A stretch of 64,000 bases of DNA from a virus (lineage: Duplodnaviria; Caudoviricetes), in the IMG/VR virus record IMGVR_UViG_3300031853_000021, positions 1 through 64,000 of that record, one strand, 5' to 3'. Position numbers and translations under genes: made by a program. Numbering within the stretch: position 1 is the first letter of the stretch; every line of letters starts with the position of its first letter. Positions 1 through 64,000 of this stretch are shown here, one piece after another. A model generated the notes under the pieces. That model made no database searches and was not told the origin of the DNA. It worked only from the letters and a program-made list of their open reading frames with translations.

Positions 1-23
1 TCCACGGATGAGGGTGGGCGCGA

Positions 24-491
24 CTAAACAGGGTTTTCAAAAACTTTTTTGATACCCCCGTAGGGTTCCCAATGCGTCTGCAGAATCCGCTGCAGCTGTA
101 TCTGTGTTCTGTGTTTTGTGTCTTCGTCCTTGTCATACAGCGCGCTGATGATGCCGTGGTTGGAGTTGGACAAAGGGAACAGGTTCAAAGGGTCCAGGCG
201 CCTGTTCCAGTCGTCCTCAATCTCGACTATGTGATGCACCATGTCCGCGGTCGCGATCCGGTGCTGCACATGGAAGGCATAGAGGTCCAGTCCGTCGTAC
301 CGGCTTAAGATGTAGCCACGCATCGCGCGCCACTCCTTCGACACATAAAACTGCGCCGTCTTTTTGTTGCGCCGGAACAGGTTATATTCCATGTGCCTGG
401 ACATCTGTCTGCCGGCTCCTTGTGCGCATGCCGGACACTGCGCGATCCCCTGCGGGATCAGCGTCCCGCACCTGCATTTATGCCACAGCAT
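24..491 (-). CDS. HNH endonuclease (terminase-associated)
   Basis: MLWHKCRCG...DMVHHIVEIEDDWNRRLDPLNLFPLSNSNHGIIS; homolog at 39942-40409 lies next to terS; start taken at MLWHK. Confidence 0.85.
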   Translation of the reverse strand: MLWHKCRCGTLIPQGIAQCPACAQGAGRQMSRHMEYNLFRRNKKTAQFYVSKEWRAMRGYILSRYDGLDLYAFHVQHRIATADMVHHIVEIEDDWNRRLDPLNLFPLSNSNHGIISALYDKDEDTKHRTQIQLQRILQTHWEPYGGIKKVFENPV

Positions 492-623
492 CGGGCCTCC
501 TTTTTCACTGCCTGCCATACGCGCCCGGTGCCTGTCAGCTGCCGGACGCGCCTGCGTGGATGGACGAAAATGGCGCAGAAAAAAGCGGCCACGCTTTCGG
601 CGCGACCGCTTCCTCTGCAGCAA

Positions 624-680
624 TTCCACGCTATCATTCTACTTCAGGCAAACCACCAATAAAACCCCAGCTTTTCCCCA
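624..680 (-). promoter_or_regulatory. Putative late promoter with TGGGG activator-binding repeats
   Basis: TAGAAT at 641-636 with upstream TGGGGAAAAGCTGGGGTTTTA; nearly the same non-coding motif at 40547-40603; lies between activator and HNH genes. Confidence 0.6.
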
Positions 681-733
681 GCTTTTTATCATTTCGGTTT
701 TTGTTTTGATATGGTCCTGCCGGTTTTATATCT

Positions 734-1219
734 TCACCAGCTGATCCCTTCGATCCCGAAAAGCTTGACGGACATCTTCCGGATCAGTTCCTTACACCAT
801 CGTGCCGGCGTGTTCTTTCCGCAGTTCTGCAGCTCCGCGATCTCTTCGTAGCTTTTGCCCTCGACATAGTGCAGGCGGAAGGCGTCGAACTTGCAGGACA
901 TGCTTCTGTCCTGGTACTCGCTTCGAAGTTCTTCCAAAGCTCTGTCGATGTTCACGATCATCATGGCCGTCTTCAACTTTGTCCGCCTCACGCTTTCCAG
1001 GTGCGTGTCCTCGCTGATCAGCGACGCATACTGCGTGTATGCTTCCATGTCCTCCACTTCGGACACTGCCGTCTCTACGAACCTGCGCATTTCGATGTAC
1101 TGCTCCATCAGGATCCGCGTGTTGTACAGGATCCTGCCGCGCTGGATCTTCCTGTCCTCTTCAAGAACAGCCTGCACTATCTTTCTGATCTCTGCCCTGT
1201 CCTTCTGCTCCTGCTGCAT
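734..1219 (-). CDS. Late transcriptional activator (RinA/ArpU-like, sigma region 4-type HTH)
   Basis: C-terminal FRLHYVEGKSYEEIAELQNCGKNTPARW helix-turn-helix; last early gene before the packaging genes. Confidence 0.7.
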   Translation of the reverse strand: MQQEQKDRAEIRKIVQAVLEEDRKIQRGRILYNTRILMEQYIEMRRFVETAVSEVEDMEAYTQYASLISEDTHLESVRRTKLKTAMMIVNIDRALEELRSEYQDRSMSCKFDAFRLHYVEGKSYEEIAELQNCGKNTPARWCKELIRKMSVKLFGIEGISW

Positions 1220-1763
1220 ATCTGTCCGTCTGCTCCTTCAGTTCTGCCAGCCGCATGCTGAGATTGTCGGGCGGCTTTTTTATCCTGCCGCCTCTGCCCC
1301 TCGGCCTGCGTACCATCGGCATGCCGTGCATTCTCCTGTAATTGTTCGACGCCCTGGCCCGTTCCCTGTAGTACCTGCGCCATGCCTCGGCCTCTGCCTT
1401 CTGTTTTTCCGTCATGGATATGGACTCCATGACTTCCCGCACGTTGTGGATGATCTCTTCAAGTACCGGCGCCATGGCCGCGAATGCTTCCGCCATCTCT
1501 TTCGTCACCGCTTCAAGTGATGGCCGCAGCGCTTCGAATTCCTCCCTGATCGCCTGCCGTTTCGCCTCGATCTCGGACATGTCTGGTTCCGGTATTTCCG
1601 GCATGTTCAGTTTCGGCGGTTTCACTTCCGGCATCTCCGGCATGGTCAGCGGTTCCGGCACGCCTGCCCGGACATCCGCCCCGAAGAACCTTTTGACCTT
1701 TTCCCACGCCCTTCTGGCCGCTTCCTTTATCCGCATTTCCTCACCTTCTTTCTTTTCGATCAC
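1161..1763 (-). CDS. Hypothetical phage protein (probable start 1736, MRIKEAARR)
   Basis: C-terminal AWRRYYRERARASNNYRRMHGMPMVRRPR is conserved in 41143-41937. Confidence 0.6.
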   Translation of the reverse strand: MIEKKEGEEMRIKEAARRAWEKVKRFFGADVRAGVPEPLTMPEMPEVKPPKLNMPEIPEPDMSEIEAKRQAIREEFEALRPSLEAVTKEMAEAFAAMAPVLEEIIHNVREVMESISMTEKQKAEAEAWRRYYRERARASNNYRRMHGMPMVRRPRGRGGRIKKPPDNLSMRLAELKEQTDRYAAGAEGQGRDQKDSAGCS

Positions 1764-2224
1764 GAAAAAGGCAGTTCTTCGTCGATGCCGTCCGGTATAT
1801 TCATGAATCCGTCATAACCGGCGGCGCCCTCTGCCGGCGTCGGCGTGTATGCCCCGCTCTGCGCCTGGCCGCTTCCTCCGTTCTGTCTCGCGGATCCTGC
1901 CGCCTTGCTTTCTGCGAATTCCACATCTTCGCATACGACGTCCGTCGTGTAGACCTTTACGCCGTCGCGGTTCGTGTAGGAGCCTGTCTGCAGGCGTCCT
2001 GTGACGGCGATCTTTGTCCCCTTCTTGATCCACTTTTCGATAAATTCGCCAGCTTTGCCGAAGGTGACGCAGGAAGGGAAATCCGCGTTCTGCTGGCCCT
2101 CCTGCCGGCGGCCCTTTCTGTCGACCGCAAGCGTGAAACGCGCTATGCACATCTGGTCCTGCCCCTGTGTGTATCTGATATCCGGGTCGCGGGTCAGGCG
2201 CCCGATCATAATGACCTTATTCAT
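1760..2224 (-). CDS. ssb: Single-stranded DNA-binding protein
   Basis: MNKVIMIGRLTRDP...GRLQTGSYTNRDG...acidic EELPFS tail. Confidence 0.95.
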   Translation of the reverse strand: MNKVIMIGRLTRDPDIRYTQGQDQMCIARFTLAVDRKGRRQEGQQNADFPSCVTFGKAGEFIEKWIKKGTKIAVTGRLQTGSYTNRDGVKVYTTDVVCEDVEFAESKAAGSARQNGGSGQAQSGAYTPTPAEGAAGYDGFMNIPDGIDEELPFS

Positions 2225-2369
2225 CTTTTCCGCTCTCCTCCTCTGATTCTCTGATGACCTGCACGACTGCCGCCAGAATCATCAGGATCAGAGCGGCCGC
2301 CACCGCGACGGCCAGCGCGATCCCAATCAGGCCCGCCATCACGAAAAATACTCTTGCCGGTTCTGCCAT
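2217..2369 (-). CDS. Small membrane protein (50 aa)
   Basis: Read manually as MAEPARVFFVMAGLIGIALAVAVAAALILMIL...; a hydrophobic peptide sits at the same position in block B. Confidence 0.5.
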   Translation of the reverse strand: MAEPARVFFVMAGLIGIALAVAVAAALILMILAAVVQVIRESEEESGKDE

Positions 2370-2373
2370 CAGT

Positions 2374-2733
2374 TCATACATTTGCGCATTCCTCCCTGTA
2401 TTTCTCTTTAAGCCGCTCCGCCCGCTTCAGCATTTTGGCTTTCAGCCTCTGTTCTTCCTTCTGCAGGCCCTCAATGGTCTCCTGTCTGCTGTGGATGCTG
2501 ATGTGCAGCCTGATCATCCGCTGGAGCCTGCGGCGCTTCTGCACGTTCATGCTCTGTTCGTGATCGTAGACGCCCACGGTGTAGTGCTTCCCGCAGGCTT
2601 CACAGCAGAAATACTTCTCTACGACCGGGAAATAGCCGTCCCTTTCTTTGGCGATCTCCCTTGTCCACAGGTTTATCGCGGTTTCCTTGCCGCATGCGTC
2701 GCATATCACGCGGGCGCCCTCTGCCTCGTTCAT
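2374..2733 (-). CDS. Zinc-finger phage protein
   Basis: CDACG...CEACG pairs; homolog at 42549-42980. Confidence 0.7.
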   Translation of the reverse strand: MNEAEGARVICDACGKETAINLWTREIAKERDGYFPVVEKYFCCEACGKHYTVGVYDHEQSMNVQKRRRLQRMIRLHISIHSRQETIEGLQKEEQRLKAKMLKRAERLKEKYREECANV

Positions 2734-2993
2734 CGTCCGGCCTCCTTCCCGTCATCCTGAGCACCGTTCCCGTTTTCGACCGGGACACCGATCAGGTGCG
2801 CCATCATGGACGCGATGGCCACATCGAAGTGTTTTTCGATCAGGGCATATTGTCCGTTCGGCATGGTCTCCCACAGCATCGTCTGAATGTCGCGGATCGC
2901 GTGCAGGGCCTCCTGCAGGCTCTCTTCATTCAGCAGGTTCTTCACGCTGTAGGACTTTCCGGCCGGCGCTGTGAATAATTCTTTGTCTGCCAT
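2730..2993 (-). CDS. Hypothetical phage protein
   Basis: SYSVKNLLN...HFDVAIASMMAHLIGVPVE conserved in 42907-43287. Confidence 0.7.
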   Translation of the reverse strand: MADKELFTAPAGKSYSVKNLLNEESLQEALHAIRDIQTMLWETMPNGQYALIEKHFDVAIASMMAHLIGVPVENGNGAQDDGKEAGR

Positions 2994-4744
2994 CAGTCTT
3001 CGTCCTCCAGATCAATCAGTCCCAGCGATTCCGCGTCGTAGATGTCCATGACGCCGATCACTGCGTAGCCTTCCACGATCCCGCTGGAAGATCCCGCGTC
3101 GTCCACGCATGTGATGCAGGCTTTCATGGTCTTGCCTGTGTGCGCTCCATCTTTGACTGCCAGGAGCAGAAGCCGGTCGCCTTGTTTGTATGGCATCTGT
3201 TTGTCCTGCATGACGATCATGTATGGGATCCGCTGCGTGTTGATGTCGTCGAGCATCTTTTCCGACACGCGTATGGTCCGAAGCCCCCTCTGCCGGAAGG
3301 ATTTCTCGTCCGGGCCTGTTTTTGCCTTTTCTGCTTCTTTTTGGTCCTCCATCTCCTGGAGTTTCTTTTTCGTCTCGCGGTCGATCCGGTCCTGTTCCTC
3401 GCTGTATCGCTGTTCTTGGGTCTTTCTGGCCTCTTTGCGGTCGACAAAGCTGTCGCAGGTCGTGACGTTGGTCTGCTTCTGCGCACAGTGTTCATAATTG
3501 TCGCAGTTATAGCATATGCTTTCCTTTGCCTGCGGATGGGCGTCCACCAGCTCCGGCGCAGGCGTGAACAGACCCGCCGCGATGACTTTATCGGCGAAGG
3601 CCTTCCACGTGACCCGCTTGCGGCTTGCCTCCCTGCCGTCCGGGCTTTCCGCTTCCAGGCGGATTCCGACAGGGTCGCAGTTTATGTACCAGATCGACGC
3701 ATCGTGCACAGAAAAGCCCTGCCAGCCTGAACCCATGCGCCTTTTAAGCAGTTCCAGAAGTCCGGTCCTTGTGGTTTCGCTGCTGATCTGGATCCGGTCT
3801 TTTACTCTGTCCCATGCGTCGGCGATCTCCTGATCTGTCGGGTCCAGGCCTTCCGCGTACGGATCCGCAGCGGCGCCCTCTGCCTCTGCAGACTCTTTTG
3901 GATCCTCTTCCGGATCCGCTTCCGGCGCTTCGTCAGGCTGCAGGTCCTCCATGAAGTCGTCCAGCGTCATCTGGCCGTCCATTTCCTTGTCCGCCTCTGC
4001 CATCTCCGCTTTCAGGTCCCTGATCTGCTGGACGGACAACTGGTCGCCCATCATATAGCCGCCATACAGCTTCGCCTGTTCCTCGGACGGCAGGCCTGAC
4101 AGCTCGTAGGCCACGGAAAAGGCAATGTCCCCGCCCTTCAGGGCATCCCGGAAGGCGCCGATCAGGTTGTGGTCGATGGCCTCGATCTGCGCGATCTTGG
4201 TCCCGCTGATCCCTGTCAGCCTGGAGACGGCGTCGCGGATCCGGCCGCCCTCTGCCGCCGGATCATTCTGCAGGATCTGTTTGATCTGCCTGATCTCTTC
4301 GGACTGTTCTGTGAATGTCTTCTGCCGGTACTGGTTGGCGGCGATCAGGCGCAGCATCTCCTGATTGTCGTCCAGTTCTTCCCCGTCGATGATGACACAG
4401 GTCGCTTTGCAGAATTCTGTGTGTCCCTGTTCGGCCAGCATCTTCAGCGCCCGCCATCTGCGCTCGCCTGCCACGATCCTGTAGCGCTTCCCGTCTCCGT
4501 TCGGCCTGTCCACGACGGTCAGGTTCTCCATCAGACCGAAGCATTTGATCGACTGTGCCAGCTGTTCGATGTCGCTGCAGGCATAAAAGTTCCGGCTGTT
4601 GCTGTAGATCTCCCGGATGTCGATCGCGTGCGTGTCGATCCAGGCGACGGGCTTTCCTTCGATCTTTGCCTCGCAGGCCCTTTTGATCACGTCTTCCTTT
4701 GTCGGCTCCTCTGCCTGCGGCAGTGCTGTGTTATTGGTTTCCAT
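2993..4744 (-). CDS. parB: ParB N-terminal domain protein fused to a Cys-rich segment and a C-terminal ASCH/DUF3850-like domain
   Basis: GLMENLTV...YRIVAGERRWRAL ParB box; C-terminal YKQGDRLLL...TGKTMKACIT...EGYAVIG. Confidence 0.8.
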   Translation of the reverse strand: METNNTALPQAEEPTKEDVIKRACEAKIEGKPVAWIDTHAIDIREIYSNSRNFYACSDIEQLAQSIKCFGLMENLTVVDRPNGDGKRYRIVAGERRWRALKMLAEQGHTEFCKATCVIIDGEELDDNQEMLRLIAANQYRQKTFTEQSEEIRQIKQILQNDPAAEGGRIRDAVSRLTGISGTKIAQIEAIDHNLIGAFRDALKGGDIAFSVAYELSGLPSEEQAKLYGGYMMGDQLSVQQIRDLKAEMAEADKEMDGQMTLDDFMEDLQPDEAPEADPEEDPKESAEAEGAAADPYAEGLDPTDQEIADAWDRVKDRIQISSETTRTGLLELLKRRMGSGWQGFSVHDASIWYINCDPVGIRLEAESPDGREASRKRVTWKAFADKVIAAGLFTPAPELVDAHPQAKESICYNCDNYEHCAQKQTNVTTCDSFVDRKEARKTQEQRYSEEQDRIDRETKKKLQEMEDQKEAEKAKTGPDEKSFRQRGLRTIRVSEKMLDDINTQRIPYMIVMQDKQMPYKQGDRLLLLAVKDGAHTGKTMKACITCVDDAGSSSGIVEGYAVIGVMDIYDAESLGLIDLEDED

Positions 4745-5054
4745 TTTCGTCCGTTTCCTCCTTGTGCTTTATTTCCATCTCCCGCCGGAAGTATTCGTCA
4801 TATGCTTCCGTGAGGCCGAATCTGGCGATCGCTTCGAACAGGGCGAAGGTAGACGCGAACAGGACAGAGGCGCGGTCCGTCCCGTTGTGGAAGATCATGC
4901 GCCCTTCCGGCGTCGCCTCCAGGAGTACGCCCTCGTTTACCTTGTGGCTTGTGCCGTCGGCATAGTCCACTGTGAATTCCGTCTTTGACAGCTTCAGGAT
5001 CTCCGACGCCTTGATCTTTATGTGTGCTGTGCGGTCTTGTCTTTCTCTTTCCAT
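4731..5054 (-). CDS. Hypothetical phage protein
   Basis: LKLSKTEFTVDYADGTSHKVNEGVLLEA conserved in 44961-45239. Confidence 0.7.
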   Translation of the reverse strand: MERERQDRTAHIKIKASEILKLSKTEFTVDYADGTSHKVNEGVLLEATPEGRMIFHNGTDRASVLFASTFALFEAIARFGLTEAYDEYFRREMEIKHKEETDENGNQ

Positions 5055-5437
5055 GCCTTTGCTTCTCCTCCCTTCTTCAGGACGATGTCAATCATCCTTT
5101 GTTCTGCCTCCAGCTCCCGGATGGCATCGTCGGCGCTCTGCATTCTCTGCAGCAATCTGTCGCGCTTTTTCATCTGCGCTTCTGTTTCGCAGGCCATCGC
5201 CATCATCCTGTCCGCAAGCTTTAAATAATCCGCCTCCTTTTTCCGGATGGCATTGCTTGCCGCTGCCCTGCGTTTTTTCAGGGCGGTCACCTTCCTTTCC
5301 GGCAGCTTGCGCCCGCTGTTTATGATCAGGATCATGATCTGGTATTCCGGGATCAGGGTCAGTTCGTGCAGGATCGTGATCATCTGGTTCTGGTTTTGCG
5401 CCCTGTCATACCTCCACACTATTTCCTTTTCGTCCAT
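5018..5437 (-). CDS. Hypothetical phage protein
   Basis: N-terminal EKEIVWRY...QMITILHELTL resembles 45218-45499. Confidence 0.65.
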   Translation of the reverse strand: MDEKEIVWRYDRAQNQNQMITILHELTLIPEYQIMILIINSGRKLPERKVTALKKRRAAASNAIRKKEADYLKLADRMMAMACETEAQMKKRDRLLQRMQSADDAIRELEAEQRMIDIVLKKGGEAKAWKEKDKTAQHT

Positions 5438-5447
5438 CCCCGTGTCC

Positions 5448-5753
5448 TCAAATCGTTATGTTGTAATAGAGCCGCATTTCCAGATCCGCGAACTTATACA
5501 GCGGCGTGGAGTCCGGTTCCATGGGCGGCGTCAGCTCCATCTTCTTCCAGTCCCGGCATCTGATCTCCGGAACCGCCCGCAAGTCCTTCACGTCGGCGTC
5601 CAGGTCTTTCGCCGTGAGTCCCTGCCCTTCCGGATCCTCCATGATGATCGCGCGCCACCCTGCGCACAGCATCTTCTTGCCGCCGTGCGTCGTTTTGTAT
5701 ATGCGCAGGCGGTCCGGATTGTGCAGAATCTTCAGCATGTCCTTCAGTCTCAT
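5448..5753 (-). CDS. Hypothetical phage protein
   Basis: MRLKDMLKILHNPDRLRIY...PPMEPDSTPLYKFADLEMRLYY; homolog at 46310-46618. Confidence 0.7.
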   Translation of the reverse strand: MRLKDMLKILHNPDRLRIYKTTHGGKKMLCAGWRAIIMEDPEGQGLTAKDLDADVKDLRAVPEIRCRDWKKMELTPPMEPDSTPLYKFADLEMRLYYNITI

Positions 5754-6208
5754 GTCAGCTCTTTGATCCTCCCGTCTTTTATGATGGACAGGTTCGGCAC
5801 GCGCGGGACATTGTCGCGCAGTCCCGTGTTTACCCGCTTCAGGTTCACGTAATCTTCCAGGACCGCAATCGCGGCATCGGCTCCGTAGCATACGACGCAA
5901 TAGTTGCCGTACCTGGCCGCGGTGCGCAGGAAGTCCTTTTGTGAATCCTGTATTCTGCCGTCCTCATACTTCAGTTCGATGTACAGGCCGCAATAATCCG
6001 CTTTCGGGACAGGAAGATGGAGATCGGGGACGCCGGCCTTCACGCCCATGGCTTTCAGTTTCCGGCCCTCTGCCGCATTCCGGCTCCCGCCGTTCGGGAT
6101 GTGATGCAGCAGTTCCAGTTCCGGATGCCTGCGCATGTTCCAGCGCACCCAGTCCATGACCGCCATCTGTTCCGTGTCTTCGCTCCTTCGGATCATTGCC
6201 CTGTTCAT
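5750..6208 (-). CDS. VRR-NUC domain nuclease (Holliday junction resolvase-like)
   Basis: HHIPNGGSR...GVKAGVPDL...LYIELK motif. Confidence 0.88.
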   Translation of the reverse strand: MNRAMIRRSEDTEQMAVMDWVRWNMRRHPELELLHHIPNGGSRNAAEGRKLKAMGVKAGVPDLHLPVPKADYCGLYIELKYEDGRIQDSQKDFLRTAARYGNYCVVCYGADAAIAVLEDYVNLKRVNTGLRDNVPRVPNLSIIKDGRIKELT

Positions 6209-7134
6209 TACTCCTTCTTTCTCTGCGCGCGGCGCTTTATGACGCGCTCCTTCGGCGGCGGCTCCGGCCTGCGCAGTTTCGCGTATATGTAGATCCCGCC
6301 GTTTATTTCGTTCGTCCGCCTCTCTGCAGACGTGAAGACGTACCCCTGCCGCGCGTACCATTTCAGCATCTTCTGTTCGATGCAGTTTTCATCCTGCGCC
6401 ATGTCCCGGATGTCCTTGCGCGTGAATTTGTAGTGGTTGACCGTCTCGGCGGGTTTCTTCAGTCCCTTGGACGGAGTCCACTTCTTCTGTGATTTCTTCT
6501 TGCGCTCCTTTGTGATGTACTTGGCCATTCCGGTCAGGCCGTTTTCGTCCGCGTCCAGGCGCCTGACCTGGTTGCGCTTTCCCTTTACCCACAGGCGCTC
6601 GACCGTGTCCATGTCCATGTCTCCGTCCAGGACGACATGATGGTGCCATCGGCCTTCCTGCGTGCCTTCGGTCACATAGACATATCTGGCGTTTTTCAGC
6701 CCCCGCTTTTTGCGCTGGTAGTTCAGCCGCCTGATGAAGTTCTGCATGTTCTTCAGTGCTTCATCCATGGACGTCGGCATGCAGTCGTCCGTATAGGTGA
6801 AGGTCGCCCACAGGTCGCCGGATCCGAAGTTGGCGTTCAGGATCCGTTCGCACTGCTTGCGGCTGTTCTTCTCGTTCAGGTTCCGCTGTGCCCGGCGCTG
6901 TGATTCCCTCTGCGTGTCTGTCGGGATGTATGGGTTTTTGCTCTTCGGGAACTCCGGATAGATTTCCACTTCCAGCTGTGTGCCCGCCCGGATCTCCTTG
7001 GCCGCGTACCGGATCCCCTGTGACGCCGTCCTTCTGGCGTCCAGGTCCGACAGGTTTTCCATCTGCTGATTGAAGGCCTGTTCATAGTCGTACGGCTGCC
7101 CCCGGCCCGCCCTGTGTCTGCGCTTTCTGGTCAT
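6208..7134 (-). CDS. HUH-superfamily rolling-circle-type replication initiator
   Basis: Motif I LWATFTY, motif II GRWHHHVVL, motif III MAKYITK. Confidence 0.75.
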   Translation of the reverse strand: MTRKRRHRAGRGQPYDYEQAFNQQMENLSDLDARRTASQGIRYAAKEIRAGTQLEVEIYPEFPKSKNPYIPTDTQRESQRRAQRNLNEKNSRKQCERILNANFGSGDLWATFTYTDDCMPTSMDEALKNMQNFIRRLNYQRKKRGLKNARYVYVTEGTQEGRWHHHVVLDGDMDMDTVERLWVKGKRNQVRRLDADENGLTGMAKYITKERKKKSQKKWTPSKGLKKPAETVNHYKFTRKDIRDMAQDENCIEQKMLKWYARQGYVFTSAERRTNEINGGIYIYAKLRRPEPPPKERVIKRRAQRKKE

Positions 7135-7283
7135 GATTACGGTTCTCTTTACCTTTGTGCCATCGGGCTTCGCCCTCCGGCACAGAACAGGGCGCGCCTT
7201 ACGGCGCGCAATCCATCCATGTGATTATTTTTTTGGATGTGTCCTCCTGCCGGCTTTTGTGCCTGTAGCCTGTGTTCGTGGAT

Positions 7284-7307
7284 TTGTTAATATCCATTAC
7301 AAGGACG
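7284..7307 (-). other. Conserved 24-bp motif upstream of rep, candidate nick site/origin
   Basis: TTGTTAATATCCATTACAAGGACG matches 48908-48931 at 23/24 nt amid unrelated flanks. Confidence 0.55.
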
Positions 7308-7356
7308 GCATTCATTCGTGTATAACGAATGTTTGTTCGTTTGCCGTCCGCAGCGC

Positions 7357-7385
7357 TTGCATTTCTGCGGCGGGTCCGCTATCAT
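7357..7385 (+). promoter_or_regulatory. sigmaA-type promoter antisense to the early operon
   Basis: TTGCAT-17 bp-TATCAT; equivalent TTGACT-17-TATCAT at 48963-48991. Confidence 0.6.
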
Positions 7386-7391
7386 GATGTC

Positions 7392-7470
7392 GTGTTCTGG
7401 TGGCGGATCCGGTGCGCTCCGGACTGCCATATACAGGCCCGCGTGGTTTTCCATGCGGGCCTGTTCCTTT
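7392..7470 (+). ncRNA. Putative antisense small RNA upstream of rep
   Basis: Promoter, then a TCCGG/CCGGA hairpin, then terminator stem ACAGGCCCGCGTGG-TTTT-CCATGCGGGCCTGT followed by TCCTTT; same layout in block B; ends approximate. Confidence 0.5.
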
Positions 7471-7504
7471 GTATGGCTGTCCCTGCATTTTTTCGTCTCC
7501 TGTT

Positions 7505-7837
7505 TCAGATCAGCAGTACGATGGCGAAGGCGATGATCAGCGCCATGGCGCATCCCAGCACGGCAGTCTGTGCCGTCCTCTCGTGCTTTGTGTCCTCCCG
7601 CTCCCTCTCGCGGACTCTCGCCTGGACTTCCCTGGCGACGGCTGTCTGCTCTGCGATCGTCATGTGCATCTGGTCCATCTGCAGGATGCATCTGCGGGCG
7701 GCCATGCGGATCCGGAAGCCGTTCAGCTCTTCCTTCTTTGTCCCCTGCGCCCTCTGCCTCTTCTGTGCTCTTTCCATGTCTGTTCCTTCCTTTCTATTTG
7801 TTTTCCGGTTTATGGTCCTTTTCCTGCCTTCATTCAT
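7505..7837 (-). CDS. Hypothetical protein with C-terminal transmembrane helix
   Basis: ORF ending AVLGCAMALIIAFAIVLLI. Confidence 0.55.
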   Translation of the reverse strand: MNEGRKRTINRKTNRKEGTDMERAQKRQRAQGTKKEELNGFRIRMAARRCILQMDQMHMTIAEQTAVAREVQARVREREREDTKHERTAQTAVLGCAMALIIAFAIVLLI

Positions 7838-8138
7838 TCGCGCTGTCCATAAAATCGGACAGACTGCCGTCGAACAGCTCCCTGATCCCTCCTGCCTGTT
7901 TGCTTTTATCTCCTTCGTACAGCTTCACGATCGTCGGCTTTTCATCTTTGAGAACGAAAAGCGCGACGGCCGTCTTCCAGTGGCGGATGGCCTCTTGGGC
8001 CTGCTCTTCGCTTTCGGCGCTGTCTTTGATCATCTGCTGGATGGCGGACAAGGCCATGAGGGTGTCTGTTTTCAGGTCCTTCAGGCGCCCTTCCATTTCT
8101 CCCTGTACCAGGGCGCCCTTCACTTTGATGTTGATCAT
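7830..8138 (-). CDS. Hypothetical phage protein
   Basis: ORF tightly coupled within the early operon. Confidence 0.55.
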   Translation of the reverse strand: MINIKVKGALVQGEMEGRLKDLKTDTLMALSAIQQMIKDSAESEEQAQEAIRHWKTAVALFVLKDEKPTIVKLYEGDKSKQAGGIRELFDGSLSDFMDSANE

Positions 8139-8163
8139 GCCGGTGTGCTCCTTTCTGCCGTTG

Positions 8164-8493
8164 TTATCTCCTGGAGCTGTTCCAGGCGGTCCACTCCGCG
8201 TTCTCTTTGATCTCGTAGGACGTGCGCACGACTTCGTTCTCGATGATGTACATGATATTGGTCACGGTCTGGTCTTCGTTCGGGTCTGTATAGTTCAGGA
8301 TGTCGTTCGCCACGTTGTAAATGTTTTCAGGCGTCGGGTCGTTCTCTTTTACATAGTTCAGCATGTCGGTGTACTGCGCCACAGTCCCGCGCATATAGAA
8401 GTGGTGGCTGACGCACATGCTGCGGATGCCCTCTGCATCCCATTTCCTTTTCGTCAGCAGTACCGGTTCGAACATTGCTTCGTAATCCTTCAC
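8164..8493 (-). CDS. Hypothetical phage protein
   Basis: CVSHHFYMRGT...DQTVTNIMYIIENEVVRTSYEI conserved in the C-terminal part of 50483-50938. Confidence 0.7.
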   Translation of the reverse strand: MKDYEAMFEPVLLTKRKWDAEGIRSMCVSHHFYMRGTVAQYTDMLNYVKENDPTPENIYNVANDILNYTDPNEDQTVTNIMYIIENEVVRTSYEIKENAEWTAWNSSRR

Positions 8494-9326
8494 TTGTCGC
8501 TTCTCCTTTCCATTGCTTTGATGATCCCGCGTTCCCGGTCGGACAGCTCCCAGCAGGTGGCGGCCGTCTCTCTTTCTGCCTTCAGTCTGCCGGCGGCCTG
8601 TTCGGCCTCTGCCTTCCTTGCGGCTGCGCTCTCTGACAGCAGATAGCCGCCTCCGAAGATCTGCTTCTTCTTTTCCTTCTGGCTGTCCAGGTCTTTGACC
8701 CAGTAGGCTTCCCCGTCTCTGATCCGCAGGTCAATCCCGTATCGGCTTATGAATCCCGCCTGCGTCGCTGTGATCACTTCCGGCGGGTAGCTGTACTTCG
8801 GGATGTCCTTCTTCTTTCCCCTGGTGTTCTCTTCCTCGACGGCCATGATCGCCGCGCGCAGATCCGGCGCTGTGCGGATCCTGAATTCCGGATCCAGGTT
8901 TGTGACGAACGCCGTGTTCACCTTTGCTCCGTTCTCGTATGTGATCGATGCGTCTGTGATGATGTGTGTCACCCCCCCGCCCTGATCTGGAAGTTTGTCA
9001 GGTAGGGCGCGAACAAAAAGAACCTGATACCTGCTTCCATGTATGTCCTGGCGATCTTGGTGATGATGGAAAAAGGCGGATTGTCTACCACTGTGCAGCC
9101 TTCCGGATAGTCCTGCGTCTCGTAGCTTCCGCCCGGCCAGAAGGGCCGCACGACCTTGTGCGGGTCTATGCCGTATTCCTGGACGACCCACATCAGGACC
9201 GTTTCGTAGATGTTGGGCGGCGTGAAGCAGTCGTCCGTCGTCCGCTTTGGTTTGAACTTCTCGACGAACTGTTCATACTCCTGATCCATTTCCGCCAGTG
9301 TCATCTGCCTGTTTATCTTTGCCATT
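8490..9326 (-). pseudogene. N6-adenine methyltransferase-like gene split by a frameshift at a G7 tract (8972-8978)
   Basis: 5' ORF carries FTPP and DNPPFS and stops right after GCG GGG GGG TGA; one more G (or two fewer) joins it to ...GVTHIITDASITYENGAKVNT... Confidence 0.65.
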
Positions 9327-9878
9327 GTCGCCCTCTGCCCTCTTGATCTTCTCCAATACCCTGACACCGGTTTCTGTGAGGCATGTTTCCAGGGTCCGCG
9401 CCGGATCCCATCCGCATTCCTCTTCGATCGCGGCGATCTGTTCGTAGACGCGGGCACAGCGTTCATAGCCGAACCCGCACTTTCTGCGCAGTGCCAGCAG
9501 GATCCCGGCCGTGATCTGCGGCGCCATCCATTTCATCTGCTGCTTCCGCATATAGATGTATTTGGCGGGTGTCATCTTTCCGGGATCGACCTTGGAATTC
9601 AAATAATGAAGGTCGCGCCAGCTCTTTCCGTCTCCGCACTGGATCTCGATCTTTGTCTCTTTCTCGCACATCTCGACCATGCTGTGGTCGATGTCTCCGG
9701 CGCATTCATTCCAGACTTCTTCAATCAGTTCGAACAGCTTTATGATCCTGCCCTTTCTCCATCCCCAGTGTCTGTACAGGGCGATGGCGGCCGCGCCGTG
9801 GATCAGCTTCGCCTGCCGGTTTCCTTCCCTCTGCAGCTTTTCATCTGCTTCCCTGACCGGGTCCCTGCGTCTGCCCAT
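9273..9878 (-). CDS. Hypothetical phage protein
   Basis: 201-aa ORF in the early operon, no recognised motif. Confidence 0.6.
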   Translation of the reverse strand: MGRRRDPVREADEKLQREGNRQAKLIHGAAAIALYRHWGWRKGRIIKLFELIEEVWNECAGDIDHSMVEMCEKETKIEIQCGDGKSWRDLHYLNSKVDPGKMTPAKYIYMRKQQMKWMAPQITAGILLALRRKCGFGYERCARVYEQIAAIEEECGWDPARTLETCLTETGVRVLEKIKRAEGDNGKDKQADDTGGNGSGV

Positions 9879-10242
9879 CGGCTATGCTCCTTTCATAGGA
9901 CAGCGGAAGCGGCCGCCATGCGCTGACATAAGCGCCGATCTTTGTATATGGATCGTCGTCGTCTCCGCTGAAGAAGTTCCCGCCTTCGCTGTCCGTCCTG
10001 TAATGCCCGATGTCGAACACTTCCGGGACGTTCGTGAAGTTCACAAGGATATATTTGCTGTATCCGTCTTCATCGGTCGGCGACATCTCACCGTCGCCGT
10101 CCATCACCGGGCGCCAGCGCTCGCGCCATTTTTCTTCCAGCGCTTCAACCGCCATGTATACCGCTTTCAGCTCCCTGGTGTTCGCGATCGGGATCCGCTT
10201 CAGGATGTCGACCGCTTCCTGAATCGTCAGAACTTCATCCAT
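9841..10242 (-). CDS. Hypothetical phage protein (DUF551-like C-terminus)
   Basis: RWRPV...AWRPLP pattern typical of this phage family. Confidence 0.55.
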   Translation of the reverse strand: MDEVLTIQEAVDILKRIPIANTRELKAVYMAVEALEEKWRERWRPVMDGDGEMSPTDEDGYSKYILVNFTNVPEVFDIGHYRTDSEGGNFFSGDDDDPYTKIGAYVSAWRPLPLSYERSIADGQTQGPGQGSR

Positions 10243-10540
10243 TCTCTTCCACTCCTTCCATCAGGTCTTCCATGGTGCAGCCGAAATATCTGGCCAGCCT
10301 GTACAGCGCATAGGCCGACGGCTGTCTTTCGCCCCGCATCCATCTGAAGAAGGTATGTTCTAATACGTTGACCTCTGCCGCGACTTCCCGCATCAGCAGA
10401 CCCTTTTCATCGATCCGTTTCCGGATGTTCTCGCCGATCACCTTCGCGATTCCTGTTGTCCATGTTCGTCCATCCTTTCCGCCGGTCATGCCGGCTGTGT
10501 GTTTTCTTCTGTCTGCTCCCTCTGCCGCTGTGCAAGCCAT
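10235..10540 (-). CDS. XRE-family HTH regulator
   Basis: IRKRIDEKGLLMREVAAEVNV...RWMRGERQPSAYALYRLARYFGCTMEDL; true start may be internal. Confidence 0.8.
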   Translation of the reverse strand: MACTAAEGADRRKHTAGMTGGKDGRTWTTGIAKVIGENIRKRIDEKGLLMREVAAEVNVLEHTFFRWMRGERQPSAYALYRLARYFGCTMEDLMEGVEENG

Positions 10541-10679
10541 TCCTGGAACTCTTTCTCGTGTTCAGGGTCTTTGTAAAACTCTTCTGTGCTCCTGATCAGC
10601 TTGTTCAGCGCGCCTTTCATCCATACGCCTTCCAGCATGTTCGTCCCTCCGTTTCCTGCCGGCTGACTGCCGGCGTCTG

Positions 10680-10874
10680 TCAGGCCGTCAGCGGACGGTC
10701 GCGTGTGATCTGCATCCCGATCAGGATGCCCTTGACTTCCCGCTTCTCTTCCTCTGTCAGGCCCTTCAGAAGTTCCGCGAAGTCTTCTCCGTCTTTCTTC
10801 CACTCTTCAATCTGTTCCTTCCCCGTCTTTTCAGCCTGAAGTTCAGGTTCTGTTCTTGCTCTTTCCTCTTTCAT
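10680..10874 (-). CDS. Small conserved first early protein
   Basis: ELLKGLTEEEKREVKGILIGMQI is nearly identical to the peptide at 51609-51770. Confidence 0.7.
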   Translation of the reverse strand: MKEERARTEPELQAEKTGKEQIEEWKKDGEDFAELLKGLTEEEKREVKGILIGMQITRDRPLTA

Positions 10875-10908
10875 GGTTTCCTTTCTCCTTTCGAAAATGC
10901 TTTTATCC

Positions 10909-11012
10909 GTGCCTTTAATCCACATTCTAATCCCCTAAAGGCACCTTGTCAATATGCTTTGTCCCTTAAATCTACTTTTTTGATTGACTATAGCATTGCC
11001 GCGTGCTATTCT
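10909..11012. promoter_or_regulatory. Genetic switch A: divergent promoters and three 15-bp operators
   Basis: Leftward TTGACA(10952-47)-17-TAGAAT; rightward TTGACT(10984)-17-TG.TATTCT; operators GTGCCTTTAATCCAC 10909, ATCCCCTAAAGGCAC 10930, GTCCCTTAAATCTAC 10961. Confidence 0.75.
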
Positions 11013-11036
11013 TCTTTATGAAAGGAAGGTGATCCC

Positions 11037-11525
11037 ATGACACAGGGCGAAAGAGTTAAGGAAATACGGAAATCATTAAGCCTCACGCTTGAAAAATTTG
11101 GCAGTAGATTGGGCGTCGGTAAGACCGCAATCTCTAAGATTGAAAAAGGTGAAAATAATCTTTCGCCTCAAATGTTCAAAATGATCTGCCGTGAATTTGG
11201 TGTGAATGGCGAATATCTTGAAAGCGGCAATGGTGAAATGTTCACAGAAGTCTCGCAGGATGCTATTGATGAATTGTGCGCACAGTACAGCCTGGATGCT
11301 TTCGATCGGGTCCTGATTCAGGAATATCTGAAGATGCCCGCAGAATCCCGCAAGGCCCTGAAGGACTACATCCGGAACGTGATGAAGCGCGTCAGCGATG
11401 ACGATCCGCAGGTGAAGATCAATAAAGAAGTGGAAGCGTACAGGAAGGAACTGGAAATAGAAGCAAGTCGCGCGGAAGAATCGTCAGTTTCCGGCACTAC
11501 TGCAGAAGGCACAAAAATGGCATAA
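11037..11525 (+). CDS. CI-like XRE repressor A (no peptidase domain)
   Basis: RVKEIRKSLSLTLEKFGSRLGVGKTAISKIEKG HTH; divergent from the early operon. Confidence 0.9.
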   Translation: MTQGERVKEIRKSLSLTLEKFGSRLGVGKTAISKIEKGENNLSPQMFKMICREFGVNGEYLESGNGEMFTEVSQDAIDELCAQYSLDAFDRVLIQEYLKMPAESRKALKDYIRNVMKRVSDDDPQVKINKEVEAYRKELEIEASRAEESSVSGTTAEGTKMA

Positions 11526-11568
11526 AAACAGGCCCGTCTAAATGACGGGCCGGAAAGGACGGAAAGGT

Positions 11569-12156
11569 ATGACATTAAAAAAAGACACAAAGACACCTAA
11601 GACAAAGAAGCCGATTTATAAAAGGATCTGGTTCTGGATCCTGATTGTATTCATTCTCTTCGCGGCAGTCGGGGGAAAAGGCAATAAATCTTCAGAAACT
11701 GCCAGCCCTGCAGCAGACGCGGCGACGGAGTCGGTTTCTTCCAGCCTCTCTGCTCCTGCCGACGATGACGTATCAAAAGAGTCGGAAGCAGAGATGGAAG
11801 CTGCAGATTCTGCCCTTGATTTTCAAGTGACTTATTATGATAGTTTTCGGAATGATGTCACGGGCAACTGGCGAAAAGCTCTCGTCGTAACCAGTGAACC
11901 GATTGAGGATTACGCACTGGATTACTATAAAGAATATTTCAAGTCAGACGACGAACTTCACGTAATCTATAATTTCGGATTGAATACCGCGAACAGTATC
12001 CAGGTTTCACATGGCGTCCTCTATGTCAGCGTTTTTGATTATGTTGATAAAGAAGAACATGATGCAGATCTTGCCTGCAGTGGCACGCATCTTGCCGAAT
12101 ATATGATCAATATCAAAACCGGCGAAGTTGAAGAAGTTCCGCTTACGGCGGATTAA
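11569..12156 (+). CDS. Membrane-anchored moron protein (possible superinfection exclusion)
   Basis: KKPIYKRIWFWILIVFILF anchor, Ser/Ala/acidic linker, AT-richer sequence; located between cI and integrase. Confidence 0.65.
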   Translation: MTLKKDTKTPKTKKPIYKRIWFWILIVFILFAAVGGKGNKSSETASPAADAATESVSSSLSAPADDDVSKESEAEMEAADSALDFQVTYYDSFRNDVTGNWRKALVVTSEPIEDYALDYYKEYFKSDDELHVIYNFGLNTANSIQVSHGVLYVSVFDYVDKEEHDADLACSGTHLAEYMINIKTGEVEEVPLTAD

Positions 12157-12164
12157 ATAAAACG

Positions 12165-12263
12165 GCCCGCCCTGTTGCCGCAGGACGGGCTGTACTTCTC
12201 CCGGAGGAGCTCGTATGAAGTATTTTTATTATACTCCTCCGGTTTTTTGGATGCAATCGGAGG
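12165..12263 (+). promoter_or_regulatory. Structured leader/terminator upstream of integrase A
   Basis: Hairpin GCCCGCCCTG..CAGGACGGGC, then CCGGAGGAG(12201)..CTCCTCCGG(12234-42) followed by T6; RBS CGGAGG at 12258. Confidence 0.5.
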
Positions 12264-12270
12264 TTTTTTC

Positions 12271-13848
12271 ATGTCTGAAAACGCTGTGGTTTATGCTCGC
12301 TATTCCTCCAGGGGGCAGAATGAGCAGTCTATAGAAGGACAGCTGGCGGCCGCGCAGAAATACGCCGACGATAAAGGCTATACTATCGTGAAGACTTACT
12401 GCGACAGGGCGAAGACCGGCACCAATGACAGGCGCGAATCCTTCCAGCAGATGCTGACGGACTGCGCGAAGCATCAGTTCACCGTGATCATCGTCTGGAA
12501 GGTCGACCGCTTCGGGCGCAACCGCTACGAGATCGCCATCAATAAAGCCAGGGCGAAGAATCACGGCGTGCGCGTCGAATACGTGGCGGAGAACATTTCC
12601 CCGGGCCCCGAAGGCGTGATCTTGGAATCAGTCCTTGAAGGCCTGGCCGAATACTACAGCCTGCAGCTGTCGCAGAATGTCGCCCGCGGTAAACTGGAAT
12701 CTGCGAAGAAGCATCACGTGATCGGCGGCATGCTTCCGTACGGCTTCCGGGCAGCTCCTGACAAGTCCTATGAAATAGATCCGGAACGCGCAGTGATCGC
12801 CCGGCAGATCTTCGAACGGTACGCCAAAGGGGAAACGATCTCGACCCTGCTGGCCTGGCTCGATGAATCCGGGATCCGGAACGGCCGCGGGACAAAGTTC
12901 ACAAAGACGACCTTGCCGCGCATGCTCAAGGACGAACGCTATATCGGGACATATTCCTTCAAGGACATCATCCACGACGAAGACGCCATCCCGGCCATCG
13001 TAGATAAAGAGACTTTTGAAAAGGTGCAGATCATGATGAAGAACAACAAACGCATGCCCTCGCATGCGTGGGACTATTCCACTTATTTACTGACCGGCAA
13101 GATCTTCTGCGGGCACTGCGGATCCATGATGATCGGCATGTCCGGCATCAACCGGCACGGTAACAAGTATGGTTATTATGCATGTGCGGACCGGCGAAAG
13201 AAGGGCGGGACGTGCAAAAAGAAGAACGTGAGGCAGGACTGGATCGAACCTCTTGTCATCTCCGAAATCCTGAACCTGCTGCATGACGATGTCCTGTTTG
13301 GCCAGATCGTCGACGCGGCCTGGCGCTACTACCAGGAAGAAGTCAAAGCCGCGGATGAAACTGCAGGCCTGCGGGCGCAGCTCCGTGAAGCTGAACGCGG
13401 GATCTCCAATCTGGTCCGCGCCATGGAAGCCGGCGCAGTCTCTGAAGCCCTGGTCATCCGCCTGCAGTCCCTTGAAGATCAGAAGGCTGCGCTGAACAAA
13501 TCCATCGCCCAGGCGGAACTGGCACTCGGCCCGCGCCTGACCCGTGAACGGATCGAATTCTTTCTCCTGCGCTTCCGCGACGCGGATCCGGACCGCGAAG
13601 AAGACCGGAAGGCCATCGTCGACACCTTTGTAAATGCCATTTACCTGTACGACGATAAACTTACGATCACATTCAACTACAGGCCCGACGGCGTGAACAA
13701 AAAGCAGGTCACGCTGACGGATCTGGACGGGGACGGGGGTTCGTCCCTTGACCCGTCTATTCCACTGCGCGGGGTACGGTCGAACATTTTCAGCATTCGG
13801 CTGTTCCGCCACGTGATCATTGTTACATTTACAATAGAACGCAGATAA
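12271..13848 (+). CDS. Large serine integrase A
   Basis: AVVYARYSS...QSIEGQL, VWKVDRFGRN, recombinase domain, zinc ribbon CGHCG..YYACA..C. Confidence 0.95.
   Translation: MSENAVVYARYSSRGQNEQSIEGQLAAAQKYADDKGYTIVKTYCDRAKTGTNDRRESFQQMLTDCAKHQFTVIIVWKVDRFGRNRYEIAINKARAKNHGVRVEYVAENISPGPEGVILESVLEGLAEYYSLQLSQNVARGKLESAKKHHVIGGMLPYGFRAAPDKSYEIDPERAVIARQIFERYAKGETISTLLAWLDESGIRNGRGTKFTKTTLPRMLKDERYIGTYSFKDIIHDEDAIPAIVDKETFEKVQIMMKNNKRMPSHAWDYSTYLLTGKIFCGHCGSMMIGMSGINRHGNKYGYYACADRRKKGGTCKKKNVRQDWIEPLVISEILNLLHDDVLFGQIVDAAWRYYQEEVKAADETAGLRAQLREAERGISNLVRAMEAGAVSEALVIRLQSLEDQKAALNKSIAQAELALGPRLTRERIEFFLLRFRDADPDREEDRKAIVDTFVNAIYLYDDKLTITFNYRPDGVNKKQVTLTDLDGDGGSSLDPSIPLRGVRSNIFSIRLFRHVIIVTFTIERR
13739..13785. 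other. Candidate attP-like site within the 3' end of integrase A
   Basis: 47-bp imperfect inverted repeat GTTCGtCCcT...AcGGtCGAAC centred on TCCAC. Confidence 0.45.
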
Positions 13849-13850
13849 TC

Positions 13851-13891
13851 AAAAACACGGCGCCGCCTTTTCAGGCTGGTGCCGTGTTTTT
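13851..13891. terminator. Bidirectional intrinsic terminator between integrase A and the lysis operon
   Basis: AAAAACACGGCGCC...GGTGCCGTGTTTTT between convergent genes. Confidence 0.8.
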
Positions 13892-13929
13892 ATCTGCATA
13901 GTCTTCCGGATCCAGAATGTCTCTATGCT

Positions 13930-14679
13930 CTACAGATTGACGTCTGCGGCGATATAGTAGCCGGTCATGCCGTAGGTTTTGCAGAATGCTTTGATCCGCT
14001 TGATCAGCGTCTTTGATTCTGTATACTCCAGCAGGAATGTTTCCATCTTGTGGCGCTTGACCCTGCGCATATGCTTCTTGTATTCTTCGTGCTGCTTTTT
14101 GGTCTGCGTGCCGAACCTTCCCTTTCCTGAATACGATTTGATCCGGCTGTATACTTCCTCCTGTGTCACGCCATTGATCCATGGGAAGCCTTCGTGTTTC
14201 GGATCCGCATCCATGAGGCGGTCCAGATATTCCTGCCCGCCGTTGATCATGATGTAGCCCCCGCCGCATGCTGCCTTGATATCCTGCAGGACGGTCGTGA
14301 TCGCCGCATACATTTCCCTGCTGTCATGATATTCCAGCAGGTCGGTGTTATCGATCCACCATCCGACGCATCCCAGGTCCTTGATCTCTTTCGCGCGCTC
14401 GACGCACCACTTGCGGGCTTCTTCTTCGCGCAGGTCTAAATACCATTCATGCTTCCAGTCAGGAAGCCGGCTCAATCTGTACGGCTCCAGGCGTTTGTAG
14501 TACGGGCGTTCGTTCGATACTGATCCGATGGACAAATATCCCAGGACGGTGTACCCCGCTGCGCGCAGGGCCTTCACCTGTTCCTTTGTGTAGTCCTCCG
14601 GCTCGATCGCCAGAATGGTCCTCCCTTTTACCTTTACCGGCTTCGCCCTGGTCGTCAGCTTTACCTTGTATGCAGCCAT
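13930..14679 (-). CDS. GH114/PelA-like glycoside hydrolase (putative alpha-1,4-galactosaminidase fold)
   Basis: VLGYLSIGS..RPYY, WKHEWYLD, GWWIDNTD, MINGG, GVTQEEV motifs. Confidence 0.65.
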   Translation of the reverse strand: MAAYKVKLTTRAKPVKVKGRTILAIEPEDYTKEQVKALRAAGYTVLGYLSIGSVSNERPYYKRLEPYRLSRLPDWKHEWYLDLREEEARKWCVERAKEIKDLGCVGWWIDNTDLLEYHDSREMYAAITTVLQDIKAACGGGYIMINGGQEYLDRLMDADPKHEGFPWINGVTQEEVYSRIKSYSGKGRFGTQTKKQHEEYKKHMRRVKRHKMETFLLEYTESKTLIKRIKAFCKTYGMTGYYIAADVNL

Positions 14680-14684
14680 TTCCC

Positions 14685-15584
14685 TTACTCCTTTTTAAGG
14701 ACTTCCGGTGCGACTTTCCCCAGGTATCCGACGATCGCGGTCAGCATGTCGCCAGGGCTTTCCATGTAGAAGTCGACGATATCCTGGACATCCGACCATC
14801 TTTCCGCCAGCTTCTCTCTGCGTGTGTCCCCGCTGCCGTAGATGTCCAGCAGAACCTTGACCGCCAGCTGCTTGTCTGACTGATCCGGGAACGTCTTCTT
14901 TGGTGCCGCTGCCTTCGCGTCTCCTCTTGCGTATGCCTGCCACTGGTCCCTTGTCATGTATGCGATGTTCATGTCAAGGCCGTGCTGTCTCGTGCATCTG
15001 TATCCCTTGATGGATCCAGAAGGGCTGTACTGATGGATGGCAATGTTCCTTCCCCATGCCCCGCAAGGCTTTCCGTCGGTCCACGGATTTCCCTGGTAGC
15101 CCGTGATGTCATAATCTGCATACTGCGCCATCCACAGGCCGCAGTGCTTCGCGACCGGCGACCAGTCGCGCCGGCGCGTCACGGATGCCGAAGTGTACAG
15201 AAGCGGCCACACGCCTGTCTTGTCGTGGACGCGCTGCATGAACTTCGCGACCCATTCGACTTCCCTGGATGTATTGAACACCCAGTTTTCGCCGCCGTAA
15301 CGGTTGTGTTCCCAGTCCAGGAACAGCGCGCAGCCTCCGGCCCTGTGTCCGACGATCCGAAGGAAATAGTCCGCCTCTGCATTCGCGTCGCCGCCTGAAG
15401 CGTAATGGTAGGCGCCGACCAGCTTCCCGGCTGCTACGGCCTGCGCGTAGTGCTTCGAAAAATACGGGTTTGTGTAGCCGGTGCCCTGCGTAGCCTTCAC
15501 GATCACGAAGTCCGCTTCGATCTTTGTGCAGTCCATTCCCGCCTGATAGCTGGCGATGTCTACGCCATTCATGACTTCTTTCAT
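14685..15584 (-). CDS. GH25 muramidase endolysin with C-terminal CW_7-like repeat
   Basis: GVDIASYQ, FVIVKATQGTGY, GAYHY, LFLDWE, LWMAQY; tail VLLDIYGSGDTRREKL. Confidence 0.9.
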   Translation of the reverse strand: MKEVMNGVDIASYQAGMDCTKIEADFVIVKATQGTGYTNPYFSKHYAQAVAAGKLVGAYHYASGGDANAEADYFLRIVGHRAGGCALFLDWEHNRYGGENWVFNTSREVEWVAKFMQRVHDKTGVWPLLYTSASVTRRRDWSPVAKHCGLWMAQYADYDITGYQGNPWTDGKPCGAWGRNIAIHQYSPSGSIKGYRCTRQHGLDMNIAYMTRDQWQAYARGDAKAAAPKKTFPDQSDKQLAVKVLLDIYGSGDTRREKLAERWSDVQDIVDFYMESPGDMLTAIVGYLGKVAPEVLKKE

Positions 15585-15609
15585 TATAAAAACCTCCGTC
15601 TTCTGATGT

Positions 15610-17427
15610 TCAAGCGATCGACGCGCCGCGCGGGATCATCGTCTTCACCTGCCTGAATGCCGCCTTTTCGCAGACGTGCACGGTCTTCTGGTATTTCTTG
15701 CCCGCCAGCATATAGGTGACGGTCTTTCCGACCATGTTCTTTTCACCCTTCGCCGTGATCACTCCGCCCGCGATCGTCAGCTCTGTGCGTCCGCATACGT
15801 CGCCGGGGAGCAGGTTTCCATATTTCTGATATGCTTTCTGTGCGGCTTTTGTCTTCGCGTCCACTCCGATCGTCCCGATCGGCCAGGACTTCCATCCGGT
15901 GTGCAGGATCCAGTCGGGGCTGATGGCCTTGATAAAGCTTTCCGTGTCTCCTGTATATAATCCGTGGTGGCTGGTCTTGTAGACATCGACATGCCCGACT
16001 TTTGCAGGGTCGAATTTAGATTCTTTTTTCCCGCAGTGGTGATCGCCGCATGTCAGCATCCGGATCCCGGCGACTTCGATCAGGGTACACAGGGACCGCA
16101 TGTTTGTAGAATCCGTGCTGCTCCCTGTCTGCTGGAAGACGACCGTCCCATGAATCTTCCCGGTGTCGAATGTGCTGCCCTGCTTCAGGACGACAACTTC
16201 CGTCCCGTACTTCTTGCAGTCGGCCAGCAGGGTCTTGTACCTGTTTTTGTATTCGCCGGCGATGGTGCTTTCAGCAGGAACATAGCACCGTTTTATCCGC
16301 TTCGCCTTTACCAGAGCGTTCGCGTTGGACGACATATGGTCGCTGTGAGGGTGGCTGATGTACAGGTCCACGCGGTCGCAGTCTTTGATCTCTTCCTTGA
16401 TCCTGTCCATGGCGCCGGTCTTGAATGCGTCCATAATGAGGGCGCTTTTTGCGTCGTCCTTTACGATCACAAGATCCCCCTGCAGGCCGTCAATTTCTTT
16501 TGTGCTCCGGTCCTTGTCCCTGAACAGAGAAATGATCCTGCCGGATACTGACGTGCCTGTGGCCGCGGCAGGCTGCTGCAGTGCTTTGTTTACTTCCTTC
16601 TGCACTGCCGCGGGATCATAGCCGCAGAACTTAAGGAGCAGTTCCCGGATCGCGTTGGTCCCGAACTTGTCCTGAAGAACCAGCTGTGCGGCCTCCGCGT
16701 TCGTCCTTCCTTTCAGCGCGTAGATGTCGTCGATCTTATCCTGGACGGCAGTCGCCCAATTTCCGAGGCGCTTTCTCCTGTATTTTCCTTTTCCTGCATG
16801 GTTGGCGATCACATAGACGGCCAGGTCGAATACGGTCTTGTCGATATCATTCCACACCCGGTCGACTTCGTCCTGGATCTTTTCGGCGTTCTTCTTTCCG
16901 AACACCGACAGCTGCTTCATTCTCGTATCGCCCGAACTGTAGACGTTCAGAATACAGTCCGCGGCCGCGATTGCGATCTGCAGGTTTGTCATGTCGGGCA
17001 TCGCCTTGTACTTCGGCCTGACGTATCCGATCACGGACCTGCCTTTGTAGCTGCGCCGTCCGCAGCCTCCGTTGTAGTTCCCGGCCACGTCGATGTAGAA
17101 GCCGACATTTGCTTCTGTATGGTTTGGCTTTCCGCTGGATCCAAATACAAGGATATCGCCCGGAAGGATTCCATTAGTCCCGCCGTGCCAGATGCCCTTC
17201 TTCTGCGCGTTCTTTTTCAGCGTCCCGCTGATCTGCGCATATCCTCCGATCAGGTCGATCCCGCCGGCGCGATGCATGGCCGCCATCAAGGTTTCAGTGC
17301 ACCATGCGTCTTTCATTGTGGCGTGATGCCCGAAGCCGTTCAGGTCTTTGATCACGTCTTCGTGTGCTGAATCGCTCCCGTCGTACTTTGTGAGTGCTTC
17401 CAAAAAATCCCATACTGTACACGCCAT
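15610..17427 (-). CDS. CHAP-like + CW_7-like repeats + ComEC/Pce-type metallo-beta-lactamase fusion protein
   Basis: AWCTET/NHTEA/AGNY CHAP residues; three CW_7-like helices; ISHPHSDH, TCGDH and KTSHHG MBL motifs. Confidence 0.7.
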   Translation of the reverse strand: MACTVWDFLEALTKYDGSDSAHEDVIKDLNGFGHHATMKDAWCTETLMAAMHRAGGIDLIGGYAQISGTLKKNAQKKGIWHGGTNGILPGDILVFGSSGKPNHTEANVGFYIDVAGNYNGGCGRRSYKGRSVIGYVRPKYKAMPDMTNLQIAIAAADCILNVYSSGDTRMKQLSVFGKKNAEKIQDEVDRVWNDIDKTVFDLAVYVIANHAGKGKYRRKRLGNWATAVQDKIDDIYALKGRTNAEAAQLVLQDKFGTNAIRELLLKFCGYDPAAVQKEVNKALQQPAAATGTSVSGRIISLFRDKDRSTKEIDGLQGDLVIVKDDAKSALIMDAFKTGAMDRIKEEIKDCDRVDLYISHPHSDHMSSNANALVKAKRIKRCYVPAESTIAGEYKNRYKTLLADCKKYGTEVVVLKQGSTFDTGKIHGTVVFQQTGSSTDSTNMRSLCTLIEVAGIRMLTCGDHHCGKKESKFDPAKVGHVDVYKTSHHGLYTGDTESFIKAISPDWILHTGWKSWPIGTIGVDAKTKAAQKAYQKYGNLLPGDVCGRTELTIAGGVITAKGEKNMVGKTVTYMLAGKKYQKTVHVCEKAAFRQVKTMIPRGASIA

Positions 17428-17453
17428 CGTGTTCCCTCCGTCTGCCCTGCAGA

Positions 17454-17954
17454 TTAGTCAGCAATAAATTCCACGTGTTCCGGGCGGCCGCTCACATAGT
17501 AGCCACTTGCCGTCTTGTACATGACGCCTTCCGGCGTTGTGGCCTTCTGTGTCACCCTTCTTTCGTCGAATTTGGTGACGCCGCAGACGGTGTCGGAAGA
17601 AAAAGACGGCGCCCTGTGCAGGCGAAGCTTTCCGTCGAACACGCGGCGAACCACGCCGGTCACGCTTTCTTCTTTGATCCCGTCCGGCTCCTGCTCCTGG
17701 ACTTCCTGTTCCTCTGCAGGCTTTTCGTCGGGCGCCTCCTGCTGCTGGCCGCCTTCCTGCTCCTGTGCGGTTTCGCCGACTGCTGCCGTCTCTTCCTCCT
17801 GCTGTTCTCCCTTTGAATCCTCGACGGGTTCCGGGTAAATCTGAACAGCATCTTCGTCGTACACGCTCATGCCGTTCTTGTCCGCTGCCTTCTTTGCGCC
17901 GTCCAGTGTCTTGTATTCCTTCGCGCTTTCGAAGTCATAGCCTGTGTAGTACAT
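17454..17954 (-). CDS. Acidic-linker protein with possible cell-wall-binding (SH3b-like) C-terminus
   Basis: Conserved N- and C-terminal blocks shared with 54690-55145 around a variable Glu/Gln linker. Confidence 0.6.
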   Translation of the reverse strand: MYYTGYDFESAKEYKTLDGAKKAADKNGMSVYDEDAVQIYPEPVEDSKGEQQEEETAAVGETAQEQEGGQQQEAPDEKPAEEQEVQEQEPDGIKEESVTGVVRRVFDGKLRLHRAPSFSSDTVCGVTKFDERRVTQKATTPEGVMYKTASGYYVSGRPEHVEFIAD

Positions 17955-17986
17955 TCTTGTCCTCCTTCTTTAGTGGTGCCTGGCGG

Positions 17987-18238
17987 TCAGTTCGGCTCGT
18001 CGTACTCGCGGGCGCGGTCAGAATCTGACACGCCCTTCGTCGTCGGATCTACGACGACGCCCATGATCACCAGCACGGCGAACAGTGCCTCGATGATAGC
18101 GGTCAGCTGTGCATTGATTGTTTCGGTGTCGATCTGGAACCCGAACAGCGCCGCGACTGCCCTGATCAGTGTCAGGACCGCAGGGATGAATGCAAGCCAG
18201 AACCATTTATTTTTAATCCTTACCTTCCAGTTGATCAT
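17987..18238 (-). CDS. Holin (phi LC3 family)
   Basis: MINWKVRIKNKWFW...GVVVDPTTKGVSDSDRA. Confidence 0.92.
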   Translation of the reverse strand: MINWKVRIKNKWFWLAFIPAVLTLIRAVAALFGFQIDTETINAQLTAIIEALFAVLVIMGVVVDPTTKGVSDSDRAREYDEPN

Positions 18239-18298
18239 GATTCCTCCTGGTTTTTTTAATACGCGGAAGGCTTGCCCGGCCTCCCGCGTCTGCCTCGT

Positions 18299-18628
18299 TT
18301 ATACTGTTTTCTTTCCCGGCGCATCCGGCCGAATCTGCAGAAGTGATTCCATCCGGTCGACCCGCTTGTGCAAAGACTTCATGCTTTCTTCTGTCCTGAT
18401 CGTCCGCTCGTTCACGCGCTCCATCTCCTCTTTGTGGGATTTGATGTCCTGCTTTACCTCGATCAGCGAATTCTGGATGATCTCCAGCTTTGTCAGGATT
18501 GCACTTTCCTGCTTTCCGACTTCTTCCGCTTCCTTGCGGTCGTCTTTCCCGGATACTTTATTCCCGTTGTAGATCGAAAACAAAAGCGCCAGCACAGAGA
18601 TAACAACTGCGGCCCACTGTGGTGTCAT
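18299..18628 (-). CDS. Membrane-anchored coiled-coil lysis-region protein
   Basis: N-terminal TM helix then coiled coil ending HKRVDRME; homolog at 56966-57295. Confidence 0.7.
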   Translation of the reverse strand: MTPQWAAVVISVLALLFSIYNGNKVSGKDDRKEAEEVGKQESAILTKLEIIQNSLIEVKQDIKSHKEEMERVNERTIRTEESMKSLHKRVDRMESLLQIRPDAPGKKTV

Positions 18629-18631
18629 TCT

Positions 18632-18883
18632 TCATGTCCTCCTGAGTTTGTGTTCTATTCTGTCCAGCTGCCTGTCCGCGTCTTCCCGCGCCCGGCGCAG
18701 GTCTTCCCGGATAGCTTCTTCCATTTTCGTCCGTTCGATCAGTTCCGCCTGTTTCCGGATGATCCGCGCCATCGTGTCTGTGACTTCGCACATCATGTCC
18801 ACGACTTCCAGCAGTCCGCCGGAGCCGCCATCCCACGGCGGCGTGTCCCTTTCGCTCATGCTTTCCTGATCCTTTCCTGTCAC
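18632..18883 (-). CDS. Hypothetical coiled-coil protein
   Basis: Highly similar to 57300-57551. Confidence 0.65.
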   Translation of the reverse strand: MTGKDQESMSERDTPPWDGGSGGLLEVVDMMCEVTDTMARIIRKQAELIERTKMEEAIREDLRRAREDADRQLDRIEHKLRRT

Positions 18884-19020
18884 TCTTCCTCTTCGACGAT
18901 CAGCTCTTCCATGCCGCTTTCGATCAGGATCTCGCGGACCTGGTCTTTAAGAAGGCGCGGAACCTGCGCGAATGTCTTCTTTCCCAGAATGATCTTCTGT
19001 GCCCATAACATGGCCATCAT
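18880..19020 (-). CDS. Small XkdX/CD1375-like phage protein
   Basis: MMAMLWAQKIILGKKTFAQVPRLLKDQV. Confidence 0.75.
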   Translation of the reverse strand: MMAMLWAQKIILGKKTFAQVPRLLKDQVREILIESGMEELIVEEEE

Positions 19021-19067
19021 CGTGTCGACCTCCTTTCCATAGAATAATTGCATTAACGCCCGCCAGA

Positions 19068-19451
19068 TCATTCATACACCACTTCAGACATTTCCATGAT
19101 GCACTCTTCCAGCATGGCGATCTGCTCTTTCTGCTCGCTGACGATCTTCGTCAGCTGCGCCCGCGTCATCGCTTCTTCTTCGGGCGCTGGCGGATCCGGA
19201 TCCGGATGCGTGTCGTCCATTCCGTACTGCCACCACTTCGCGAAGTCCTCTTCGATCTCCTGCGCCGTCGCGGCCTTGCCGTCAGGCATGAAGAACTGTA
19301 CTTCATCGAACCGGTACATCGTCCGATCCGGCTGATCCTCCTGTTTGTACGGCTGGATATTGTCCGCAAGACGGACGAATATCTTCCCGCCCGGCAGATG
19401 TTCCAGTGTCACCTTCTGCGGCTTCTCTGCCGCGTCGCTCTTGTAATACAT
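19068..19451 (-). CDS. Conserved phage protein downstream of RT
   Basis: MYYKSDAAE...IAMLEECIMEMSEVVYE; near-identical copy at 57745-58128. Confidence 0.75.
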   Translation of the reverse strand: MYYKSDAAEKPQKVTLEHLPGGKIFVRLADNIQPYKQEDQPDRTMYRFDEVQFFMPDGKAATAQEIEEDFAKWWQYGMDDTHPDPDPPAPEEEAMTRAQLTKIVSEQKEQIAMLEECIMEMSEVVYE

Positions 19452-19470
19452 GCAGCCACTCCTTTCTTTT

Positions 19471-20694
19471 CTACTGGTCCAGCCGCTGATAAAATGCATT
19501 TATTTCCCTGGCGGTCCGCATCAGGTCATCTATGTGATACTTTTCAATCAGGCCGTCTGAATCCGTTTGAATGACATAGCTGTTATATGAGATAATCTTC
19601 CGCGCTCTATCTCGCCGCAGCGTGCCTGTTTCTGTCAGCTCCCTGTATCCTCTAATGAATTGTCTTCTTGCCCTCCGGAAGACGCGCCTGCGGATCGTGA
19701 TGTGCGTCCTGCTTATCCTGTATCCCGCCATGTCCAGCATCGGAACGCCGCGCTGCGCTTTTCCCGGAAGGCTTCGCCGTCGCTTTTCTTCTTCGATTGT
19801 CAGGATCTTGCTGATTCCGGATGTCGTCTTCAGTTCAATCCCCATTTTCTCCCGGAAGTATTTATCCAGATGCTTCGTCGCCCGTTTCATCCCTTTTATG
19901 GATCTGGACATCAGCGCGAAGTCATCCATGAAGGTGACGGTGCGGATCACGTACGGGATCTTCTTCCCGCGCCGCGTGGTTCCCTGTGCATACAGGTCGC
20001 GGATCGCGTAGGACATCGCGAAATTGAACAGCCAGGCATCGATGTACCCGCCGATGATCAGATGCCCGTCCGGCGCGATCCGTCCCAGATATTCCAGCAG
20101 GACGATCGCGGCCTTCGCTTTCGGGATCTCCTTCTTCAGGATGTCCACGCAGACCTGATACTTCAGCGTCGCGTATGCGTGGACGACGTCCGTCTTCTGG
20201 ATGTACCTGACGCCGACCGTCTCCTTCAGAAGGTATCTGTGCGCCTGATCCTTCAGCAGCGTCTGACCGCGTCCCGGAATGCTGGCGTGCTGCGTCGGCA
20301 GAAGCCGCGCGTTGATCAGCGGTTCGATCATCAGCTTTTCGATGTGTCCGATCAGCTGATGCAGGATGGACAACAGTGCGATGTCCCGTGTCTTCCCTGT
20401 CATGCCGTCCGGACGCTGGCGGATCGTCGGCGGCTCCATGTCGTCCGGTTCGATCCCGTATTCGACCAGATCTTCCACGACGCCGTACAGCATCAGCCCG
20501 ATCGAATGGATCGCTTCTTCCTTCACACGTCTGGATCCGGACAGATCGTCGATCAGGATTTCCGTCCTTCCGATTCCGGCGTACTTCTCGATGAATACCA
20601 GAATGTCGCGGTGCTTCCATTTGCTTTTGAAACATTCTTCGACTGCTTCTTCGCATAGCTTCAGGGACAGCTTCCTGTATCTCTTCGTGTGCAT
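19471..20694 (-). CDS. DGR reverse transcriptase (copy 1, 407 aa)
   Basis: RT blocks QHASIPGRG, YIQKTDV, GHLIIGG, TFMDDF, LDMAGYRI; adjacent TR/VR pair. Confidence 0.93.
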   Translation of the reverse strand: MHTKRYRKLSLKLCEEAVEECFKSKWKHRDILVFIEKYAGIGRTEILIDDLSGSRRVKEEAIHSIGLMLYGVVEDLVEYGIEPDDMEPPTIRQRPDGMTGKTRDIALLSILHQLIGHIEKLMIEPLINARLLPTQHASIPGRGQTLLKDQAHRYLLKETVGVRYIQKTDVVHAYATLKYQVCVDILKKEIPKAKAAIVLLEYLGRIAPDGHLIIGGYIDAWLFNFAMSYAIRDLYAQGTTRRGKKIPYVIRTVTFMDDFALMSRSIKGMKRATKHLDKYFREKMGIELKTTSGISKILTIEEEKRRRSLPGKAQRGVPMLDMAGYRISRTHITIRRRVFRRARRQFIRGYRELTETGTLRRDRARKIISYNSYVIQTDSDGLIEKYHIDDLMRTAREINAFYQRLDQ

Positions 20695-20699
20695 AATTC

Positions 20700-20885
20700 T
20701 TTATTTTGTGAAGCGGCGTTCGGTTGCGGTCTGACCTTAAAGCAGATCCGGCCTTGTTACTACTTGCCGCACGCGCAGCCCACAGCTGCGTGTTCCCCTT
20801 TCGAAGATTCCGGTTTTACTGATTTTTGCTTGCGCATGGATATGCAGACGCACATCAGCAGACTTTCGCCTGCCTTCATGAAAAT
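20700..20885 (-). ncRNA. DGR TR-to-RT spacer, structured RNA
   Basis: Sense-strand hairpins GCAGGC-GAAA-GTCTGC and GCAGC-TGTGG-GCTGC, plus AAGTAGTAA...CCGAACGCC before the RT start. Confidence 0.55.
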
Positions 20886-21029
20886 AAGTCGCGGACGGCT
20901 GTTCCAGTTCGCGTTACCGGGCGTGTTGTTGCCATTCTCGCACGCCAGCCCGGCATTCGCCCCGTTGTTCAAGTTCGCGAACCGCCACGGGCAGCGAACC
21001 CCGGCGGAGCCGGTACCGTTGAAGGCCGA
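20886..21029 (-). repeat. DGR template repeat (TR), copy 1
   Basis: Aligns ungapped to 21131-21274; rich in AAC/AAT codons (reads SAFNGTG..FANLNNGANAGLACENGNNTPGNANWNSRPRL). Confidence 0.95.
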
Positions 21030-21068
21030 TCCCGCGCCTGCATACCCTGTTTGTTTATAGTTACATCA

Positions 21069-21103
21069 GGGGACTTCCCCCTCTGGACGTCTTACGACGT
21101 CCA
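21069..21103 (-). other. Hairpins 3' of VR (DGR homing cis-element)
   Basis: Perfect 8-bp stem TGGACGTC-loop-GACGTCCA (21084-21103; sense loop GTAA includes the stop codon) and GGGG-4 nt-CCCC (21069-21080). Confidence 0.75.
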
Positions 21104-22801
21104 TTCACCCCGCTTTTTACCCGCTCCACAAAGCCGCGGACGGCTGCGCCAGCTCGCGTTACCGGGCGCGTTGTGGCCATACTCGCACGCCAGCCCGGCA
21201 AGCGCCCCGCTGTCCAAGGACGCGAACCGCCACCGGCAGCGAACCCCGGCGGAGCCGGGACCGCTGAAGGCCGACTTGAAGTAGGTCGTCGCTGATCCGC
21301 CGACCTCTTCCGGGAACAGGACGCCCTTCTTTGTCTTCATGAAGGACTTCACATAGTTCCAGCCGGATTTCATTCCTTCGTACAGCAGGCCAGTGTCTTC
21401 GTAGTTCGATGTCACGGATCCCGCCAGATTCTGACTGTCGCGGCATTCGTAGATCGAATAATCCCAATCAGACACAGCGTTCGCCGTGACGGTATAAAGC
21501 GGATCCAGGCCGACCGCATATGCGCCGTCCAGGACTTCCACGCCAGCCACACGAAGCGGCGACGTTCCATCCGTCAGCCCGTGCGGGCATCCGTCCTTCC
21601 TTCCCGGAAGAAGTTCTGTCGCGCCTGAATGCCACGGCATCGTCGAAATGTATGTCGTCGCTGTCGTGGTGAATGCGCTTTCCGTCTCTATGCCGACCGC
21701 TGCCAGTTCGTCGCCGTCGATCGTGACGGTTTCGATGGAACTGATCTTGACCAGATCCAGAATGTTCCGCATGTGTGCCTGTCCTCTGTCCTTGTTCGTG
21801 GACGATCCCATGTCGCCGATTGACACGGTCGAACCGACGATCAGGTTCGCGGCCTGCGTCGTCGACAGGATCACGCGCTTCACATTTTCTTCTGCCTTCG
21901 CTACCTGGTACTGTCTGTCGTAGCTGATGCAGCCGTTCGCGATGTTGCTGTTTTCCAGATCGAAGTGCCGCAGCTGCCACATCCGCAGGATCCATCTTGT
22001 ATCGCAGTCATTCCACAGTCCTTCATAGATCGTCATCTTCCGCGCCGCTGTGATGCCTGCGGTCGCGCTGGCGAAGTTGTACGGCCTGATGCCTGCGCCG
22101 GATGTCAGTGCGCCGCTGCTGTTCAGTCCGCCGGGGAATGAAGGATGCCATGTCAGCGCCCGCTTCGTTCCGTCCGGTGCGACATCCCCGGCGTCCGGAT
22201 AGAATCCCGCGCCTTTGGTCGTCCTGAAGCTGATGAAATTGAATGAACCGTCGTTCCATTCCTTGATCCACAATGCCAGCGCGAACGTCCAGACGGGCGC
22301 GTCTTCGCCTGTGATGTCGAAGCCGTCTTCGCCTTCGAAGTATGTGATGTTCATGGTTCCATCTTCCAGGGACATCGCATTCGCCCGGATGTACCATGTC
22401 ATCGGATCTTCGTCCGCCCAATCTTCGACGGCGGCATCGGATGCCGTGCACAGCTGCGCGGCGCTCTTTCCTTCCAGATCGTCCAGCGGCGTCATCGCCG
22501 TGTTTCCGGATACTGCTGCATCATAGCTTCGCAGCGTGTACGCCTTGCTGTTCCACGCCTGCGCCGCTGCTTTTGCGAATCTTTCAAGGATCTTATATTT
22601 GCTTGTCTCTCCTGCTGCCGCTGCGCGCGGATAGAATTCCCAGAAGACGCGCGTGGTGTTCGTTCCGTCCAGGACGCTTTTGCACGCCGCGTCAAGGACA
22701 GCCGCATCAGATGACCCGCCGTTCAGCGCGATCGATTCCAGCGCGGCGGCGATCCGTTCGTGCTGTGTCCACGAAGGGAAAATCAGATCCATGTCTGCCA
22801 T
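21092..22801 (-). CDS. DGR target protein (putative receptor-binding protein, C-terminal C-type-lectin-fold VR)
   Basis: VR encodes the last ~60 aa (FASLDSGALAGLACEYGHNAPGNASWRSRPRL); lies at the distal end of the tail operon. Confidence 0.9.
   Translation of the reverse strand: MADMDLIFPSWTQHERIAAALESIALNGGSSDAAVLDAACKSVLDGTNTTRVFWEFYPRAAAAGETSKYKILERFAKAAAQAWNSKAYTLRSYDAAVSGNTAMTPLDDLEGKSAAQLCTASDAAVEDWADEDPMTWYIRANAMSLEDGTMNITYFEGEDGFDITGEDAPVWTFALALWIKEWNDGSFNFISFRTTKGAGFYPDAGDVAPDGTKRALTWHPSFPGGLNSSGALTSGAGIRPYNFASATAGITAARKMTIYEGLWNDCDTRWILRMWQLRHFDLENSNIANGCISYDRQYQVAKAEENVKRVILSTTQAANLIVGSTVSIGDMGSSTNKDRGQAHMRNILDLVKISSIETVTIDGDELAAVGIETESAFTTTATTYISTMPWHSGATELLPGRKDGCPHGLTDGTSPLRVAGVEVLDGAYAVGLDPLYTVTANAVSDWDYSIYECRDSQNLAGSVTSNYEDTGLLYEGMKSGWNYVKSFMKTKKGVLFPEEVGGSATTYFKSAFSGPGSAGVRCRWRFASLDSGALAGLACEYGHNAPGNASWRSRPRLCGAGKKRGEWTS
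21131..21274 (-). repeat. DGR variable repeat (VR), copy 1
   Basis: 15 substitutions at TR adenines (A to G, C and T) and 1 non-adenine difference over 144 nt. Confidence 0.95.
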
Positions 22802-22816
22802 TTTCTTGTTCCTCCT

Positions 22817-23623
22817 TTATGCTGTGATCTTTGTCAGTGACATGTGCGGGACGCCCCGCTGCGCGTAGATCGCATACGCATATTTCACATCGTTGTCGCT
22901 GTCGTAGATGTACGACGCTTCATTGATCTGGCTTGCGATCTCCACGGCTTCGTTCGCCTTATTCAGGACGATCGTCGTGTTCTCCTGCCGCGTGTTCTCC
23001 GCTGTGACGCGTCCGTTCTCTGCGGTCACGCGGGCGTTCTCTGCTTCGACGCGGGCGTTCTCTGCGGTTACGCGGGCGTTCTCTGCGGTCACGCGGGCGT
23101 TCTCCGCATTTGCGCGGCTTGTCTCTGCGCTGACGCGCCTGTTCTCTGCCGTCTTTCTGGCGTTCTCTGCGGTCACGCGGGCGGCTTCCGCTTCCGCGTA
23201 TGCCTTCATGGTCGCGTCGAACAGTGACATTTCGTCGCCGGATATGATGGCGTCTTCATCCTTGACGCACGGTTCGATCTCGATTTCGAACGTGCAGGAC
23301 GTGATGACTTCGGTCATGTCCCCGGACTTCACTTCGATTTCTGCCAGTGCTGTCCCCGCTGCCGCCAGCGTCTGCGACGTCAGTTCCATCGTGACGACAG
23401 ACCCGGAAAACGTGCACGGCGAATATGCCCGCTTCAGATCCGGCTTCTTGATGTAGGCCGTGACGTTCGATCCGGGCGGGATCTCATATTCTTCGCCCTG
23501 ATTCAGCAGCTGGATTTCGACGTACCGCGTCGCCCTGTCGTGCTGCTTCGCCGATACCTGATACTGCTTCGTAGATCCTGACATCTCGATCTTCAGTCTT
23601 TTGATGACCCTGTTCAGGCTCAT
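22817..23623 (-). CDS. BppU-like baseplate/fibre adaptor with heptad coiled coil
   Basis: AKQHDRATRYVEIQL N-terminal domain; tandem AENARVT repeats. Confidence 0.75.
   Translation of the reverse strand: MSLNRVIKRLKIEMSGSTKQYQVSAKQHDRATRYVEIQLLNQGEEYEIPPGSNVTAYIKKPDLKRAYSPCTFSGSVVTMELTSQTLAAAGTALAEIEVKSGDMTEVITSCTFEIEIEPCVKDEDAIISGDEMSLFDATMKAYAEAEAARVTAENARKTAENRRVSAETSRANAENARVTAENARVTAENARVEAENARVTAENGRVTAENTRQENTTIVLNKANEAVEIASQINEASYIYDSDNDVKYAYAIYAQRGVPHMSLTKITA
22985..23182 (-). repeat. 21-bp coding tandem repeat (AENARVT heptads)
   Basis: Repeated GCGGGCGTTCTCTGCGGTCAC-like units. Confidence 0.85.
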
Positions 23624-23639
23624 GTCTGCATCCTCCTTT

Positions 23640-25148
23640 CTACAGTCCTAATTTTTCTATGATCTGCGCGATCGTGACTGTCTCCCCGTTCGGCTTCTCA
23701 AATTCGCACGTCCCCCGGAAGATCGCATTGAATGCGAAGTCCGCATAGTTTTCGCGCGTCGCTTTCGACCCGAAGGCCACGCCGCGCCCTCCATGCAGGA
23801 AGTGCATCAGATAGACCGCCGTCGACACGAAGTCGATCACCGTCACGGTGTTGAACTGGTCTTTCAGGACATACTTCACATCGTAGGAAAATTCCGTGTC
23901 CAGATCTCCGCCGCAGACTGCCGTCTTCCCTTCGCCCGGACTGATCGTCTTCGGTGTTCCGTATGTCCAGTTGCTTGTCAGCTTGTAGGCCACGGTCAGC
24001 GTCAGGCTGTTCTTCCCGTTGCACGTGCTGTATGTCGTGTCGGTCATCGCCAAAAAATAGACGCCTTCGTTCTCGATGGATCCGTCAGATCCGCAGCGCA
24101 TCGAATCGACCGACAGCGTCGGCGGATCATATTCGACGACCGTGATCCGGGCGGACTTCTCTGCCGTCCTGCCCCGCTGATCCTTGACCGTCACCGTGAT
24201 CGTCTTCACCCCGTAGTCTTCGAAGATCTTCGACGTCGGAAGTGACGTCGGCGTGCCCGTGTATGTCTTGTCGTCCACTTCCATCGCGACAGATACGATC
24301 GCGGATCCGTATGACGGCGTCACGCTCACGGCGGACAGGCCGACGTTCGACTGTTCTTCCACGAACATGTTCCACGATGCCGGGACGCGCCCGGCCTTGT
24401 CTGCGACCGTGACCGAATTGATCACCGGCACGCAGTCGTCCGGAACTGTCACTTTGATCTGTTTCGTGATAGTCTGATATACCTGTGTCCCGAAGATGCT
24501 TTCGATCTTCAGTGTCATCCACCCGAACGTCGAATCCGGAAGTTCTTCGTTCCACAGCTTCGGGATCTTGTAGCTGTTCGTGATCCGCGTCGCCTTCGCA
24601 GCCAGTTTCTTCGTGTTGCTGTATGTCTTATTCTTTAGCGTCCACGTGAACCTGTATGTCGCATCCGTCGTCAGTTTAATCGATGCGGAACTGTCGCCGC
24701 TTTCTACGTTCAGCGGGACTGATTCGTTTCCCGTGATCTCGATGTCTGACGCGCCCGGATCCCATTCGTAATATGTCAGGCGTCCCAGATCATAGAATGA
24801 CCGAACGCATTCAGACGGATCCGAAACAGGATTCGCTCCGTACTTTATCGTGAAGAATGGTTTGTTGATTACCAGCTTTGTCCCGATGTTCAGCGTGGCC
24901 TTCTGGACATATGTGACCCCCAGCACAGTCTTCTTTGCTTTGATCGTCCATCTGTACTGTTTCCCGTCGATGATTGTTACTGTAGGGAAGTCATCCGGCC
25001 CTACTGCCAGCGCCCACATATCATCGGGGACGTTCAGCGCGATCGATGTGATCGTCGTTGTGTCGCCTGATACGCTCCCCGACGCTGTCGCCGCTGCCTG
25101 AAATACCGAATCGGCTGTGATCGGAACGCTGAATGTTTTATTTGCCAT
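23640..25148 (-). CDS. Minor tail/baseplate protein (DUF859-like)
   Basis: VTVKDQRGRT, YDPPTL, RCGSDG, GRGVAFG C-terminus; position after the Tal-like gene. Confidence 0.7.
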   Translation of the reverse strand: MANKTFSVPITADSVFQAAATASGSVSGDTTTITSIALNVPDDMWALAVGPDDFPTVTIIDGKQYRWTIKAKKTVLGVTYVQKATLNIGTKLVINKPFFTIKYGANPVSDPSECVRSFYDLGRLTYYEWDPGASDIEITGNESVPLNVESGDSSASIKLTTDATYRFTWTLKNKTYSNTKKLAAKATRITNSYKIPKLWNEELPDSTFGWMTLKIESIFGTQVYQTITKQIKVTVPDDCVPVINSVTVADKAGRVPASWNMFVEEQSNVGLSAVSVTPSYGSAIVSVAMEVDDKTYTGTPTSLPTSKIFEDYGVKTITVTVKDQRGRTAEKSARITVVEYDPPTLSVDSMRCGSDGSIENEGVYFLAMTDTTYSTCNGKNSLTLTVAYKLTSNWTYGTPKTISPGEGKTAVCGGDLDTEFSYDVKYVLKDQFNTVTVIDFVSTAVYLMHFLHGGRGVAFGSKATRENYADFAFNAIFRGTCEFEKPNGETVTIAQIIEKLGL

Positions 25149-26877
25149 CTGCTGCCACCTCCATCCGGAAGACGCCGCTGTCGTCGATCAGCTGCTGATA
25201 TACAGCCGGTCGTGCCGCTGCCTTCCTGATCTTCGTTTGCAGGCGCAGCGTGTTCGCCGTCGCCGGTTCTTCTTCCTGCGCTTCCCTCCATTTGACACCC
25301 ATCCCGTACTGTGTGGATATGAAGTCGAAGTATCCGCCGTCCTCTGCCGCTCCGACAGACCATCGCCTGACAGCTTCGACGTTCAGGATGTGCAGCTTGT
25401 CGTACTGGATGTATGCGACCGGCGATCCGTCCTGTCTGAATTCCAGCCTTGTGTTCGACAGCATCGTGGAAAACGGCATCACGCCGCCGTCCTGCTTCTT
25501 GCCGATTTCAAGGCCGTCGTCAGTGTAATGGAAGTATGTTTCGTTCTCCTGTTTGAACGATTCCAGATCTTCGCCCTGCGCTGTGACCGTCTCTTCCATC
25601 GACCGGATCGAAATGTTCAAGTCGATGGATGTCTGTTCGATCATGGTCTGATATTCGTTCGTCATCTGCTCCACGGTCTTGTTGTTGGCATCGTCCGCGT
25701 ATAGCTTCGCGGCTTCCTCTGCCGCCGATGCCATATCCCGCGATTCTGTCCGGATCGCCTGGACGGATGTCGCGATCTTTTCTTCCGAAGATGTGATCGC
25801 CGCCTGGACTTCTTCGGTCGTCCAGTACCCGCCCCGCAGGATCCGCTTCGTCCTCGATTCAGACACGGACACGGCATCCGACAGTGTCTTTTCCTGCGTC
25901 TCCGTCTGGATCTGTTCGAACGTCTTCACGACGCTGGACAGTTCGCAAGTGTTCTTCTGCGGATCCTTCGGATATTCCGTCATCTTCACGATCCGCTGCT
26001 TCGTCCGCGTGTTCTCCGTCTTCGATACGATCCACACTGTATCGCCGATGTCGTAATCCAGAAGGCCGTATTCTTCAGACTGTGCCGCAAGATCTGCGAC
26101 GTCGGCAGTGTAGGCCGTGTACGGTCTGGACGCTGTTTCCAGCTTCGCCCGCGCGTCCTCGATCAGATTTTCCGTGATAGTGTACCGTTCATCTTTCCAG
26201 ATCTTCGGCACGATCTTGTCTGTGTACTGATGATTGTCGATGTACGGCACGCCGATCATGATTTCCGGCGTGATGCCATCCTTGCCGATCGGATAGATCC
26301 GCGTGTAGAAGTCGTACGTGTTCGACTTCACTGTCAGCTTCCGAAGGTTCAGCCCCTCCATGAAGTAGGCGCCGCGATCCGTTCCTATGTGCTCATATAG
26401 ATGGATCACCTTCCGGATGCTGTCTATGCTGCATTCGCACATGTACGTCTTCAGGACGTCCTGAAGGACATCCCACGCCGTGCACGTGTCTTCTATGTCG
26501 ACCGTCCGGCGCTTTGTGATCGTGCACGTGCCGACCGTCCATCCGGTTCCCTCGAATGCGAATTCAAGGCAAGCGCGCGCCGTCTGTGTCTCCGATGCGA
26601 ATCCATATGTGAATTCCTGCTGTTCCAGTTCCTCGATGTTCAGCTTCGCGACGTACCTGTTCTTCGTCGCCCCTGTCTCGATCTCCTTCAGGACGTATTC
26701 GTCTTCCTTCGTCCGGATGTAGTTTTCCGCTGCCAGTGCCGCGATCGCCGCGCCGTTCTTCGGATATGAAAACGACAGTTCCTTGTCCCCGGACGACAGC
26801 GTCTTTTCGATCTTCAGATCGTCCATCATGTCGATCGCCGCGATCCGCTTGTGCAGCGCGTCGTATATCTGGATCAT
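25138..26877 (-). CDS. Phage tail spike/Tal-like (endopeptidase family) protein
   Basis: TRIYPIGKDG, YDIGDTV and coiled-coil C-terminal half; follows Dit. Confidence 0.8.
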   Translation of the reverse strand: MIQIYDALHKRIAAIDMMDDLKIEKTLSSGDKELSFSYPKNGAAIAALAAENYIRTKEDEYVLKEIETGATKNRYVAKLNIEELEQQEFTYGFASETQTARACLEFAFEGTGWTVGTCTITKRRTVDIEDTCTAWDVLQDVLKTYMCECSIDSIRKVIHLYEHIGTDRGAYFMEGLNLRKLTVKSNTYDFYTRIYPIGKDGITPEIMIGVPYIDNHQYTDKIVPKIWKDERYTITENLIEDARAKLETASRPYTAYTADVADLAAQSEEYGLLDYDIGDTVWIVSKTENTRTKQRIVKMTEYPKDPQKNTCELSSVVKTFEQIQTETQEKTLSDAVSVSESRTKRILRGGYWTTEEVQAAITSSEEKIATSVQAIRTESRDMASAAEEAAKLYADDANNKTVEQMTNEYQTMIEQTSIDLNISIRSMEETVTAQGEDLESFKQENETYFHYTDDGLEIGKKQDGGVMPFSTMLSNTRLEFRQDGSPVAYIQYDKLHILNVEAVRRWSVGAAEDGGYFDFISTQYGMGVKWREAQEEEPATANTLRLQTKIRKAAARPAVYQQLIDDSGVFRMEVAADGK

Positions 26878-26890
26878 CCCGCTGCCCTCC

Positions 26891-27589
26891 TTACATCCAC
26901 ATCGGCGTGTACGTCAGCATCACCTTCGCAGATCCGGATGAAAATGTCAGATCGTTTTCGCCCGCTGCCAGGCGTGGGAACTGCCAGAACGACACCTGAT
27001 CGAAGGCGTTCTTCCCGTCGATCGTTGCCTTCCCGCTCCTGCCGTCGATGATCAGCGTCTTCCCTGCTGCCAGCGTCTCGACGATGTACGCTTCGTCGTT
27101 TAATGTGATCACGTAGTCCGTCAGCTGCTGCTTCGCCGTGACCGCCACAGCACACGGCGCGTCCTTGCTGCTTTCCACGAAGATCTGCCCGGACGTCTTC
27201 CCGTCGAATGTGATTTCCAGATCGTCATCGAAGAAATACCCGTCGATCGACAGTTCCAGAATCTTCTTCGACAGGTCCAGCGTCTTCGTCAGACTGTCGT
27301 CTGTCAGGTATGCTTTGTATTTGCCTTTGTATCCCTTGATCTCTTCCAGGACGGCAGACTGGCGGAACTGCATCATGAATCTTGATACAGTCCGCTGAAG
27401 TTCTGCCCGGTTCCTTGCGCGGAAGTAGATCGTCAGCTTCAGCGTTCCCAGCGGGATGTCTGTTTCGTACTCCGTCGGAAGCAGCGCCCGCTGGATCATC
27501 TCCTTCTGGACGCTGATCTTCGGCGGCTGTTCCTCGACCGTCAGCAGCTTCGCGCCGTATTCCCTGACGTCCACGCCGTTTACGATCAT
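26891..27589 (-). CDS. Distal tail protein (Dit-like)
   Basis: Position directly after the tape measure gene; FPRLAAGENDL C-terminus. Confidence 0.75.
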   Translation of the reverse strand: MIVNGVDVREYGAKLLTVEEQPPKISVQKEMIQRALLPTEYETDIPLGTLKLTIYFRARNRAELQRTVSRFMMQFRQSAVLEEIKGYKGKYKAYLTDDSLTKTLDLSKKILELSIDGYFFDDDLEITFDGKTSGQIFVESSKDAPCAVAVTAKQQLTDYVITLNDEAYIVETLAAGKTLIIDGRSGKATIDGKNAFDQVSFWQFPRLAAGENDLTFSSGSAKVMLTYTPMWM

Positions 27590-27602
27590 GTTTCATCCCT
27601 CC

Positions 27603-30600
27603 TTATCTCTTCCGCTGTATTTTGTTTACGAATTCATTTTCGACGCGTGTGTATACTCTTTCCGCGACGACATCGCCGTCCATCGTGACGTATACATACA
27701 CGACCGTCCCGCCTGTCAGTGCATCCAGCTTCTTGTCCAGCATGTCGCCCAGGCGATCATAGAACGCTTTCAGCGGCAGGATCGCTTCCGCTCCCGCTTC
27801 GCCGCCTGCCAGCAGTGTGTTCCCGGATGCTCCGAATACTGTCGGGCGTGTCATGATACCGCCGGATTTATACCAGCTGATCCCGAAGTGCGGGACTGAC
27901 GGCGGATTCAGACTGAAGTGTCCGGATATATACGGATGCGGCAGTGCCAGATGCGGCAGGCTCCAATGGAAGTTAAACTTCGACCGCATGGCGCTGATCG
28001 CATTCGCCACGGCCTGCTTCGCCGCATTGATCGGTCTTTCGATCGCCGACTTGATGGCGTTCCATCCGGAAGACGCCGCGCCCTTCATGCTGTTCCATGC
28101 CGACGACATCACGGACTTGATGCTGTTCATGACGGACTGGACTTTCGACTTCACCGCATTCACGGCGGACGTCACGCCTGACTTGATCGCATTCCATGCG
28201 GATGTCGTCGCGCTCTTCACTCCGTTCCACACGGACGTGATCGTGGTCTTTATCGCGTTGAAGATCGGCGTGACCGCTGTCTTGATCGCGTTCACTGCGG
28301 TCGTGACGGCTGTCTTGATCGCGTTCCAGACGGTCGATGTGGCTGTCTTGATCGCGTTCCAGACGGTCGACACCGTGGTCTTAATCGCGTTCATGACGGT
28401 CGTGATTACGGTCTTGATGCCGTTCCATACTGTGTCGATCACAGTTTTGATCGCCGTCATGACCGGCGTGATGATGTTGTCCTTCACGAAGTTCAGCGCC
28501 GTCGACACTGTGGTCTTGATCGCTTCCCATGCTGCCGTGATCGTCTCTTTGCAGTTCTCCCAGATGAACCGGAACGGAACCGTGATCAGCTGGAAGGCCG
28601 CGCTGATCAGTTCCACGATGAACATGATCGCGACCTGAATGACGCTTTTGATTCCTTCCCAGATCGTCGAAACTGTTTCCGCGACCGTCGTGAAGATCGT
28701 GCTGATCGTCGTCCAGACGGTCGTGCAGAATGTCGTGACGGTCGTGCTGATCGTTGTCCAGATCGTCGTGAAGAACGTGCTGATGCCGTTCCAGACGCCT
28801 TCGAAGAAGCCCTGCACGTTCGTCCACAGTTCTGTCCACGAAGTCCCGAACCATCCCAGGAAGACGTCTGCGACGCCCTGAAGCGCCGCCAGAACGCCGC
28901 TGAAGACGCCCTTGATGCCTTCCCAGACCGCGCCGAAGATCTCCTGCACGCCTGTCCACAGTTGTGTCCAGTTGCCGTTATATGCGCCGATGAACACGTC
29001 CAGCAGCCCCGTGATGACACCGAAGGCTGTTTCAAGTACCGTCGCTATGATTCCGAAGGCTGCTTCGAATACCGGCGCTAACAGGTTGCAGAAGCCGTCC
29101 CAGATGGCACTGATCGTCTGCGTGATCGACTGGAAGCTGATTCCCATCGCTGACAGCCTTTCCTGTATGCCGCCGACGAATTCCTGGAAGGCGCCTTTGA
29201 TCCGCTCCCAGATCGCGATGACCGCGTTCCGGAAGTCTTCGTTCGTCCTCCACAGATGGATGAATGCCGCCACCAGCACGGCGATGACGCCGATCACGAT
29301 TCCGATCGGCGATGTCAGGAAGCTGAACGCCGACGACAGTCCGGTCTGTGCCTTCGCAAGTATCCCGGATGCGCCGCCCGCTTTCGTGTACCACTCGACC
29401 ATGTTCCCGATCTGCGTGGACACCTGACCCGTGAATATGATCATTTTTCCCAGCGCGACCAGCAAAGGCCCTGCTGCCGCCACGACCAGGCCGATCCGGA
29501 TGATCGCCTGCTTCTGTCCTTCGTCCATGTTGTTCAGCTTGTCCACGAAGTCCTGAATCTTGCCGACGACTTCGCGGATCTTCGGCATCAGCAGTTCACC
29601 GAAGCTGATCGCCAGTTCTTCCAGCTGTGACTTCAGGATGGTCAGCTGTCCCTGTAGGTTGTCCTGCTGCACCTCTGCCATCTTTTCCGCCGCGCCGGAT
29701 GCGCCGCCGATCTTCGCGCGCAGATTGTCGAATGCTTCCCCTGAATCCTGGATCAGGAAGTTCGCACCGCGCAGTGAAGCCGTGTCGAAGATCTGCCCCA
29801 TGACGCTGTTGTAGTCCTCTTCGGACAGTTCGCCCAGCTTGCCCCGCAGATCTGTCAGAACGTCCTGAAGCGGCCTTGCCTTGCCCTCTGAATCGTAGGC
29901 GGACACACCCAGCGCATCCAGTGCGTCCTTCGCCGTCGATGTCGGCTGATACAGGTTCTTCAGGACACGCTGAAGCATGTTTCCGCCTTCAGCTGCGGAT
30001 ATATTGTGATTTCCCAGAATTCCCAGCGCTGTCGCTGTGTCTTCGAATGACTGGCCTGTGATGGATGCCTGGCCTGCTGCCTGTGCAAGTCCTGCGCCGA
30101 AGTCAGACACGGATCCCTTCGCACTGGATGCCGTGACCGCCAGAACGTCCGCGACCTTCGAAGCGTCTTCCGTCTTCATGCCGAAGCCGGACATGATGCC
30201 CGTCGCATAGTCTGCGGCCTGCGCGATGCCGATGTTGCCAGCCGCTGCCAGATTCAGCGTCGCAGGCAGCGCGGAATAGATGTCATCCGTGTCCATGCCT
30301 GCCATCGCAAGGATGTTGATCGCGTCCGCTGCTTCACTGGCGGAAAACTTTGTGTCCTTTCCCATCGTCCGCGCCAGCTTCGACAGCGCGTCCATCGTGT
30401 TGACCGTTTCGCCGTTCAGCTTCGACGTGGAATCCTTCGTCAGACCCATCGTCGCCTGAACCTGTGACATCGAAGCGTCGAAGTTCGCGGCAGTCTTCAC
30501 TGCTGCCGTTCCCAGTCCGACCGTCGCCATAGACGCGGGCATGATCGCTTCGCCGACCTTCGTGATCGTTCCGCCGATCTTGTTCGCCTTCTCTGCGTAG

Positions 30601-31139
30601 GCATCGAACGGCGCCCGTGCCAGTTCCGCGTTCACGTTCCGCAGCTGTACTTCCAGTTCTGCCAGCTTCGCCTTTGAAGATGTGACCGCGCCTTCCTGCT
30701 TCGTGATCGCTGTTTCTGTCTTCTGGATGCTTCTTTCTGTGTTTCCCAGCTGTGACTGTAAATTTTCGTATTCTGCCTTCAGCTTCTTCGTCTGTTCAGA
30801 ATCTTCGCCTGTGGCCTTCGCGCTTTCTTCGTACGCCTTCTTCGCCGCTTCGACCTTCGTCTTCAGCGTGTCGTGCGTCGATTTCTGCTGTTCCAGCGCC
30901 TGCTTCAGCTTTGCGTGCTGTGCTTCGTTCTTTTCGACGATGTCTTTCTGAAGTCCTACTTTGCCAGTCAGTTCTGTGACCTTCGCCCGAAGGCCGTCCT
31001 GTGCGGATCCGGACAGCTTCGCCTGTGCAGCCGCAAGACTGTATTCGGACGACAGCTTCTTCATCTCTGCGGAACACTGCCGCATGGATGCCTGAAACTG
31101 CTGTGTTTCGGCCTGAATGTCTATTCTTACTGTTGCCAC
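27603..31139 (-). CDS. Tape measure protein (TP901 family)
   Basis: 1178 aa; TKFSASEAADA core and 11-residue W-periodic repeats (VWNAIKT). Confidence 0.95.
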   Translation of the reverse strand: MATVRIDIQAETQQFQASMRQCSAEMKKLSSEYSLAAAQAKLSGSAQDGLRAKVTELTGKVGLQKDIVEKNEAQHAKLKQALEQQKSTHDTLKTKVEAAKKAYEESAKATGEDSEQTKKLKAEYENLQSQLGNTERSIQKTETAITKQEGAVTSSKAKLAELEVQLRNVNAELARAPFDAYAEKANKIGGTITKVGEAIMPASMATVGLGTAAVKTAANFDASMSQVQATMGLTKDSTSKLNGETVNTMDALSKLARTMGKDTKFSASEAADAINILAMAGMDTDDIYSALPATLNLAAAGNIGIAQAADYATGIMSGFGMKTEDASKVADVLAVTASSAKGSVSDFGAGLAQAAGQASITGQSFEDTATALGILGNHNISAAEGGNMLQRVLKNLYQPTSTAKDALDALGVSAYDSEGKARPLQDVLTDLRGKLGELSEEDYNSVMGQIFDTASLRGANFLIQDSGEAFDNLRAKIGGASGAAEKMAEVQQDNLQGQLTILKSQLEELAISFGELLMPKIREVVGKIQDFVDKLNNMDEGQKQAIIRIGLVVAAAGPLLVALGKMIIFTGQVSTQIGNMVEWYTKAGGASGILAKAQTGLSSAFSFLTSPIGIVIGVIAVLVAAFIHLWRTNEDFRNAVIAIWERIKGAFQEFVGGIQERLSAMGISFQSITQTISAIWDGFCNLLAPVFEAAFGIIATVLETAFGVITGLLDVFIGAYNGNWTQLWTGVQEIFGAVWEGIKGVFSGVLAALQGVADVFLGWFGTSWTELWTNVQGFFEGVWNGISTFFTTIWTTISTTVTTFCTTVWTTISTIFTTVAETVSTIWEGIKSVIQVAIMFIVELISAAFQLITVPFRFIWENCKETITAAWEAIKTTVSTALNFVKDNIITPVMTAIKTVIDTVWNGIKTVITTVMNAIKTTVSTVWNAIKTATSTVWNAIKTAVTTAVNAIKTAVTPIFNAIKTTITSVWNGVKSATTSAWNAIKSGVTSAVNAVKSKVQSVMNSIKSVMSSAWNSMKGAASSGWNAIKSAIERPINAAKQAVANAISAMRSKFNFHWSLPHLALPHPYISGHFSLNPPSVPHFGISWYKSGGIMTRPTVFGASGNTLLAGGEAGAEAILPLKAFYDRLGDMLDKKLDALTGGTVVYVYVTMDGDVVAERVYTRVENEFVNKIQRKR

Positions 31140-31157
31140 GCTGTCCCGCTCCTTCCC

Positions 31158-31682
31158 TTAGTTTTCTTTCAGTGTCCGGATCTCAAATGCCACATAATCA
31201 AGCAGGCTCATGATGTCCGCTTCCATGCAGTCCTGATATGAATTCTTCATCAGCCGGATGCACAGCTTCACGACCCGGTCGACGTTCTCCCGGCAGATCT
31301 GCCAGAAGTTTCTTTCTTCCTGTGCTCCGTCGTCGTTGTATCCGTTTTCTTCGTCGTATTCGTCAAACGCTGATGCTTCCTTCTCGACCGCTTCCGGATG
31401 CTCCGGATTCAGATCAAGGAACTTCTGCGTGATGACGTCCTGCATGACGAAGTGCACTTGCTTCGCCGCTGTCATGACGTCTTCTGCGTCCATCTTCCTG
31501 ATCTGCGTCATCGGCACGCCGAAGATCTCCGACAGGATCCGCGCATTCGCTTCGACCGCGTCTTCGATCGATTCGGTGACGTTCTGTTCCATGATCTCCG
31601 TGTACCGCCTGTACTGTCGAACAGACACTGCCGCACAGATCCGTTCATCCTCTCCGTACGGCAGCGTCATTTCCGGCATCAC
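31158..31682 (-). CDS. Tail assembly chaperone, downstream (gpT-like) frame
   Basis: Lies in the -1 frame relative to 31679-32023 and is open from the slippery site. Confidence 0.75.
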   Translation of the reverse strand: MMPEMTLPYGEDERICAAVSVRQYRRYTEIMEQNVTESIEDAVEANARILSEIFGVPMTQIRKMDAEDVMTAAKQVHFVMQDVITQKFLDLNPEHPEAVEKEASAFDEYDEENGYNDDGAQEERNFWQICRENVDRVVKLCIRLMKNSYQDCMEADIMSLLDYVAFEIRTLKEN

Positions 31683-32023
31683 TCGCCACTTGTAAAATTT
31701 TTCTTGAACTTCTCCACCTTCGTGTCGACGTTCGCGGCGACGCTGACATCCATCATCGCGAATTCCATGATGATGTCTTCCGGCGACAGTTCGCTGATCA
31801 GTTCGTCGCGTGTGAACTGGTCGCCGTACATCTCCACGATCACGTCCATCATCTCGACGAACTGATTGTAGTTGTACAGCCGCTGCTGCTTCTCCGTCTC
31901 CATGATCTCGTCGCGCAGTTTGATATAGCGCATGTACGCCAGCGTCGTCATCTTCTGCGGCATCTGGTATTCCTTCCCGCCGATGATGATCTTTCTTTTC
32001 TTCACTGTGTTGGTTGCTGCCAT
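31679..32023 (-). CDS. Tail assembly chaperone (gpG-like)
   Basis: Between major tail and tape measure genes. Confidence 0.75.
   Translation of the reverse strand: MAATNTVKKRKIIIGGKEYQMPQKMTTLAYMRYIKLRDEIMETEKQQRLYNYNQFVEMMDVIVEMYGDQFTRDELISELSPEDIIMEFAMMDVSVAANVDTKVEKFKKNFTSGE
31694..31700 (-). other. Programmed -1 frameshift site A AAT TTT
   Basis: In-frame X XXY YYZ heptamer; -1 slip reads TAC AAG TGG CGA GTG ATG into the next ORF. Confidence 0.75.
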
Positions 32024-32051
32024 TTTCGTCCCTCCTTAAAATGATCAGTTA

Positions 32052-32663
32052 TCAGTTGCCGGATGTCGGAAGTTCCTGTACGGATGCGAACCAGTTCGCG
32101 ATCGCCGCTGCCGCGCTTGTATCCGCTTCCAGAAGGTTCCCTTCGTCGACCTCGACCTTGTAGTTTCCATCCATCTGGCGCTCGTAGAAGTTGCCCTTCA
32201 GCGTCGCCGTCTGTGTTTTGGGGCTGGCTCCTTCGGTTTCGTAGTTGTCTTCCATCCCCTGATCGAAGCGCCCGGCGTACATCCAGCAGAATTCGTATTT
32301 GCCGTTCAGCTTCTTCGCACGCCATCCGACCGCGACTTCCGGCGCCTTGTCGTTCTTGTTCTTCACAAGGTATCCGTTCTTGTACAGATGACCGAAAACG
32401 CGGGACTTGTCCTGCGGCGCCAGCGCGTTCACTTCGAATTCAACTTCCGTTCCGGTGTACGTCATGTTGGTATCCTCGACGCTGTCGTCCGAATAGATCT
32501 TTTCGGATTCGAATTTGTCGCTGATCTTCCCGGTGATCGCGCGCGCCAGCTTTGTCGGTGTGTCGGTCGCGTACTCTGTTTCCGTGTTCTTCGTCACGTG
32601 TGCGACGTGGATGTCACGGAAGGACTTCGTTCTGCTTCTGACGATGGTCTGTGTGTCTGCCAT
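32052..32663 (-). CDS. Major tail protein (phi13 family)
   Basis: EKIYSDD, APEVAVGWRAKKLNGKY, YETEG..KTQTATLKG. Confidence 0.9.
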   Translation of the reverse strand: MADTQTIVRSRTKSFRDIHVAHVTKNTETEYATDTPTKLARAITGKISDKFESEKIYSDDSVEDTNMTYTGTEVEFEVNALAPQDKSRVFGHLYKNGYLVKNKNDKAPEVAVGWRAKKLNGKYEFCWMYAGRFDQGMEDNYETEGASPKTQTATLKGNFYERQMDGNYKVEVDEGNLLEADTSAAAAIANWFASVQELPTSGN

Positions 32664-32667
32664 TCTT

Positions 32668-33027
32668 TTATTCCTCCGTTTCTTCTTCGGCTTCCTCCTG
32701 ATAGAAGAAGCGCATCGCATTCATGAAGACGCCCGTGTCCGGTTCCCCGGTGTCGTTCCCTTCCGTGAACTCGAACCCGTTCGCCTTCATCAGTTTCTTC
32801 ACCCGCTTCACCAGATCCTGCTGATCAGCTGTCGACCAGATATTGACCTGTATCGTCGCGGCTTCTACGTCGCAGTCATCATCGGAATGCGCGGCGGCGT
32901 AGTCTCTTAATTTCCACAGCGTGATGTGCAGCTTCTTCAGTCTGGCATCGTACCATCCCTGCTGAACGGTGATCCCTTCGTCTGATAAAGGCTTCAGCGC
33001 ATCCGCTGCCGTTTTGATGACGTCCAT
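32668..33027 (-). CDS. Tail completion/terminator protein
   Basis: Position; IQVNIWS...VKKLMKANGF. Confidence 0.7.
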   Translation of the reverse strand: MDVIKTAADALKPLSDEGITVQQGWYDARLKKLHITLWKLRDYAAAHSDDDCDVEAATIQVNIWSTADQQDLVKRVKKLMKANGFEFTEGNDTGEPDTGVFMNAMRFFYQEEAEEETEE

Positions 33028-33031
33028 TCGT

Positions 33032-33463
33032 TCATCCTCCCAGCTTTTCGTTCAGCGCCCGCTGGAACTCTTCTTCCGCGATCTGGTTGTAGTCCGATTC
33101 TGATTCTTGCATCGTGTTTTCGATGAAGTCGCGTGCAGGCATCTTTGACGTGCCCCACTCCACGAACTTCATGTAGAACCAGTTCTGCGCATCGCCGTCC
33201 AGCTTCCACCCGACTTCGCCTTTCCGTGACGTGGCTTTCTTCGGGATGTTGTCAGCCGCATGTCCCGGCGGCCTGTACCCGTTCCGGCCTGACTTCGAAT
33301 TGTCCGCTGATCGCGGCATATGCGCCTTCATTCGCGGTTCCGTGACGTCCGCGCTGCGCTGATAGATCCGTTTGTTCAAGGCGGCGATCTCGCTGTCTGA
33401 CGACAGTGTTTCCACCTGTGTCCGCAGGCGGTCGAAGCCCTCCATGTTGAACGTGATCTTCAT
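33032..33463 (-). CDS. HK97 gp10-like protein
   Basis: WFYMKFVEWGTSKMPARDF motif. Confidence 0.88.
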   Translation of the reverse strand: MKITFNMEGFDRLRTQVETLSSDSEIAALNKRIYQRSADVTEPRMKAHMPRSADNSKSGRNGYRPPGHAADNIPKKATSRKGEVGWKLDGDAQNWFYMKFVEWGTSKMPARDFIENTMQESESDYNQIAEEEFQRALNEKLGG

Positions 33464-33469
33464 CGCGCA

Positions 33470-33793
33470 TCAGTCCCTTCTGTTTGCTTTCAGCTGCACA
33501 TACTGCCGTTCGTTCCTCCTGAAGTCCGACGCGAAGATGTCATACACTTCGCCTTCGAACTTGATGTAGTAGTCCTTCAGATGCTGCTGCATCGCTTTTA
33601 TGGCTTTGCAGTACCGCACTTCGAAGATGATCGTGTTTTCCAGGCGGATGTCCAGCGCTCCGTACAGTTCGGATCCGTAAAGGTTCCCTATCTCGCACCA
33701 TGCTTTATGATGCAGTGTCGGTTCTTCTTCCACGCGCCGCCCGGACACGATGCTGTAGTTCTTCCTGTAGATCTCGATCCGTGCCGCTGCCAT
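33470..33793 (-). CDS. Head closure/head-tail adaptor
   Basis: AWCEI, FEVRY, IKFEGEVYDI; position. Confidence 0.8.
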   Translation of the reverse strand: MAAARIEIYRKNYSIVSGRRVEEEPTLHHKAWCEIGNLYGSELYGALDIRLENTIIFEVRYCKAIKAMQQHLKDYYIKFEGEVYDIFASDFRRNERQYVQLKANRRD

Positions 33794-33797
33794 CCCA

Positions 33798-34061
33798 TCA
33801 CCTCAACATTTCCTTCAGCAGAAGGGATCTGACGGCGTACCGGATCTTCTCCGGCTGTGCCGTCGTGTTCCCTCTGTTGTCGTACATCTCCTTGATGTAG
33901 GCGCAGATCAGGATCTTCTGGCGGTTCGTGATGTTGTCCGGATCGAAGGAAGGAATCAGTTCCTTCATTTCGTCCAGCGTCGCGTTCAGCATCAGTTCGA
34001 TCAGTTCATCGTCGTCGGTGTAGTCGACGCGGATGTACTGCTTCACTTCAGTCAGCGTCAT
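33798..34061 (-). CDS. Head-tail connector (gp6-like)
   Basis: MTLTEVKQYIRVDYTDDDELI...MYDNR. Confidence 0.9.
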   Translation of the reverse strand: MTLTEVKQYIRVDYTDDDELIELMLNATLDEMKELIPSFDPDNITNRQKILICAYIKEMYDNRGNTTAQPEKIRYAVRSLLLKEMLR

Positions 34062-34102
34062 CTTTTCCCGCTCCTTTCTTCATGATCTGCATCCGGATCC
34101 GA

Positions 34103-35320
34103 TCAGCCGCCGATCGCTTCGGTGATCTCGCCCTTGATGACAGCAGCTTCGTCCACGGCCTGCACATCGAAGCGGTCGCGGACTTTGATTCCGGTCAGAT
34201 CCTTCGCCCACAGATCACCGGCTTCTGTAGAAAGTTCCACGGTGATCTTCTCGCGGTCGAACAGTGTCACGGCTTCCTTCAGATCGCCCATGTACAGCGG
34301 ATACTTCGTATTGGATCCGGAAGTCACGGACTTCATGGTCTTGTTGCTGACGACATGGATCGGATACACGCCGAACAGAAGGCGCTTTGTCTTGTCGGTG
34401 ACATCGGGCTGGATGATGTACTTCTTGTCTTCATCCTTCAGCTTGTCCAGATAGTTGAAGCCGTCCTGATTGGTCAGGACGATGGAAGACGGCGCGATCG
34501 CTGCATCCAGCTTCACGTTGAAGACATCCTTCAGGTCGTCCACGCCGGTGATCGCCACGGCCTTCCCGGTCGTGATCTCGTTCAGCTTCGCAAGGATGGC
34601 GGCGTTTCTGGTCGCCCTGGACTTTCTGGCGATCCACTTGTTCAGGTATGCCAGGATGTTCGCAGCAGTGTCCTGAAGCAGTTCGCGTGTGGTCTTCAGG
34701 ATGCCGCCCTTCTTTGCGACCTTGTATTTGATCTGCTTGAACTTCGGTGTATTCTGTTCGGTGAACGCTTCGCCTTCATCCACGTCAGGCCACGGTGTGC
34801 TGTCTGCGTCGATCTCGATCACGCGGGATCCGGACAGTGTGGTGACGTTCTCGACGTTGACGTACATTTCCAGATCGTTTTCAGTCCTACGAAGTTCGCG
34901 GATGTCGGTCTGGATGTCCTGCGGCACAGTGAAGCCGCCGTCGGATTCGCCGTCCTCGTTCGGATCAGCTTCGGTCATGGCGTCCATGATCTCCTGATCC
35001 TCTTTTGTCATCTGGCGCTTGCGCAGGCCGCACACGATACGGTTGACGAATGCGCGGGCGATGTCGGCCTTCGCGTACTTCTTCGCGCCCGCTGCCGCTC
35101 CGCCTTCGATTCCCTTCGCCTTGCCGCCCTTGACGGCGTCGTCGATGTCGTCGATCTCGTCTTCGTCCATCTCCATCATGATGTCGAACTCCTGCTGCAT
35201 CTCGCGCAGCTGATCCATCTTGTCCTTCATCTCCTGCGTCTTGCCCTGACCCTGAAGGCCGCGGATCGCGTTCTTCATGTCGTTGATCTTCTTCAGAAGT
35301 GCTCTTGCTTCTTTGCTCAT
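34103..35320 (-). CDS. Major capsid protein (HK97 fold)
   Basis: DGGFTVPQDIQT, ELLQDTAANI, RDRFDVQAVD. Confidence 0.95.
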   Translation of the reverse strand: MSKEARALLKKINDMKNAIRGLQGQGKTQEMKDKMDQLREMQQEFDIMMEMDEDEIDDIDDAVKGGKAKGIEGGAAAGAKKYAKADIARAFVNRIVCGLRKRQMTKEDQEIMDAMTEADPNEDGESDGGFTVPQDIQTDIRELRRTENDLEMYVNVENVTTLSGSRVIEIDADSTPWPDVDEGEAFTEQNTPKFKQIKYKVAKKGGILKTTRELLQDTAANILAYLNKWIARKSRATRNAAILAKLNEITTGKAVAITGVDDLKDVFNVKLDAAIAPSSIVLTNQDGFNYLDKLKDEDKKYIIQPDVTDKTKRLLFGVYPIHVVSNKTMKSVTSGSNTKYPLYMGDLKEAVTLFDREKITVELSTEAGDLWAKDLTGIKVRDRFDVQAVDEAAVIKGEITEAIGG

Positions 35321-35341
35321 GTGTTTAGATCCTCCTTTGAT

Positions 35342-36097
35342 TTAGATTCCCATCAGTTCCATTTCTGCGATCAGGTCAGCTTCTTCTTCAGCTTCCCTGT
35401 TCTCGACATCTTCCGGACGCTCTGTCCGGATGTTCTTCGGCGCGTTCTTCCAGCTGTCCATCATCCAGCTGACGCACGCAGCCATAGCAGGCCGTTCATC
35501 GATTTCGATGTCGAAGACTTCCTGCGCGTCCGTTGCAGACATCCATGTTTCCGCGTTGATCTTTTCGGTGATGTCAGATTCTGACACGCCTTCCTTCGCG
35601 TGCTGCATGTAGATGTCCGTGATGCTCTGCTGGCACTTGTCCAGTTCCGCGATCAGTGCTGTCAGATCGTCCGCGTTTCCGTAGGCTAAGACTGACGGCT
35701 TGTGAATCATGATCTGCGCGCCCGTAGACATCACGATTTCGTCGCAGGCCATCAGGATCACCGATGCGATCGATGCCGCCAGTCCGTCGACGACGCCCTT
35801 GATGTGCCCCGTATGACGGGACAGGATGCTGTGGATCGCGATTCCTGCGAACACGTCACCGCCGCCCGAATTGATGTAGACGGTCAGATCTGCGTTCTGA
35901 TCGATCTGGTTCATGAAGTCCGCGATGTCCTGCGGGCATGTGTCGTCCGCGCTCCATACATCCCATGAAGACGACACGATGTCGCCGTAGATGTACAGTT
36001 CCGCACCCGCTGCCGCGTTCCTGATCTCCATGTACCCCGTGTTCTCGATCTTCTTAGTCTTCGGATTCTTCCGCGTGAATCGGTATTTGTTCACCAT
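35342..36097 (-). CDS. ClpP-type prohead protease
   Basis: YINSGGGDV, GLAASIAS, IMIHKP, ETWMSA. Confidence 0.92.
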   Translation of the reverse strand: MVNKYRFTRKNPKTKKIENTGYMEIRNAAAGAELYIYGDIVSSSWDVWSADDTCPQDIADFMNQIDQNADLTVYINSGGGDVFAGIAIHSILSRHTGHIKGVVDGLAASIASVILMACDEIVMSTGAQIMIHKPSVLAYGNADDLTALIAELDKCQQSITDIYMQHAKEGVSESDITEKINAETWMSATDAQEVFDIEIDERPAMAACVSWMMDSWKNAPKNIRTERPEDVENREAEEEADLIAEMELMGI

Positions 36098-37526
36098 CGT
36101 CTTTCCCTCCTTCCTGCTTTATTTTCTGTTCCGGATCTGTTTCGGCTGTGTCTTCCGGATCCGCGCCGCCCGGCTGTCCTGCTGATGGAACAGTCCCGCC
36201 TTCCTGCGCTGCATTATGCACAGGCCGCTGCCGCGTCTGCTGTGCGTTCTGCTGTGGTTGGTTCTGCGCGTACTGGATGCCGACGTCTGCCAGCGGAACG
36301 AAGTTTCCGTTCACGATCAGCTGGTCGCCGCCCTCTGCATCCTGAAGATCCAGCTTCCGACGGCATTCGTTCGGCTTCTTGATGCCGTTCTGGATCGCCT
36401 GCGCCATGATCTTTATCTGTGTTTCGCTGTCCGTCCGCAGGATCGCTTTTTCGTTCAGCTTGTAGTATTTGCCTTCTTCGTAGCGTTCCACGTCCGTCAG
36501 CAGTTTCCAGTTGACTTCTTCTTCGTACTGCTTCAGCACGAACAGCATCGTGTCCACGTAGAAGGACAGCTGCTGCATTTCTGAATTGCTGTAGCTGCTC
36601 TTTTCGTAGTCGTTGATCTGGTTCGGTTTGATGCCGAATGCAGCCGCGATCTGAAGCGCCGAATATTTCTTCAGTTCGATGAACTGACTGTCTGACAGTT
36701 TGATGTCCAGCGGCGTCAGCTTCATCCCCTGCGGGATCGGCAGGATCCGCCCGGTGTTCTTCGTCCCGGCTCCGTATGTCTCGAATGCCTGGATCAGCTT
36801 CCGCTTCGCTTCCTCGTTCAGGTCACCGGTGTATTCCAGCGTCGCCTTCGCGGTCAGGCCGTTCGCGTATAGATTGTTCAGGAAGTCCTGCGATGCCGCT
36901 GCGCCTTCGACGGTCTGCCGCAGGATCTCCTGCACCGGAAGTCCTGTGATGCCGTCAAGGGAATGCGAAGTCTTGAAGTGAAGGACTTCGTCGGTTCCGA
37001 AGACGTACTGCTGCCCGCTGTACTTATCGCTGTACACGTACCAGATCTTCCCGGCTCCGCCGAAGTATCCGGCATCGTCGACGACGATCTGCACGCAGTT
37101 CGACGGCATGACCCACAGATCCAGCACCTTGTATTCGCCGCCGTATCGCTTCCTGCTGAACTTAGATCTGACGTACACGTAGGCGTTCCCGAAGTGATTC
37201 CTGTTCATCTCGACCGCATTCCAGAAGGCTGTCGGCGTCATGAACGGATTCGGCCTGTATTTCAGCAGCTTCGCCACGTCATTCAGTTCCGGTTCGGCGA
37301 TGCCGTTCGCTGTCTTCTGGTAGTATTTCCACGGAAGTTTCGCGACGGTTTCCGACATCATCTTCAGACACGTGAAGTATGTGACTTCCGACAGTGCGCC
37401 GTTCCGGTTCTTCTTCTTGATTCCCAGCCATTCAAGGAAGGATTCTTCCGCCATGTCCGGCGATTCGATCGTCTGGTTCAGGAATGTCTTCTTGAACCAG
37501 TTCCTGATCTTCTGCCACCATTTCAA
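36054..37526 (-). CDS. Portal protein (HK97 family)
   Basis: RPNPFMT, GNAYV, VLHFK, IAAAFGIKP, PNECR. Confidence 0.95.
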   Translation of the reverse strand: MKWWQKIRNWFKKTFLNQTIESPDMAEESFLEWLGIKKKNRNGALSEVTYFTCLKMMSETVAKLPWKYYQKTANGIAEPELNDVAKLLKYRPNPFMTPTAFWNAVEMNRNHFGNAYVYVRSKFSRKRYGGEYKVLDLWVMPSNCVQIVVDDAGYFGGAGKIWYVYSDKYSGQQYVFGTDEVLHFKTSHSLDGITGLPVQEILRQTVEGAAASQDFLNNLYANGLTAKATLEYTGDLNEEAKRKLIQAFETYGAGTKNTGRILPIPQGMKLTPLDIKLSDSQFIELKKYSALQIAAAFGIKPNQINDYEKSSYSNSEMQQLSFYVDTMLFVLKQYEEEVNWKLLTDVERYEEGKYYKLNEKAILRTDSETQIKIMAQAIQNGIKKPNECRRKLDLQDAEGGDQLIVNGNFVPLADVGIQYAQNQPQQNAQQTRQRPVHNAAQEGGTVPSAGQPGGADPEDTAETDPEQKIKQEGGKDDGEQIPIHAEESED

Positions 37527-37532
37527 TCTTCA

Positions 37533-39275
37533 TCACCCCCTTTCCGTTTTTCTTGCTCTGCTTGATTCGTACATCTTCAGCCACATTTCCACACTTTCAT
37601 TCACATCCGGCTTCACTTCTCCCTTCATCGCCATCGTCCAGGCGTCGATGATCGCGTCGACCGGATCGATCCTTTCCGTCTGGTATTCCTTGTCGATCTT
37701 GATTTCCCCGAAGCTGTTCGAAACTGTCTTCGCGTTCGCGATCGACCACGTCGTCATCTCGTTCCCGTCGTGCTCGACGTTTCCGGATTCGATTTCAAGC
37801 CGGAAGTCCACTGTCGCATCGTTCAGCGCCTTCGCCGACTGCGTGATCGCCACGCTGTCGTATCCCAGCGCATCCAGATCCGTCAGGAATGCGGACGCGT
37901 TGTGCGGATCGTAGCAAATGAACTGAACGTCCAGATTCAGCGCCTTCACGACTGTCTGAAGGTACGACAGGATGTACTTGTAGTCGGTCTTCACGCCGCC
38001 CATCGTCTCCGTGACGGTGATCAGTCCCTGCTGGATCCATAGATCATACGGCACGCGATCCGTGCGGATGTGTTCTTCCACGCGGCGCTTCGGGATGAAG
38101 CTGTGCACGTGGACGTAATACTTCCGGACGCCGTCCCTGATCGATGTGAACACGAACGCGATCGACGTCAGGTCGCCGCCGGATGACAGGTCAAGGCCGA
38201 CATAGCATTTCTGCCCCTTCAGGTTCTGGATCGTTTTGTCCGTCTTCCCGGCCTTCCACAGTTCGATGTCCTTGATGTAGACGTCGTTCGTCCACTGGAT
38301 CCACATGTTCAGCTGCTTGACGATGAAGTCACGAAGCGAAGATCCGCCCATCTCCTTCGCCGTCTCTGCGATCGGAACCATGTTTTCCAGCGCTTCCGGA
38401 TCATATTCCAGAATCGGATTCGCCTTGATCCAGTTCTTCGGCGTCCACATGTCGTCGCCTTCATCCATCTGCGCGATGTAGATGAACTGCGAATCGTTCT
38501 TCGTGACGCCCTTCAGCACCTTCGCGCAGTATTCATACAGCGCGAAGCACGGCGACTTCAGGTCGAAGCCCGCTGTGGTGATGACGCTGATCAGCGCTGA
38601 CTTCATCTTCTTGATGCCGCCTTCCAGCAGCTTGTACATCTGGTCGTCTTTGTGGGCGTGGTATTCGTCCACGATTCCCAGATACGGACGGAAGCCGTCG
38701 ATCGACTTCGTGTCGCCCGACAGCGCCTTGATCTTGCTGTATGTGTTCCGGCAGTCGATTGTTGAATTGTGTTCGTGTATGTCGAAGCACTCTTCCAGAT
38801 CCTGATCTGATCTGATGAACTTCACGATCTCATTGAAGACGATCAGCGCCTGATCCTTCTTTGTCGCCGTGCAATAGATCTGCCCGTATCTGTAGCGGTC
38901 GAAATTGCCGTAGTATGCCGCCAGAATGCCGTTCAGGAAGGATTTACCGTTCTGACGTCCCAGTTGCACGTATGACGTTCTGAAGCGCCTGTGACTGCCT
39001 GCTTTCGTTCTCCATCCGTTCAGTGATCCCAGAATGAAGCACTGGAACGGATACGCCTGCACCTGATCCTGTTCTTCGCCTTCCGCGATCGTCAGTGTCT
39101 CCGCGAAGTCGATGATCCTTTCGGCCTGTTCGACGTCGAAGTAGTACCTGTACGGCGCGGCCTTCGATGCTTCCAGATCTTCCATGTGGCGCTTGCAGGC
39201 CAGCTTCACCATTTCCCCGGCTGTTATCTTTCCCGCAAGGACGTCCGCAGCGTACTGTGTTGTCCTGTCCTGCAT
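37533..39275 (-). CDS. terL: Terminase large subunit
   Basis: Walker A LGRQNGKS, Walker B GIVDEYH, nuclease GLDLSSGGD and RIDPVDA. Confidence 0.96.
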   Translation of the reverse strand: MQDRTTQYAADVLAGKITAGEMVKLACKRHMEDLEASKAAPYRYYFDVEQAERIIDFAETLTIAEGEEQDQVQAYPFQCFILGSLNGWRTKAGSHRRFRTSYVQLGRQNGKSFLNGILAAYYGNFDRYRYGQIYCTATKKDQALIVFNEIVKFIRSDQDLEECFDIHEHNSTIDCRNTYSKIKALSGDTKSIDGFRPYLGIVDEYHAHKDDQMYKLLEGGIKKMKSALISVITTAGFDLKSPCFALYEYCAKVLKGVTKNDSQFIYIAQMDEGDDMWTPKNWIKANPILEYDPEALENMVPIAETAKEMGGSSLRDFIVKQLNMWIQWTNDVYIKDIELWKAGKTDKTIQNLKGQKCYVGLDLSSGGDLTSIAFVFTSIRDGVRKYYVHVHSFIPKRRVEEHIRTDRVPYDLWIQQGLITVTETMGGVKTDYKYILSYLQTVVKALNLDVQFICYDPHNASAFLTDLDALGYDSVAITQSAKALNDATVDFRLEIESGNVEHDGNEMTTWSIANAKTVSNSFGEIKIDKEYQTERIDPVDAIIDAWTMAMKGEVKPDVNESVEMWLKMYESSRARKTERG

Positions 39276-39293
39276 TACTGCGCCCCGTCCGCA

Positions 39294-39818
39294 TTATGCG
39301 AACTTGTCAAATTTGTTTCCCTTCGGCGCTTCCGGCGCTTTCGGAACGATCAGTCTGCATCTGGAAGACACGGTCAGCCCGAAGTCCGCCGCGCCTTGCC
39401 TGCACTGTCTGAAGTACCTGTCCTGCATGATCGCCAGACGCTCGACCTGGCTGTTCACCACTTTGATCGTCTGATAGATCGGACGCCCGTCTTCGTCCTT
39501 CTCCTTCGTCTCGATCGGCATGTCCACCATCAGCGGCAGCTGTGCGATCTGCTGCGTGATCTCTTTGTACTTCTCCTGTGCGATGACCAATCGTGCCAGC
39601 GCGTCCACGTCCAGATTCGAAATCAGGTCGATCGCGCGCAGCTCCTTCACCGTCTTCCGGAAGGCTTTCTTCTGCGTCGGCGTCAGGTATGACGGCGCCG
39701 TGACCTTGTCGGCGGGCGCTTTCACTTCCGTCCGCTGCCTTTCCGCGATCTCTGCTTTCGTCAGATGTTTCTTTCCCTTCGCCTGAATCAGCGAAATCGG
39801 CTGTCGTTGTCCTGACAT
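39294..39818 (-). CDS. terS: Terminase small subunit (P27 family)
   Basis: APSYLT...FGLTVSSRCRL. Confidence 0.9.
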   Translation of the reverse strand: MSGQRQPISLIQAKGKKHLTKAEIAERQRTEVKAPADKVTAPSYLTPTQKKAFRKTVKELRAIDLISNLDVDALARLVIAQEKYKEITQQIAQLPLMVDMPIETKEKDEDGRPIYQTIKVVNSQVERLAIMQDRYFRQCRQGAADFGLTVSSRCRLIVPKAPEAPKGNKFDKFA

Positions 39819-39941
39819 TTCGACCTCCTTTCCCGCTGCATTCCTTGCGGATATGTGTCAGATTATGACCACATCAGCCCGCAGGCCGTGTATTTTGGTT
39901 TTTTCGTGGGGAGTTTTCTCCACAGAATAGGATGGGCGCGA

Positions 39942-40409
39942 CTAATAGGGATTGCTGAAAACTTTTTCGATCCCCCCATGCCCTTCCCAATACGTCCGGA
40001 GAATGTCCCGCAGCTGTGCCTGCGTCTCTTTTTTTGTGGCTTCGTCCTTGTCATACAGTGCGGATATGATCCCGTGATTCTGATTCGATAACGGGAACAG
40101 ATTCGTCGGATCCAGCCGTCTGTTCCAGTCCTCTTCGACCTCCACGATGTGATGCACCATGTCAGCCGTCGCGATCTTCTTCTGGACATAGAAGGCGTAC
40201 AGATCCAGCCCGTCGTACTTGCTGATCACGAACGCCCGAAGGCCGCGCCATTCCTTGCTTATGTAGAACTGCGCCGTCTTCTTGTTCCGCCTGTACAGGT
40301 TGTATTCCATATGCCGCGACATCTGCCTGCTGCTGCCTGCTTCGCAGTCCGGGCATCTCTGGATCCCCTGCGGGATCAGTGCGCCGCATCTGCATTTATG
40401 CCACAGCAT
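39942..40409 (-). CDS. HNH endonuclease (terminase-associated)
   Basis: Closely similar to 24-491; directly upstream of terS, consistent with cos packaging. Confidence 0.85.
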   Translation of the reverse strand: MLWHKCRCGALIPQGIQRCPDCEAGSSRQMSRHMEYNLYRRNKKTAQFYISKEWRGLRAFVISKYDGLDLYAFYVQKKIATADMVHHIVEVEEDWNRRLDPTNLFPLSNQNHGIISALYDKDEATKKETQAQLRDILRTYWEGHGGIEKVFSNPY

Positions 40410-40546
40410 TCTTTCACCTTCTTTCCTGAACACGAACACGCCGCTGCCACCCTTCCGGATGACAGTGCGTGCCGCTGTGGATGGACGAAAATGGCATAGA
40501 AAAAAGCAGCTGCGAATTCGTCCGCAGCTGCTTCCCTCTTGCAACT

Positions 40547-40603
40547 TTCCACGCTACCATTTTACTTCGTCCGTCCCACCATTAAAACCCCAGCTTTTCC
40601 CCA
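40547..40603 (-). promoter_or_regulatory. Putative late promoter B
   Basis: TAAAAT at 40564-40559 with TGGGG repeats; conserved with 624-680. Confidence 0.6.
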
Positions 40604-40652
40604 ACATTTTGACCGGGAATTATTTCGTTTCATGTGAAACGGTTTTAATCCT

Positions 40653-41135
40653 TCACCACTTTTCGATGCCTTCGATCCCGAACAGCTTCACCGACATCTT
40701 CCTGATCAGTTCCTTTGACCAGCGCGACGGCGTGTTCTTTCCGCAGTTCTGGATCTCTGCCACTTCTTCGAATGATTTCCCGTCGATATAGTGCAGCCGG
40801 AAGGCTTCGTACTTGTACAGCATCCGGTTGTCTTCATACTCCTGCCGCAGTTCCTCCATCGCTCTGTCGATGTTCGCGATCATCATCGCCGTCTTCAGCT
40901 TTGTCCGCCGCACGCTTTCAAGGTGCGTGTTCTCCTGCATCAGTGATTCGAATTCTGTCGCGTCCATCTCTTCGACTTCGGATATAGCATTCTCGACATG
41001 CCTTCGCATCTCGATGTACTGTTCCATCAGGATCCGCGTATTATACAGGATCCTGTTCCGCTGGATCTTCCTTTCGGCTTCCATCGTGTCCTGCACGATC
41101 TTCCGGATCTCCACTTCTTTGTCTTCCTGCTGCAT
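40653..41135 (-). CDS. Late transcriptional activator (RinA/ArpU-like)
   Basis: Homolog of 734-1219. Confidence 0.7.
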   Translation of the reverse strand: MQQEDKEVEIRKIVQDTMEAERKIQRNRILYNTRILMEQYIEMRRHVENAISEVEEMDATEFESLMQENTHLESVRRTKLKTAMMIANIDRAMEELRQEYEDNRMLYKYEAFRLHYIDGKSFEEVAEIQNCGKNTPSRWSKELIRKMSVKLFGIEGIEKW

Positions 41136-41142
41136 TCGGTCA

Positions 41143-41937
41143 TCACTCCCCGTTTGTATAGTTTCGTTCTTCCGTCCCTCTGCCGCTGCCGTCAGGCGGC
41201 TTTGATCTTCTTCCATATCTGCGGCGCGGCCTTCTTACCATCGGCAGGCCGTGCATCCGCCTGTAGTTGTTCGATGCTTTCGCCCTGGCTTCGTAGTATC
41301 TGCGCCATGCCCTGATTTCTGCCTTGCGCTTCTCGCTTGTCATCAGCGTTTCGCGCGCCTGCTGCACGATCCTGTCCAGATCTTCCGCCATGTCCTTCAC
41401 GATGTCGCCCAGCCGGTCGAACGCTTCGCCCAAGCGCCGCGCCAGATCCTGCATCATTTCGTTCGCGGCCTTCGCCGCTTCGACGTATGCGTCCCGCAGA
41501 TGAAGCGCAGCCTTCACTTCGTTCGCGGCTTCCAGCGGCGTCTTCTCCTTCATCTTCGCATATTCTTCGATGCGACTTTTGATCAGATCCGGATCTGCGC
41601 CTGTCATGTCTGCGATCTGGCTGATCCGCTCTTCGTATTCGATCAGTTCGCGGATCTGCTTCATGGTAGCTTCCGGAAGTGTCTGGATCTCTGCCGGAAG
41701 TTCTTTTTCGCCCTCTTCCTGCCGCCCTGTGTCCTCTGTGACGGCCTTTTCTGCTTCCTGTGATGAAATACCCGCCTGCACGCTTTCGCCGCTCTGTGCG
41801 CCGTTCTGTGCGTCGTCCTGCTGCTGTTTTTCGCTTTCCTGCTCCTGCTCCCGCTGCCGGATGCCGAAGAATCGCGCCGCTGCCGTCCTGATCGCCTTCC
41901 AGATCTTCATGTCATCACCTTCTTTCATCCTGATCAC
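41143..41937 (-). CDS. Hypothetical phage protein
   Basis: Homolog of 1161-1763 with a longer, different middle region. Confidence 0.6.
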   Translation of the reverse strand: MIRMKEGDDMKIWKAIRTAAARFFGIRQREQEQESEKQQQDDAQNGAQSGESVQAGISSQEAEKAVTEDTGRQEEGEKELPAEIQTLPEATMKQIRELIEYEERISQIADMTGADPDLIKSRIEEYAKMKEKTPLEAANEVKAALHLRDAYVEAAKAANEMMQDLARRLGEAFDRLGDIVKDMAEDLDRIVQQARETLMTSEKRKAEIRAWRRYYEARAKASNNYRRMHGLPMVRRPRRRYGRRSKPPDGSGRGTEERNYTNGE

Positions 41938-42398
41938 GAAAAAGGCAGTTCTTCATCGATCCCGTCGGGAATGTTCATGAATCCGTCCACATCTGTCTGC
42001 ATTTCCTGCTGTCGCGGCTCATGCCCGGCGCTGTGACCGTCTGCCGCTGCCTGCTGGTTCCCGCTGCCGTCCTGCGACTTGCTTTCTGCGAACTCGATGT
42101 CTTCACAGATCACGTCTGTCGTGTATACCTTCGCCCCGTCGCGGTTCGTGTAGGATCCCGTCTGAAGGCGTCCTGTGATGACGACCTTCGTTCCCTTCTT
42201 CAGGTACTTTTCGCAGAATTCGGCGCTTTTGCCGAAGGCCGTGCACGAAGGGAAGTCTGCGGCCTGCTGCCCGTCCTGCCTTCTCTGCCTTCTGTCGACC
42301 GCCAGTGTAAAACGGGCGATACACATCTGATCCTGTTCCTGTGTCCACCTGATTTCGGGATCGCGCGTCAGGCGCCCCATCAAAATGACCTTGTTCAT
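41934..42398 (-). CDS. ssb: Single-stranded DNA-binding protein
   Basis: MNKVILMGRLTRDP...EELPFS. Confidence 0.95.
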   Translation of the reverse strand: MNKVILMGRLTRDPEIRWTQEQDQMCIARFTLAVDRRQRRQDGQQAADFPSCTAFGKSAEFCEKYLKKGTKVVITGRLQTGSYTNRDGAKVYTTDVICEDIEFAESKSQDGSGNQQAAADGHSAGHEPRQQEMQTDVDGFMNIPDGIDEELPFS

Positions 42399-42430
42399 GT
42401 TCTTTCCGTCTCCTTCCTGCTTGATCCCGC

Positions 42431-42577
42431 TTATTCGTAGTCGCTGTTCCAGGACGCCCACACAAGGATCAAATATAATCCCATCATGACCGTCATGATC
42501 GCCATGACCGTCAGCCCGACGATCGACGCGATGATGATCAGCGCATATTTAATGATTGTCAGAATTGTCAGTGCCAT
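42431..42577 (-). CDS. Small membrane protein (48 aa)
   Basis: Read manually as MALTILTIIKYALIIIASIVGLTVMAIM...; positional match to 2217-2369. Confidence 0.5.
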   Translation of the reverse strand: MALTILTIIKYALIIIASIVGLTVMAIMTVMMGLYLILVWASWNSDYE

Positions 42578-42980
42578 TTCCGCATTCCTCCCTGTACCGT
42601 TCCTTCAGTTCCTGCGATCTGCGCAGCATCTTGTCCTTCAGGTTCTCTTCCTTCCGGATGAAGTGCTGGATCGTGCCCGGCCTGCTGCCGATCTGCCTGT
42701 GCAGGCGAATCTGTGCCTGTATCTGCCTTCGCTTCTGGATGTCCAGCCGCATCTGTCTGTCGTACACGCCGACGGTGTAGTGCTTCCCGCAGTTTTTGCA
42801 TTCAAAATACTGTTCTGTGACGTCATAACCGTTTCTGTCCTTTGCGATCTGCCGCGTCCACAGTTCGACGTCCGTCTGCTGTCCGCAGCTGTCGCAGATT
42901 ACACGGTCATCCGTCAGTGTCATCCCTTCCATGCTCTTTCCCTCCTTTCCTGAACACGCTGTAATCTCCGAATGCGTCAT
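42549..42980 (-). CDS. Zinc-finger phage protein (probable start 42932)
   Basis: CDSCG...CKNCG; homolog of 2374-2733. Confidence 0.7.
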   Translation of the reverse strand: MTHSEITACSGKEGKSMEGMTLTDDRVICDSCGQQTDVELWTRQIAKDRNGYDVTEQYFECKNCGKHYTVGVYDRQMRLDIQKRRQIQAQIRLHRQIGSRPGTIQHFIRKEENLKDKMLRRSQELKERYREECGNGTDNSDNH

Positions 42981-43287
42981 ACGGCAGTTCCTGCCGATCG
43001 AATCCGGATTCCGGCGGCGGCTTTTCCTCGCCGTCGCCTTCTTCCATGTGTTCGTCTTCGCGCGGATCCTCGACAGGAACGCCGATCAGATGCGCCATCA
43101 TTGACGCGATCGCCACGTCGAAGTGTCTTTCGACCTGTGCATAGTGTTCATCCGGCATCGTCTCCCACAGCATCGTCTGAATGTTCCGGATGCCGTGCAG
43201 TGCTTCCTGAAGGCTGTCGCCGTTCAGCAGATTCTTCACGCTGTATGATTTCTTTATCGGTTCCACGAACTTTTCTTTGCTTGCCAT
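42907..43287 (-). CDS. Hypothetical phage protein
   Basis: Homolog of 2730-2993. Confidence 0.65.
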   Translation of the reverse strand: MASKEKFVEPIKKSYSVKNLLNGDSLQEALHGIRNIQTMLWETMPDEHYAQVERHFDVAIASMMAHLIGVPVEDPREDEHMEEGDGEEKPPPESGFDRQELPYDAFGDYSVFRKGGKEHGRDDTDG

Positions 43288-44960
43288 CAGTCTTCGTCCT
43301 CCAGATCAATCAGTCCCAGCGATTCCGCGTCGTAGATGTCCATGACGCCGATCACGGCGTATCCTTCCCGGATCCCGCTTGACGTGTTTTCGTCGTCCAC
43401 GCACGTCACGACGGCCTTCATCCTGTCGCCTGTGGCCTTTCCGTCCTTCATCGCAAGGATCATCAGCCTGTCGCCCTCTCTGTAGCCCTGCGCGTCCTTC
43501 AGGACGATCATGTACTGGATCTGCTGCGTCTCGATCGCGTGATACATGTCAGCAGACACCCGGATGTATCTTTGCGACCTGTCGTCCTGCTCCCGCTGCC
43601 CGTCCTGGCCTTCCTGCATCGCTTCCAGCTTCTTCTTCGTCTCTCTGTCGATCCTGTCCTGCTCTTCGCTGTATCGCTCTTCGTCAGTCTTCCGTGCTTC
43701 CCGGCGGTCGACGAAGCTGTCGCACTTCATGACGTTCGTCTGCTTCTTCATGCAGGCTTCATAATTGTCGCAGGCGTAGCAGATGCTTTCCTTCGCTTCC
43801 GGATGCGCGTCCACTTCCTTCATCGGCGTGAACAGTCCCGCTTCGATCACCTTGTTCACGAATGCCGTCCAGCTGATCATCTTCCGCTGCACGAATCGTC
43901 CTTCGATCTTCACTTTCAGTTTGATCCCATTCGGCGAACAGTTAATGAACGACACCGGATCCGTGTTCGCGCTGAATTCGTTGTAAGATCTGCCGAAGTA
44001 TTCCTTCAGCTGTTCGATCAGGCCGTCCTTCGTTGTCTGGTCTGTGATCTTCAGCCTTGTCCCTCTGCCCGTCACGTCCTGCCATGCCGCGAAGATCTCT
44101 TCGTCCGCAGGATCCTGATCGTGTGCGAAGCGATCCGCTTCCTGCTGATCCGCGTCATCCTCTTCTTCGAAGTCTTCCGGATAGTTCATCTGCCCCGGAA
44201 TCTCTTCCTGTTCTTCAGCCGCTGCCGCTGCCGCTTTCGCTTCCTTGACGTCTTTCCATGTCAGGCTTCCCGTCTCCTTGTAGCGTTCCAGCATGTCCCG
44301 CTGCCGCTCTTCGTCCATCCCGCTGATCTCATAGGCCGCGCTGAACGTCAGACGGCCTTCTTTCAGTTCCTGTGTGAATTCCGGGATCAGTCGGTTGTTG
44401 ATGCTCTCGATCTGCGCGATCTTCGTCCCGGTCATGTTCATGATGGACGCGATCACGTCCCGCAGCCTTCCGGAATCCAGCTTGTAGCCCTGAAGCGTCA
44501 GTCCGTTGTCCTTCATGTACTGAAGCGCGGCCTTCAGCTGCTTTTCCTCTTCCAGAACGTCCATCACGGTCTTGTCGCGGTATGCGTTCGCCATGATCAG
44601 CTGCACCGTCTCTTCGTGTTCCTCTGCCGGATTCTTGATCTGGCACGTGGCGACTTCGAATTCCTTGTATCCCAGATTGCACAGCATCGTCAGCGCCCGC
44701 CAGCGCCTTTCGCCTGCGATGATCCTGTATTCGCCCTTCTCGCACGGTGCATATGTGACCGTCATGTTTTCCAGCAGGCCGCACGTCAGGATGTCCTGCG
44801 CCAGCTTCTCGATGTCGGTCATGCTGTAGAAGTTCTTTTCGTTGCTGTACATCTTCCGGATGCTGATGTCCCGCGTCCGGAACCTTGCTGTCGGCTTATC
44901 GTCGACCGCCGCCTTGCTGTTCTTGTTCAGTGCGTCCAGCACGCTCCATCCTGCCGCCAT
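43287..44960 (-). CDS. parB: ParB-family protein with C-terminal ASCH/DUF3850-like domain
   Basis: GLLENMTV, YRIIAGERRWRAL; N-terminal MAAGWSVLDALN. Confidence 0.85.
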   Translation of the reverse strand: MAAGWSVLDALNKNSKAAVDDKPTARFRTRDISIRKMYSNEKNFYSMTDIEKLAQDILTCGLLENMTVTYAPCEKGEYRIIAGERRWRALTMLCNLGYKEFEVATCQIKNPAEEHEETVQLIMANAYRDKTVMDVLEEEKQLKAALQYMKDNGLTLQGYKLDSGRLRDVIASIMNMTGTKIAQIESINNRLIPEFTQELKEGRLTFSAAYEISGMDEERQRDMLERYKETGSLTWKDVKEAKAAAAAAEEQEEIPGQMNYPEDFEEEDDADQQEADRFAHDQDPADEEIFAAWQDVTGRGTRLKITDQTTKDGLIEQLKEYFGRSYNEFSANTDPVSFINCSPNGIKLKVKIEGRFVQRKMISWTAFVNKVIEAGLFTPMKEVDAHPEAKESICYACDNYEACMKKQTNVMKCDSFVDRREARKTDEERYSEEQDRIDRETKKKLEAMQEGQDGQREQDDRSQRYIRVSADMYHAIETQQIQYMIVLKDAQGYREGDRLMILAMKDGKATGDRMKAVVTCVDDENTSSGIREGYAVIGVMDIYDAESLGLIDLEDED

Positions 44961-45239
44961 TTATTCGCCCTCCTTCTTCGGTTCCTGCCCTCTCTGCCGC
45001 ATCTCTTCCGCGAAGTACCTGTCATACGCTTCGAACAGTGCGAACGTCGCCGCGAACAGGACTTCCGGCCTGTCCGTCCCGTTGTGGAACGTGACGGAAT
45101 TGTCGGGATTCGCTTCGATCAGGATCCCTTCGTTCACTTCGTGCTGTGTCCCGTCTCCGTACTTCACGATGAAGTCCGTCTTCGACAGCTTCAGGACATC
45201 CTTCGCATTCAGTCTGATCACATTGTCTTCCTGCTGCAT
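44961..45239 (-). CDS. Hypothetical phage protein
   Basis: Homolog of 4731-5054. Confidence 0.7.
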   Translation of the reverse strand: MQQEDNVIRLNAKDVLKLSKTDFIVKYGDGTQHEVNEGILIEANPDNSVTFHNGTDRPEVLFAATFALFEAYDRYFAEEMRQRGQEPKKEGE

Positions 45240-45499
45240 TTCTTTTCCTCCTTCCGGGCGCCAGTCAGCGCCCTGTAGATCTCTTTATATTCCTGTTCGT
45301 CGTTCCAGATCCTGCTGTCCAGCGTGTCCAGGCGTTTCGTCAGTCTGGTCACGATCTTCGGCGGCAGTTCGTATCCGTTCCGGACGACGATCGACATGAT
45401 TTCGTATTCACTCTTCAGCGTCAGTTCCGACAGGATCTTGATCTGCGTCATCTTGTTGTCTGCCCTGCGGTATGATCCGCAGATCTCTTTTTCAGTCAT
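45218..45499 (-). CDS. Hypothetical phage protein
   Basis: Homolog of the N-terminus of 5018-5437. Confidence 0.65.
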   Translation of the reverse strand: MTEKEICGSYRRADNKMTQIKILSELTLKSEYEIMSIVVRNGYELPPKIVTRLTKRLDTLDSRIWNDEQEYKEIYRALTGARKEEKKCSRKTM

Positions 45500-46289
45500 A
45501 TGCCGCGCCGCCTTCCATGTCTTCGATCAGTTCCTGCGTCACGGCCTGATAGTCCTTCGTCACGATGCAGCCTTTTGAAAACTTCGGCAGCGGCAGGCGC
45601 GCGACCGTTGCCTTCTCCGCCTCGATCGACCGTCTGACGGATGTTCTGAAGCAGTCATACCCGGATACGGTCTTCAGCCATTCTTCGACCTGAAGCGATG
45701 TCTGATTCTTCTGGCGCATGGTCATCAGCACCTTCGTCCGGATCCCGGCATTCAGGCGCCGAAGATCTTCGATCTGCTCGATCGTGTTTCCGATGCCCTC
45801 GATCTCGAATCCTCCGACCTTCGCCGGGATGATCACCAGATCCGACGCGATCAGGACGTTCGTCACGGTCATGTCCATCAGCAGGCCGCAGTCCACGATG
45901 CAATAGTCGTATGCCCCGTTCACTTCCAGCATCGCCGCCGTGAACCTGGCGATCTGGTCGTCCCTCTCCTTCAGCAGCAGATTCATGTTCGTCCGCATCA
46001 GGTATCCGTTCGCCGGGATGATGTCAATGTGTTCGTACGGTGTCGTCCTGATCAGATCCGCCGTGCTGTATGATCCGCCCGTGCTTCTGTGTCTTTCCAG
46101 CAGTTCCGGCATCCCTGCGCCTTCCGGATCGAAGCTGTCGTACAGCATGGACAGGTTCCCCTGCTGATCCGCGTCGACGCACAGGACGCGCCGCTGCCTT
46201 TCCTCTCCCAGAATGTACGCGATCGATGCCGCCGTCATGGTCTTCCCGATCCCGCCTTTCTGGTTCATTACTGATATGATCTTCATCAT
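45492..46289 (-). CDS. parA: ParA/Soj-family ATPase
   Basis: ISVMNQKGGIGKT deviant Walker A, VDADQQGN, IVDCG. Confidence 0.93.
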   Translation of the reverse strand: MMKIISVMNQKGGIGKTMTAASIAYILGEERQRRVLCVDADQQGNLSMLYDSFDPEGAGMPELLERHRSTGGSYSTADLIRTTPYEHIDIIPANGYLMRTNMNLLLKERDDQIARFTAAMLEVNGAYDYCIVDCGLLMDMTVTNVLIASDLVIIPAKVGGFEIEGIGNTIEQIEDLRRLNAGIRTKVLMTMRQKNQTSLQVEEWLKTVSGYDCFRTSVRRSIEAEKATVARLPLPKFSKGCIVTKDYQAVTQELIEDMEGGAAYD

Positions 46290-46309
46290 GGTGCGTGTGC
46301 CCTCCTTCG

Positions 46310-46618
46310 TTATCCTGCGAATATGTCGTAGTACAGCCGCATCTGTAGATCGCTGAAGCTGTACATCGGCGTCATGTCCGGATCCATTGGCGGCATCAGG
46401 CCGCGCTTCTTGTAGTCCTTGTGCGTGATCTCCGGCGTCGCCCTGAAGTCGATGACGTTCCTTTCCAGATCCTGCTGCCGGATCCGCGCTTTCCCCGTGT
46501 CCTGCTTGATTGATGCCGCCCATCCGTCGAAGATCAGCACCTTTTCTTCTCCTTCCTTCCGGAAGATCCGGACGCGATCCGGATTGTGCAGCACTTCCGT
46601 GAACTCTTTCACTGTCAT
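46310..46618 (-). CDS. Hypothetical phage protein
   Basis: Homolog of 5448-5753. Confidence 0.7.
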   Translation of the reverse strand: MTVKEFTEVLHNPDRVRIFRKEGEEKVLIFDGWAASIKQDTGKARIRQQDLERNVIDFRATPEITHKDYKKRGLMPPMDPDMTPMYSFSDLQMRLYYDIFAG

Positions 46619-47070
46619 AATTCCTTCACCTTCCCTTCCTTCACGATCGACAGGTTCGGCACGCGCGGGATGTTTTCGCCCAGTCCCGTGTTGATCGGTT
46701 TCAGTTTCAGATAGTCTTCCAGCACTTTCACCGCCGCTTCCGCTCCGTAGCACACGACGCAGTAGTTGCCGCGTGCCGCTGCCGCTCTCATGAATTCCTT
46801 CTGTGTGTCCTGTATCCTCCCGCTGCCGTACTTCATTTCGATGTACAGCCCGCAGAATCCCGCCTTCGGTACCGGCAGATGAAGATCCGGCACGCCTGCC
46901 TTCACTCCCATCTGCTTCAGTTTCACGGCTTCGGCCTTGTTCCTGCTGCCGCCGTTCGGCACGTGGTGCAGAAGTTCCAGTTCCGGATACCTCTGCATGT
47001 TCCACTGTGCCCAGCTGATCACCGCGATCTGTTCCGTATCCTCTGACCGCAGTGCATACTTCAGATTCAT
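46615..47070 (-). CDS. VRR-NUC domain nuclease
   Basis: HHVPNGGSR...GVKAGVPDL...LYIEMK. Confidence 0.88.
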   Translation of the reverse strand: MNLKYALRSEDTEQIAVISWAQWNMQRYPELELLHHVPNGGSRNKAEAVKLKQMGVKAGVPDLHLPVPKAGFCGLYIEMKYGSGRIQDTQKEFMRAAAARGNYCVVCYGAEAAVKVLEDYLKLKPINTGLGENIPRVPNLSIVKEGKVKEL

Positions 47071-47963
47071 TCCTTGTTCCTCTCTTCCCACTGCTTCCGC
47101 GCCGCTGCCGTCTCTGCCTTCAGTTCTGCCGCGCGCTGCATGATTTCTTCGTTGTATGGATAGTCGTGAATACCACGGCACCACATGTTTTCGCGTGCGC
47201 CTTGCAGGCCGTAGTTGTAGGCCGTCAGCATGTCGGCGACGTTCCCCGTCACTTCATACAGTTCCGCCAGATAGCTGACGCCGACGCGGATGTTCATGTA
47301 TGGATTCATCAGATCCGTGCATCGCTCTTTCCGCATCCTGTCCCGATGCCATCTTTCATTGATCTGCATCAGCCCGACCGATTCCCCGGAATCTCCGATC
47401 GCGTCCCACACGCAGCCGCTTTCCTTCTCGATCAGCGCGAAGACTGTTTCATAATCCACGCCCGCATCCCGGCAGACGATGTATGTGTAGATCTGCGCGA
47501 TGACCGGGAATTCGCCCCCAGCCTGCTTCGCCGCTGTCGATATGTCGTGATAGTAGAACCCTTCGATGTTGTCCCAGTCCTGTGACATCCGGTTCCACGG
47601 GTATCCGTAGGATCCGTAGATCTTGCAGCCGTACTTCGCCATCTGGTTCGCGTCGACCTCTTCAGGCGTCATGATCTCCACCGGCTGCGTCTCTGCTTCC
47701 TGGCTTTCTTCCGGTTCCGGTGCTGCTTCCACGACGGACACGTCCTTCGGCTCTCTGAATACTGTGCACGCGATCGCCATCACTCCCTTCACCAGACCGA
47801 ACGCGATCAGGACGAAGACTGCCAGCGCCGCCACGATCAGCGCGATCTGCTTCGCTTTCCGGATGATCCGCCTGCGCTGCCGTCTTCTTCTCGCTTCCTC
47901 TGCCTTGCCGTGCGGGATCCTCCGCCCCGTCCTCCTGCTCTGTTCTTCCGTCCTGTGTTCCAT
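47067..47963 (-). CDS. Membrane-anchored lytic transglycosylase (SLT domain)
   Basis: TM helix after a basic N-terminus; FALIEKESG (catalytic E), GLMQIN, AYNYG. Confidence 0.82.
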   Translation of the reverse strand: MEHRTEEQSRRTGRRIPHGKAEEARRRRQRRRIIRKAKQIALIVAALAVFVLIAFGLVKGVMAIACTVFREPKDVSVVEAAPEPEESQEAETQPVEIMTPEEVDANQMAKYGCKIYGSYGYPWNRMSQDWDNIEGFYYHDISTAAKQAGGEFPVIAQIYTYIVCRDAGVDYETVFALIEKESGCVWDAIGDSGESVGLMQINERWHRDRMRKERCTDLMNPYMNIRVGVSYLAELYEVTGNVADMLTAYNYGLQGARENMWCRGIHDYPYNEEIMQRAAELKAETAAARKQWEERNKE

Positions 47964-48853
47964 TTCCCTGTCCTTTCCGGCTGTCTGTGCAGCCTTGCGT
48001 TGATGTAGAATCTGCCGTTCACGTCGTTGTATCTGACTTCGGCCTTCGCGAATGTGTATCCCTGCTGTCCGTACCAGTGCGTCATCTTGTCCCGGATGCA
48101 GCTGCTGTCCGCTGCCATTTCCCGGACGTCCTTCGCCTTGAACTTGTAGTGATTCACCTTTTCTTCCGGCTTCTTCAGTCCCTTCGACGGTGTCCACTTC
48201 TTCTGCGACTTCTTCTTCTTCTCCTTCGTGATGTACTTCGCCATCCCCGTCAGGCCGTCTTCATCCTTGTCCAGGCGCCGCACCTGATTCCGTCTTCCCT
48301 TTATCCACAGTTCTTCCACAGTGTCCATGTCGATGTCCCCATCCATGACAATATGATGGTGGAACCTTCCTTCCTGCGTTCCCTCTGTGGTGTAGACATA
48401 CCTGGCATTCTTCAGGCCGCGCTTCTTCCTCTGGTAGTTCAAGCGCCTGATGTAGTTCTGCATGTTCTTCAGTGCTTCTTCCATCGTGGCGGGCATGTCT
48501 GCGTCCGTGTAGGTGAACGTCGCCCAGATGTCCCTGTCCCCGAAGTTCGCGTTGATCACTCTTTCGCACTGCTTCCTGCTGTTCTTCTCGTTCAGGTTCC
48601 ACTGTGCTTTCCGGTGTTTCTCCTTCTGTGCAGCTGTCGGCGGGATCTCTGCCTGCTGCCCTCTGACGAACTCCGGATAGATCTCCACTTCCAGCTGATC
48701 GCCTGCCCGGATCTCCTTCGTGGCGTACACTGTCGCCTTCCTGCTGCCCTGAAGGATCCTTTGCACCTGATCTTCTTCCAGATCTTCCAGTGCTTTGTTA
48801 TAGGCCGCTTCATAGTCGTATTCGATGACGGCCTTCTTCCTTCTCTTTCTCAT
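47837..48853 (-). CDS. HUH-superfamily rolling-circle-type replication initiator
   Basis: IWATFTY, GRFHHHIVM, MAKYITK; homolog of 6208-7134. Confidence 0.75.
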   Translation of the reverse strand: MRKRRKKAVIEYDYEAAYNKALEDLEEDQVQRILQGSRKATVYATKEIRAGDQLEVEIYPEFVRGQQAEIPPTAAQKEKHRKAQWNLNEKNSRKQCERVINANFGDRDIWATFTYTDADMPATMEEALKNMQNYIRRLNYQRKKRGLKNARYVYTTEGTQEGRFHHHIVMDGDIDMDTVEELWIKGRRNQVRRLDKDEDGLTGMAKYITKEKKKKSQKKWTPSKGLKKPEEKVNHYKFKAKDVREMAADSSCIRDKMTHWYGQQGYTFAKAEVRYNDVNGRFYINARLHRQPERTGKWNTGRKNRAGGRGGGSRTARQRKREEDGSAGGSSGKRSRSR

Positions 48854-48907
48854 GGTGCGGATGCCCTTCCCCTCTCTCTGATCCCTTGTATATATGGATT
48901 CGTTGAC

Positions 48908-48931
48908 TTGTTAGTATCCATTACAAGGACG
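48908..48931 (-). other. Conserved 24-bp motif upstream of rep, candidate nick site/origin
   Basis: TTGTTAGTATCCATTACAAGGACG, 23/24 identical to 7284-7307. Confidence 0.55.
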
Positions 48932-48962
48932 CTTCCGGACTGCCGTCCGTCCCGCGTTTTCA

Positions 48963-48991
48963 TTGACTTTTCGGGCATTTTCCGCTATCAT
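48963..48991 (+). promoter_or_regulatory. sigmaA-type promoter antisense to the early operon
   Basis: TTGACT-17 bp-TATCAT. Confidence 0.65.
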
Positions 48992-48997
48992 GAATGT

Positions 48998-49086
48998 GGT
49001 GCGTGAAGCGGCTTCCGGATGCCCGGAAGAAGCCCAACATGAAGCCTTCAGGATGCCTTGTCCGCTTCCTGAAGGCTTTTCCTTTT
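48998..49086 (+). ncRNA. Putative antisense small RNA upstream of rep
   Basis: Hairpin TTCCGG-ATGC-CCGGAA, then terminator AAGCCTTCAGGA..TCCTGAAGGCTT followed by TTCCTTTT; ends approximate. Confidence 0.5.
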
Positions 49087-49219
49087 ACCCTGCTTTCTTC
49101 TCCTGCTGGATAGATCTGACGGCCTTCAGCTTCACCTGTGCTTCTCCGCGCTGCGTGATGATCAGTGCGATCGCTCTGAATGCCTTCATCGGATCCGGTG
49201 CGTCTCTTCTCTCTTTCAT
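49085..49219 (-). CDS. Small hypothetical protein (44 aa)
   Basis: Read manually as MKERRDAPDPMKAFRAIALIITQRGEAQVKLKAVRSIQQEKKAG, with GGAG RBS. Confidence 0.55.
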   Translation of the reverse strand: MKERRDAPDPMKAFRAIALIITQRGEAQVKLKAVRSIQQEKKAG

Positions 49220-49237
49220 CCTTCCCGCTCCTTTCCG

Positions 49238-49447
49238 TCAATAGTCGTCTTCGATCTGTTCGTCGGCGTCCGTGTAGTATTCGCCGTCGTATCCCTTCGC
49301 CATAACCTTCTGATAGCATTCCCAGCAGACCCGCCGGAACGTGATCCCGTGACAGTCATGTGTGAACAGCATGTCGCTTCGCGGCCTGATCCTGTTGCAT
49401 ACCGGGCACAGCCGCATGTCTTCATAGCTTTCCGTCATCTTTGCCAC
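49238..49447 (-). CDS. Small zinc-finger protein
   Basis: CPVC...CHG...CWEC. Confidence 0.65.
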   Translation of the reverse strand: MAKMTESYEDMRLCPVCNRIRPRSDMLFTHDCHGITFRRVCWECYQKVMAKGYDGEYYTDADEQIEDDY

Positions 49448-49937
49448 CCTCTCCTTCTGCCACTTCCATCAGTTCGTTCTTCACGACTTGCAGGATCCCG
49501 TCGATGAAATCTTCGTGCCTGCTGTGATCCAGCAGTTTGTCGTGGATGTCCTTGTAGATCGGCTTCATCGCCGTCAGCAGAATGTAGAACTGTACCACGC
49601 CGCCCAGCTGCGCGTTGTCCTTGATCTGCGGTTCGTTCGTCCCCTCCGGAATGTCGATCAGCATCTGGATGTGGTTCTTCTCTATGAAGTCGTCCATGAT
49701 CTCCCCGAAGGTATCGATGTTAAGTTCTGCCATTTCGTCCCGTTCCTTTCCTTTGATCTCGATCCATATTCCTTTCACGCCGTCCATCTCATAGATGAAT
49801 TCCGTCTCGTACCCCCCCCGACACAGATCTTCATGCACCTGTACGGCGTCGTCTGTATCGCGGCACTTGATCGTGTCGCCCGGCATCAGTTCGGCCTGCT
49901 TATGTGGCTGATTGCAGCCCTGGCTGTAGCATGACAT
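49422..49937 (-). CDS. Hypothetical phage protein (possibly two in-frame genes, second start 49733)
   Basis: Open frame with an internal RBS and ATG at MAELNIDTF. Confidence 0.5.
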   Translation of the reverse strand: MSCYSQGCNQPHKQAELMPGDTIKCRDTDDAVQVHEDLCRGGYETEFIYEMDGVKGIWIEIKGKERDEMAELNIDTFGEIMDDFIEKNHIQMLIDIPEGTNEPQIKDNAQLGGVVQFYILLTAMKPIYKDIHDKLLDHSRHEDFIDGILQVVKNELMEVAEGEGGKDDGKL

Positions 49938-50163
49938 TGTCGCGCCCTCCTTCCTTCTCTGCGATCAGGCTGTCCTGTATCATTCCGATCTGCGCTTCCA
50001 GATCGACCTTTGCCTTGTCCAGCAGCACCACGGCCTTGATGACATCCGGTTCCGCCCACGCGATCCCGGACATGGCCTTCTTCGCGGCATCGATTGCCGC
50101 TGCCTTTCTTGTCGTCCGCTCCGCTGCGATCACCAGATCTTCGAATGTGGTCGCCTTCTTCAT
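49900..50163 (-). CDS. Hypothetical phage protein
   Basis: Coupled ORF in the early operon. Confidence 0.55.
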   Translation of the reverse strand: MKKATTFEDLVIAAERTTRKAAAIDAAKKAMSGIAWAEPDVIKAVVLLDKAKVDLEAQIGMIQDSLIAEKEGGRDNVMLQPGLQSAT

Positions 50164-50486
50164 GACGCTTCACCGCCTTCCGGACTGATCTGGATGTCCA
50201 GCGTGTCCACTTCCGGATTCCGCTGCACCTTCACGCCCTTCGCTTCCAGCGCCTGCGTCCATGCTTCTTTCACTTCCGGATCACAGTGTTCCATCGCATC
50301 CGCCCACGAAGGGAAGCGCCCGTGCTGGTCGTAGAACTTGTATTGATACGTCAGGCTGTCCCGGTTGTGCGGCATCCGCGGATCGTGCTTCACGGCGCAC
50401 ATCGGACAGGTTCCTTCCGGCGTGCGTCCCAGCATCATGATCCCGTGCTTTTCCTGTAAGAATCCCATGCGTCCCGCTCCCTTCAT
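50160..50486 (-). CDS. Hypothetical phage protein
   Basis: CPMCAVKH..PHNRDSL.YQYKFYDQHGRFPSWADAM. Confidence 0.65.
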   Translation of the reverse strand: MKGAGRMGFLQEKHGIMMLGRTPEGTCPMCAVKHDPRMPHNRDSLTYQYKFYDQHGRFPSWADAMEHCDPEVKEAWTQALEAKGVKVQRNPEVDTLDIQISPEGGEAS

Positions 50487-50938
50487 TCGATTTCATACGT
50501 CGTCCGGACGACTTCGTTTTCGATGATGTACATGATGTTCGTGATGCTCTGATCTTCGTTTTCATCCGTATGATCCAGAATGTCGACCGCCACGATGTAG
50601 ATTTCTTCCGGCGTCGGTTCCTTCTGTTTCACATAGTTCAGCATCTTCGTGTATGCCCGCGTGTCGCCGCGCGTGTAGAAGTTGTGATTGATGCACATGT
50701 GCATGATGTCTTCCATGTCCCACCGTCTGATCACTTTGATCTTCGGTGCTTCCGTCGTTCTCTTTGTGTAGATAGCCATTTCTTCGTCCACTCCTTTGAA
50801 TAGCTGCCCTGTAAATCCGCCGCCCTTGTACACCGTGCAGACCAGCTTCCCGTCCTCGATGTGGAATCTGAACGCCGGGATCCTGATCTGCGGGATCTGT
50901 ATCTTCGGGATCGGCGGGATCGTGGGCTGTCTGATCAT
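50483..50938 (-). CDS. Hypothetical phage protein
   Basis: C-terminal half homologous to 8164-8493. Confidence 0.65.
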   Translation of the reverse strand: MIRQPTIPPIPKIQIPQIRIPAFRFHIEDGKLVCTVYKGGGFTGQLFKGVDEEMAIYTKRTTEAPKIKVIRRWDMEDIMHMCINHNFYTRGDTRAYTKMLNYVKQKEPTPEEIYIVAVDILDHTDENEDQSITNIMYIIENEVVRTTYEIE

Positions 50939-51168
50939 ATGCCTGCGACCTCTCCGACGATGTCGCTGATGTTGTCCAGGTCGTCCGCTGCGTTTTCCAG
51001 ATCTCCGATGAATCCTTCCATCTCTTCGCCGCGTTCAGATCCCTGAAGCGATTCCGGCATATTGTCGAAGGCTTCCTGTTCTTCTTCCTTGACCTCTTCG
51101 ATGATCTCTTTCGCGGATGCGATCATGTCGACCGCTTCCGCCAGTCTCTTCCGCCTTGCTGCATTCAT
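50935..51168 (-). CDS. Small acidic phage protein
   Basis: MNAARRKRL...EEQEAFDNMPESLQGSERGE. Confidence 0.7.
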   Translation of the reverse strand: MNAARRKRLAEAVDMIASAKEIIEEVKEEEQEAFDNMPESLQGSERGEEMEGFIGDLENAADDLDNISDIVGEVAGI

Positions 51169-51181
51169 GCCCGTCCCTCCT

Positions 51182-51559
51182 TTAGAACACGTCGTCTTCC
51201 ATGATCGCGACATCCCAGATCACGATGTCTTCATATGCGCCCGTCTGAAGCATCGGCTTCGTGATGTTCAGCTGCGCCATCTTCAGCGCCTGGTCGATCG
51301 TGTCTGCCGCGATCGTTGCTTCTGCTTCCTGCACGCTTCCGTTTCTGTACAGCATCGAATAGCTGATCTTCCAGTGCTTCGTGTTCAGGCTGTCCGCCAG
51401 TGCCTGCGCTTCTTCATCCGTTTCGAAGAAGCCCGGCTTGTACTCTCTGTTCCCTGCGTGATCCGGTTCCGTGACATCCAGCTGTCTGTAGACCTGAATC
51501 AGCTTTTCGCCGCCTGCGTAGTTATGTGATACTTTCCATTTGCCTTTCATTTCGTCCAT
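51182..51559 (-). CDS. Hypothetical phage protein
   Basis: ORF with RBS in the early operon. Confidence 0.6.
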   Translation of the reverse strand: MDEMKGKWKVSHNYAGGEKLIQVYRQLDVTEPDHAGNREYKPGFFETDEEAQALADSLNTKHWKISYSMLYRNGSVQEAEATIAADTIDQALKMAQLNITKPMLQTGAYEDIVIWDVAIMEDDVF

Positions 51560-51608
51560 CCTTTCATGATTCAGCCTGCGCCGCTGCCGACGCAGGCCGT
51601 GTCGATCG

Positions 51609-51770
51609 TCATGCAGTCTTCACTTTTAGCTGATCGCGCATGATCTGCATTCCGATCATGATTCCTTTGACTTCTCTTTTCTCTTCTGCGGTCAGTCTCT
51701 TCAGCAGTTCCACGAACTCCTTCACATCGGCCTGCTGGTTCTCGACTTCCCTGTTCTTTTCTGCTGTCAT
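51609..51770 (-). CDS. Small conserved early protein (53 aa)
   Basis: Read manually as MTAEKNRE...ELLKRLTAEEKREVKGIMIGMQI; homolog of 10680-10874. Confidence 0.7.
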   Translation of the reverse strand: MTAEKNREVENQQADVKEFVELLKRLTAEEKREVKGIMIGMQIMRDQLKVKTA

Positions 51771-51787
51771 CTCCTTCACTCCTTTCT

Positions 51788-52099
51788 TTAGATCGTTGCG
51801 ATGATCATCACCAGCAGCATCACGATCGCCAATCCCATGACGATGTGTTCCATCACTGTCAGGCTGTCCGATTCCATGATGTCGTCATCGTCATCGATCA
51901 GCATGTTCGCCGCTTCGTTGATCTCTTCTGTTACGACCGCGATTTCTTCCGGCGTCAGCTGCATGGATTCAAACACGATCGCGCATCTGTTCTTCGCAGT
52001 GTCGATCCGGTCGCGGTCTGTCATCGGCTGCGGCTCCTGCCGCGCTTCCAGAACTGTCATCTGATCACCTTCCTTTCCTTTCCTGAATCGAATTTTCAT
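51788..52099 (-). CDS. Hypothetical protein with C-terminal TM helix
   Basis: Ends IVMGLAIVMLLVMIIATI; start may be internal. Confidence 0.55.
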   Translation of the reverse strand: MKIRFRKGKEGDQMTVLEARQEPQPMTDRDRIDTAKNRCAIVFESMQLTPEEIAVVTEEINEAANMLIDDDDDIMESDSLTVMEHIVMGLAIVMLLVMIIATI

Positions 52100-52190
52100 T
52101 TGATCCTGTCAATATAATACTTGATTGAATCAAGTTTGTCAACCACTTCAGCATATAAAACTTGACTGAATCAATTTTTTAATGTAGGAT
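52100..52190. promoter_or_regulatory. Genetic switch B: divergent promoters and three TTGA-N5-TCAA operators
   Basis: Operators at 52100, 52121 and 52162; leftward TTGACA(52142-37)-17-TATTAT; rightward TTGACT(52162)-17-TAGGAT. Confidence 0.78.
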
Positions 52191-52215
52191 ATAATTCAGG
52201 AAGGAGGAACGGCGC

Positions 52216-52695
52216 ATGAACAGCAGATTAAAAGACATTCGGAAGGCTCTTCGCCTTACGCAAAAAGAATTCGCTGCACGATTAGGAATCACCGACAGCG
52301 GGATTTCCAGACTTGAAAAAGGACAGAACCAGCTGACGGATCAGCTGATCCGCGCGATCTGCCGCGAATACAAAGTGAACTATGAATATCTGAAGAACGG
52401 CATCGGCGAAATGTTTTCGGATGTGCCGCAGACAGTCGTCGATGAACTGTGTGAACAGTACGATCTGGATGACTTCGATCGGATCATGCTTCAGGAATAT
52501 CTGAAGATGGACGAAGCGTCCCGGAATGTTCTGAAGACTTACATCCGGAAGATCTGCGGGCAGATCTCCGAAGCCGAAGACACGCAGGCGAAGATCGACG
52601 CTGAAGTCGAAGCGTACCGGCAGGAACTGGAACTTGAAGCAAGTCAGGCGGAAAAATCATCAGCTTCCGACACGCCTGCCGAAAATATGGCATAA
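52216..52695 (+). CDS. CI-like XRE repressor B (no peptidase domain)
   Basis: RLKDIRKALRLTQKEFAARLGITDSGISRLEKG HTH. Confidence 0.9.
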   Translation: MNSRLKDIRKALRLTQKEFAARLGITDSGISRLEKGQNQLTDQLIRAICREYKVNYEYLKNGIGEMFSDVPQTVVDELCEQYDLDDFDRIMLQEYLKMDEASRNVLKTYIRKICGQISEAEDTQAKIDAEVEAYRQELELEASQAEKSSASDTPAENMA

Positions 52696-52727
52696 AAATA
52701 AGCCCGTCAAGATGACGGGCTGGAAGG

Positions 52728-53066
52728 ATGGACACTATGGCATTATTTGAAAGTAAAGAAAGCAAAGAAGAAAAGAAAGCGCGGAAGATCGCCGAAGCTG
52801 AACAGAAGCAGGCCGAAAAAGACTTCGCACTTCTTCAGAAGTACGGCCTTACAGGTCTTCAGGATCCTGAAGACATCCAGTCCGTGCGGAACATTGTCAG
52901 CGAACTGCGCGGAACCGGCCTGATGGAATTAGGCATCACGTTCGGCGGCGGCAACGACCGCGACATCCAGAAGAATCAGCTGTACTACCAGCGCGCGATC
53001 CTTGAACAGAACTTCATCATCATTCGTCAGCTTGACAGGATTTCGAAGCTGCTGTCCGATCGCTGA
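52728..53066 (+). CDS. Moron protein of unknown function
   Basis: Occupies the slot between cI and integrase; C-terminal EQNFIIIRQLDRISKLL. Confidence 0.65.
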   Translation: MDTMALFESKESKEEKKARKIAEAEQKQAEKDFALLQKYGLTGLQDPEDIQSVRNIVSELRGTGLMELGITFGGGNDRDIQKNQLYYQRAILEQNFIIIRQLDRISKLLSDR

Positions 53067-53236
53067 TCGTAAAGCAAAAATAAAAGGATCAGCTGTTCCC
53101 GCAGCTGATCCCCTGATTTCCCTATCCGCACCGCTTCGTGGTAGAAATAGGCTTCGCACCTCTCATTCTATCACGGAACCGTGCGACTGCATAGGTTTCT
53201 TTTTTATACTCTTTTTTAGGAATGGAAGGTGATCTG

Positions 53237-54628
53237 ATGTATATGACACAGTCAGCCCCGGAACTGTACGGCGTCCGCGTCGTCAAATACATCCGGTGCA
53301 GCCACGACGATCAGGTTCTTCACGGCGACACGCTGGAAGCGCAGAACGAAATACTGGACGACTTCATCGCCCGGAATCACTGCGTCCTGATCGACACGTT
53401 CATCGACGAAGCACTGACCGCCCGGAAGAAATACACGAACCGGAAGGAATTCGTCCGGCTCCTTGACGGCGTCCGGCGGCATGACTTCGACGTGATCCTG
53501 TTCACGAAGCTGGATCGCTGGTTCAGGAATATCGGCGACTATCACAAAATACAGGAAGTTCTGGAAGCGAACGGCGTCCAATGGAAGGCCGTGACGGAAT
53601 CGTACGACACGACCACGACGAACGGCAGGCTGCACATCAACATTCGTCTGTCCGTGGCACAGGATGAATGTGATCGTGACAGCGACCGCATCAAGGACGT
53701 GTTCGCGTTCAAGCTGAAGAACAAGTCCTTCGTGACCGGATCCGTCCCGCGCGGTCTGATGCTCGACGCCGAAAAACATGTCGTCCCCGATCCGGAATGG
53801 AAGCAGTTCGCGCTGGATGCCTTCGACATGCTGGAAGTGACCGGATCCGTCCGGAAGTCCCTTTTCGCTCTACAGGAACGGTACAGCTGCATCTATTCGT
53901 ACAGCAGCTTCATCCGGATGCTGAAGAATCCGCTGTACAAGGGAATGTATCGTGACGATCCGCAGTTCTGCGATCCTCTGATAGATCCGGATCGCTTCGA
54001 CCACATCCAGACGCTGATCAAGAAAAACGTGCGCCAGCGCCGAAGCGGAACGCAGTTCATCTTCAGCGGTCTTTTGACCTGTGACGTCTGCGGTCGCTCT
54101 ATCGCAGGATATACGACAGGCCGTCGCCGGAAGGATGGATCCATTACCCGGAAGCCGCGGTACAGATGCACAGCGTGGAACATGAACCACAGCTGCACGA
54201 ATAACAAGTCGTGGATGGAAGAAGTCCTTGAAGATCGCGTCCTGGCTCTTGTTCGCCCGTCCCTCTCCGCATACATCGCGGACTATGATGTGGAAGACGG
54301 CGGCGGTCGCGGCAGGAATCCGGCAGCTGATGCCGCCCGGATCCGGACGAAGCTGAAGAAGCTGTACGACCTGTTCATGGACGATCTGATCGACCGCGAT
54401 CTGTACAAGTCCGAATACGATCAGCTGAATGCGCAGCTTCAGGAAGCGCTGACTGCTGCCGATCATCCCCGGAAGGACGTCAGCGAACTGAAGAAGTTCC
54501 TGTCGCAGCCGTGGGAAGATGTGTACAAGGACTTTTCCGTGCAAGAAAAAAATGCGTTCTGGAAGTCCTTCGTGGACACCATGCGCATTCGTGAAGACGG
54601 CAGCATCGCCGACATTATTTTTTTATGA
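53237..54628 (+). CDS. Large serine integrase B
   Basis: VVKYIRCSHDDQ, FTKLDRWFRN, zinc ribbon CDVCG..YRC..C; only distantly related to integrase A. Confidence 0.95.
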   Translation: MYMTQSAPELYGVRVVKYIRCSHDDQVLHGDTLEAQNEILDDFIARNHCVLIDTFIDEALTARKKYTNRKEFVRLLDGVRRHDFDVILFTKLDRWFRNIGDYHKIQEVLEANGVQWKAVTESYDTTTTNGRLHINIRLSVAQDECDRDSDRIKDVFAFKLKNKSFVTGSVPRGLMLDAEKHVVPDPEWKQFALDAFDMLEVTGSVRKSLFALQERYSCIYSYSSFIRMLKNPLYKGMYRDDPQFCDPLIDPDRFDHIQTLIKKNVRQRRSGTQFIFSGLLTCDVCGRSIAGYTTGRRRKDGSITRKPRYRCTAWNMNHSCTNNKSWMEEVLEDRVLALVRPSLSAYIADYDVEDGGGRGRNPAADAARIRTKLKKLYDLFMDDLIDRDLYKSEYDQLNAQLQEALTAADHPRKDVSELKKFLSQPWEDVYKDFSVQEKNAFWKSFVDTMRIREDGSIADIIFL

Positions 54629-54632
54629 TAAT

Positions 54633-54682
54633 GATGCACCTAATTCAGCGTTGCCCGAAGGTGACGCCGAATTAGGTACATC
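54633..54682. other. Candidate intact attP (also terminator-like)
   Basis: 50-bp near-perfect inverted repeat GATGCACCTAATTCAGCGTT..GACGCCGAATTAGGTACATC directly after the integrase stop, followed by a T run. Confidence 0.6.
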
Positions 54683-54689
54683 TTTTTTC

Positions 54690-55145
54690 TTATTCCGGGA
54701 TGAACTCCACGTCGCCCGGCCTGCCGCTGACGAAATATCCGTCCGCTGTCTGGTACAGGACGCCGTCCGGCGTTGTGAACTTCTTCACAGCCTTCTTCAC
54801 ATCGAAGGCCGTCACGCCGCAGATCGCGCTGTCATCGAAGGAAGGTTCGCGGCGCAGACGCAGCTTCCCGTCGAATACGCGGCGGATCGTTCCCTTCACG
54901 TCCTCTTCCTTCACTTCGGCCTGCTCCTGCTGCTGGTCGCCCTCCTGCTCCTGCACGGCTTCGTCTGCCGCTTCCGCCTGCTCCTCCTGCTGCTGATCCT
55001 CTTCCGGATCCGCGACAGGCTCCGGATAGATCTGCGCAGCATCTTCATCATACACGTTCAGGCCGTTCTTGTCTGCTGCCTTCTTCGCGCCTTCCAGCGT
55101 CTTGTATTCCTTCGCACTCTCGAAGTCTGTTCCTGCATAATACAT
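54690..55145 (-). CDS. Acidic-linker putative cell-wall-binding protein
   Basis: Homolog of 17454-17954. Confidence 0.6.
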   Translation of the reverse strand: MYYAGTDFESAKEYKTLEGAKKAADKNGLNVYDEDAAQIYPEPVADPEEDQQQEEQAEAADEAVQEQEGDQQQEQAEVKEEDVKGTIRRVFDGKLRLRREPSFDDSAICGVTAFDVKKAVKKFTTPDGVLYQTADGYFVSGRPGDVEFIPE

Positions 55146-55173
55146 TCGATCATCTCCTTCCCGTTCTTCCTGA

Positions 55174-56631
55174 TCATACCTTCTTCAGGTATGCGGAAGA
55201 ACTGAATCCTGTATATGTCACGCCATTCAGTTCGAACTGAATGTACAGCCACTTCACGCCGTTCGCCGTGCTGTAGTATCCATAGCAGTGAACCTTCGTT
55301 CCGGCAGGCATACAGCACAGCGCCTTCTTGTTTGTTCCGGCATCGTTTCGACAGTACAGATCCGCCGTCGCTGTATATGCCCCGGGCAGTCTGGCGTCCT
55401 TCCCGCGCGCGTAACACGTGGATGTGACTTCCTTCTTTCCGGATGTCTGCTTCGCCGGTTCCTGCTTCTTCGCGGTCGTGCCGTTCAGGATCTCGTTCAC
55501 CCTCTTCTGCACTGCTGCCGGATCGTAGCCCTTCGCCTTCAGGTTCGCCACTCTGTCGGATCCGTTGCCCCACAGTCCAGTGATGACTTCGCGGGCGATC
55601 GTGTCGACGCTCTTTCCGGCCTTGCGCTGATCGCTTTCCGCCTTCACTGTGTTGTCTGTATAGTGCGGCGTGATGAATCCGCGGATGAATCTTCCGTTGA
55701 TGCTGACCGTGCGCTTCTTCACGCTGTCGGAATAGTTTCCTTCAGTGACGACGAAGTACCCGGCGGATCTGTTCACATAGGTCACTGTGCCGATGTGATC
55801 CGGCGCGCCGTGGTTGTCTCCTGATCCGGAATCCTCCCAGTCGTACAGAACAGCGTCGCCGATGTTCGGAACGTAGTCGTCCGCTTCCTGCCAGCATCCC
55901 ATCTTCTTCGCTTCTTCGATGATGTAATAGCAGCTGATTTCGACGGGCATCACTGCCGTGTATCCCAGCTTCTTCGCGATCGCCGACCATGTAGCCGCGC
56001 ACCACGGCCACGAATACAGCATCTTTGTCCCGCGCGGGAACGGTTCTTTGCTATTGTAAATGTCGATGATCACCTTGAAGGATCCGTCCGATTCCTTCAG
56101 GCCGACCCATGCTTCCGCCTGATCAGCGACTTTCTGTCTTGAATATCCCACTTTGACATCTTCCTTTCCTGCGTTTTTGTCGTACTGCGTCAGGTTGTAC
56201 TGCCTGACCAGCTTCATCAGATTGTCGACGTACGTGCTGGATGTCGCATAGCCGTCGGCCTTGATGTTTTCCAGGTACTGCTGCGGATCCGTGACGCCGC
56301 GCAGATTCCTGTATCTGTCCAGCTGAATGAATTCGAAGTATCCGCGCACGCCCTCTTCCATGCTGTCATACACGCGGAAGTTGTCGCGGATCTGCGTGTG
56401 CACGCCCGGCGTGTACTCTTCGCTGGTCTTCATGTTCACCGGCTTCCCTGTCCACCTTGTTCCGCACTTCAGTCCGAAATAGTTATGATACAGGGAAGCA
56501 AGTTTCGATTCGCCCCATCCGGATTCAAGGATCGCCTGCGCGATGATCGGCGAATGCACCATGATCCCGTACACGTAGGCGTACTTCTCGACATATCCCG
56601 CGATCCGCTCGATGAACTCTGTCTTCTTCAT
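55174..56631 (-). CDS. Modular endolysin: GH73 glucosaminidase + CHAP + CW_7 + SH3b
   Basis: AQAILESGWG/NYFGLK/YATS; PWCAA/DHIG/EGN; REVITGLWGNGSDR; SH3b-like C-terminus. Confidence 0.9.
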   Translation of the reverse strand: MKKTEFIERIAGYVEKYAYVYGIMVHSPIIAQAILESGWGESKLASLYHNYFGLKCGTRWTGKPVNMKTSEEYTPGVHTQIRDNFRVYDSMEEGVRGYFEFIQLDRYRNLRGVTDPQQYLENIKADGYATSSTYVDNLMKLVRQYNLTQYDKNAGKEDVKVGYSRQKVADQAEAWVGLKESDGSFKVIIDIYNSKEPFPRGTKMLYSWPWCAATWSAIAKKLGYTAVMPVEISCYYIIEEAKKMGCWQEADDYVPNIGDAVLYDWEDSGSGDNHGAPDHIGTVTYVNRSAGYFVVTEGNYSDSVKKRTVSINGRFIRGFITPHYTDNTVKAESDQRKAGKSVDTIAREVITGLWGNGSDRVANLKAKGYDPAAVQKRVNEILNGTTAKKQEPAKQTSGKKEVTSTCYARGKDARLPGAYTATADLYCRNDAGTNKKALCCMPAGTKVHCYGYYSTANGVKWLYIQFELNGVTYTGFSSSAYLKKV

Positions 56632-56649
56632 GCCTGCTTCCCTCCTTCC

Positions 56650-56901
56650 TTAGTTCGGTTCGTCGTAAAGCATCGCCCGGTCAGAATCTGACACGCCCTT
56701 CGTTGTGGGATCCACGGTCACGCCCAGGATGACCAGCACAGCGAAGACTGCTTCGACGATCTGGATCAGCTGCGTGCCGACCGCTTCCGTCTCGATCTGG
56801 AAGCCGAACAGCGCCGCCACAGCTTTGATCAGCGTCAGAACGGCGGGGATGATCGCCAGCCAGAACACTTTATTCTTGATTCTCACTTTCCAGTTGATCA
56901 T
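56650..56901 (-). CDS. Holin (phi LC3 family)
   Basis: MINWKVRIKNKVFW...DPTTKGVSDSDRA. Confidence 0.92.
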   Translation of the reverse strand: MINWKVRIKNKVFWLAIIPAVLTLIKAVAALFGFQIETEAVGTQLIQIVEAVFAVLVILGVTVDPTTKGVSDSDRAMLYDEPN

Positions 56902-56965
56902 GTTGTTTTCTCCTTCCTGGCATACGGAAGGACGCCTTCACGCCCTTCCGCGCTCGATTCTTTGT

Positions 56966-57295
56966 TTAGTGTGTTTCGTGTGTCACCGCATCCGGCGACA
57001 GCTGAAGAAGTGCTTCCATCCTGTCCACACGTTTGTGCAGGGATTTCAGGCTTTCTTCGTTCCTGATAGTCCGTTCGTTCATCTTCTCCATTTCAAGTTT
57101 CTGCGACTTGATGTCCTGCTTCACTTCCAGCAGTGTGTTCTGAACGACTTCCAGTTTCATCATGACGGCGGATTCCTGCTTTCCTGCTTCCTCCGCATCC
57201 TTGCGATCCGTTTTCCCGTTCGCGCGGATTCCGCTGTAGATCGAAAATGCAAGCGCCAGAACAGAAAGTAGAACCGTAGCCCACTGTGGTGTCAT
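56966..57295 (-). CDS. Membrane-anchored coiled-coil lysis-region protein
   Basis: Homolog of 18299-18628. Confidence 0.7.
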   Translation of the reverse strand: MTPQWATVLLSVLALAFSIYSGIRANGKTDRKDAEEAGKQESAVMMKLEVVQNTLLEVKQDIKSQKLEMEKMNERTIRNEESLKSLHKRVDRMEALLQLSPDAVTHETH

Positions 57296-57299
57296 TCCG

Positions 57300-57551
57300 T
57301 CATAACCTCCTTAGTTTGTATTCTATTCTGTCCAGCTGCCTGTCCGCGTCCTCCCGCGCTGCGCGCAGTTCTTCCCGGACAGCTTCTTCCATTTTCGTCC
57401 GCTCTATCATTTCAGCCTGTTTCCGGATGATCTGCGCCATCGTCTCCGTGACTGTGCACATCATGTCGACGACTTCCAGCAGGCCGCCGGATCCACCTTC
57501 CCACGGTGGCGCGTCCCTCGCTTCGTTCATGCGTCCCCGTCCTTTCTTCAC
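57300..57551 (-). CDS. Hypothetical coiled-coil protein
   Basis: Homolog of 18632-18883. Confidence 0.65.
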   Translation of the reverse strand: MKKGRGRMNEARDAPPWEGGSGGLLEVVDMMCTVTETMAQIIRKQAEMIERTKMEEAVREELRAAREDADRQLDRIEYKLRRL

Positions 57552-57685
57552 TCTTCATCAATGATCAGTTCTTCCATTCCGCTTTCGATCAGGATTTCTT
57601 TGACCTGGTCTTTCAGCAGACGCGGAACCTGTGCATAGGTCTTCTTTCCCAGAATGATCTTCTGTGCCCACAGCATAGCCATCAT
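57548..57685 (-). CDS. Small XkdX/CD1375-like phage protein
   Basis: MMAMLWAQKIILGKKTYAQVP. Confidence 0.75.
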   Translation of the reverse strand: MMAMLWAQKIILGKKTYAQVPRLLKDQVKEILIESGMEELIIDEE

Positions 57686-57744
57686 CGTGTCGCCCTCCTT
57701 TCCGTAAAGTATTTGCAATAACGCCCGCCGGATGATCTCCCCGA

Positions 57745-58128
57745 TCATTCGTATACCACTTCCGACATCTCCAAGATGCAATCTTCCATCATGGCGATCT
57801 GCTCTTTCTGTTCGCTGACGATCTTCGTCAGCTGCGCCCGTGTCATCGCTTCTTCTTCAGGCGCTGGCGGATCCGGATCCGGATGTACATCATCCACCCC
57901 GTACTGCCACCATGTCGCGAAGTCCTCTTCGATCTCCTGCGCCGTCGCGGCCTTGCCGTCCGGCATGAAGAACTGGACTTCGTCAAAACGGTACATCGTC
58001 CGATCCGGCTGATCCTCCTGTTTGTACGGCTGGATATTGTCCGCAAGACGGACGAAGATCTTCCCGCCCGGCAGATGTTCCAGCGTCACCTTCTGCGGCA
58101 TCTCTGCCGCGTCGCTCTTGTAATACAT
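57745..58128 (-). CDS. Conserved phage protein downstream of RT
   Basis: Near-identical to 19068-19451. Confidence 0.75.
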   Translation of the reverse strand: MYYKSDAAEMPQKVTLEHLPGGKIFVRLADNIQPYKQEDQPDRTMYRFDEVQFFMPDGKAATAQEIEEDFATWWQYGVDDVHPDPDPPAPEEEAMTRAQLTKIVSEQKEQIAMMEDCILEMSEVVYE

Positions 58129-59371
58129 GCAGCCACTCCTTTCTTTTCTGCTGATCCAGCCGCTGATAGAGTCCCTGAACCTGTTCAGCCATCTTGATCA
58201 GTTCTTCCACGTGGTACTTTTCCTTCAGCCCGTGCGCGTCGGTCTGCTGCACGTAGCTGTTGTACGATATGATTTTCTGTGCACGATCCCGCCGCAGTGT
58301 TCCCGTTTTCTTCAGCTCTCTGTATCCTCTGATCAGCTGCCTTCGTGCCCTCCGGAAGACGCGCCTGCGGATCGTGATGTGCGTCCTGCTGATCCTGTAT
58401 CCCGCCATGTCCAGCATCGGGACGCCACGCTGCGCTTTTCCCGGAAGGCTCCGTCGTCGCTTCTCTTCTTCGATCGTCAGTATCTTACTGATTCCGGATG
58501 TCGTCTTCAGTTCGATTCCCATTTCCTTCCGGAAGTATTTGTCCAGGCGCTTCGTCGCCCGCTTCAGTCCTTTGACGGATCCAGACATCAGCGCGAAGTC
58601 GTCCATGAAGGTGACGACGCGGATCACGTACGGGATCTTCTTCCCGCGCCGTGTGGTTCCCTGTGCGTACAGGTCGCGGATCGCGTAGGACATCGCGAAA
58701 TTGAACAGCCAGGCGTCGATGTACCCGCCGATGATCAGATGCCCGTCCGGTGCGATCCGTCCCAGATATTCCAGCAGGGCGATCGCGGCCTTCGCCTTCG
58801 GGATCTCCTTCTTCAGGATGTCCACGCAGACCTGATACTTCAGCGTCGCGTATGCGTGGACGACGTCCGTCTTCTGGATGTACCTGACGCCGACCGTCTC
58901 CTTCAGAAGGTATCTGTGCGCCTGATCCTTCAGCAGCGTCTGACCGCGTCCCGGAATGCTGGCGTGCTGCGTCGGCAGAAGCCGCGCGTTGATCAGCGGT
59001 TCGATCATCAGCTTTTCGATGTGTCCGATCAGCTGATGCAGGATGGACAACAGTGCGATGTCCCGTGTCTTCCCTGTCATGCCGTCCGGACGCTGGCGGA
59101 TCGTCGGCGGCTCCATGTCGTCCGGTTCGATCCCGTATTCGACCAGATCTTCCACGACGCCGTACAGCATCAGCCCGATCGAATGGATCGCTTCTTCCTT
59201 CACACGTCTGGATCCGGACAGATCGTCGATCAGGATTTCCGTCCTTCCGATTCCGGCGTACTTCTCGATGAATACCAGAATGTCGCGGTGCTTCCATTTG
59301 CTTTTGAAACATTCTTCGACTGCTTCTTCGCATAGCTTCAGGGACAGCTTCCTGTATCTCTTCGTGTGCAT
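57983..59371 (-). CDS. DGR reverse transcriptase (copy 2, 462 aa through loss of the stop codon)
   Basis: Same motifs as copy 1; CAG replaces TAG after YQRLDQ. Confidence 0.92.
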   Translation of the reverse strand: MHTKRYRKLSLKLCEEAVEECFKSKWKHRDILVFIEKYAGIGRTEILIDDLSGSRRVKEEAIHSIGLMLYGVVEDLVEYGIEPDDMEPPTIRQRPDGMTGKTRDIALLSILHQLIGHIEKLMIEPLINARLLPTQHASIPGRGQTLLKDQAHRYLLKETVGVRYIQKTDVVHAYATLKYQVCVDILKKEIPKAKAAIALLEYLGRIAPDGHLIIGGYIDAWLFNFAMSYAIRDLYAQGTTRRGKKIPYVIRVVTFMDDFALMSGSVKGLKRATKRLDKYFRKEMGIELKTTSGISKILTIEEEKRRRSLPGKAQRGVPMLDMAGYRISRTHITIRRRVFRRARRQLIRGYRELKKTGTLRRDRAQKIISYNSYVQQTDAHGLKEKYHVEELIKMAEQVQGLYQRLDQQKRKEWLHVLQERRGRDAAEGDAGTSAGREDLRPSCGQYPAVQTGGSAGSDDVPF

Positions 59372-59562
59372 AATTCTTTATTTTGTGAAGCGGCGTTCGG
59401 TTGCGGTCTGACCTTAAAGCAGATCCGGCCTTGTTACTACTTGCCGCACGCGCAGCCCACAGCTGCGTGTTCCCCTTTCGAAGATTCCGGTTTTACTGAT
59501 TTTTGCTTGCGCATGGATATGCAGACGCACATCAGCAGACTTTCGCCTGCCTTCATGAAAAT

Positions 59563-59706
59563 AAGTCGCGGACGGCTGTTCCAGTTCGCGTTACCGGGCG
59601 TGTTGTTGCCATTCTCGCACGCCAGCCCGGCATTCGCCCCGTTGTTCAAGTTCGCGAACCGCCACGGGCAGCGAACCCCGGCGGAGCCGGTACCGTTGAA
59701 GGCCGA
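59563..59706 (-). repeat. DGR template repeat (TR), copy 2
   Basis: Same sequence as 20886-21029. Confidence 0.95.
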
Positions 59707-59768
59707 TCCCGCGCCTGCATACCCTGTTTGTTTATAGTTACATCAGGGGACTTCCCCCTCTGGACGTC

Positions 59769-61478
59769 TTACGACGTCCATTCACCCCGCTTTTTACCCG
59801 CTCCACAAAGCCGCGGACGGCTGCGCCAGCTCGCGTTACCGGGCGCGTTGTGGCCATACTCGCACGCCAGCCCGGCAAGCGCCCCGCTGTCCAAGGACGC
59901 GAACCGCCACCGGCAGCGAACCCCGGCGGAGCCGGGACCGCTGAAGGCCGACTTGAAGTAGGTCGTCGCTGATCCGCCGACCTCTTCCGGGAACAGGACG
60001 CCCTTCTTTGTCTTCATGAAGGACTTCACATAGTTCCAGCCGGATTTCATTCCTTCGTACAGCAGGCCAGTGTCTTCGTAGTTCGATGTCACGGATCCCG
60101 CCAGATTCTGACTGTCGCGGCATTCGTAGATCGAATAATCCCAATCAGACACAGCGTTCGCCGTGACGGTATAAAGCGGATCCAGGCCGACCGCATATGC
60201 GCCGTCCAGGACTTCCACGCCAGCCACACGAAGCGGCGACGTTCCATCCGTCAGCCCGTGCGGGCATCCGTCCTTCCTTCCCGGAAGAAGTTCTGTCGCG
60301 CCTGAATGCCACGGCATCGTCGAAATGTATGTCGTCGCTGTCGTGGTGAATGCGCTTTCCGTCTCTATGCCGACCGCTGCCAGTTCGTCGCCGTCGATCG
60401 TGACGGTTTCGATGGAACTGATCTTGACCAGATCCAGAATGTTCCGCATGTGTGCCTGTCCTCTGTCCTTGTTCGTGGACGATCCCATGTCGCCGATTGA
60501 CACGGTCGAACCGACGATCAGGTTCGCGGCCTGCGTCGTCGACAGGATCACGCGCTTCACATTTTCTTCTGCCTTCGCTACCTGGTACTGTCTGTCGTAG
60601 CTGATGCAGCCGTTCGCGATGTTGCTGTTTTCCAGATCGAAGTGCCGCAGCTGCCACATCCGCAGGATCCATCTTGTATCGCAGTCATTCCACAGTCCTT
60701 CATAGATCGTCATCTTCCGCGCCGCTGTGATGCCTGCGGTCGCGCTGGCGAAGTTGTACGGCCTGATGCCTGCGCCGGATGTCAGTGCGCCGCTGCTGTT
60801 CAGTCCGCCGGGGAATGAAGGATGCCATGTCAGCGCCCGCTTCGTTCCGTCCGGTGCGACATCCCCGGCGTCCGGATAGAATCCCGCGCCTTTGGTCGTC
60901 CTGAAGCTGATGAAATTGAATGAACCGTCGTTCCATTCCTTGATCCACAATGCCAGCGCGAACGTCCAGACGGGCGCGTCTTCGCCTGTGATGTCGAAGC
61001 CGTCTTCGCCTTCGAAGTATGTGATGTTCATGGTTCCATCTTCCAGGGACATCGCATTCGCCCGGATGTACCATGTCATCGGATCTTCGTCCGCCCAATC
61101 TTCGACGGCGGCATCGGATGCCGTGCACAGCTGCGCGGCGCTCTTTCCTTCCAGATCGTCCAGCGGCGTCATCGCCGTGTTTCCGGATACTGCTGCATCA
61201 TAGCTTCGCAGCGTGTACGCCTTGCTGTTCCACGCCTGCGCCGCTGCTTTTGCGAATCTTTCAAGGATCTTATATTTGCTTGTCTCTCCTGCTGCCGCTG
61301 CGCGCGGATAGAATTCCCAGAAGACGCGCGTGGTGTTCGTTCCGTCCAGGACGCTTTTGCACGCCGCGTCAAGGACAGCCGCATCAGATGACCCGCCGTT
61401 CAGCGCGATCGATTCCAGCGCGGCGGCGATCCGTTCGTGCTGTGTCCACGAAGGGAAAATCAGATCCATGTCTGCCAT
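59769..61478 (-). CDS. DGR target protein, copy 2
   Basis: 569-aa translation identical to 21092-22801. Confidence 0.9.
   Translation of the reverse strand: MADMDLIFPSWTQHERIAAALESIALNGGSSDAAVLDAACKSVLDGTNTTRVFWEFYPRAAAAGETSKYKILERFAKAAAQAWNSKAYTLRSYDAAVSGNTAMTPLDDLEGKSAAQLCTASDAAVEDWADEDPMTWYIRANAMSLEDGTMNITYFEGEDGFDITGEDAPVWTFALALWIKEWNDGSFNFISFRTTKGAGFYPDAGDVAPDGTKRALTWHPSFPGGLNSSGALTSGAGIRPYNFASATAGITAARKMTIYEGLWNDCDTRWILRMWQLRHFDLENSNIANGCISYDRQYQVAKAEENVKRVILSTTQAANLIVGSTVSIGDMGSSTNKDRGQAHMRNILDLVKISSIETVTIDGDELAAVGIETESAFTTTATTYISTMPWHSGATELLPGRKDGCPHGLTDGTSPLRVAGVEVLDGAYAVGLDPLYTVTANAVSDWDYSIYECRDSQNLAGSVTSNYEDTGLLYEGMKSGWNYVKSFMKTKKGVLFPEEVGGSATTYFKSAFSGPGSAGVRCRWRFASLDSGALAGLACEYGHNAPGNASWRSRPRLCGAGKKRGEWTS
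59808..59951 (-). repeat. DGR variable repeat (VR), copy 2
   Basis: Same sequence as 21131-21274. Confidence 0.95.
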
Positions 61479-61493
61479 TTTCTTGTTCCTCCT

Positions 61494-62300
61494 TTATGCT
61501 GTGATCTTTGTCAGTGACATGTGCGGGACGCCCCGCTGCGCGTAGATCGCATACGCATATTTCACATCGTTGTCGCTGTCGTAGATGTACGACGCTTCAT
61601 TGATCTGGCTTGCGATCTCCACGGCTTCGTTCGCCTTATTCAGGACGATCGTCGTGTTCTCCTGCCGCGTGTTCTCCGCTGTGACGCGTCCGTTCTCTGC
61701 GGTCACGCGGGCGTTCTCTGCTTCGACGCGGGCGTTCTCTGCGGTTACGCGGGCGTTCTCTGCGGTCACGCGGGCGTTCTCCGCATTTGCGCGGCTTGTC
61801 TCTGCGCTGACGCGCCTGTTCTCTGCCGTCTTTCTGGCGTTCTCTGCGGTCACGCGGGCGGCTTCCGCTTCCGCGTATGCCTTCATGGTCGCGTCGAACA
61901 GTGACATTTCGTCGCCGGATATGATGGCGTCTTCATCCTTGACGCACGGTTCGATCTCGATTTCGAACGTGCAGGACGTGATGACTTCGGTCATGTCCCC
62001 GGACTTCACTTCGATTTCTGCCAGTGCTGTCCCCGCTGCCGCCAGCGTCTGCGATGCCAGTTCCATCGTGACGACGGAACCCTCAAACGTACACGGAGAA
62101 TATGCGCGTGTCAGGTCCGGCTTTTTGATGTAGGCCGTGACGTTTGATCCCGCCGGGATCTCGTAGGCCGCGCCGTTGTCCAACAGTTCCACTTCGACGT
62201 ACCTGGTCGCCCTGTCGTGCTGTTTTGCTGATACCTGGTACTGTTTTGTGGATCCGGACATTTCTATCTTCAGGCGTTTGATCACTCTGTTCAGGCTCAT
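61494..62300 (-). CDS. BppU-like baseplate/fibre adaptor
   Basis: C-terminal two thirds identical to 22817-23623; N-terminus diverged. Confidence 0.75.
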   Translation of the reverse strand: MSLNRVIKRLKIEMSGSTKQYQVSAKQHDRATRYVEVELLDNGAAYEIPAGSNVTAYIKKPDLTRAYSPCTFEGSVVTMELASQTLAAAGTALAEIEVKSGDMTEVITSCTFEIEIEPCVKDEDAIISGDEMSLFDATMKAYAEAEAARVTAENARKTAENRRVSAETSRANAENARVTAENARVTAENARVEAENARVTAENGRVTAENTRQENTTIVLNKANEAVEIASQINEASYIYDSDNDVKYAYAIYAQRGVPHMSLTKITA

Positions 62301-62316
62301 GTCTGCACCCTCCTTT

Positions 62317-63795
62317 CTACAGTCCTAACTTTTCTATGATCTGCGCGATCGTGACAGTCTCCCCGTTCGGTTTCTCAAATTCACACGTTCCCCGGAAGAT
62401 CGCATTGAACGCGAAGTCGGCATAGTTTTCCATCGTCGCCTTTGATCCGAAGGCCACGCCGCGCCCTCCATGCAGGAAGTGCATCAGGTAGACAGCTGTG
62501 GAAACATAGTCGATCACTGTGACCGTGTTGAATGCATCCTTCAGGATGTATTGCACGTCATAGCTGAATTCTGTGTCCAGGTCCCCGCCGCAGACTGTCG
62601 TCTGACCTTCGCCCGGCGTCACCGACTTCGGCGTCCTGTAGCTCCGTTCGCTTGTCAGCTTGTAGGCGATTGTCAGCGTCGGGACGTTCTTCCCATTGCA
62701 CCCGTTCCACGTCGAATCTGTCATGGCCAGAAAATAGACGCCTTCGTTCTCGATGGATCCATCAGATCCGCAGCGCATCGAATCGACCGACAGCGTCGGC
62801 GGGCTGTACTCGACGACCGTGATCTTTGCCGTCTTCTCTGCGGTCCGCCCTCTGCCGTCTGTGACTGTGACTGTGATGTCCACGATGCCGTAATCTTTGA
62901 ATGTCCCGGATGCCGGAAGGCTGTCTGTCGTGCCTGCGTATTCCCTTCCTCCAACTTCCATCACTACAGACTTGATCGCTGATCCGTACGAGATCGACAC
63001 ATCCATGGCGGTCAATGCGACGTTCGACTGGTCCTGCACGAACATTTTCCAGGCTGCCGGCACGCGGCCGCGTTTGTCTGCGACAGTGATCGAATTGATC
63101 ACCGGCACGCAGTCATCCGGCACGCTGGCGTATATGTAGGCCGTCATGGACTGATAGACATGTGTCCCGAATATGCTTTCTACCTTCAGGTAAAAGGTCG
63201 CCGACAGTGCCTTCGTGATCTGGTCGTTCCATTCCTTCGGCACCGTGTAACTCGTTTCGATCCTCGTTTTCCCTGCCTGGATTGTTTTCAGGATGCTGTG
63301 CTCTCTGTTTCCCAGTGACCACGTGAATCTATATGTCGCATCTGCCGACAGCTCAATGCCTGTCCCGTTTTCGATATTGATCGGAACCTTCTGCTTTCCG
63401 TCTATCTCAATGTCTGACGCTTCCGGGTCATACATCCACCCTCTTTCCAGCTTTCCCAGATCATAGAAAGAATAGGTGCCTGTCTTGCCCCCGCACTCTA
63501 TCGTGAAAAAAGGCTTATTAATGACCAGGAAGTTCTGCCCGATGTTTAACTTTGCCTTCTTCACGTATTTGTCCCCGAACGCTTCGGCCGTCTCCTGGAT
63601 GGTCCATCTGTACACCTTGCCGTCGATCGTTGCCGTCTTCGGAAATGCACTGGGCGACGGCGAAGCCATCCACGACCCATTATTCAGCTCTACCCATGTA
63701 ATCTTTGTTGTGTCTCCGTTTACGGTGCCGTACACTCCGCACGCTGACGCCATGAAGCCGTCGTTAATCGGGAATGTGAATATACTGGATGCCAC
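62317..63795 (-). CDS. Minor tail/baseplate protein (DUF859-like)
   Basis: C-terminus close to 23640-25148; N-terminal half strongly diverged. Confidence 0.7.
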   Translation of the reverse strand: MASSIFTFPINDGFMASACGVYGTVNGDTTKITWVELNNGSWMASPSPSAFPKTATIDGKVYRWTIQETAEAFGDKYVKKAKLNIGQNFLVINKPFFTIECGGKTGTYSFYDLGKLERGWMYDPEASDIEIDGKQKVPINIENGTGIELSADATYRFTWSLGNREHSILKTIQAGKTRIETSYTVPKEWNDQITKALSATFYLKVESIFGTHVYQSMTAYIYASVPDDCVPVINSITVADKRGRVPAAWKMFVQDQSNVALTAMDVSISYGSAIKSVVMEVGGREYAGTTDSLPASGTFKDYGIVDITVTVTDGRGRTAEKTAKITVVEYSPPTLSVDSMRCGSDGSIENEGVYFLAMTDSTWNGCNGKNVPTLTIAYKLTSERSYRTPKSVTPGEGQTTVCGGDLDTEFSYDVQYILKDAFNTVTVIDYVSTAVYLMHFLHGGRGVAFGSKATMENYADFAFNAIFRGTCEFEKPNGETVTIAQIIEKLGL

Positions 63796-64000
63796 CTTCT
63801 CCCTCCATTCTGAAAACGCCCTCGGCGTCGATCAGCTGACTGTATCGGACAGGCCGGCGCGCCTTCCTGACCGGTGTCGACAGCAGCATCGCGGTCGCCT
63901 GCACAATGTCGGATCCGGATCCGGTTTCCTCCTGCGCTTCTCTCCATTTGACGCCCATGCCGTACTGCGTAGAAATGAAATCAAAATAGCCGCCGTCCTC
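63764..64000 (-). CDS. Tal-like tail protein, 3' end only (truncated by window)
   Basis: YFDFISTQYGMGVKWREAQEE matches the C-terminus of 25138-26877. Confidence 0.8.
   Translation of the reverse strand, partial: EDGGYFDFISTQYGMGVKWREAQEETGSGSDIVQATAMLLSTPVRKARRPVRYSQLIDAEGVFRMEGEGGIQYIHIPD

Follow-up and report, generated by a model that had tools for sequence, protein, structure and literature searches.

A compact phage DGR points to a clade of reverse transcriptases with [D/E][A/S] in place of the SQ dipeptide

We find that a reverse transcriptase (RT) gene in a phage sequence from the IMG/VR collection very probably encodes the RT of a compact, accessory-less DGR, and that this RT belongs to a clade which carries [D/E][A/S] where other DGR RTs carry SQ and which is active in nature. 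The clade is a variant of the known DGR system and no new class. The window analyzed here comprises positions 1 to 64,000 (64,000 nt) of record IMGVR_UViG_3300031853_000021. The complete record (78.7 kb) consists of two related phage genomes of ~39 kb in tandem, which are 72–85% identical over most of their length. The elements of both cassettes are collected in Table 1.

Table 1. Elements of the two DGR cassettes
Element	Position	Strand	Description
3′ remainder of the RT frame, severed	19303..19470	-	55 codons and stop; from read-through translation
DGR RT copy 1	19471..20694	-	407 aa; motif 4 IGGYIDA, motif 5 FMDD; ends at a premature TAG (19471-19473)
Structured RNA in the TR-RT spacer	20713..20792	-	hairpin, then a closing helix around a second hairpin
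TR	20886..21029	-	non-coding, AAC-rich; from direct-repeat search
Hairpin GGACGTC-GTAA-GACGTCC	21085..21102	-	7-bp stem; directly 3′ of VR; read from the sequence
DGR target gene	21092..22801	-	569 aa, phage tail/receptor-binding protein; C-terminal DGR variable-protein fold
VR	21131..21274	-	codes for the last ~60 residues of the target protein
DGR RT copy 2	57983..59371	-	intact, 462 aa; IGGYIDA and FMDD; 93% identical to copy 1
Second TR, VR and target (target 59769-61478)	59563..61478	-	base-identical to the first set

Read directly from its open reading frame, RT copy 1 contains IIGGYIDAWLFN, TFMDDF and ILHQLIGH; the motif strings given by the first-pass annotation (GHLIIGGYIDAWLFN, TFMDDF, ILHQLIGH) are thus all present in the gene. 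Motif 4 reads I214-G-G-Y-I-D219-A220, i.e. the I-G is retained and DA stands in place of SQ, and the canonical signature [I/V/L]GxxxSQ is absent. Motif 5 is FMDD as compared with the signature Y(V/M)DD; both catalytic aspartates are present and invariant, and Y and F alternate at this position within the DA/EA clade and also among SQ-bearing relatives. FMDD had been regarded as distinctive before. As it is found in 31 of 38 DA loci and also in 8 of 78 SQ loci, this view does not hold: judging from the sequences of the relatives, neither FMDD nor HQxxGH is out of the ordinary in the wider radiation.

The cassette is arranged in the order target gene with the VR at its 3′ end, ~100 nt, TR, a structured spacer RNA of ~190 nt, and RT. 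TR and VR form a 144-nt direct repeat with 16 mismatches, of which 15 are located at TR adenines and one is a C>G change. This pattern is far from chance; it is the TR-adenine-located difference typical of a DGR, and it bears out the earlier claim of adenine-specific mutagenesis in the adjacent VR. The VR stops 36 nt ahead of the target stop codon and is followed by a hairpin whose GTAA loop contains the TAA stop itself. In BPP-1 a hairpin 3′ of the VR is needed, and the hairpin found here may, by analogy, play the same role. The target protein matches phrog_17147 (E 3.4e-132) and also phrog_5302 (tail) in PHROG. Its AF2 model (pLDDT 90.4) has as its top PDB match the Thermus aquaticus DGR variable protein TaqVP (5vf4, E 7e-7), with a low TM-score (0.32–0.48) because just part of the target aligns. 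The VR is therefore found where it is expected for a DGR, at the 3′ end of an ORF with a variable-protein (C-type lectin-like) fold.

The spacer between TR and RT is conserved as a structure. RNAalifold, applied to the spacers of 16 diverged loci, yielded 22 base pairs, 16 of them with compensatory changes; 84% of the cells pair, compared to 33–45% in slid controls, and the covariation amounts to 0.516 versus at most 0.204 in the controls. This RNA may correspond to the spacer (Sp) RNA of BPP-1. A scan for promoters and terminators returned a number of sites no higher than in shuffled sequence. Searching the 78.7-kb phage record with PF05635 (Avd) and PF00570 (HRDC) gave no match, and the record thus encodes neither of these accessory proteins; an Avd could still come from the host, whose genome lies outside this record. 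In all loci of the DA/EA clade the gap between VR and TR measures 90–190 nt and that between TR and RT 190–266 nt, which is too short for an avd gene to fit between the elements. Across all scanned loci the layout is VR, 86–209 nt, TR of ~140–149 nt, ~120–266 nt, RT, and this order is conserved in at least 130 loci. The targets are homologous to each other and 511–619 aa long, with one outlier of 881 aa, and the VR lies within 6–41 nt of the target stop in all loci except one.

When the PDB was searched with the RT sequence, no RT came up at all, and a link to known RTs therefore required a comparison of structures. The AlphaFold (AF2) model of the intact RT copy 2 (pLDDT 91.6) has as its top PDB match the active-state bRT in the DGR ribonucleoprotein (8ub7_A, Foldseek E 3e-14); with VIA, 321 of the 328 bRT residues were placed onto model residues 1–392 (Z 28.6, rmsd 2.7 Å). 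In agreement with this, hhalign aligned a profile of 20 homologues with Bordetella phage bRT over 243 columns (93.7% probability, E 1.9e-7) with the motifs in register. IIGGYlDAWLFN comes to lie on bRT IPIGSLTSQLFAN, and IGGYIDA on IGSLTSQ, such that I214-G215 correspond to I181-G182, D219 to S186 and A220 to Q187. K101-x-R103 aligns with K72-x-R74 of bRT and HQxxGH with DRxxQH. Both its structure and a phylogeny with bRT as the only outside reference thus place the protein among the DGR RTs.

Compared with BPP-1, the likeness extends over the whole cassette: target with VR, TR and RT follow in the same order on one strand, the target is a tail protein carrying the VR at its 3′ end, TR and VR differ at adenines only (the single C>G mentioned above aside), the GC-rich 3′ end of the VR precedes a hairpin, and a structured RNA lies 3′ of the TR. 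The equivalents of the catalytic residues D138, D215 and D216 of bRT are conserved, as are those of R74, I181 and G182. The two RTs nevertheless share only 18% sequence identity. SQ is replaced by DA, YMDD by FMDD and DRxxQH by HQxxGH, and the RT described here is ~135 aa longer, chiefly owing to a basic C-terminal helix, a disordered tail and small inserts. Furthermore, the record has no avd, neither between VR and TR as in BPP-1 nor elsewhere, and its target is closer to TaqVP than to Mtd.

The two cassettes of the record are not equally intact. Codon 408 of RT copy 1 is TAG where copy 2 reads CAG, a single CAG>TAG change. In four ruminant-gut runs from four studies, every contig covering the site has a G on the plus strand at position 19473, i.e. 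the coding triplet CAG, so that compared with copy 2 and with these contigs the stop is private to this record. Beyond the TAG the frame continues unbroken for 55 codons and still encodes the tail seen in two close database relatives (P0001 and P0002), and this severed tail overlaps the RBS and the start of the next gene (ATG at 19451). What the TAG removes is residues 408–462, a clade-specific C-terminal extension only. In the model of copy 2 the last helix comprises residues 388–422 and residues 432–462 are disordered, so half of the terminal helix and the disordered part are lost. As all these residues lie beyond the region aligned with bRT (model residues 1–392), the truncated RT is predicted to keep the entire bRT-equivalent core. 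Prompted by the CAG of the relatives, we also considered that TAG might be read as Gln. The window contains no tRNA, and hence no suppressor, and a sense reading of TAG extends the ORFs of the coding strand by almost nothing; we therefore rejected recoding.

A serious, if somewhat improbable, alternative is that copy 1 is a decaying and inactive gene and that the VR pattern was produced by an ancestor or, in trans, by the intact paralogue. The private stop, for which neither a suppressor tRNA nor a sign of recoding was found, would fit such a decay, and so would the state of the closest database relatives, some of which have lost internal segments: 25 aa are missing in P0002, and in P0003 a stretch that includes the motif-A aspartate. 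Judged by these sequences, some decay does occur in the RT lineage of copy 1. Moreover, a 3.2-kb block (20120–23300) is base-identical to 58797–61977; it takes in 190 codons at the 5′ end of the RT gene, the spacer, both repeats, the target gene in full and a portion of the adjoining tail gene. With TR, VR and the entire target identical in both cassettes, no diversification has taken place since the duplication. For identical VRs in otherwise diverged phages there are three candidate explanations: sequence was exchanged very recently, phages residing together recombined, or the assembly created an artefact. Against an inactive copy 1 stands that the truncation lies past all bRT-aligned residues and costs half a helix together with the disordered tail, whose coding sequence runs into the next gene, and that the catalytic residues and those contacting template and dNTP are all intact. 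Also, the stop depends on a lone base in a metagenome assembly, which could be an error or a rare variant picked by the assembler. The premature stop and the identical VRs leave nothing that ties the observed diversification to copy 1 itself. The possibility raised by the first-pass annotation that this RT is inactive and that VR diversity comes from another RT in trans thus stands in part, given the stop and an intact copy 38.7 kb away. Our assignment of the RT to an active DGR clade is made at the level of the clade, to which we now turn.

The RT has many relatives. One protein search returned 359 of them, and among 1.84 billion cluster representatives we found 482 clusters (50% identity) at E ≤1e-3, 48 of them at E ≤1e-30. 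In GenBank, eight phage records match the RT, the top one with 70% identity and unannotated. The motif changes gradually with distance: relatives with at least 38% identity carry IIGGY[L/I][D/E]AWLFN, those one step further out have IIGGY..S[T/S/C] or IGSYLSA, and relatives with 25–31% identity have the canonical IGSYLSQ together with FYMDD. We computed a maximum likelihood tree of 104 sequences (quick search), rooted on bRT as the single outside reference. In this tree the [D/E][A/S] sequences form a single clade (SH-aLRT 100, stem length 0.72) whose sister is the IIGGY..S[T/S/C] clade (SH-aLRT 97), and both together (SH-aLRT 99) are nested inside an SQ/SA radiation. The phylogeny that the first-pass annotation had proposed as a check therefore places the RT among SQ-bearing DGR RTs, within the scope of this bRT-rooted set, and its suggestion of a coherent clade of SQ-less DGR RTs is confirmed. 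From these sequences the direction of the motif change, with SQ as the ancestral state, appears well supported; the clade would have descended from SQ-bearing ancestors via S[T/S/C] and SA forms to [D/E][A/S]. Among 103 relatives, G143, D169, G215, D257, D258 and G324 are invariant and K101, R103 and I214 are conserved to at least 90%, while positions 219–220, those of the DA dipeptide, are variable.

To judge activity we relied on natural TR/VR patterns. Three scans of IMG/VR yielded 240 loci, and a pair was scored by self-BLAST when direct repeats differed at four or more positions and no less than 75% of these were adenines in the copy nearer to the RT. Such adenine-biased TR/VR pairs are present in 31 of 38 DA loci and 31 of 39 EA loci (62 of 77 combined), as compared with 68 of 78 SQ loci of the same radiation. 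Other motifs of the radiation have them as well: PA in 20/27, PS in 12/15, ST in 11/19 and PC in 6/14 loci. In one scan, adenine-located TR/VR differences were seen in 62 of 80 related loci. Loci without a pair mostly have too little upstream flank; in five DA/EA loci with sufficient flank the TR is present and a VR partner was not detected with the BLAST settings used. Pooled over loci, the ratio of mismatches at adenine to those at other bases is 465:16 for DA, 468:7 for EA and 968:84 for SQ, counts that are biased by the filter. Two ES loci have a pair with just 6 of 10 mismatches at adenine.

The clearest picture emerges from loci that share one TR. Between the window and eight IMG/VR loci of other rumen samples the TR shows no difference at all, and yet nine distinct VRs accompany it, which vary at TR-adenine positions; the C>G mismatch is the exception and is unique to the VR of the window. 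All nine VRs share a terminal A>G, with GGCTT where the TR has GACTT, which is probably the mark of an IMH-like boundary. The same TR with different VRs, as expected of a working DGR, is thus found at the level of the clade, not for the truncated copy 1. In public sequencing runs the stretch was found in 20 bovine and sheep gut runs from 12 studies (at most 69% of the sampled words per run), and in four independent ruminant-gut runs the contigs break or diverge over the VR with the flanks covered. Taken together, these natural patterns show that the [D/E][A/S] clade is active in nature.

It follows from the activity of a clade without SQ that the dipeptide is dispensable for adenine-specific mutagenesis. 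Published data point in the same direction. According to Schillinger et al. 2012, SQ is present in 90% of DGR RTs, which makes it a signature and no absolute requirement, and in 15 of 155 cases they listed variants (SP, SH, NQ, PA, AQ, VQ) with adenine exchanges still seen. Toro and Nisa-Martinez 2014 (PMC4244168) held it probable that such departures from SQ reflect inactivation or faulty sequencing. In the experiments of Handa et al. 2020 (PMC7826257), R74A and I181N lowered adenine misincorporation, and Q187P left its frequency unchanged. The residues of bRT that promote adenine mutagenesis, R74 and I181, are kept here as R103 and I214. A link between the SQ region and adenine infidelity, on which the interest in this RT was partly founded, comes down in the experiments to I181, the first residue of the motif, and to R74, with a null result for Q187P.

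One could still imagine that DA in place of SQ changes the misreading of adenines, in spectrum or efficiency, and that the clade represents a distinct mechanistic subtype. In the cryo-EM structure of bRT (bioRxiv 10.1101/2023.10.23.563531), R74, I181 and Q187 touch the base of the incoming nucleotide; an alanine is incapable of the contact made by Q187, so that its loss could alter kinetics or spectrum. Indeed, the pooled shares of A>G, A>T and A>C are 51%, 28% and 20% in DA loci as compared with 40%, 33% and 27% in SQ loci. However, EA loci, which belong to the same clade, have 32%, 42% and 26%, and PA loci 34%, 42% and 25%; the spectrum therefore does not track the motif, and these counts are confounded by selection on the VR and by near-duplicate loci. 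When DA, EA, PA, ST and SQ loci were compared for a motif-dependent spectrum, no pattern following the motif appeared within such confounded counts. The unchanged misincorporation frequency of Q187P also speaks against an altered misreading, as does the adenine specificity of the clade, which at 96–98% is at least as high as the 92% of SQ loci. We consider a distinct subtype of this kind unlikely.

That the protein is an RT of some other prokaryotic class (group II intron-like, retron, UG/DRT, Abi) lying beside a repeat by chance is scarcely credible: although Pfam RVT_1 stays under its cut-off (27.8 versus 29.6 bits), the sole NCBIfam match is the group II RT model TIGR04416 (23.5 bits against a cut-off of 300) and PADLOC gives only weak matches to a generic RT and to UG4 (E ~1e-5), bRT leads the structural matches by 5 Z units (top non-DGR RTs with VIA: G2L4, Z 23.3; group II, Z 21.9), the RT is nested among SQ-bearing RTs that own adenine-biased TR/VR pairs, the VR-TR-RT layout recurs across the loci as described above, and an Rfam scan of 19000–23000 gave no match, whether to intron RNA, msr/msd or any other family. 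A match to phrog_1423 (reverse transcriptase, E 6e-31) in PHROG is consistent with the RT function as such.

Several described systems resemble parts of the one reported here. A table in Schillinger et al. 2012 lists an RT of Coprococcus catus GD/7 (gi 291522399) with the remark ‘no IGNLTSQ, but CIGGYLPA’. Judged by this quoted motif, it shares the context (C/I)IGGYLxxWLFN of our sister clade (PA/PS/PC/PT, YADD); it likewise comes from gut Firmicutes and is a non-SQ RT with adenine exchanges. It differs in having PA instead of D/E-A, and motif 5 of the sister clade is YADD. In 2012 it was a lone noted case of a large radiation that was then unrecognized. Wu et al. 2018 (PMC5758913) reported that 29% of DGRs are without an accessory gene and proposed Avd-independent retrohoming. 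On architecture alone, their architecture A of Lineage 3 is similar to ours in having a TR-RT core and no accessory gene; Lineage 3A, in contrast, occurs in Bacteroides, and the clade described here in Firmicutes.

A further counterpart is found in Roux et al. 2021, who detected DGRs by HMMs and repeats, not by motifs. Their RT cluster Meta_3300021256_Ga0223826_1000104711 comprises 16 sequences and is annotated as rumen, Firmicutes, viral, with target PC_00002. The five rumen metagenomes that supplied its members also supplied five loci of our set with 93% identity (L002–L006), and a higher-level cluster takes in sample 3300014798 as well, from which locus L015 derives. Like ours, these DGRs are phage-encoded and have a phage structural target; on RT motifs the study is silent. 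By sample identifiers and gene positions, rather than by sequence, this cluster is probably the clade described here, which we accordingly assign to rumen and gut phages, with Firmicutes as hosts according to Roux et al. 2021. The presence of an RT cluster from the same rumen metagenomes in that catalogue means that current detectors have very probably not missed the clade, contrary to what had been suspected; motif filters that require SQ would drop it. Likewise, the proviso of the first-pass annotation that the RT might nest in a clade already described applies in part, considering this cluster and the sister motif CIGGYLPA of 2012.

How the cassette works can be outlined by homology with BPP-1. 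The RT would bind the transcript of TR and spacer, and cDNA synthesis would be primed inside this RNA and be faithful except opposite template adenines. The mutagenized cDNA would then replace the VR by way of its GC-rich 3′ end and the adjacent hairpin, and thereby rewrite the receptor-binding tip of the tail protein. Priming, retrohoming and independence from Avd are all inferred. Going further, one may tentatively propose, as an idea we hold to be rather doubtful, that a large Avd-less DGR radiation in phages of gut and rumen Firmicutes freed the SQ dipeptide from constraint, along a path from SQ to S[A/T/S/C] and on to [D/E]A or P[A/S/C/T], because template and incoming nucleotide are held differently in these enzymes, and that the basic C-terminal helix and the spacer RNA replace the role of Avd. 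If this were true, the clade would perform a self-sufficient mutagenic retrohoming by RT and RNA, mechanistically distinct from that of known DGRs, and would offer a simpler chassis for targeted diversification.

So far, SQ has been taken as a hallmark of DGR RTs and, speculatively, as a source of their adenine infidelity. Hundreds of natural loci now indicate that clades with D/E-A, P-x and S-x keep a strictly adenine-directed and ongoing diversification of their VRs. The natural loci agree with the result for Q187P and return the focus to the conserved equivalents of R74 and I181. For surveys, motif filters that require SQ lose DGRs that are abundant in phages of the ruminant and human gut. 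Among our findings, the Avd-less layout with its covarying spacer RNA is the part most deserving of experiment, and minimal tools for diversification might be built from cassettes that are this compact, lack avd and have a defined spacer RNA.

We found that the spacer separating the template repeat (TR) from the reverse transcriptase (RT) gene encodes a conserved structured RNA with strong covariation, compensatory changes occurring in 16 of its 22 pairs. No Rfam family corresponds to this RNA, a candidate for the element that serves priming or RT binding in diversity-generating retroelements (DGRs) that lack Avd. On the other side of RT copy 1, the ribosome binding site (AAAGGAG) and the initial ~45 codons of the downstream gene lie within the RT C-terminal tail in a different frame; this overlap is kept in the intact copy 2 (at 57745-58128). 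The product of the gene next to copy 1 has no family match. The target gene, whose 3' end carries the variable repeat (VR), has its TAA stop within the loop of a hairpin.

Features flanking the TR/VR pair and RT copy 1
Feature	Position	Strand	Remarks
Gene 3' of RT, protein of ~127 aa	19068-19499	-	Next to RT copy 1; likely start ATG 19451
Conserved structured RNA, TR-RT spacer	20713-20792	-	Equivalent spacer in related IMG/VR loci L010-L076
Perfect hairpin, 7-bp stem, GTAA loop	21085-21102	-	Directly 3' of VR

The record of 78,688 nt consists of two related phage genomes of ~39 kb in tandem, with a mutual identity of 72-85%. A single 3.2-kb block is base-identical between them (20120-23300 vs 58797-61977) and includes the hypervariable VR; it may stem from recent exchange, from recombination between co-resident phages or from an assembly chimera. 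In one public contig, from sequencing run X2, TR is fused straight to VR (21019 to 21265). The missing 245 nt equal the repeat spacing; the assembler probably collapsed the TR/VR repeat here, and a biological deletion is less likely. The closest relatives of copy 1 (P0002 and P0003) each have an in-frame internal deletion, of 25 aa before motif 4 in one and of ~20 aa including the motif-A aspartate in the other. These deletions point to a decaying RT in part of the lineage, or else to assembly errors.

Among loci reading DA or EA where canonical DGR RTs have SQ in motif 4, five (L020, L028, L030, L043 and L054) had no VR partner detected within 5 kb of a recognisable TR. The ES-variant loci L070 and L071 do possess a TR/VR pair, with just 6 of 10 mismatches at adenine. 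In the gut-phage DGR RTs that form the sister clade (L084-L163), the motif reads IGGYLP[A/S/C/T]WLFN or IGSYLSTWLFN, together with YADD, and adenine-biased TR/VR pairs are present in most loci. Thus, the SQ position is highly variable across the radiation.

Follow-up and report, generated by a model that had tools for sequence, protein, structure and literature searches.

The locus raises the question whether a viral record that carries the same DGR cassette twice is one fused phage genome or two genomes laid end to end. The record (IMG/VR IMGVR_UViG_3300031853_000021) is one contig of 78,688 bp that was classed as linear; its first 64,000 nucleotides form the stretch called the window here. 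Sequence comparison makes it quite probable that the 78.7-kb record is an assembler's walk through two co-occurring phages of 39-40 kb which would share the cassette, and not a fused genome.

Two collinear units and an exact repeat

Unit A (1-39918) of the record is collinear with unit B (39919-78688), and the features of both are collected in Table 1. The gene set of an HK97-like temperate siphovirus is present, including TerS, TerL, portal, protease, major head, major tail, tape measure, Dit and tail endopeptidase as well as repressor and integrase; no tRNA genes were found. The early genes of unit A (13..10803) are patchily similar to those of unit B (66-76% identical), and the aligned late regions outside the cassette, called C below, are about 78-85% identical. 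The repressors share 55% amino acid identity and the serine integrases 21%. On these values the units are two related but distinct temperate phages.

Direct comparison of the two copies of cassette C gave 3258 bp with no mismatches, and the exact match cannot be extended by even one base on either side. Since the late regions are otherwise about 78-85% identical, such a repeat is far beyond chance. Other exact matches between the units measure at most 83 bp, the sole exception being a 103-bp run inside the tape-measure tandem repeat. At the same offset (about 19000 to 24600) the flanks of the copies are 74-98% identical. Dense divergence starts at once at the right edge, from 23378, with an abrupt step to about 20% divergence; at the left edge mismatches are sparse (20119, 20102, 20074, 20038) and then become dense. 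The copies recur with a period of 38,677 bp, and between them lies one full collinear gene set. The first 12 nt of the record equal its last 12 nt, and joining its ends over these 12 nt gives a closed sequence of 78,676 bp. These results bear out much of what an earlier note on this DNA had claimed: an identical 3.26-kb repeat including the VR (no differences were found inside it, rather than many), flanking genes that are merely homologous (late genes about 80-85% identical at the nucleotide level, the two reverse transcriptases (RTs) 93% identical), one phage genome in the 38,677 bp between the copies, and a continuation past position 64000 that meets the left end at about 78-80 kb.

The cassette comprises the C-terminus of the adaptor, the DGR target with its VR, the TR and the 5' half of the RT gene, and it is a genuine DGR. 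TR and VR form a 144-bp pair with 16 differences, 15 of which fall at TR adenines. Within the target ORF the VR is placed 39 nt upstream of the stop codon. Across nine relatives it occurs in eight distinct versions that differ almost solely at TR adenine sites, with an invariant TR, and it changes even between two relatives, G001 and G002, that are otherwise identical over 12.2 kb. In the two laps of the present record the VR is identical, which is what a walk passing twice through one assembled node would give. No Pfam family was matched by the 569-aa target. The gap from target to RT is just 397 nt, and no small ORF around TR and RT had a Pfam, PHROG or NCBIfam match; no Avd was recognised. 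The accessory gene avd, though common, is absent from some DGRs. The arrangement is like that of the Bordetella phage BPP-1 DGR (mtd-avd-TR-brt) in that a target with a 3' VR is followed by TR and RT, in its adenine-specific substitutions, and in the target being a tail protein of a temperate phage. Unlike in BPP-1, there is no recognised Avd-like gene between VR and RT or beside RT, the RT is weak against RVT_1, the target is without a Pfam family and the host is of a Clostridia type.

Table 1. Features of the window (coordinates in nucleotides of the record)
Feature	Position	Strand	Basis or remark
cosY 12-mer TCCACGGATGAG, left end of contig	1..12	.	same 12 nt at 78677-78688
Early/replication genes, unit A (far part of arm L1)	13..10803	-	ORF map; 97% identical to G001
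HTH (cI-like) repressor A	11037..11525	+	Pfam HTH_3/HTH_19
Large serine recombinase (integrase) A, 557 aa	12175..13848	+	Pfam Resolvase + Recombinase + Zn_ribbon_recom
Lysis-region genes, unit A: GH114-like, GH25 muramidase, 605-aa protein with CW_7 repeat	13930..17427	-	Pfam
DGR reverse transcriptase A, 407 aa	19471..20694	-	RVT_1 E 2.5e-6, 27.8 bits, a weak domain call below the gathering cut-off of 29.6; first 191 codons inside repeat
Repeat copy 1 (cassette C)	20120..23377	.	exact identity to 58797-62054
Template repeat (TR)	20886..21029	-	144/144 identical in 9 relatives
DGR target, tail protein, 569 aa	21092..22801	-	phrog_17147 + phrog_5302 'tail protein'
Variable repeat (VR)	21131..21274	-	3' end of target gene; 15/16 TR differences at TR adenines
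BppU_N-type baseplate adaptor A	22817..23623	-	Pfam BppU_N; C-terminal part inside repeat
Arm R1, tail part, unit A: DUF859 tail protein, tail endopeptidase, Dit, tape measure, major tail	within 23640..39818	-	Pfam, PHROGs
Arm R1, head part, unit A: major head, protease, portal, TerL, TerS	within 23640..39818	-	Pfam, PHROGs
cosX 12-mer TCCACAGAATAG, read through inside contig	39919..39930	.	101 nt upstream of TerS A
Early/replication genes, unit B (far part of arm L2)	39942..52099	-	96.7% identical to closed circle G002
HTH repressor B	52216..52695	+	Pfam
Serine recombinase (integrase) B, 468 aa	53222..54628	+	Pfam
Endolysin B (glucosaminidase + CW_7)	55174..56631	-	Pfam
DGR reverse transcriptase B, 462 aa	57983..59371	-	RVT_1 E 2.7e-5, weak call, also below the cut-off
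Repeat copy 2 (cassette C)	58797..62054	.	TR 59563-59706, VR 59808-59951, target 59769-61478
Baseplate adaptor B	61494..62300	-	ORF map; flank 73-98% identical to unit A
Start of arm R2, tail genes, unit B	62317..64000	-	continues to TerS B, 78053-78577 of record

Probable cos ends and the pairing of the arms

According to the explanation we favour, the sample would have contained two separate, related cos-type temperate siphoviruses that differ in repressor and serine integrase. Phage X (20120..58796) would be a circle of 38,677 bp consisting of the tail/head arm R1, cosX and the early/lysogeny arm L2, and phage Y (58797..78676 plus 1..20119; 39,999 bp) would consist of arm R2, cosY and arm L1. 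They would share an identical or near-identical 3.26-kb cassette, presumably exchanged between the two lineages by homologous recombination. The assembly graph would then be two cycles joined at one node, and the contig a single walk using every edge, from one Y cos end through L1, the cassette, R1, cosX, L2, the cassette again and R2 to the other Y cos end.

The ends of the contig agree with this. The cosY 12-mer lies 111 nt upstream of TerS B, and the cosX 12-mer is a variant of it. Two independent IMG/VR contigs from other samples start exactly at the outer base of such a 12-mer, G004 at that of cosY and G003 at that of cosX. Together, the closeness to TerS and the common starting base indicate that the termini of the present contig would be physical (cos) ends and not a random cut of a circle. 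G001 passes through cosY with a single copy of the 12-mer. The R1-cosX-L2 junction is unique contiguous sequence in the record; the R2-cosY-L1 junction is implied by the 12-nt overlap, and G001 has it as contiguous sequence. Both cos junctions are unique sequence, and ambiguity is limited to the pairing of the arms across the repeat. A point against a walk through two phages is that, if both were present as virion DNA, a break at cosX might be expected too.

The pairing was examined in relatives from other samples, which are only 95-98% identical. The order R1-C-L2 is found in all six single-lap relatives (G002, G003, G005, L053, L054, L055). One of these, G002, is a closed circle of 39,110 bp with a 112-bp terminal repeat (38,998 bp without it) and is 96-97% identical to X throughout. 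In its first 12.2 kb (R1 and C) the 49,462-bp contig G001 is the same as G002 at every position outside the VR. It switches to L1 at its own coordinate ~20128, continues as L1-cosY-R2 and ends 504 nt into the cassette, its last 87 nt being its own 9360-9446; G001 thus reads as a closed Y-type R2-C-L1 circle (40,016 bp) to which a spur of X is attached. The pairing R2-C-L2 was absent among the relatives, and a search for more relatives of R2 or L1 type gave just G001, G004 and one 5.8-kb fragment. By comparison with these contigs, the cassette in this sample would join R1 to L2 in one monomer and R2 to L1 in the other, and the resulting lengths of 38,677 bp (X) and 39,999 bp (Y) are in line with those of complete relatives (~38-41 kb). 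An assignment of G003 as R1-C-L1, made from whole-contig identities, was dropped, its left flank being 99% identical to L2 and 86% to L1 when compared in windows. The family of relatives is mosaic: left arms occur with various right arms, and the end points of exchange vary by sample, so that a recombinant pairing here is possible, which counts as a further point against the two-phage walk. A third is that, had the contig been assembled from long reads, a repeat of 3.3 kb would have been resolved and the join would be credible.

Alternative explanations of the join

It is possible, though we rather doubt it, that the cassettes of X and Y are not strictly identical but are close variants (for example 0.1-1% apart, with different VRs) that were merged into a consensus node. 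The absence of mismatches, including in the VR, would then be partly an artefact, and such merging would be compatible with a walk through two phages. The variation of the VR among relatives, even between G001 and G002, fits this possibility, and it is supported by the observation that variant information at DGR targets is commonly lost when metagenomes are assembled (bioRxiv 10.1101/2024.11.15.621889). However, the isolated SNPs at the left edge were kept apart, so no flattening of sparse differences occurred there, and the abrupt right boundary is as expected of a true recombination edge.

Less likely again is that X and Y share host cells, for instance as co-resident prophages with different integrases, that ongoing recombination or gene conversion keeps the cassette identical and that the heterodimer is a genuine intermediate. 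In that case the cassette would be identical within a sample and 1-3% different between samples, and the hypermutation module would undergo concerted evolution across two heteroimmune phages.

We regard it as improbable that the contig reflects a real but transient molecule. Here X and Y would co-replicate upon co-infection or co-induction and recombine in the cassette, giving hetero-concatemers with all four pairings, and the contig would be an existing form that is neither a packaged nor an inherited genome. X-type and Y-type sequences with a common cassette do co-occur in the present sample and in that of G001, hence in at least two samples, and in several other samples contigs end close to the edges of the cassette, at varying points, which suggests recurrent exchange between co-occurring variants. 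The sequence fits two monomers equally well, however, and short-read graphs would be the same under both.

Very improbable is a genuine and maintained cointegrate, the reading of the earlier note, in which circular X recombined into Y via the cassette. The product, a heterodimer of 78.7 kb with two DGRs, would persist as an episome or tandem prophage. The single-crossover geometry is exact; as in a Campbell-type cointegrate (one crossover between two circles) a complete circular genome is bounded by direct repeats, closure falls at 78,676 bp, and G001, from another sample, also has R1-C-L1 followed by L1-cosY-R2. Unlike in a Campbell-type cointegrate, the cos ends and the relatives favour two separate circles. 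With their filled-in 12-mer, the ends of the contig are probably cos ends; cosX seems to serve as an end in G003 and hence should be cut, and direct repeats of 3.3 kb would quickly resolve by recombination. A cos-ended double-unit molecule should not be packaged in a 38-41 kb head; HK97-like heads have a limited capacity, and a capsid of this type would have no room for 78.7 kb. G001 is rho-shaped, and its R1 and C part is identical, outside the VR, to the closed X circle G002, so that it represents a walk and not independent support, and the single-lap relatives have the other pairing. A tandem prophage was rejected, since the contig lacks host flanks and terminates at cos. What stands of the earlier reading is the distinct phages, the shared cassette, the single-crossover geometry and the 78.7-kb closure. 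The cointegrate itself is not supported, given the probable cos ends, R1-C-L2 in six of six single-lap relatives and the R2-C-L1 circle in G001, and the caveat raised at the time, an assembler bridging the repeat, is the better explanation.

Relation to known systems and implications

In CheckV, 290 IMG/VR contigs of more than twice the expected length were considered probable assembly artefacts (Nayfach et al. 2020, PMC8116208). The present record is like these concatemers in being about twice as long as complete relatives (78,688 bp against 38,998 bp for G002 and 40,016 bp for the G001 circle) and in having the gene set twice. Unlike in those concatemers, the laps are two different phages, 66-85% identical, and 4% of the contig is repeated; with only 3258 bp exactly repeated, there is no k-mer frequency well above 1 as for the same genome repeated. 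The record is a hetero-concatemer variant of the CheckV type. Assemblers do produce two-lap contigs in this phage group: ODMR01000253.1 (76,882 bp), a 72% relative, is a perfect homodimer. Because the 12-nt end overlap is below the direct-terminal-repeat limit of 20 bp, the record was filed as a linear, 100%-complete virus of 78.7 kb, where it most likely holds two genomes. This hetero-concatemer is invisible to k-mer and terminal-repeat checks and can thus distort genome-size, clustering and gene-content statistics.

In the GenBank phage collection the sole match was a 74%-identical fragment from human faeces. In a scan of genome contigs the matches were limited to prophages of 72% identity, from Fusicatenibacter, Hominifimenecus and a Eubacteriaceae MAG, and neither a close host genome nor a tandem prophage was found in it. 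The host probably belongs to the Clostridia; the 72% relatives lie in Lachnospiraceae genomes.

Temperate siphoviruses are modular mosaics in which modules for tail, host range and lysogeny are exchanged as in lambdoid phages, and it is known that a DGR moves as a cohesive unit. The step from 100% to ~80% identity at gene-internal boundaries and the reassortment of arms among relatives are like this mosaicism; unlike in it, the exchanged unit is a whole DGR cassette with a boundary inside the RT gene. The sharing of the cassette between phages that differ in repressor and integrase, which the earlier note had held to be real, is indeed real and is ordinary phage mosaicism, and the discovery is modest, module exchange between related temperate phages being textbook. 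As the same DGR cassette occurs with different repressors and integrases, both phages have one receptor-binding module in common and are probably competitors for a single receptor. Provided that the identity within the sample is real at the level of reads, it would be a natural case in which the sharing of a host-range module can readily be studied.

An attempt to infer the donor lineage of the cassette was dropped, the identity differences in its rightmost 500 nt being too weak: 97.2% to the R1-linked G002, G005, L053 and lap 1 of G001, 95.4-96.4% to G003, L004, L054 and L055, and 93.6-95.0% to the R2-linked lap 2 of G001, G004 and L002. The DGR cassette, with its invariant TR and fast-changing VR, lies at a recurrent recombination junction of alternative tail/head and lysogeny arms.

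Two phage-sized units in one record

The window covers the leading 64 kb of a 78,688-bp record, which IMG/VR files as a single contig described as 'linear, 100% complete'. Self-comparison resolves the record into a unit A (1-39918) and a unit B (39919-78688) that are collinear, about 83-85% identical in their late regions and patchily so (66-76%) in the early regions. Both encode TerS, TerL, portal, protease, major head, major tail, tape measure, Dit, tail endopeptidase, DUF859 protein, adaptor, a DGR and lysis genes, together with a plus-strand lysogeny module in which the repressor is of the HTH type and the integrase a large serine recombinase, and each unit is a complete HK97-like siphovirus. 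Their RT proteins are 93% identical, the repressors 55% and the integrases 21%. The units are two different phages, which are probably heteroimmune and probably have different integration sites. DGR targets 72% identical to this one occur in prophages of Fusicatenibacter faecihominis, Hominifimenecus microfluidus and a Eubacteriaceae MAG (L050-L052), suggesting that the hosts of the phage group at large are Lachnospiraceae-like.

Pairwise comparison of 20120-23377 with 58797-62054 gave 3258 bp with no mismatch, and identity ends precisely at those positions. This repeat is genuine and well above chance expectation; the longest other exact match between the units in the whole record is 83 bp. 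A 103-bp exact run is part of a 99-bp-period repeat within the tape-measure gene of unit B, where the tandem array occupies record positions 66652-67206, beyond the window; its counterpart in unit A (window 28043-28331) matches at just 67-79%. The flanks of the 3258-bp repeat, compared at the same offset from about 19000 to 24600, are 74-98% identical. At the right edge divergence begins as a sudden step, with mismatches at 23378, 23380 and 23399 and then about 20% divergence, and at the left edge it passes from sparse to dense (mismatches at 20119, 20102, 20074 and 20038). The earlier note, which described an identical 3.26-kb cassette, VR included, between merely homologous flanks, was correct on both points. 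It was also right that the sequence would close at about 78-80 kb past the window: the first 12 nt of the record (TCCACGGATGAG) are its last 12 nt, self-alignment reaches both ends, and closure through them gives 78,676 bp.

Probable cohesive ends and the pairing of the arms

From the terminal 12-mer TCCACGGATGAG to TerS B, downstream of it, the distance is 111 nt, and from a variant, TCCACAGAATAG at 39919-39930, to TerS A it is 101 nt. Both are preceded by a common 18-nt motif, TTTTCGTGGGGA(G/T)TTTTC, which is conserved (39901-39930; 1-12; record 78659-78688; L026-L040). By lineage, the 12-mers that follow it are TCCACGGATGAG, TCCACAGAATAG, TCCACGGAAAAG, TCCACGGAAAGG and TCCACGGAGAAG, and we regard motif and 12-mer as a candidate cos site with a lineage-specific cohesive-end sequence. 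The motif is found in 15 IMG/VR contigs, two of which, from other samples, have their first nucleotide precisely at the 12-mer's outer base (G003, 21,442 bp; G004, 17,081 bp). A match of 12 nt does not correspond to the k-mer overlap of any assembler. These two observations suggest that the contig termini are physical cohesive ends; standard library chemistry would account for the duplicated 12-mer by end repair. The site at the contig ends is here called cosY and the internal site cosX.

Four arms surround the two copies of the cassette (C). L1 extends leftward from copy 1 as far as cosY; R1 lies between copy 1 and cosX, L2 between cosX and copy 2, and R2 between copy 2 and cosY. The R1-cosX-L2 junction is unique sequence within the contig. 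The R2-cosY-L1 junction is implied by the 12-nt overlap, and the related contig G001 reads through it without a break. The sole ambiguity is the pairing of arms across the 3258-bp repeat. As written (L1-C-R1, L2-C-R2), the only closed molecule is a 78.7-kb dimer; the alternative pairing (L2-C-R1, L1-C-R2) yields two circles, X and Y.

Predicted circles and features of the cassette region
Feature	Position	Strand	Length	Remarks
Circle X	20120..58796		38,677 bp	one cosX
Circle Y	58797..78676 + 1..20119		39,999 bp	one cosY
BppU_N-type baseplate adaptor	22817-23623	-		C-terminal part within cassette
DGR target, tail protein	21092-22801	-	569 aa	phrog_17147 + phrog_5302
VR	21131-21274	-	144 bp	at 3' end of target gene
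TR	20886-21029	-
Reverse transcriptase	19471-20694	-		weak RVT_1 match; first 191 codons within cassette

Nine close relatives (95-98% nt) were drawn from IMG/VR and metagenome contigs. One of them, G002 (39,110 bp), is a closed circle, as its 112-bp terminal repeat shows, and aligns collinearly with X along all of its sequence at 96-97%. The order R1-C-L2 is also present in G003, G005, L053 (of a 39,127-bp contig), L054 and L055, whose left flanks match L2 at 98-100% and L1 at 67-86%, and whose right flanks match R1 at 94-99% and R2 at 54-90%. All single-lap contigs (6/6) have the pairing opposite to that of the record, and R2-C-L2 was not found among the relatives compared. The only relative with R1-C-L1 is G001 (IMGVR_UViG_3300021256_000142; L042-L044), which at 49,462 bp exceeds one genome. 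Its first 12.2 kb (R1 and C) show zero differences from G002 outside the VR. It diverges from G002 at its own position ~20128, which is also the left edge seen in this record's contig, then runs L1-cosY-R2 and ends 504 nt inside the cassette, its last 87 nt being its own positions 9360-9446. The match to G002, the switch to L1 and the self-repeating end mark G001 as a rho-shaped walk, in which a phage X spur runs into a Y-type circle that closes at 40,016 bp. The spur measures 9.4 kb, and the database entry is likewise filed as linear, 100% complete. In another sample, the right flank of the 4-kb contig L002 is R2-like and its near-left flank L1-like, and an L1 contig of that sample stops where L002 starts.

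One molecule or an assembly walk

When two cycles have one node in common and a physical end breaks one of the cycles, exactly one walk uses all edges. For a graph of X and Y this is L1-C-R1-L2-C-R2, which is the present contig. In view of the cos ends and the pairing in relatives, the 'cointegrate with two DGRs' proposed in the earlier note is probably such an assembly walk. Two-lap contigs do arise in this phage group: ODMR01000253.1 (L061, L095; human gut, 76,882 bp) contains a 72%-identical relative twice, about 38.2 kb apart, with laps 100% identical across the 21.9 kb compared; it is a homodimer contig and most likely an assembly concatemer. CheckV counted 290 IMG/VR contigs that exceed their expected length more than twofold, judged probable assembly artefacts, and its terminal-repeat rule has a minimum of 20 bp (PMC8116208).

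A real dimer would be the closed molecule that the contig order spells out, either as a transient recombination intermediate, which we consider unlikely, or as a maintained cointegrate, which is very improbable. A cos-ended linear molecule of twice the unit length should be too long for a head packaging 38-41 kb, the size of the complete relatives; this limit on capacity is itself inferred. Furthermore, cosX serves as an end in G003, and a dimer should be cut there too. A tandem prophage is ruled out by the absence of host flanks from the record. While the fused genome of the earlier proposal is thus disfavored, its other part, a DGR cassette shared and exchanged between two heteroimmune phages, is supported, as all four arms join the same cassette sequence.

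A DGR cassette common to two phages

All genes of the cassette region are on the minus strand. Of the 16 positions that distinguish TR from VR, 15 are TR adenines; the one non-adenine change in the record's own VR is from C in the TR to G. Across nine relatives (96-98% identity) the TR is invariant and eight distinct VRs occur, with differences nearly all at TR-A sites. The VR of L054 likewise has one non-A change, that of G001 lacks 3 nt present in the TR, and L004 and L055, from separate record sets, have the same VR. The cassette is a DGR of the working type. Family searches of neighbouring ORFs recognised no Avd gene near it. Target and RT are 397 nt apart (20695-21091), 144 nt of which are taken up by the TR. 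The RT of unit B (57983-59371) has 462 aa compared to 407 aa in unit A, the extra 55 aa being at its C-terminus, and in unit A a 143-aa ORF without family matches (19068-19499) overlaps the 3' end of the RT gene.

Recent transfer of the cassette had been proposed on the basis of the identical VR, which is no good evidence for it. G001 and G002, which are the same X strain, differ at 13 aligned VR positions although their 12.2 kb outside the VR is identical, so that VR turnover is much faster than that of the background. Phages replicating separately for any length of time should show VR differences, whereas the same VR in both laps is expected from a single assembled node written twice. DGR variant information is known to be lost in assembly (10.1101/2024.11.15.621889).

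In this sample the two left arms (L1, L2) and the two right arms (R1, R2) all join one cassette sequence, and a receptor-binding and diversification module, identical or nearly so, is therefore common to two phages with different repressors and integrases. The tail genes beside it are just ~75-90% identical between the two phages. Comparison among relatives gave no assignment of the direction of transfer. The limits of the shared block are 20120-23377 in this sample, ~20129 to ~22874 in that of G001 and ~19592-23620 in that of L002, and the cassette diverges by 1-3% between samples, similar to the arms. These sample-specific limits and the between-sample divergence suggest that homologous exchange has recurred at the cassette; ongoing homogenisation of co-resident phages may also play a part. 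In this reading the cassette is the hinge at which one or the other structural arm is joined to one or the other lysogeny arm.
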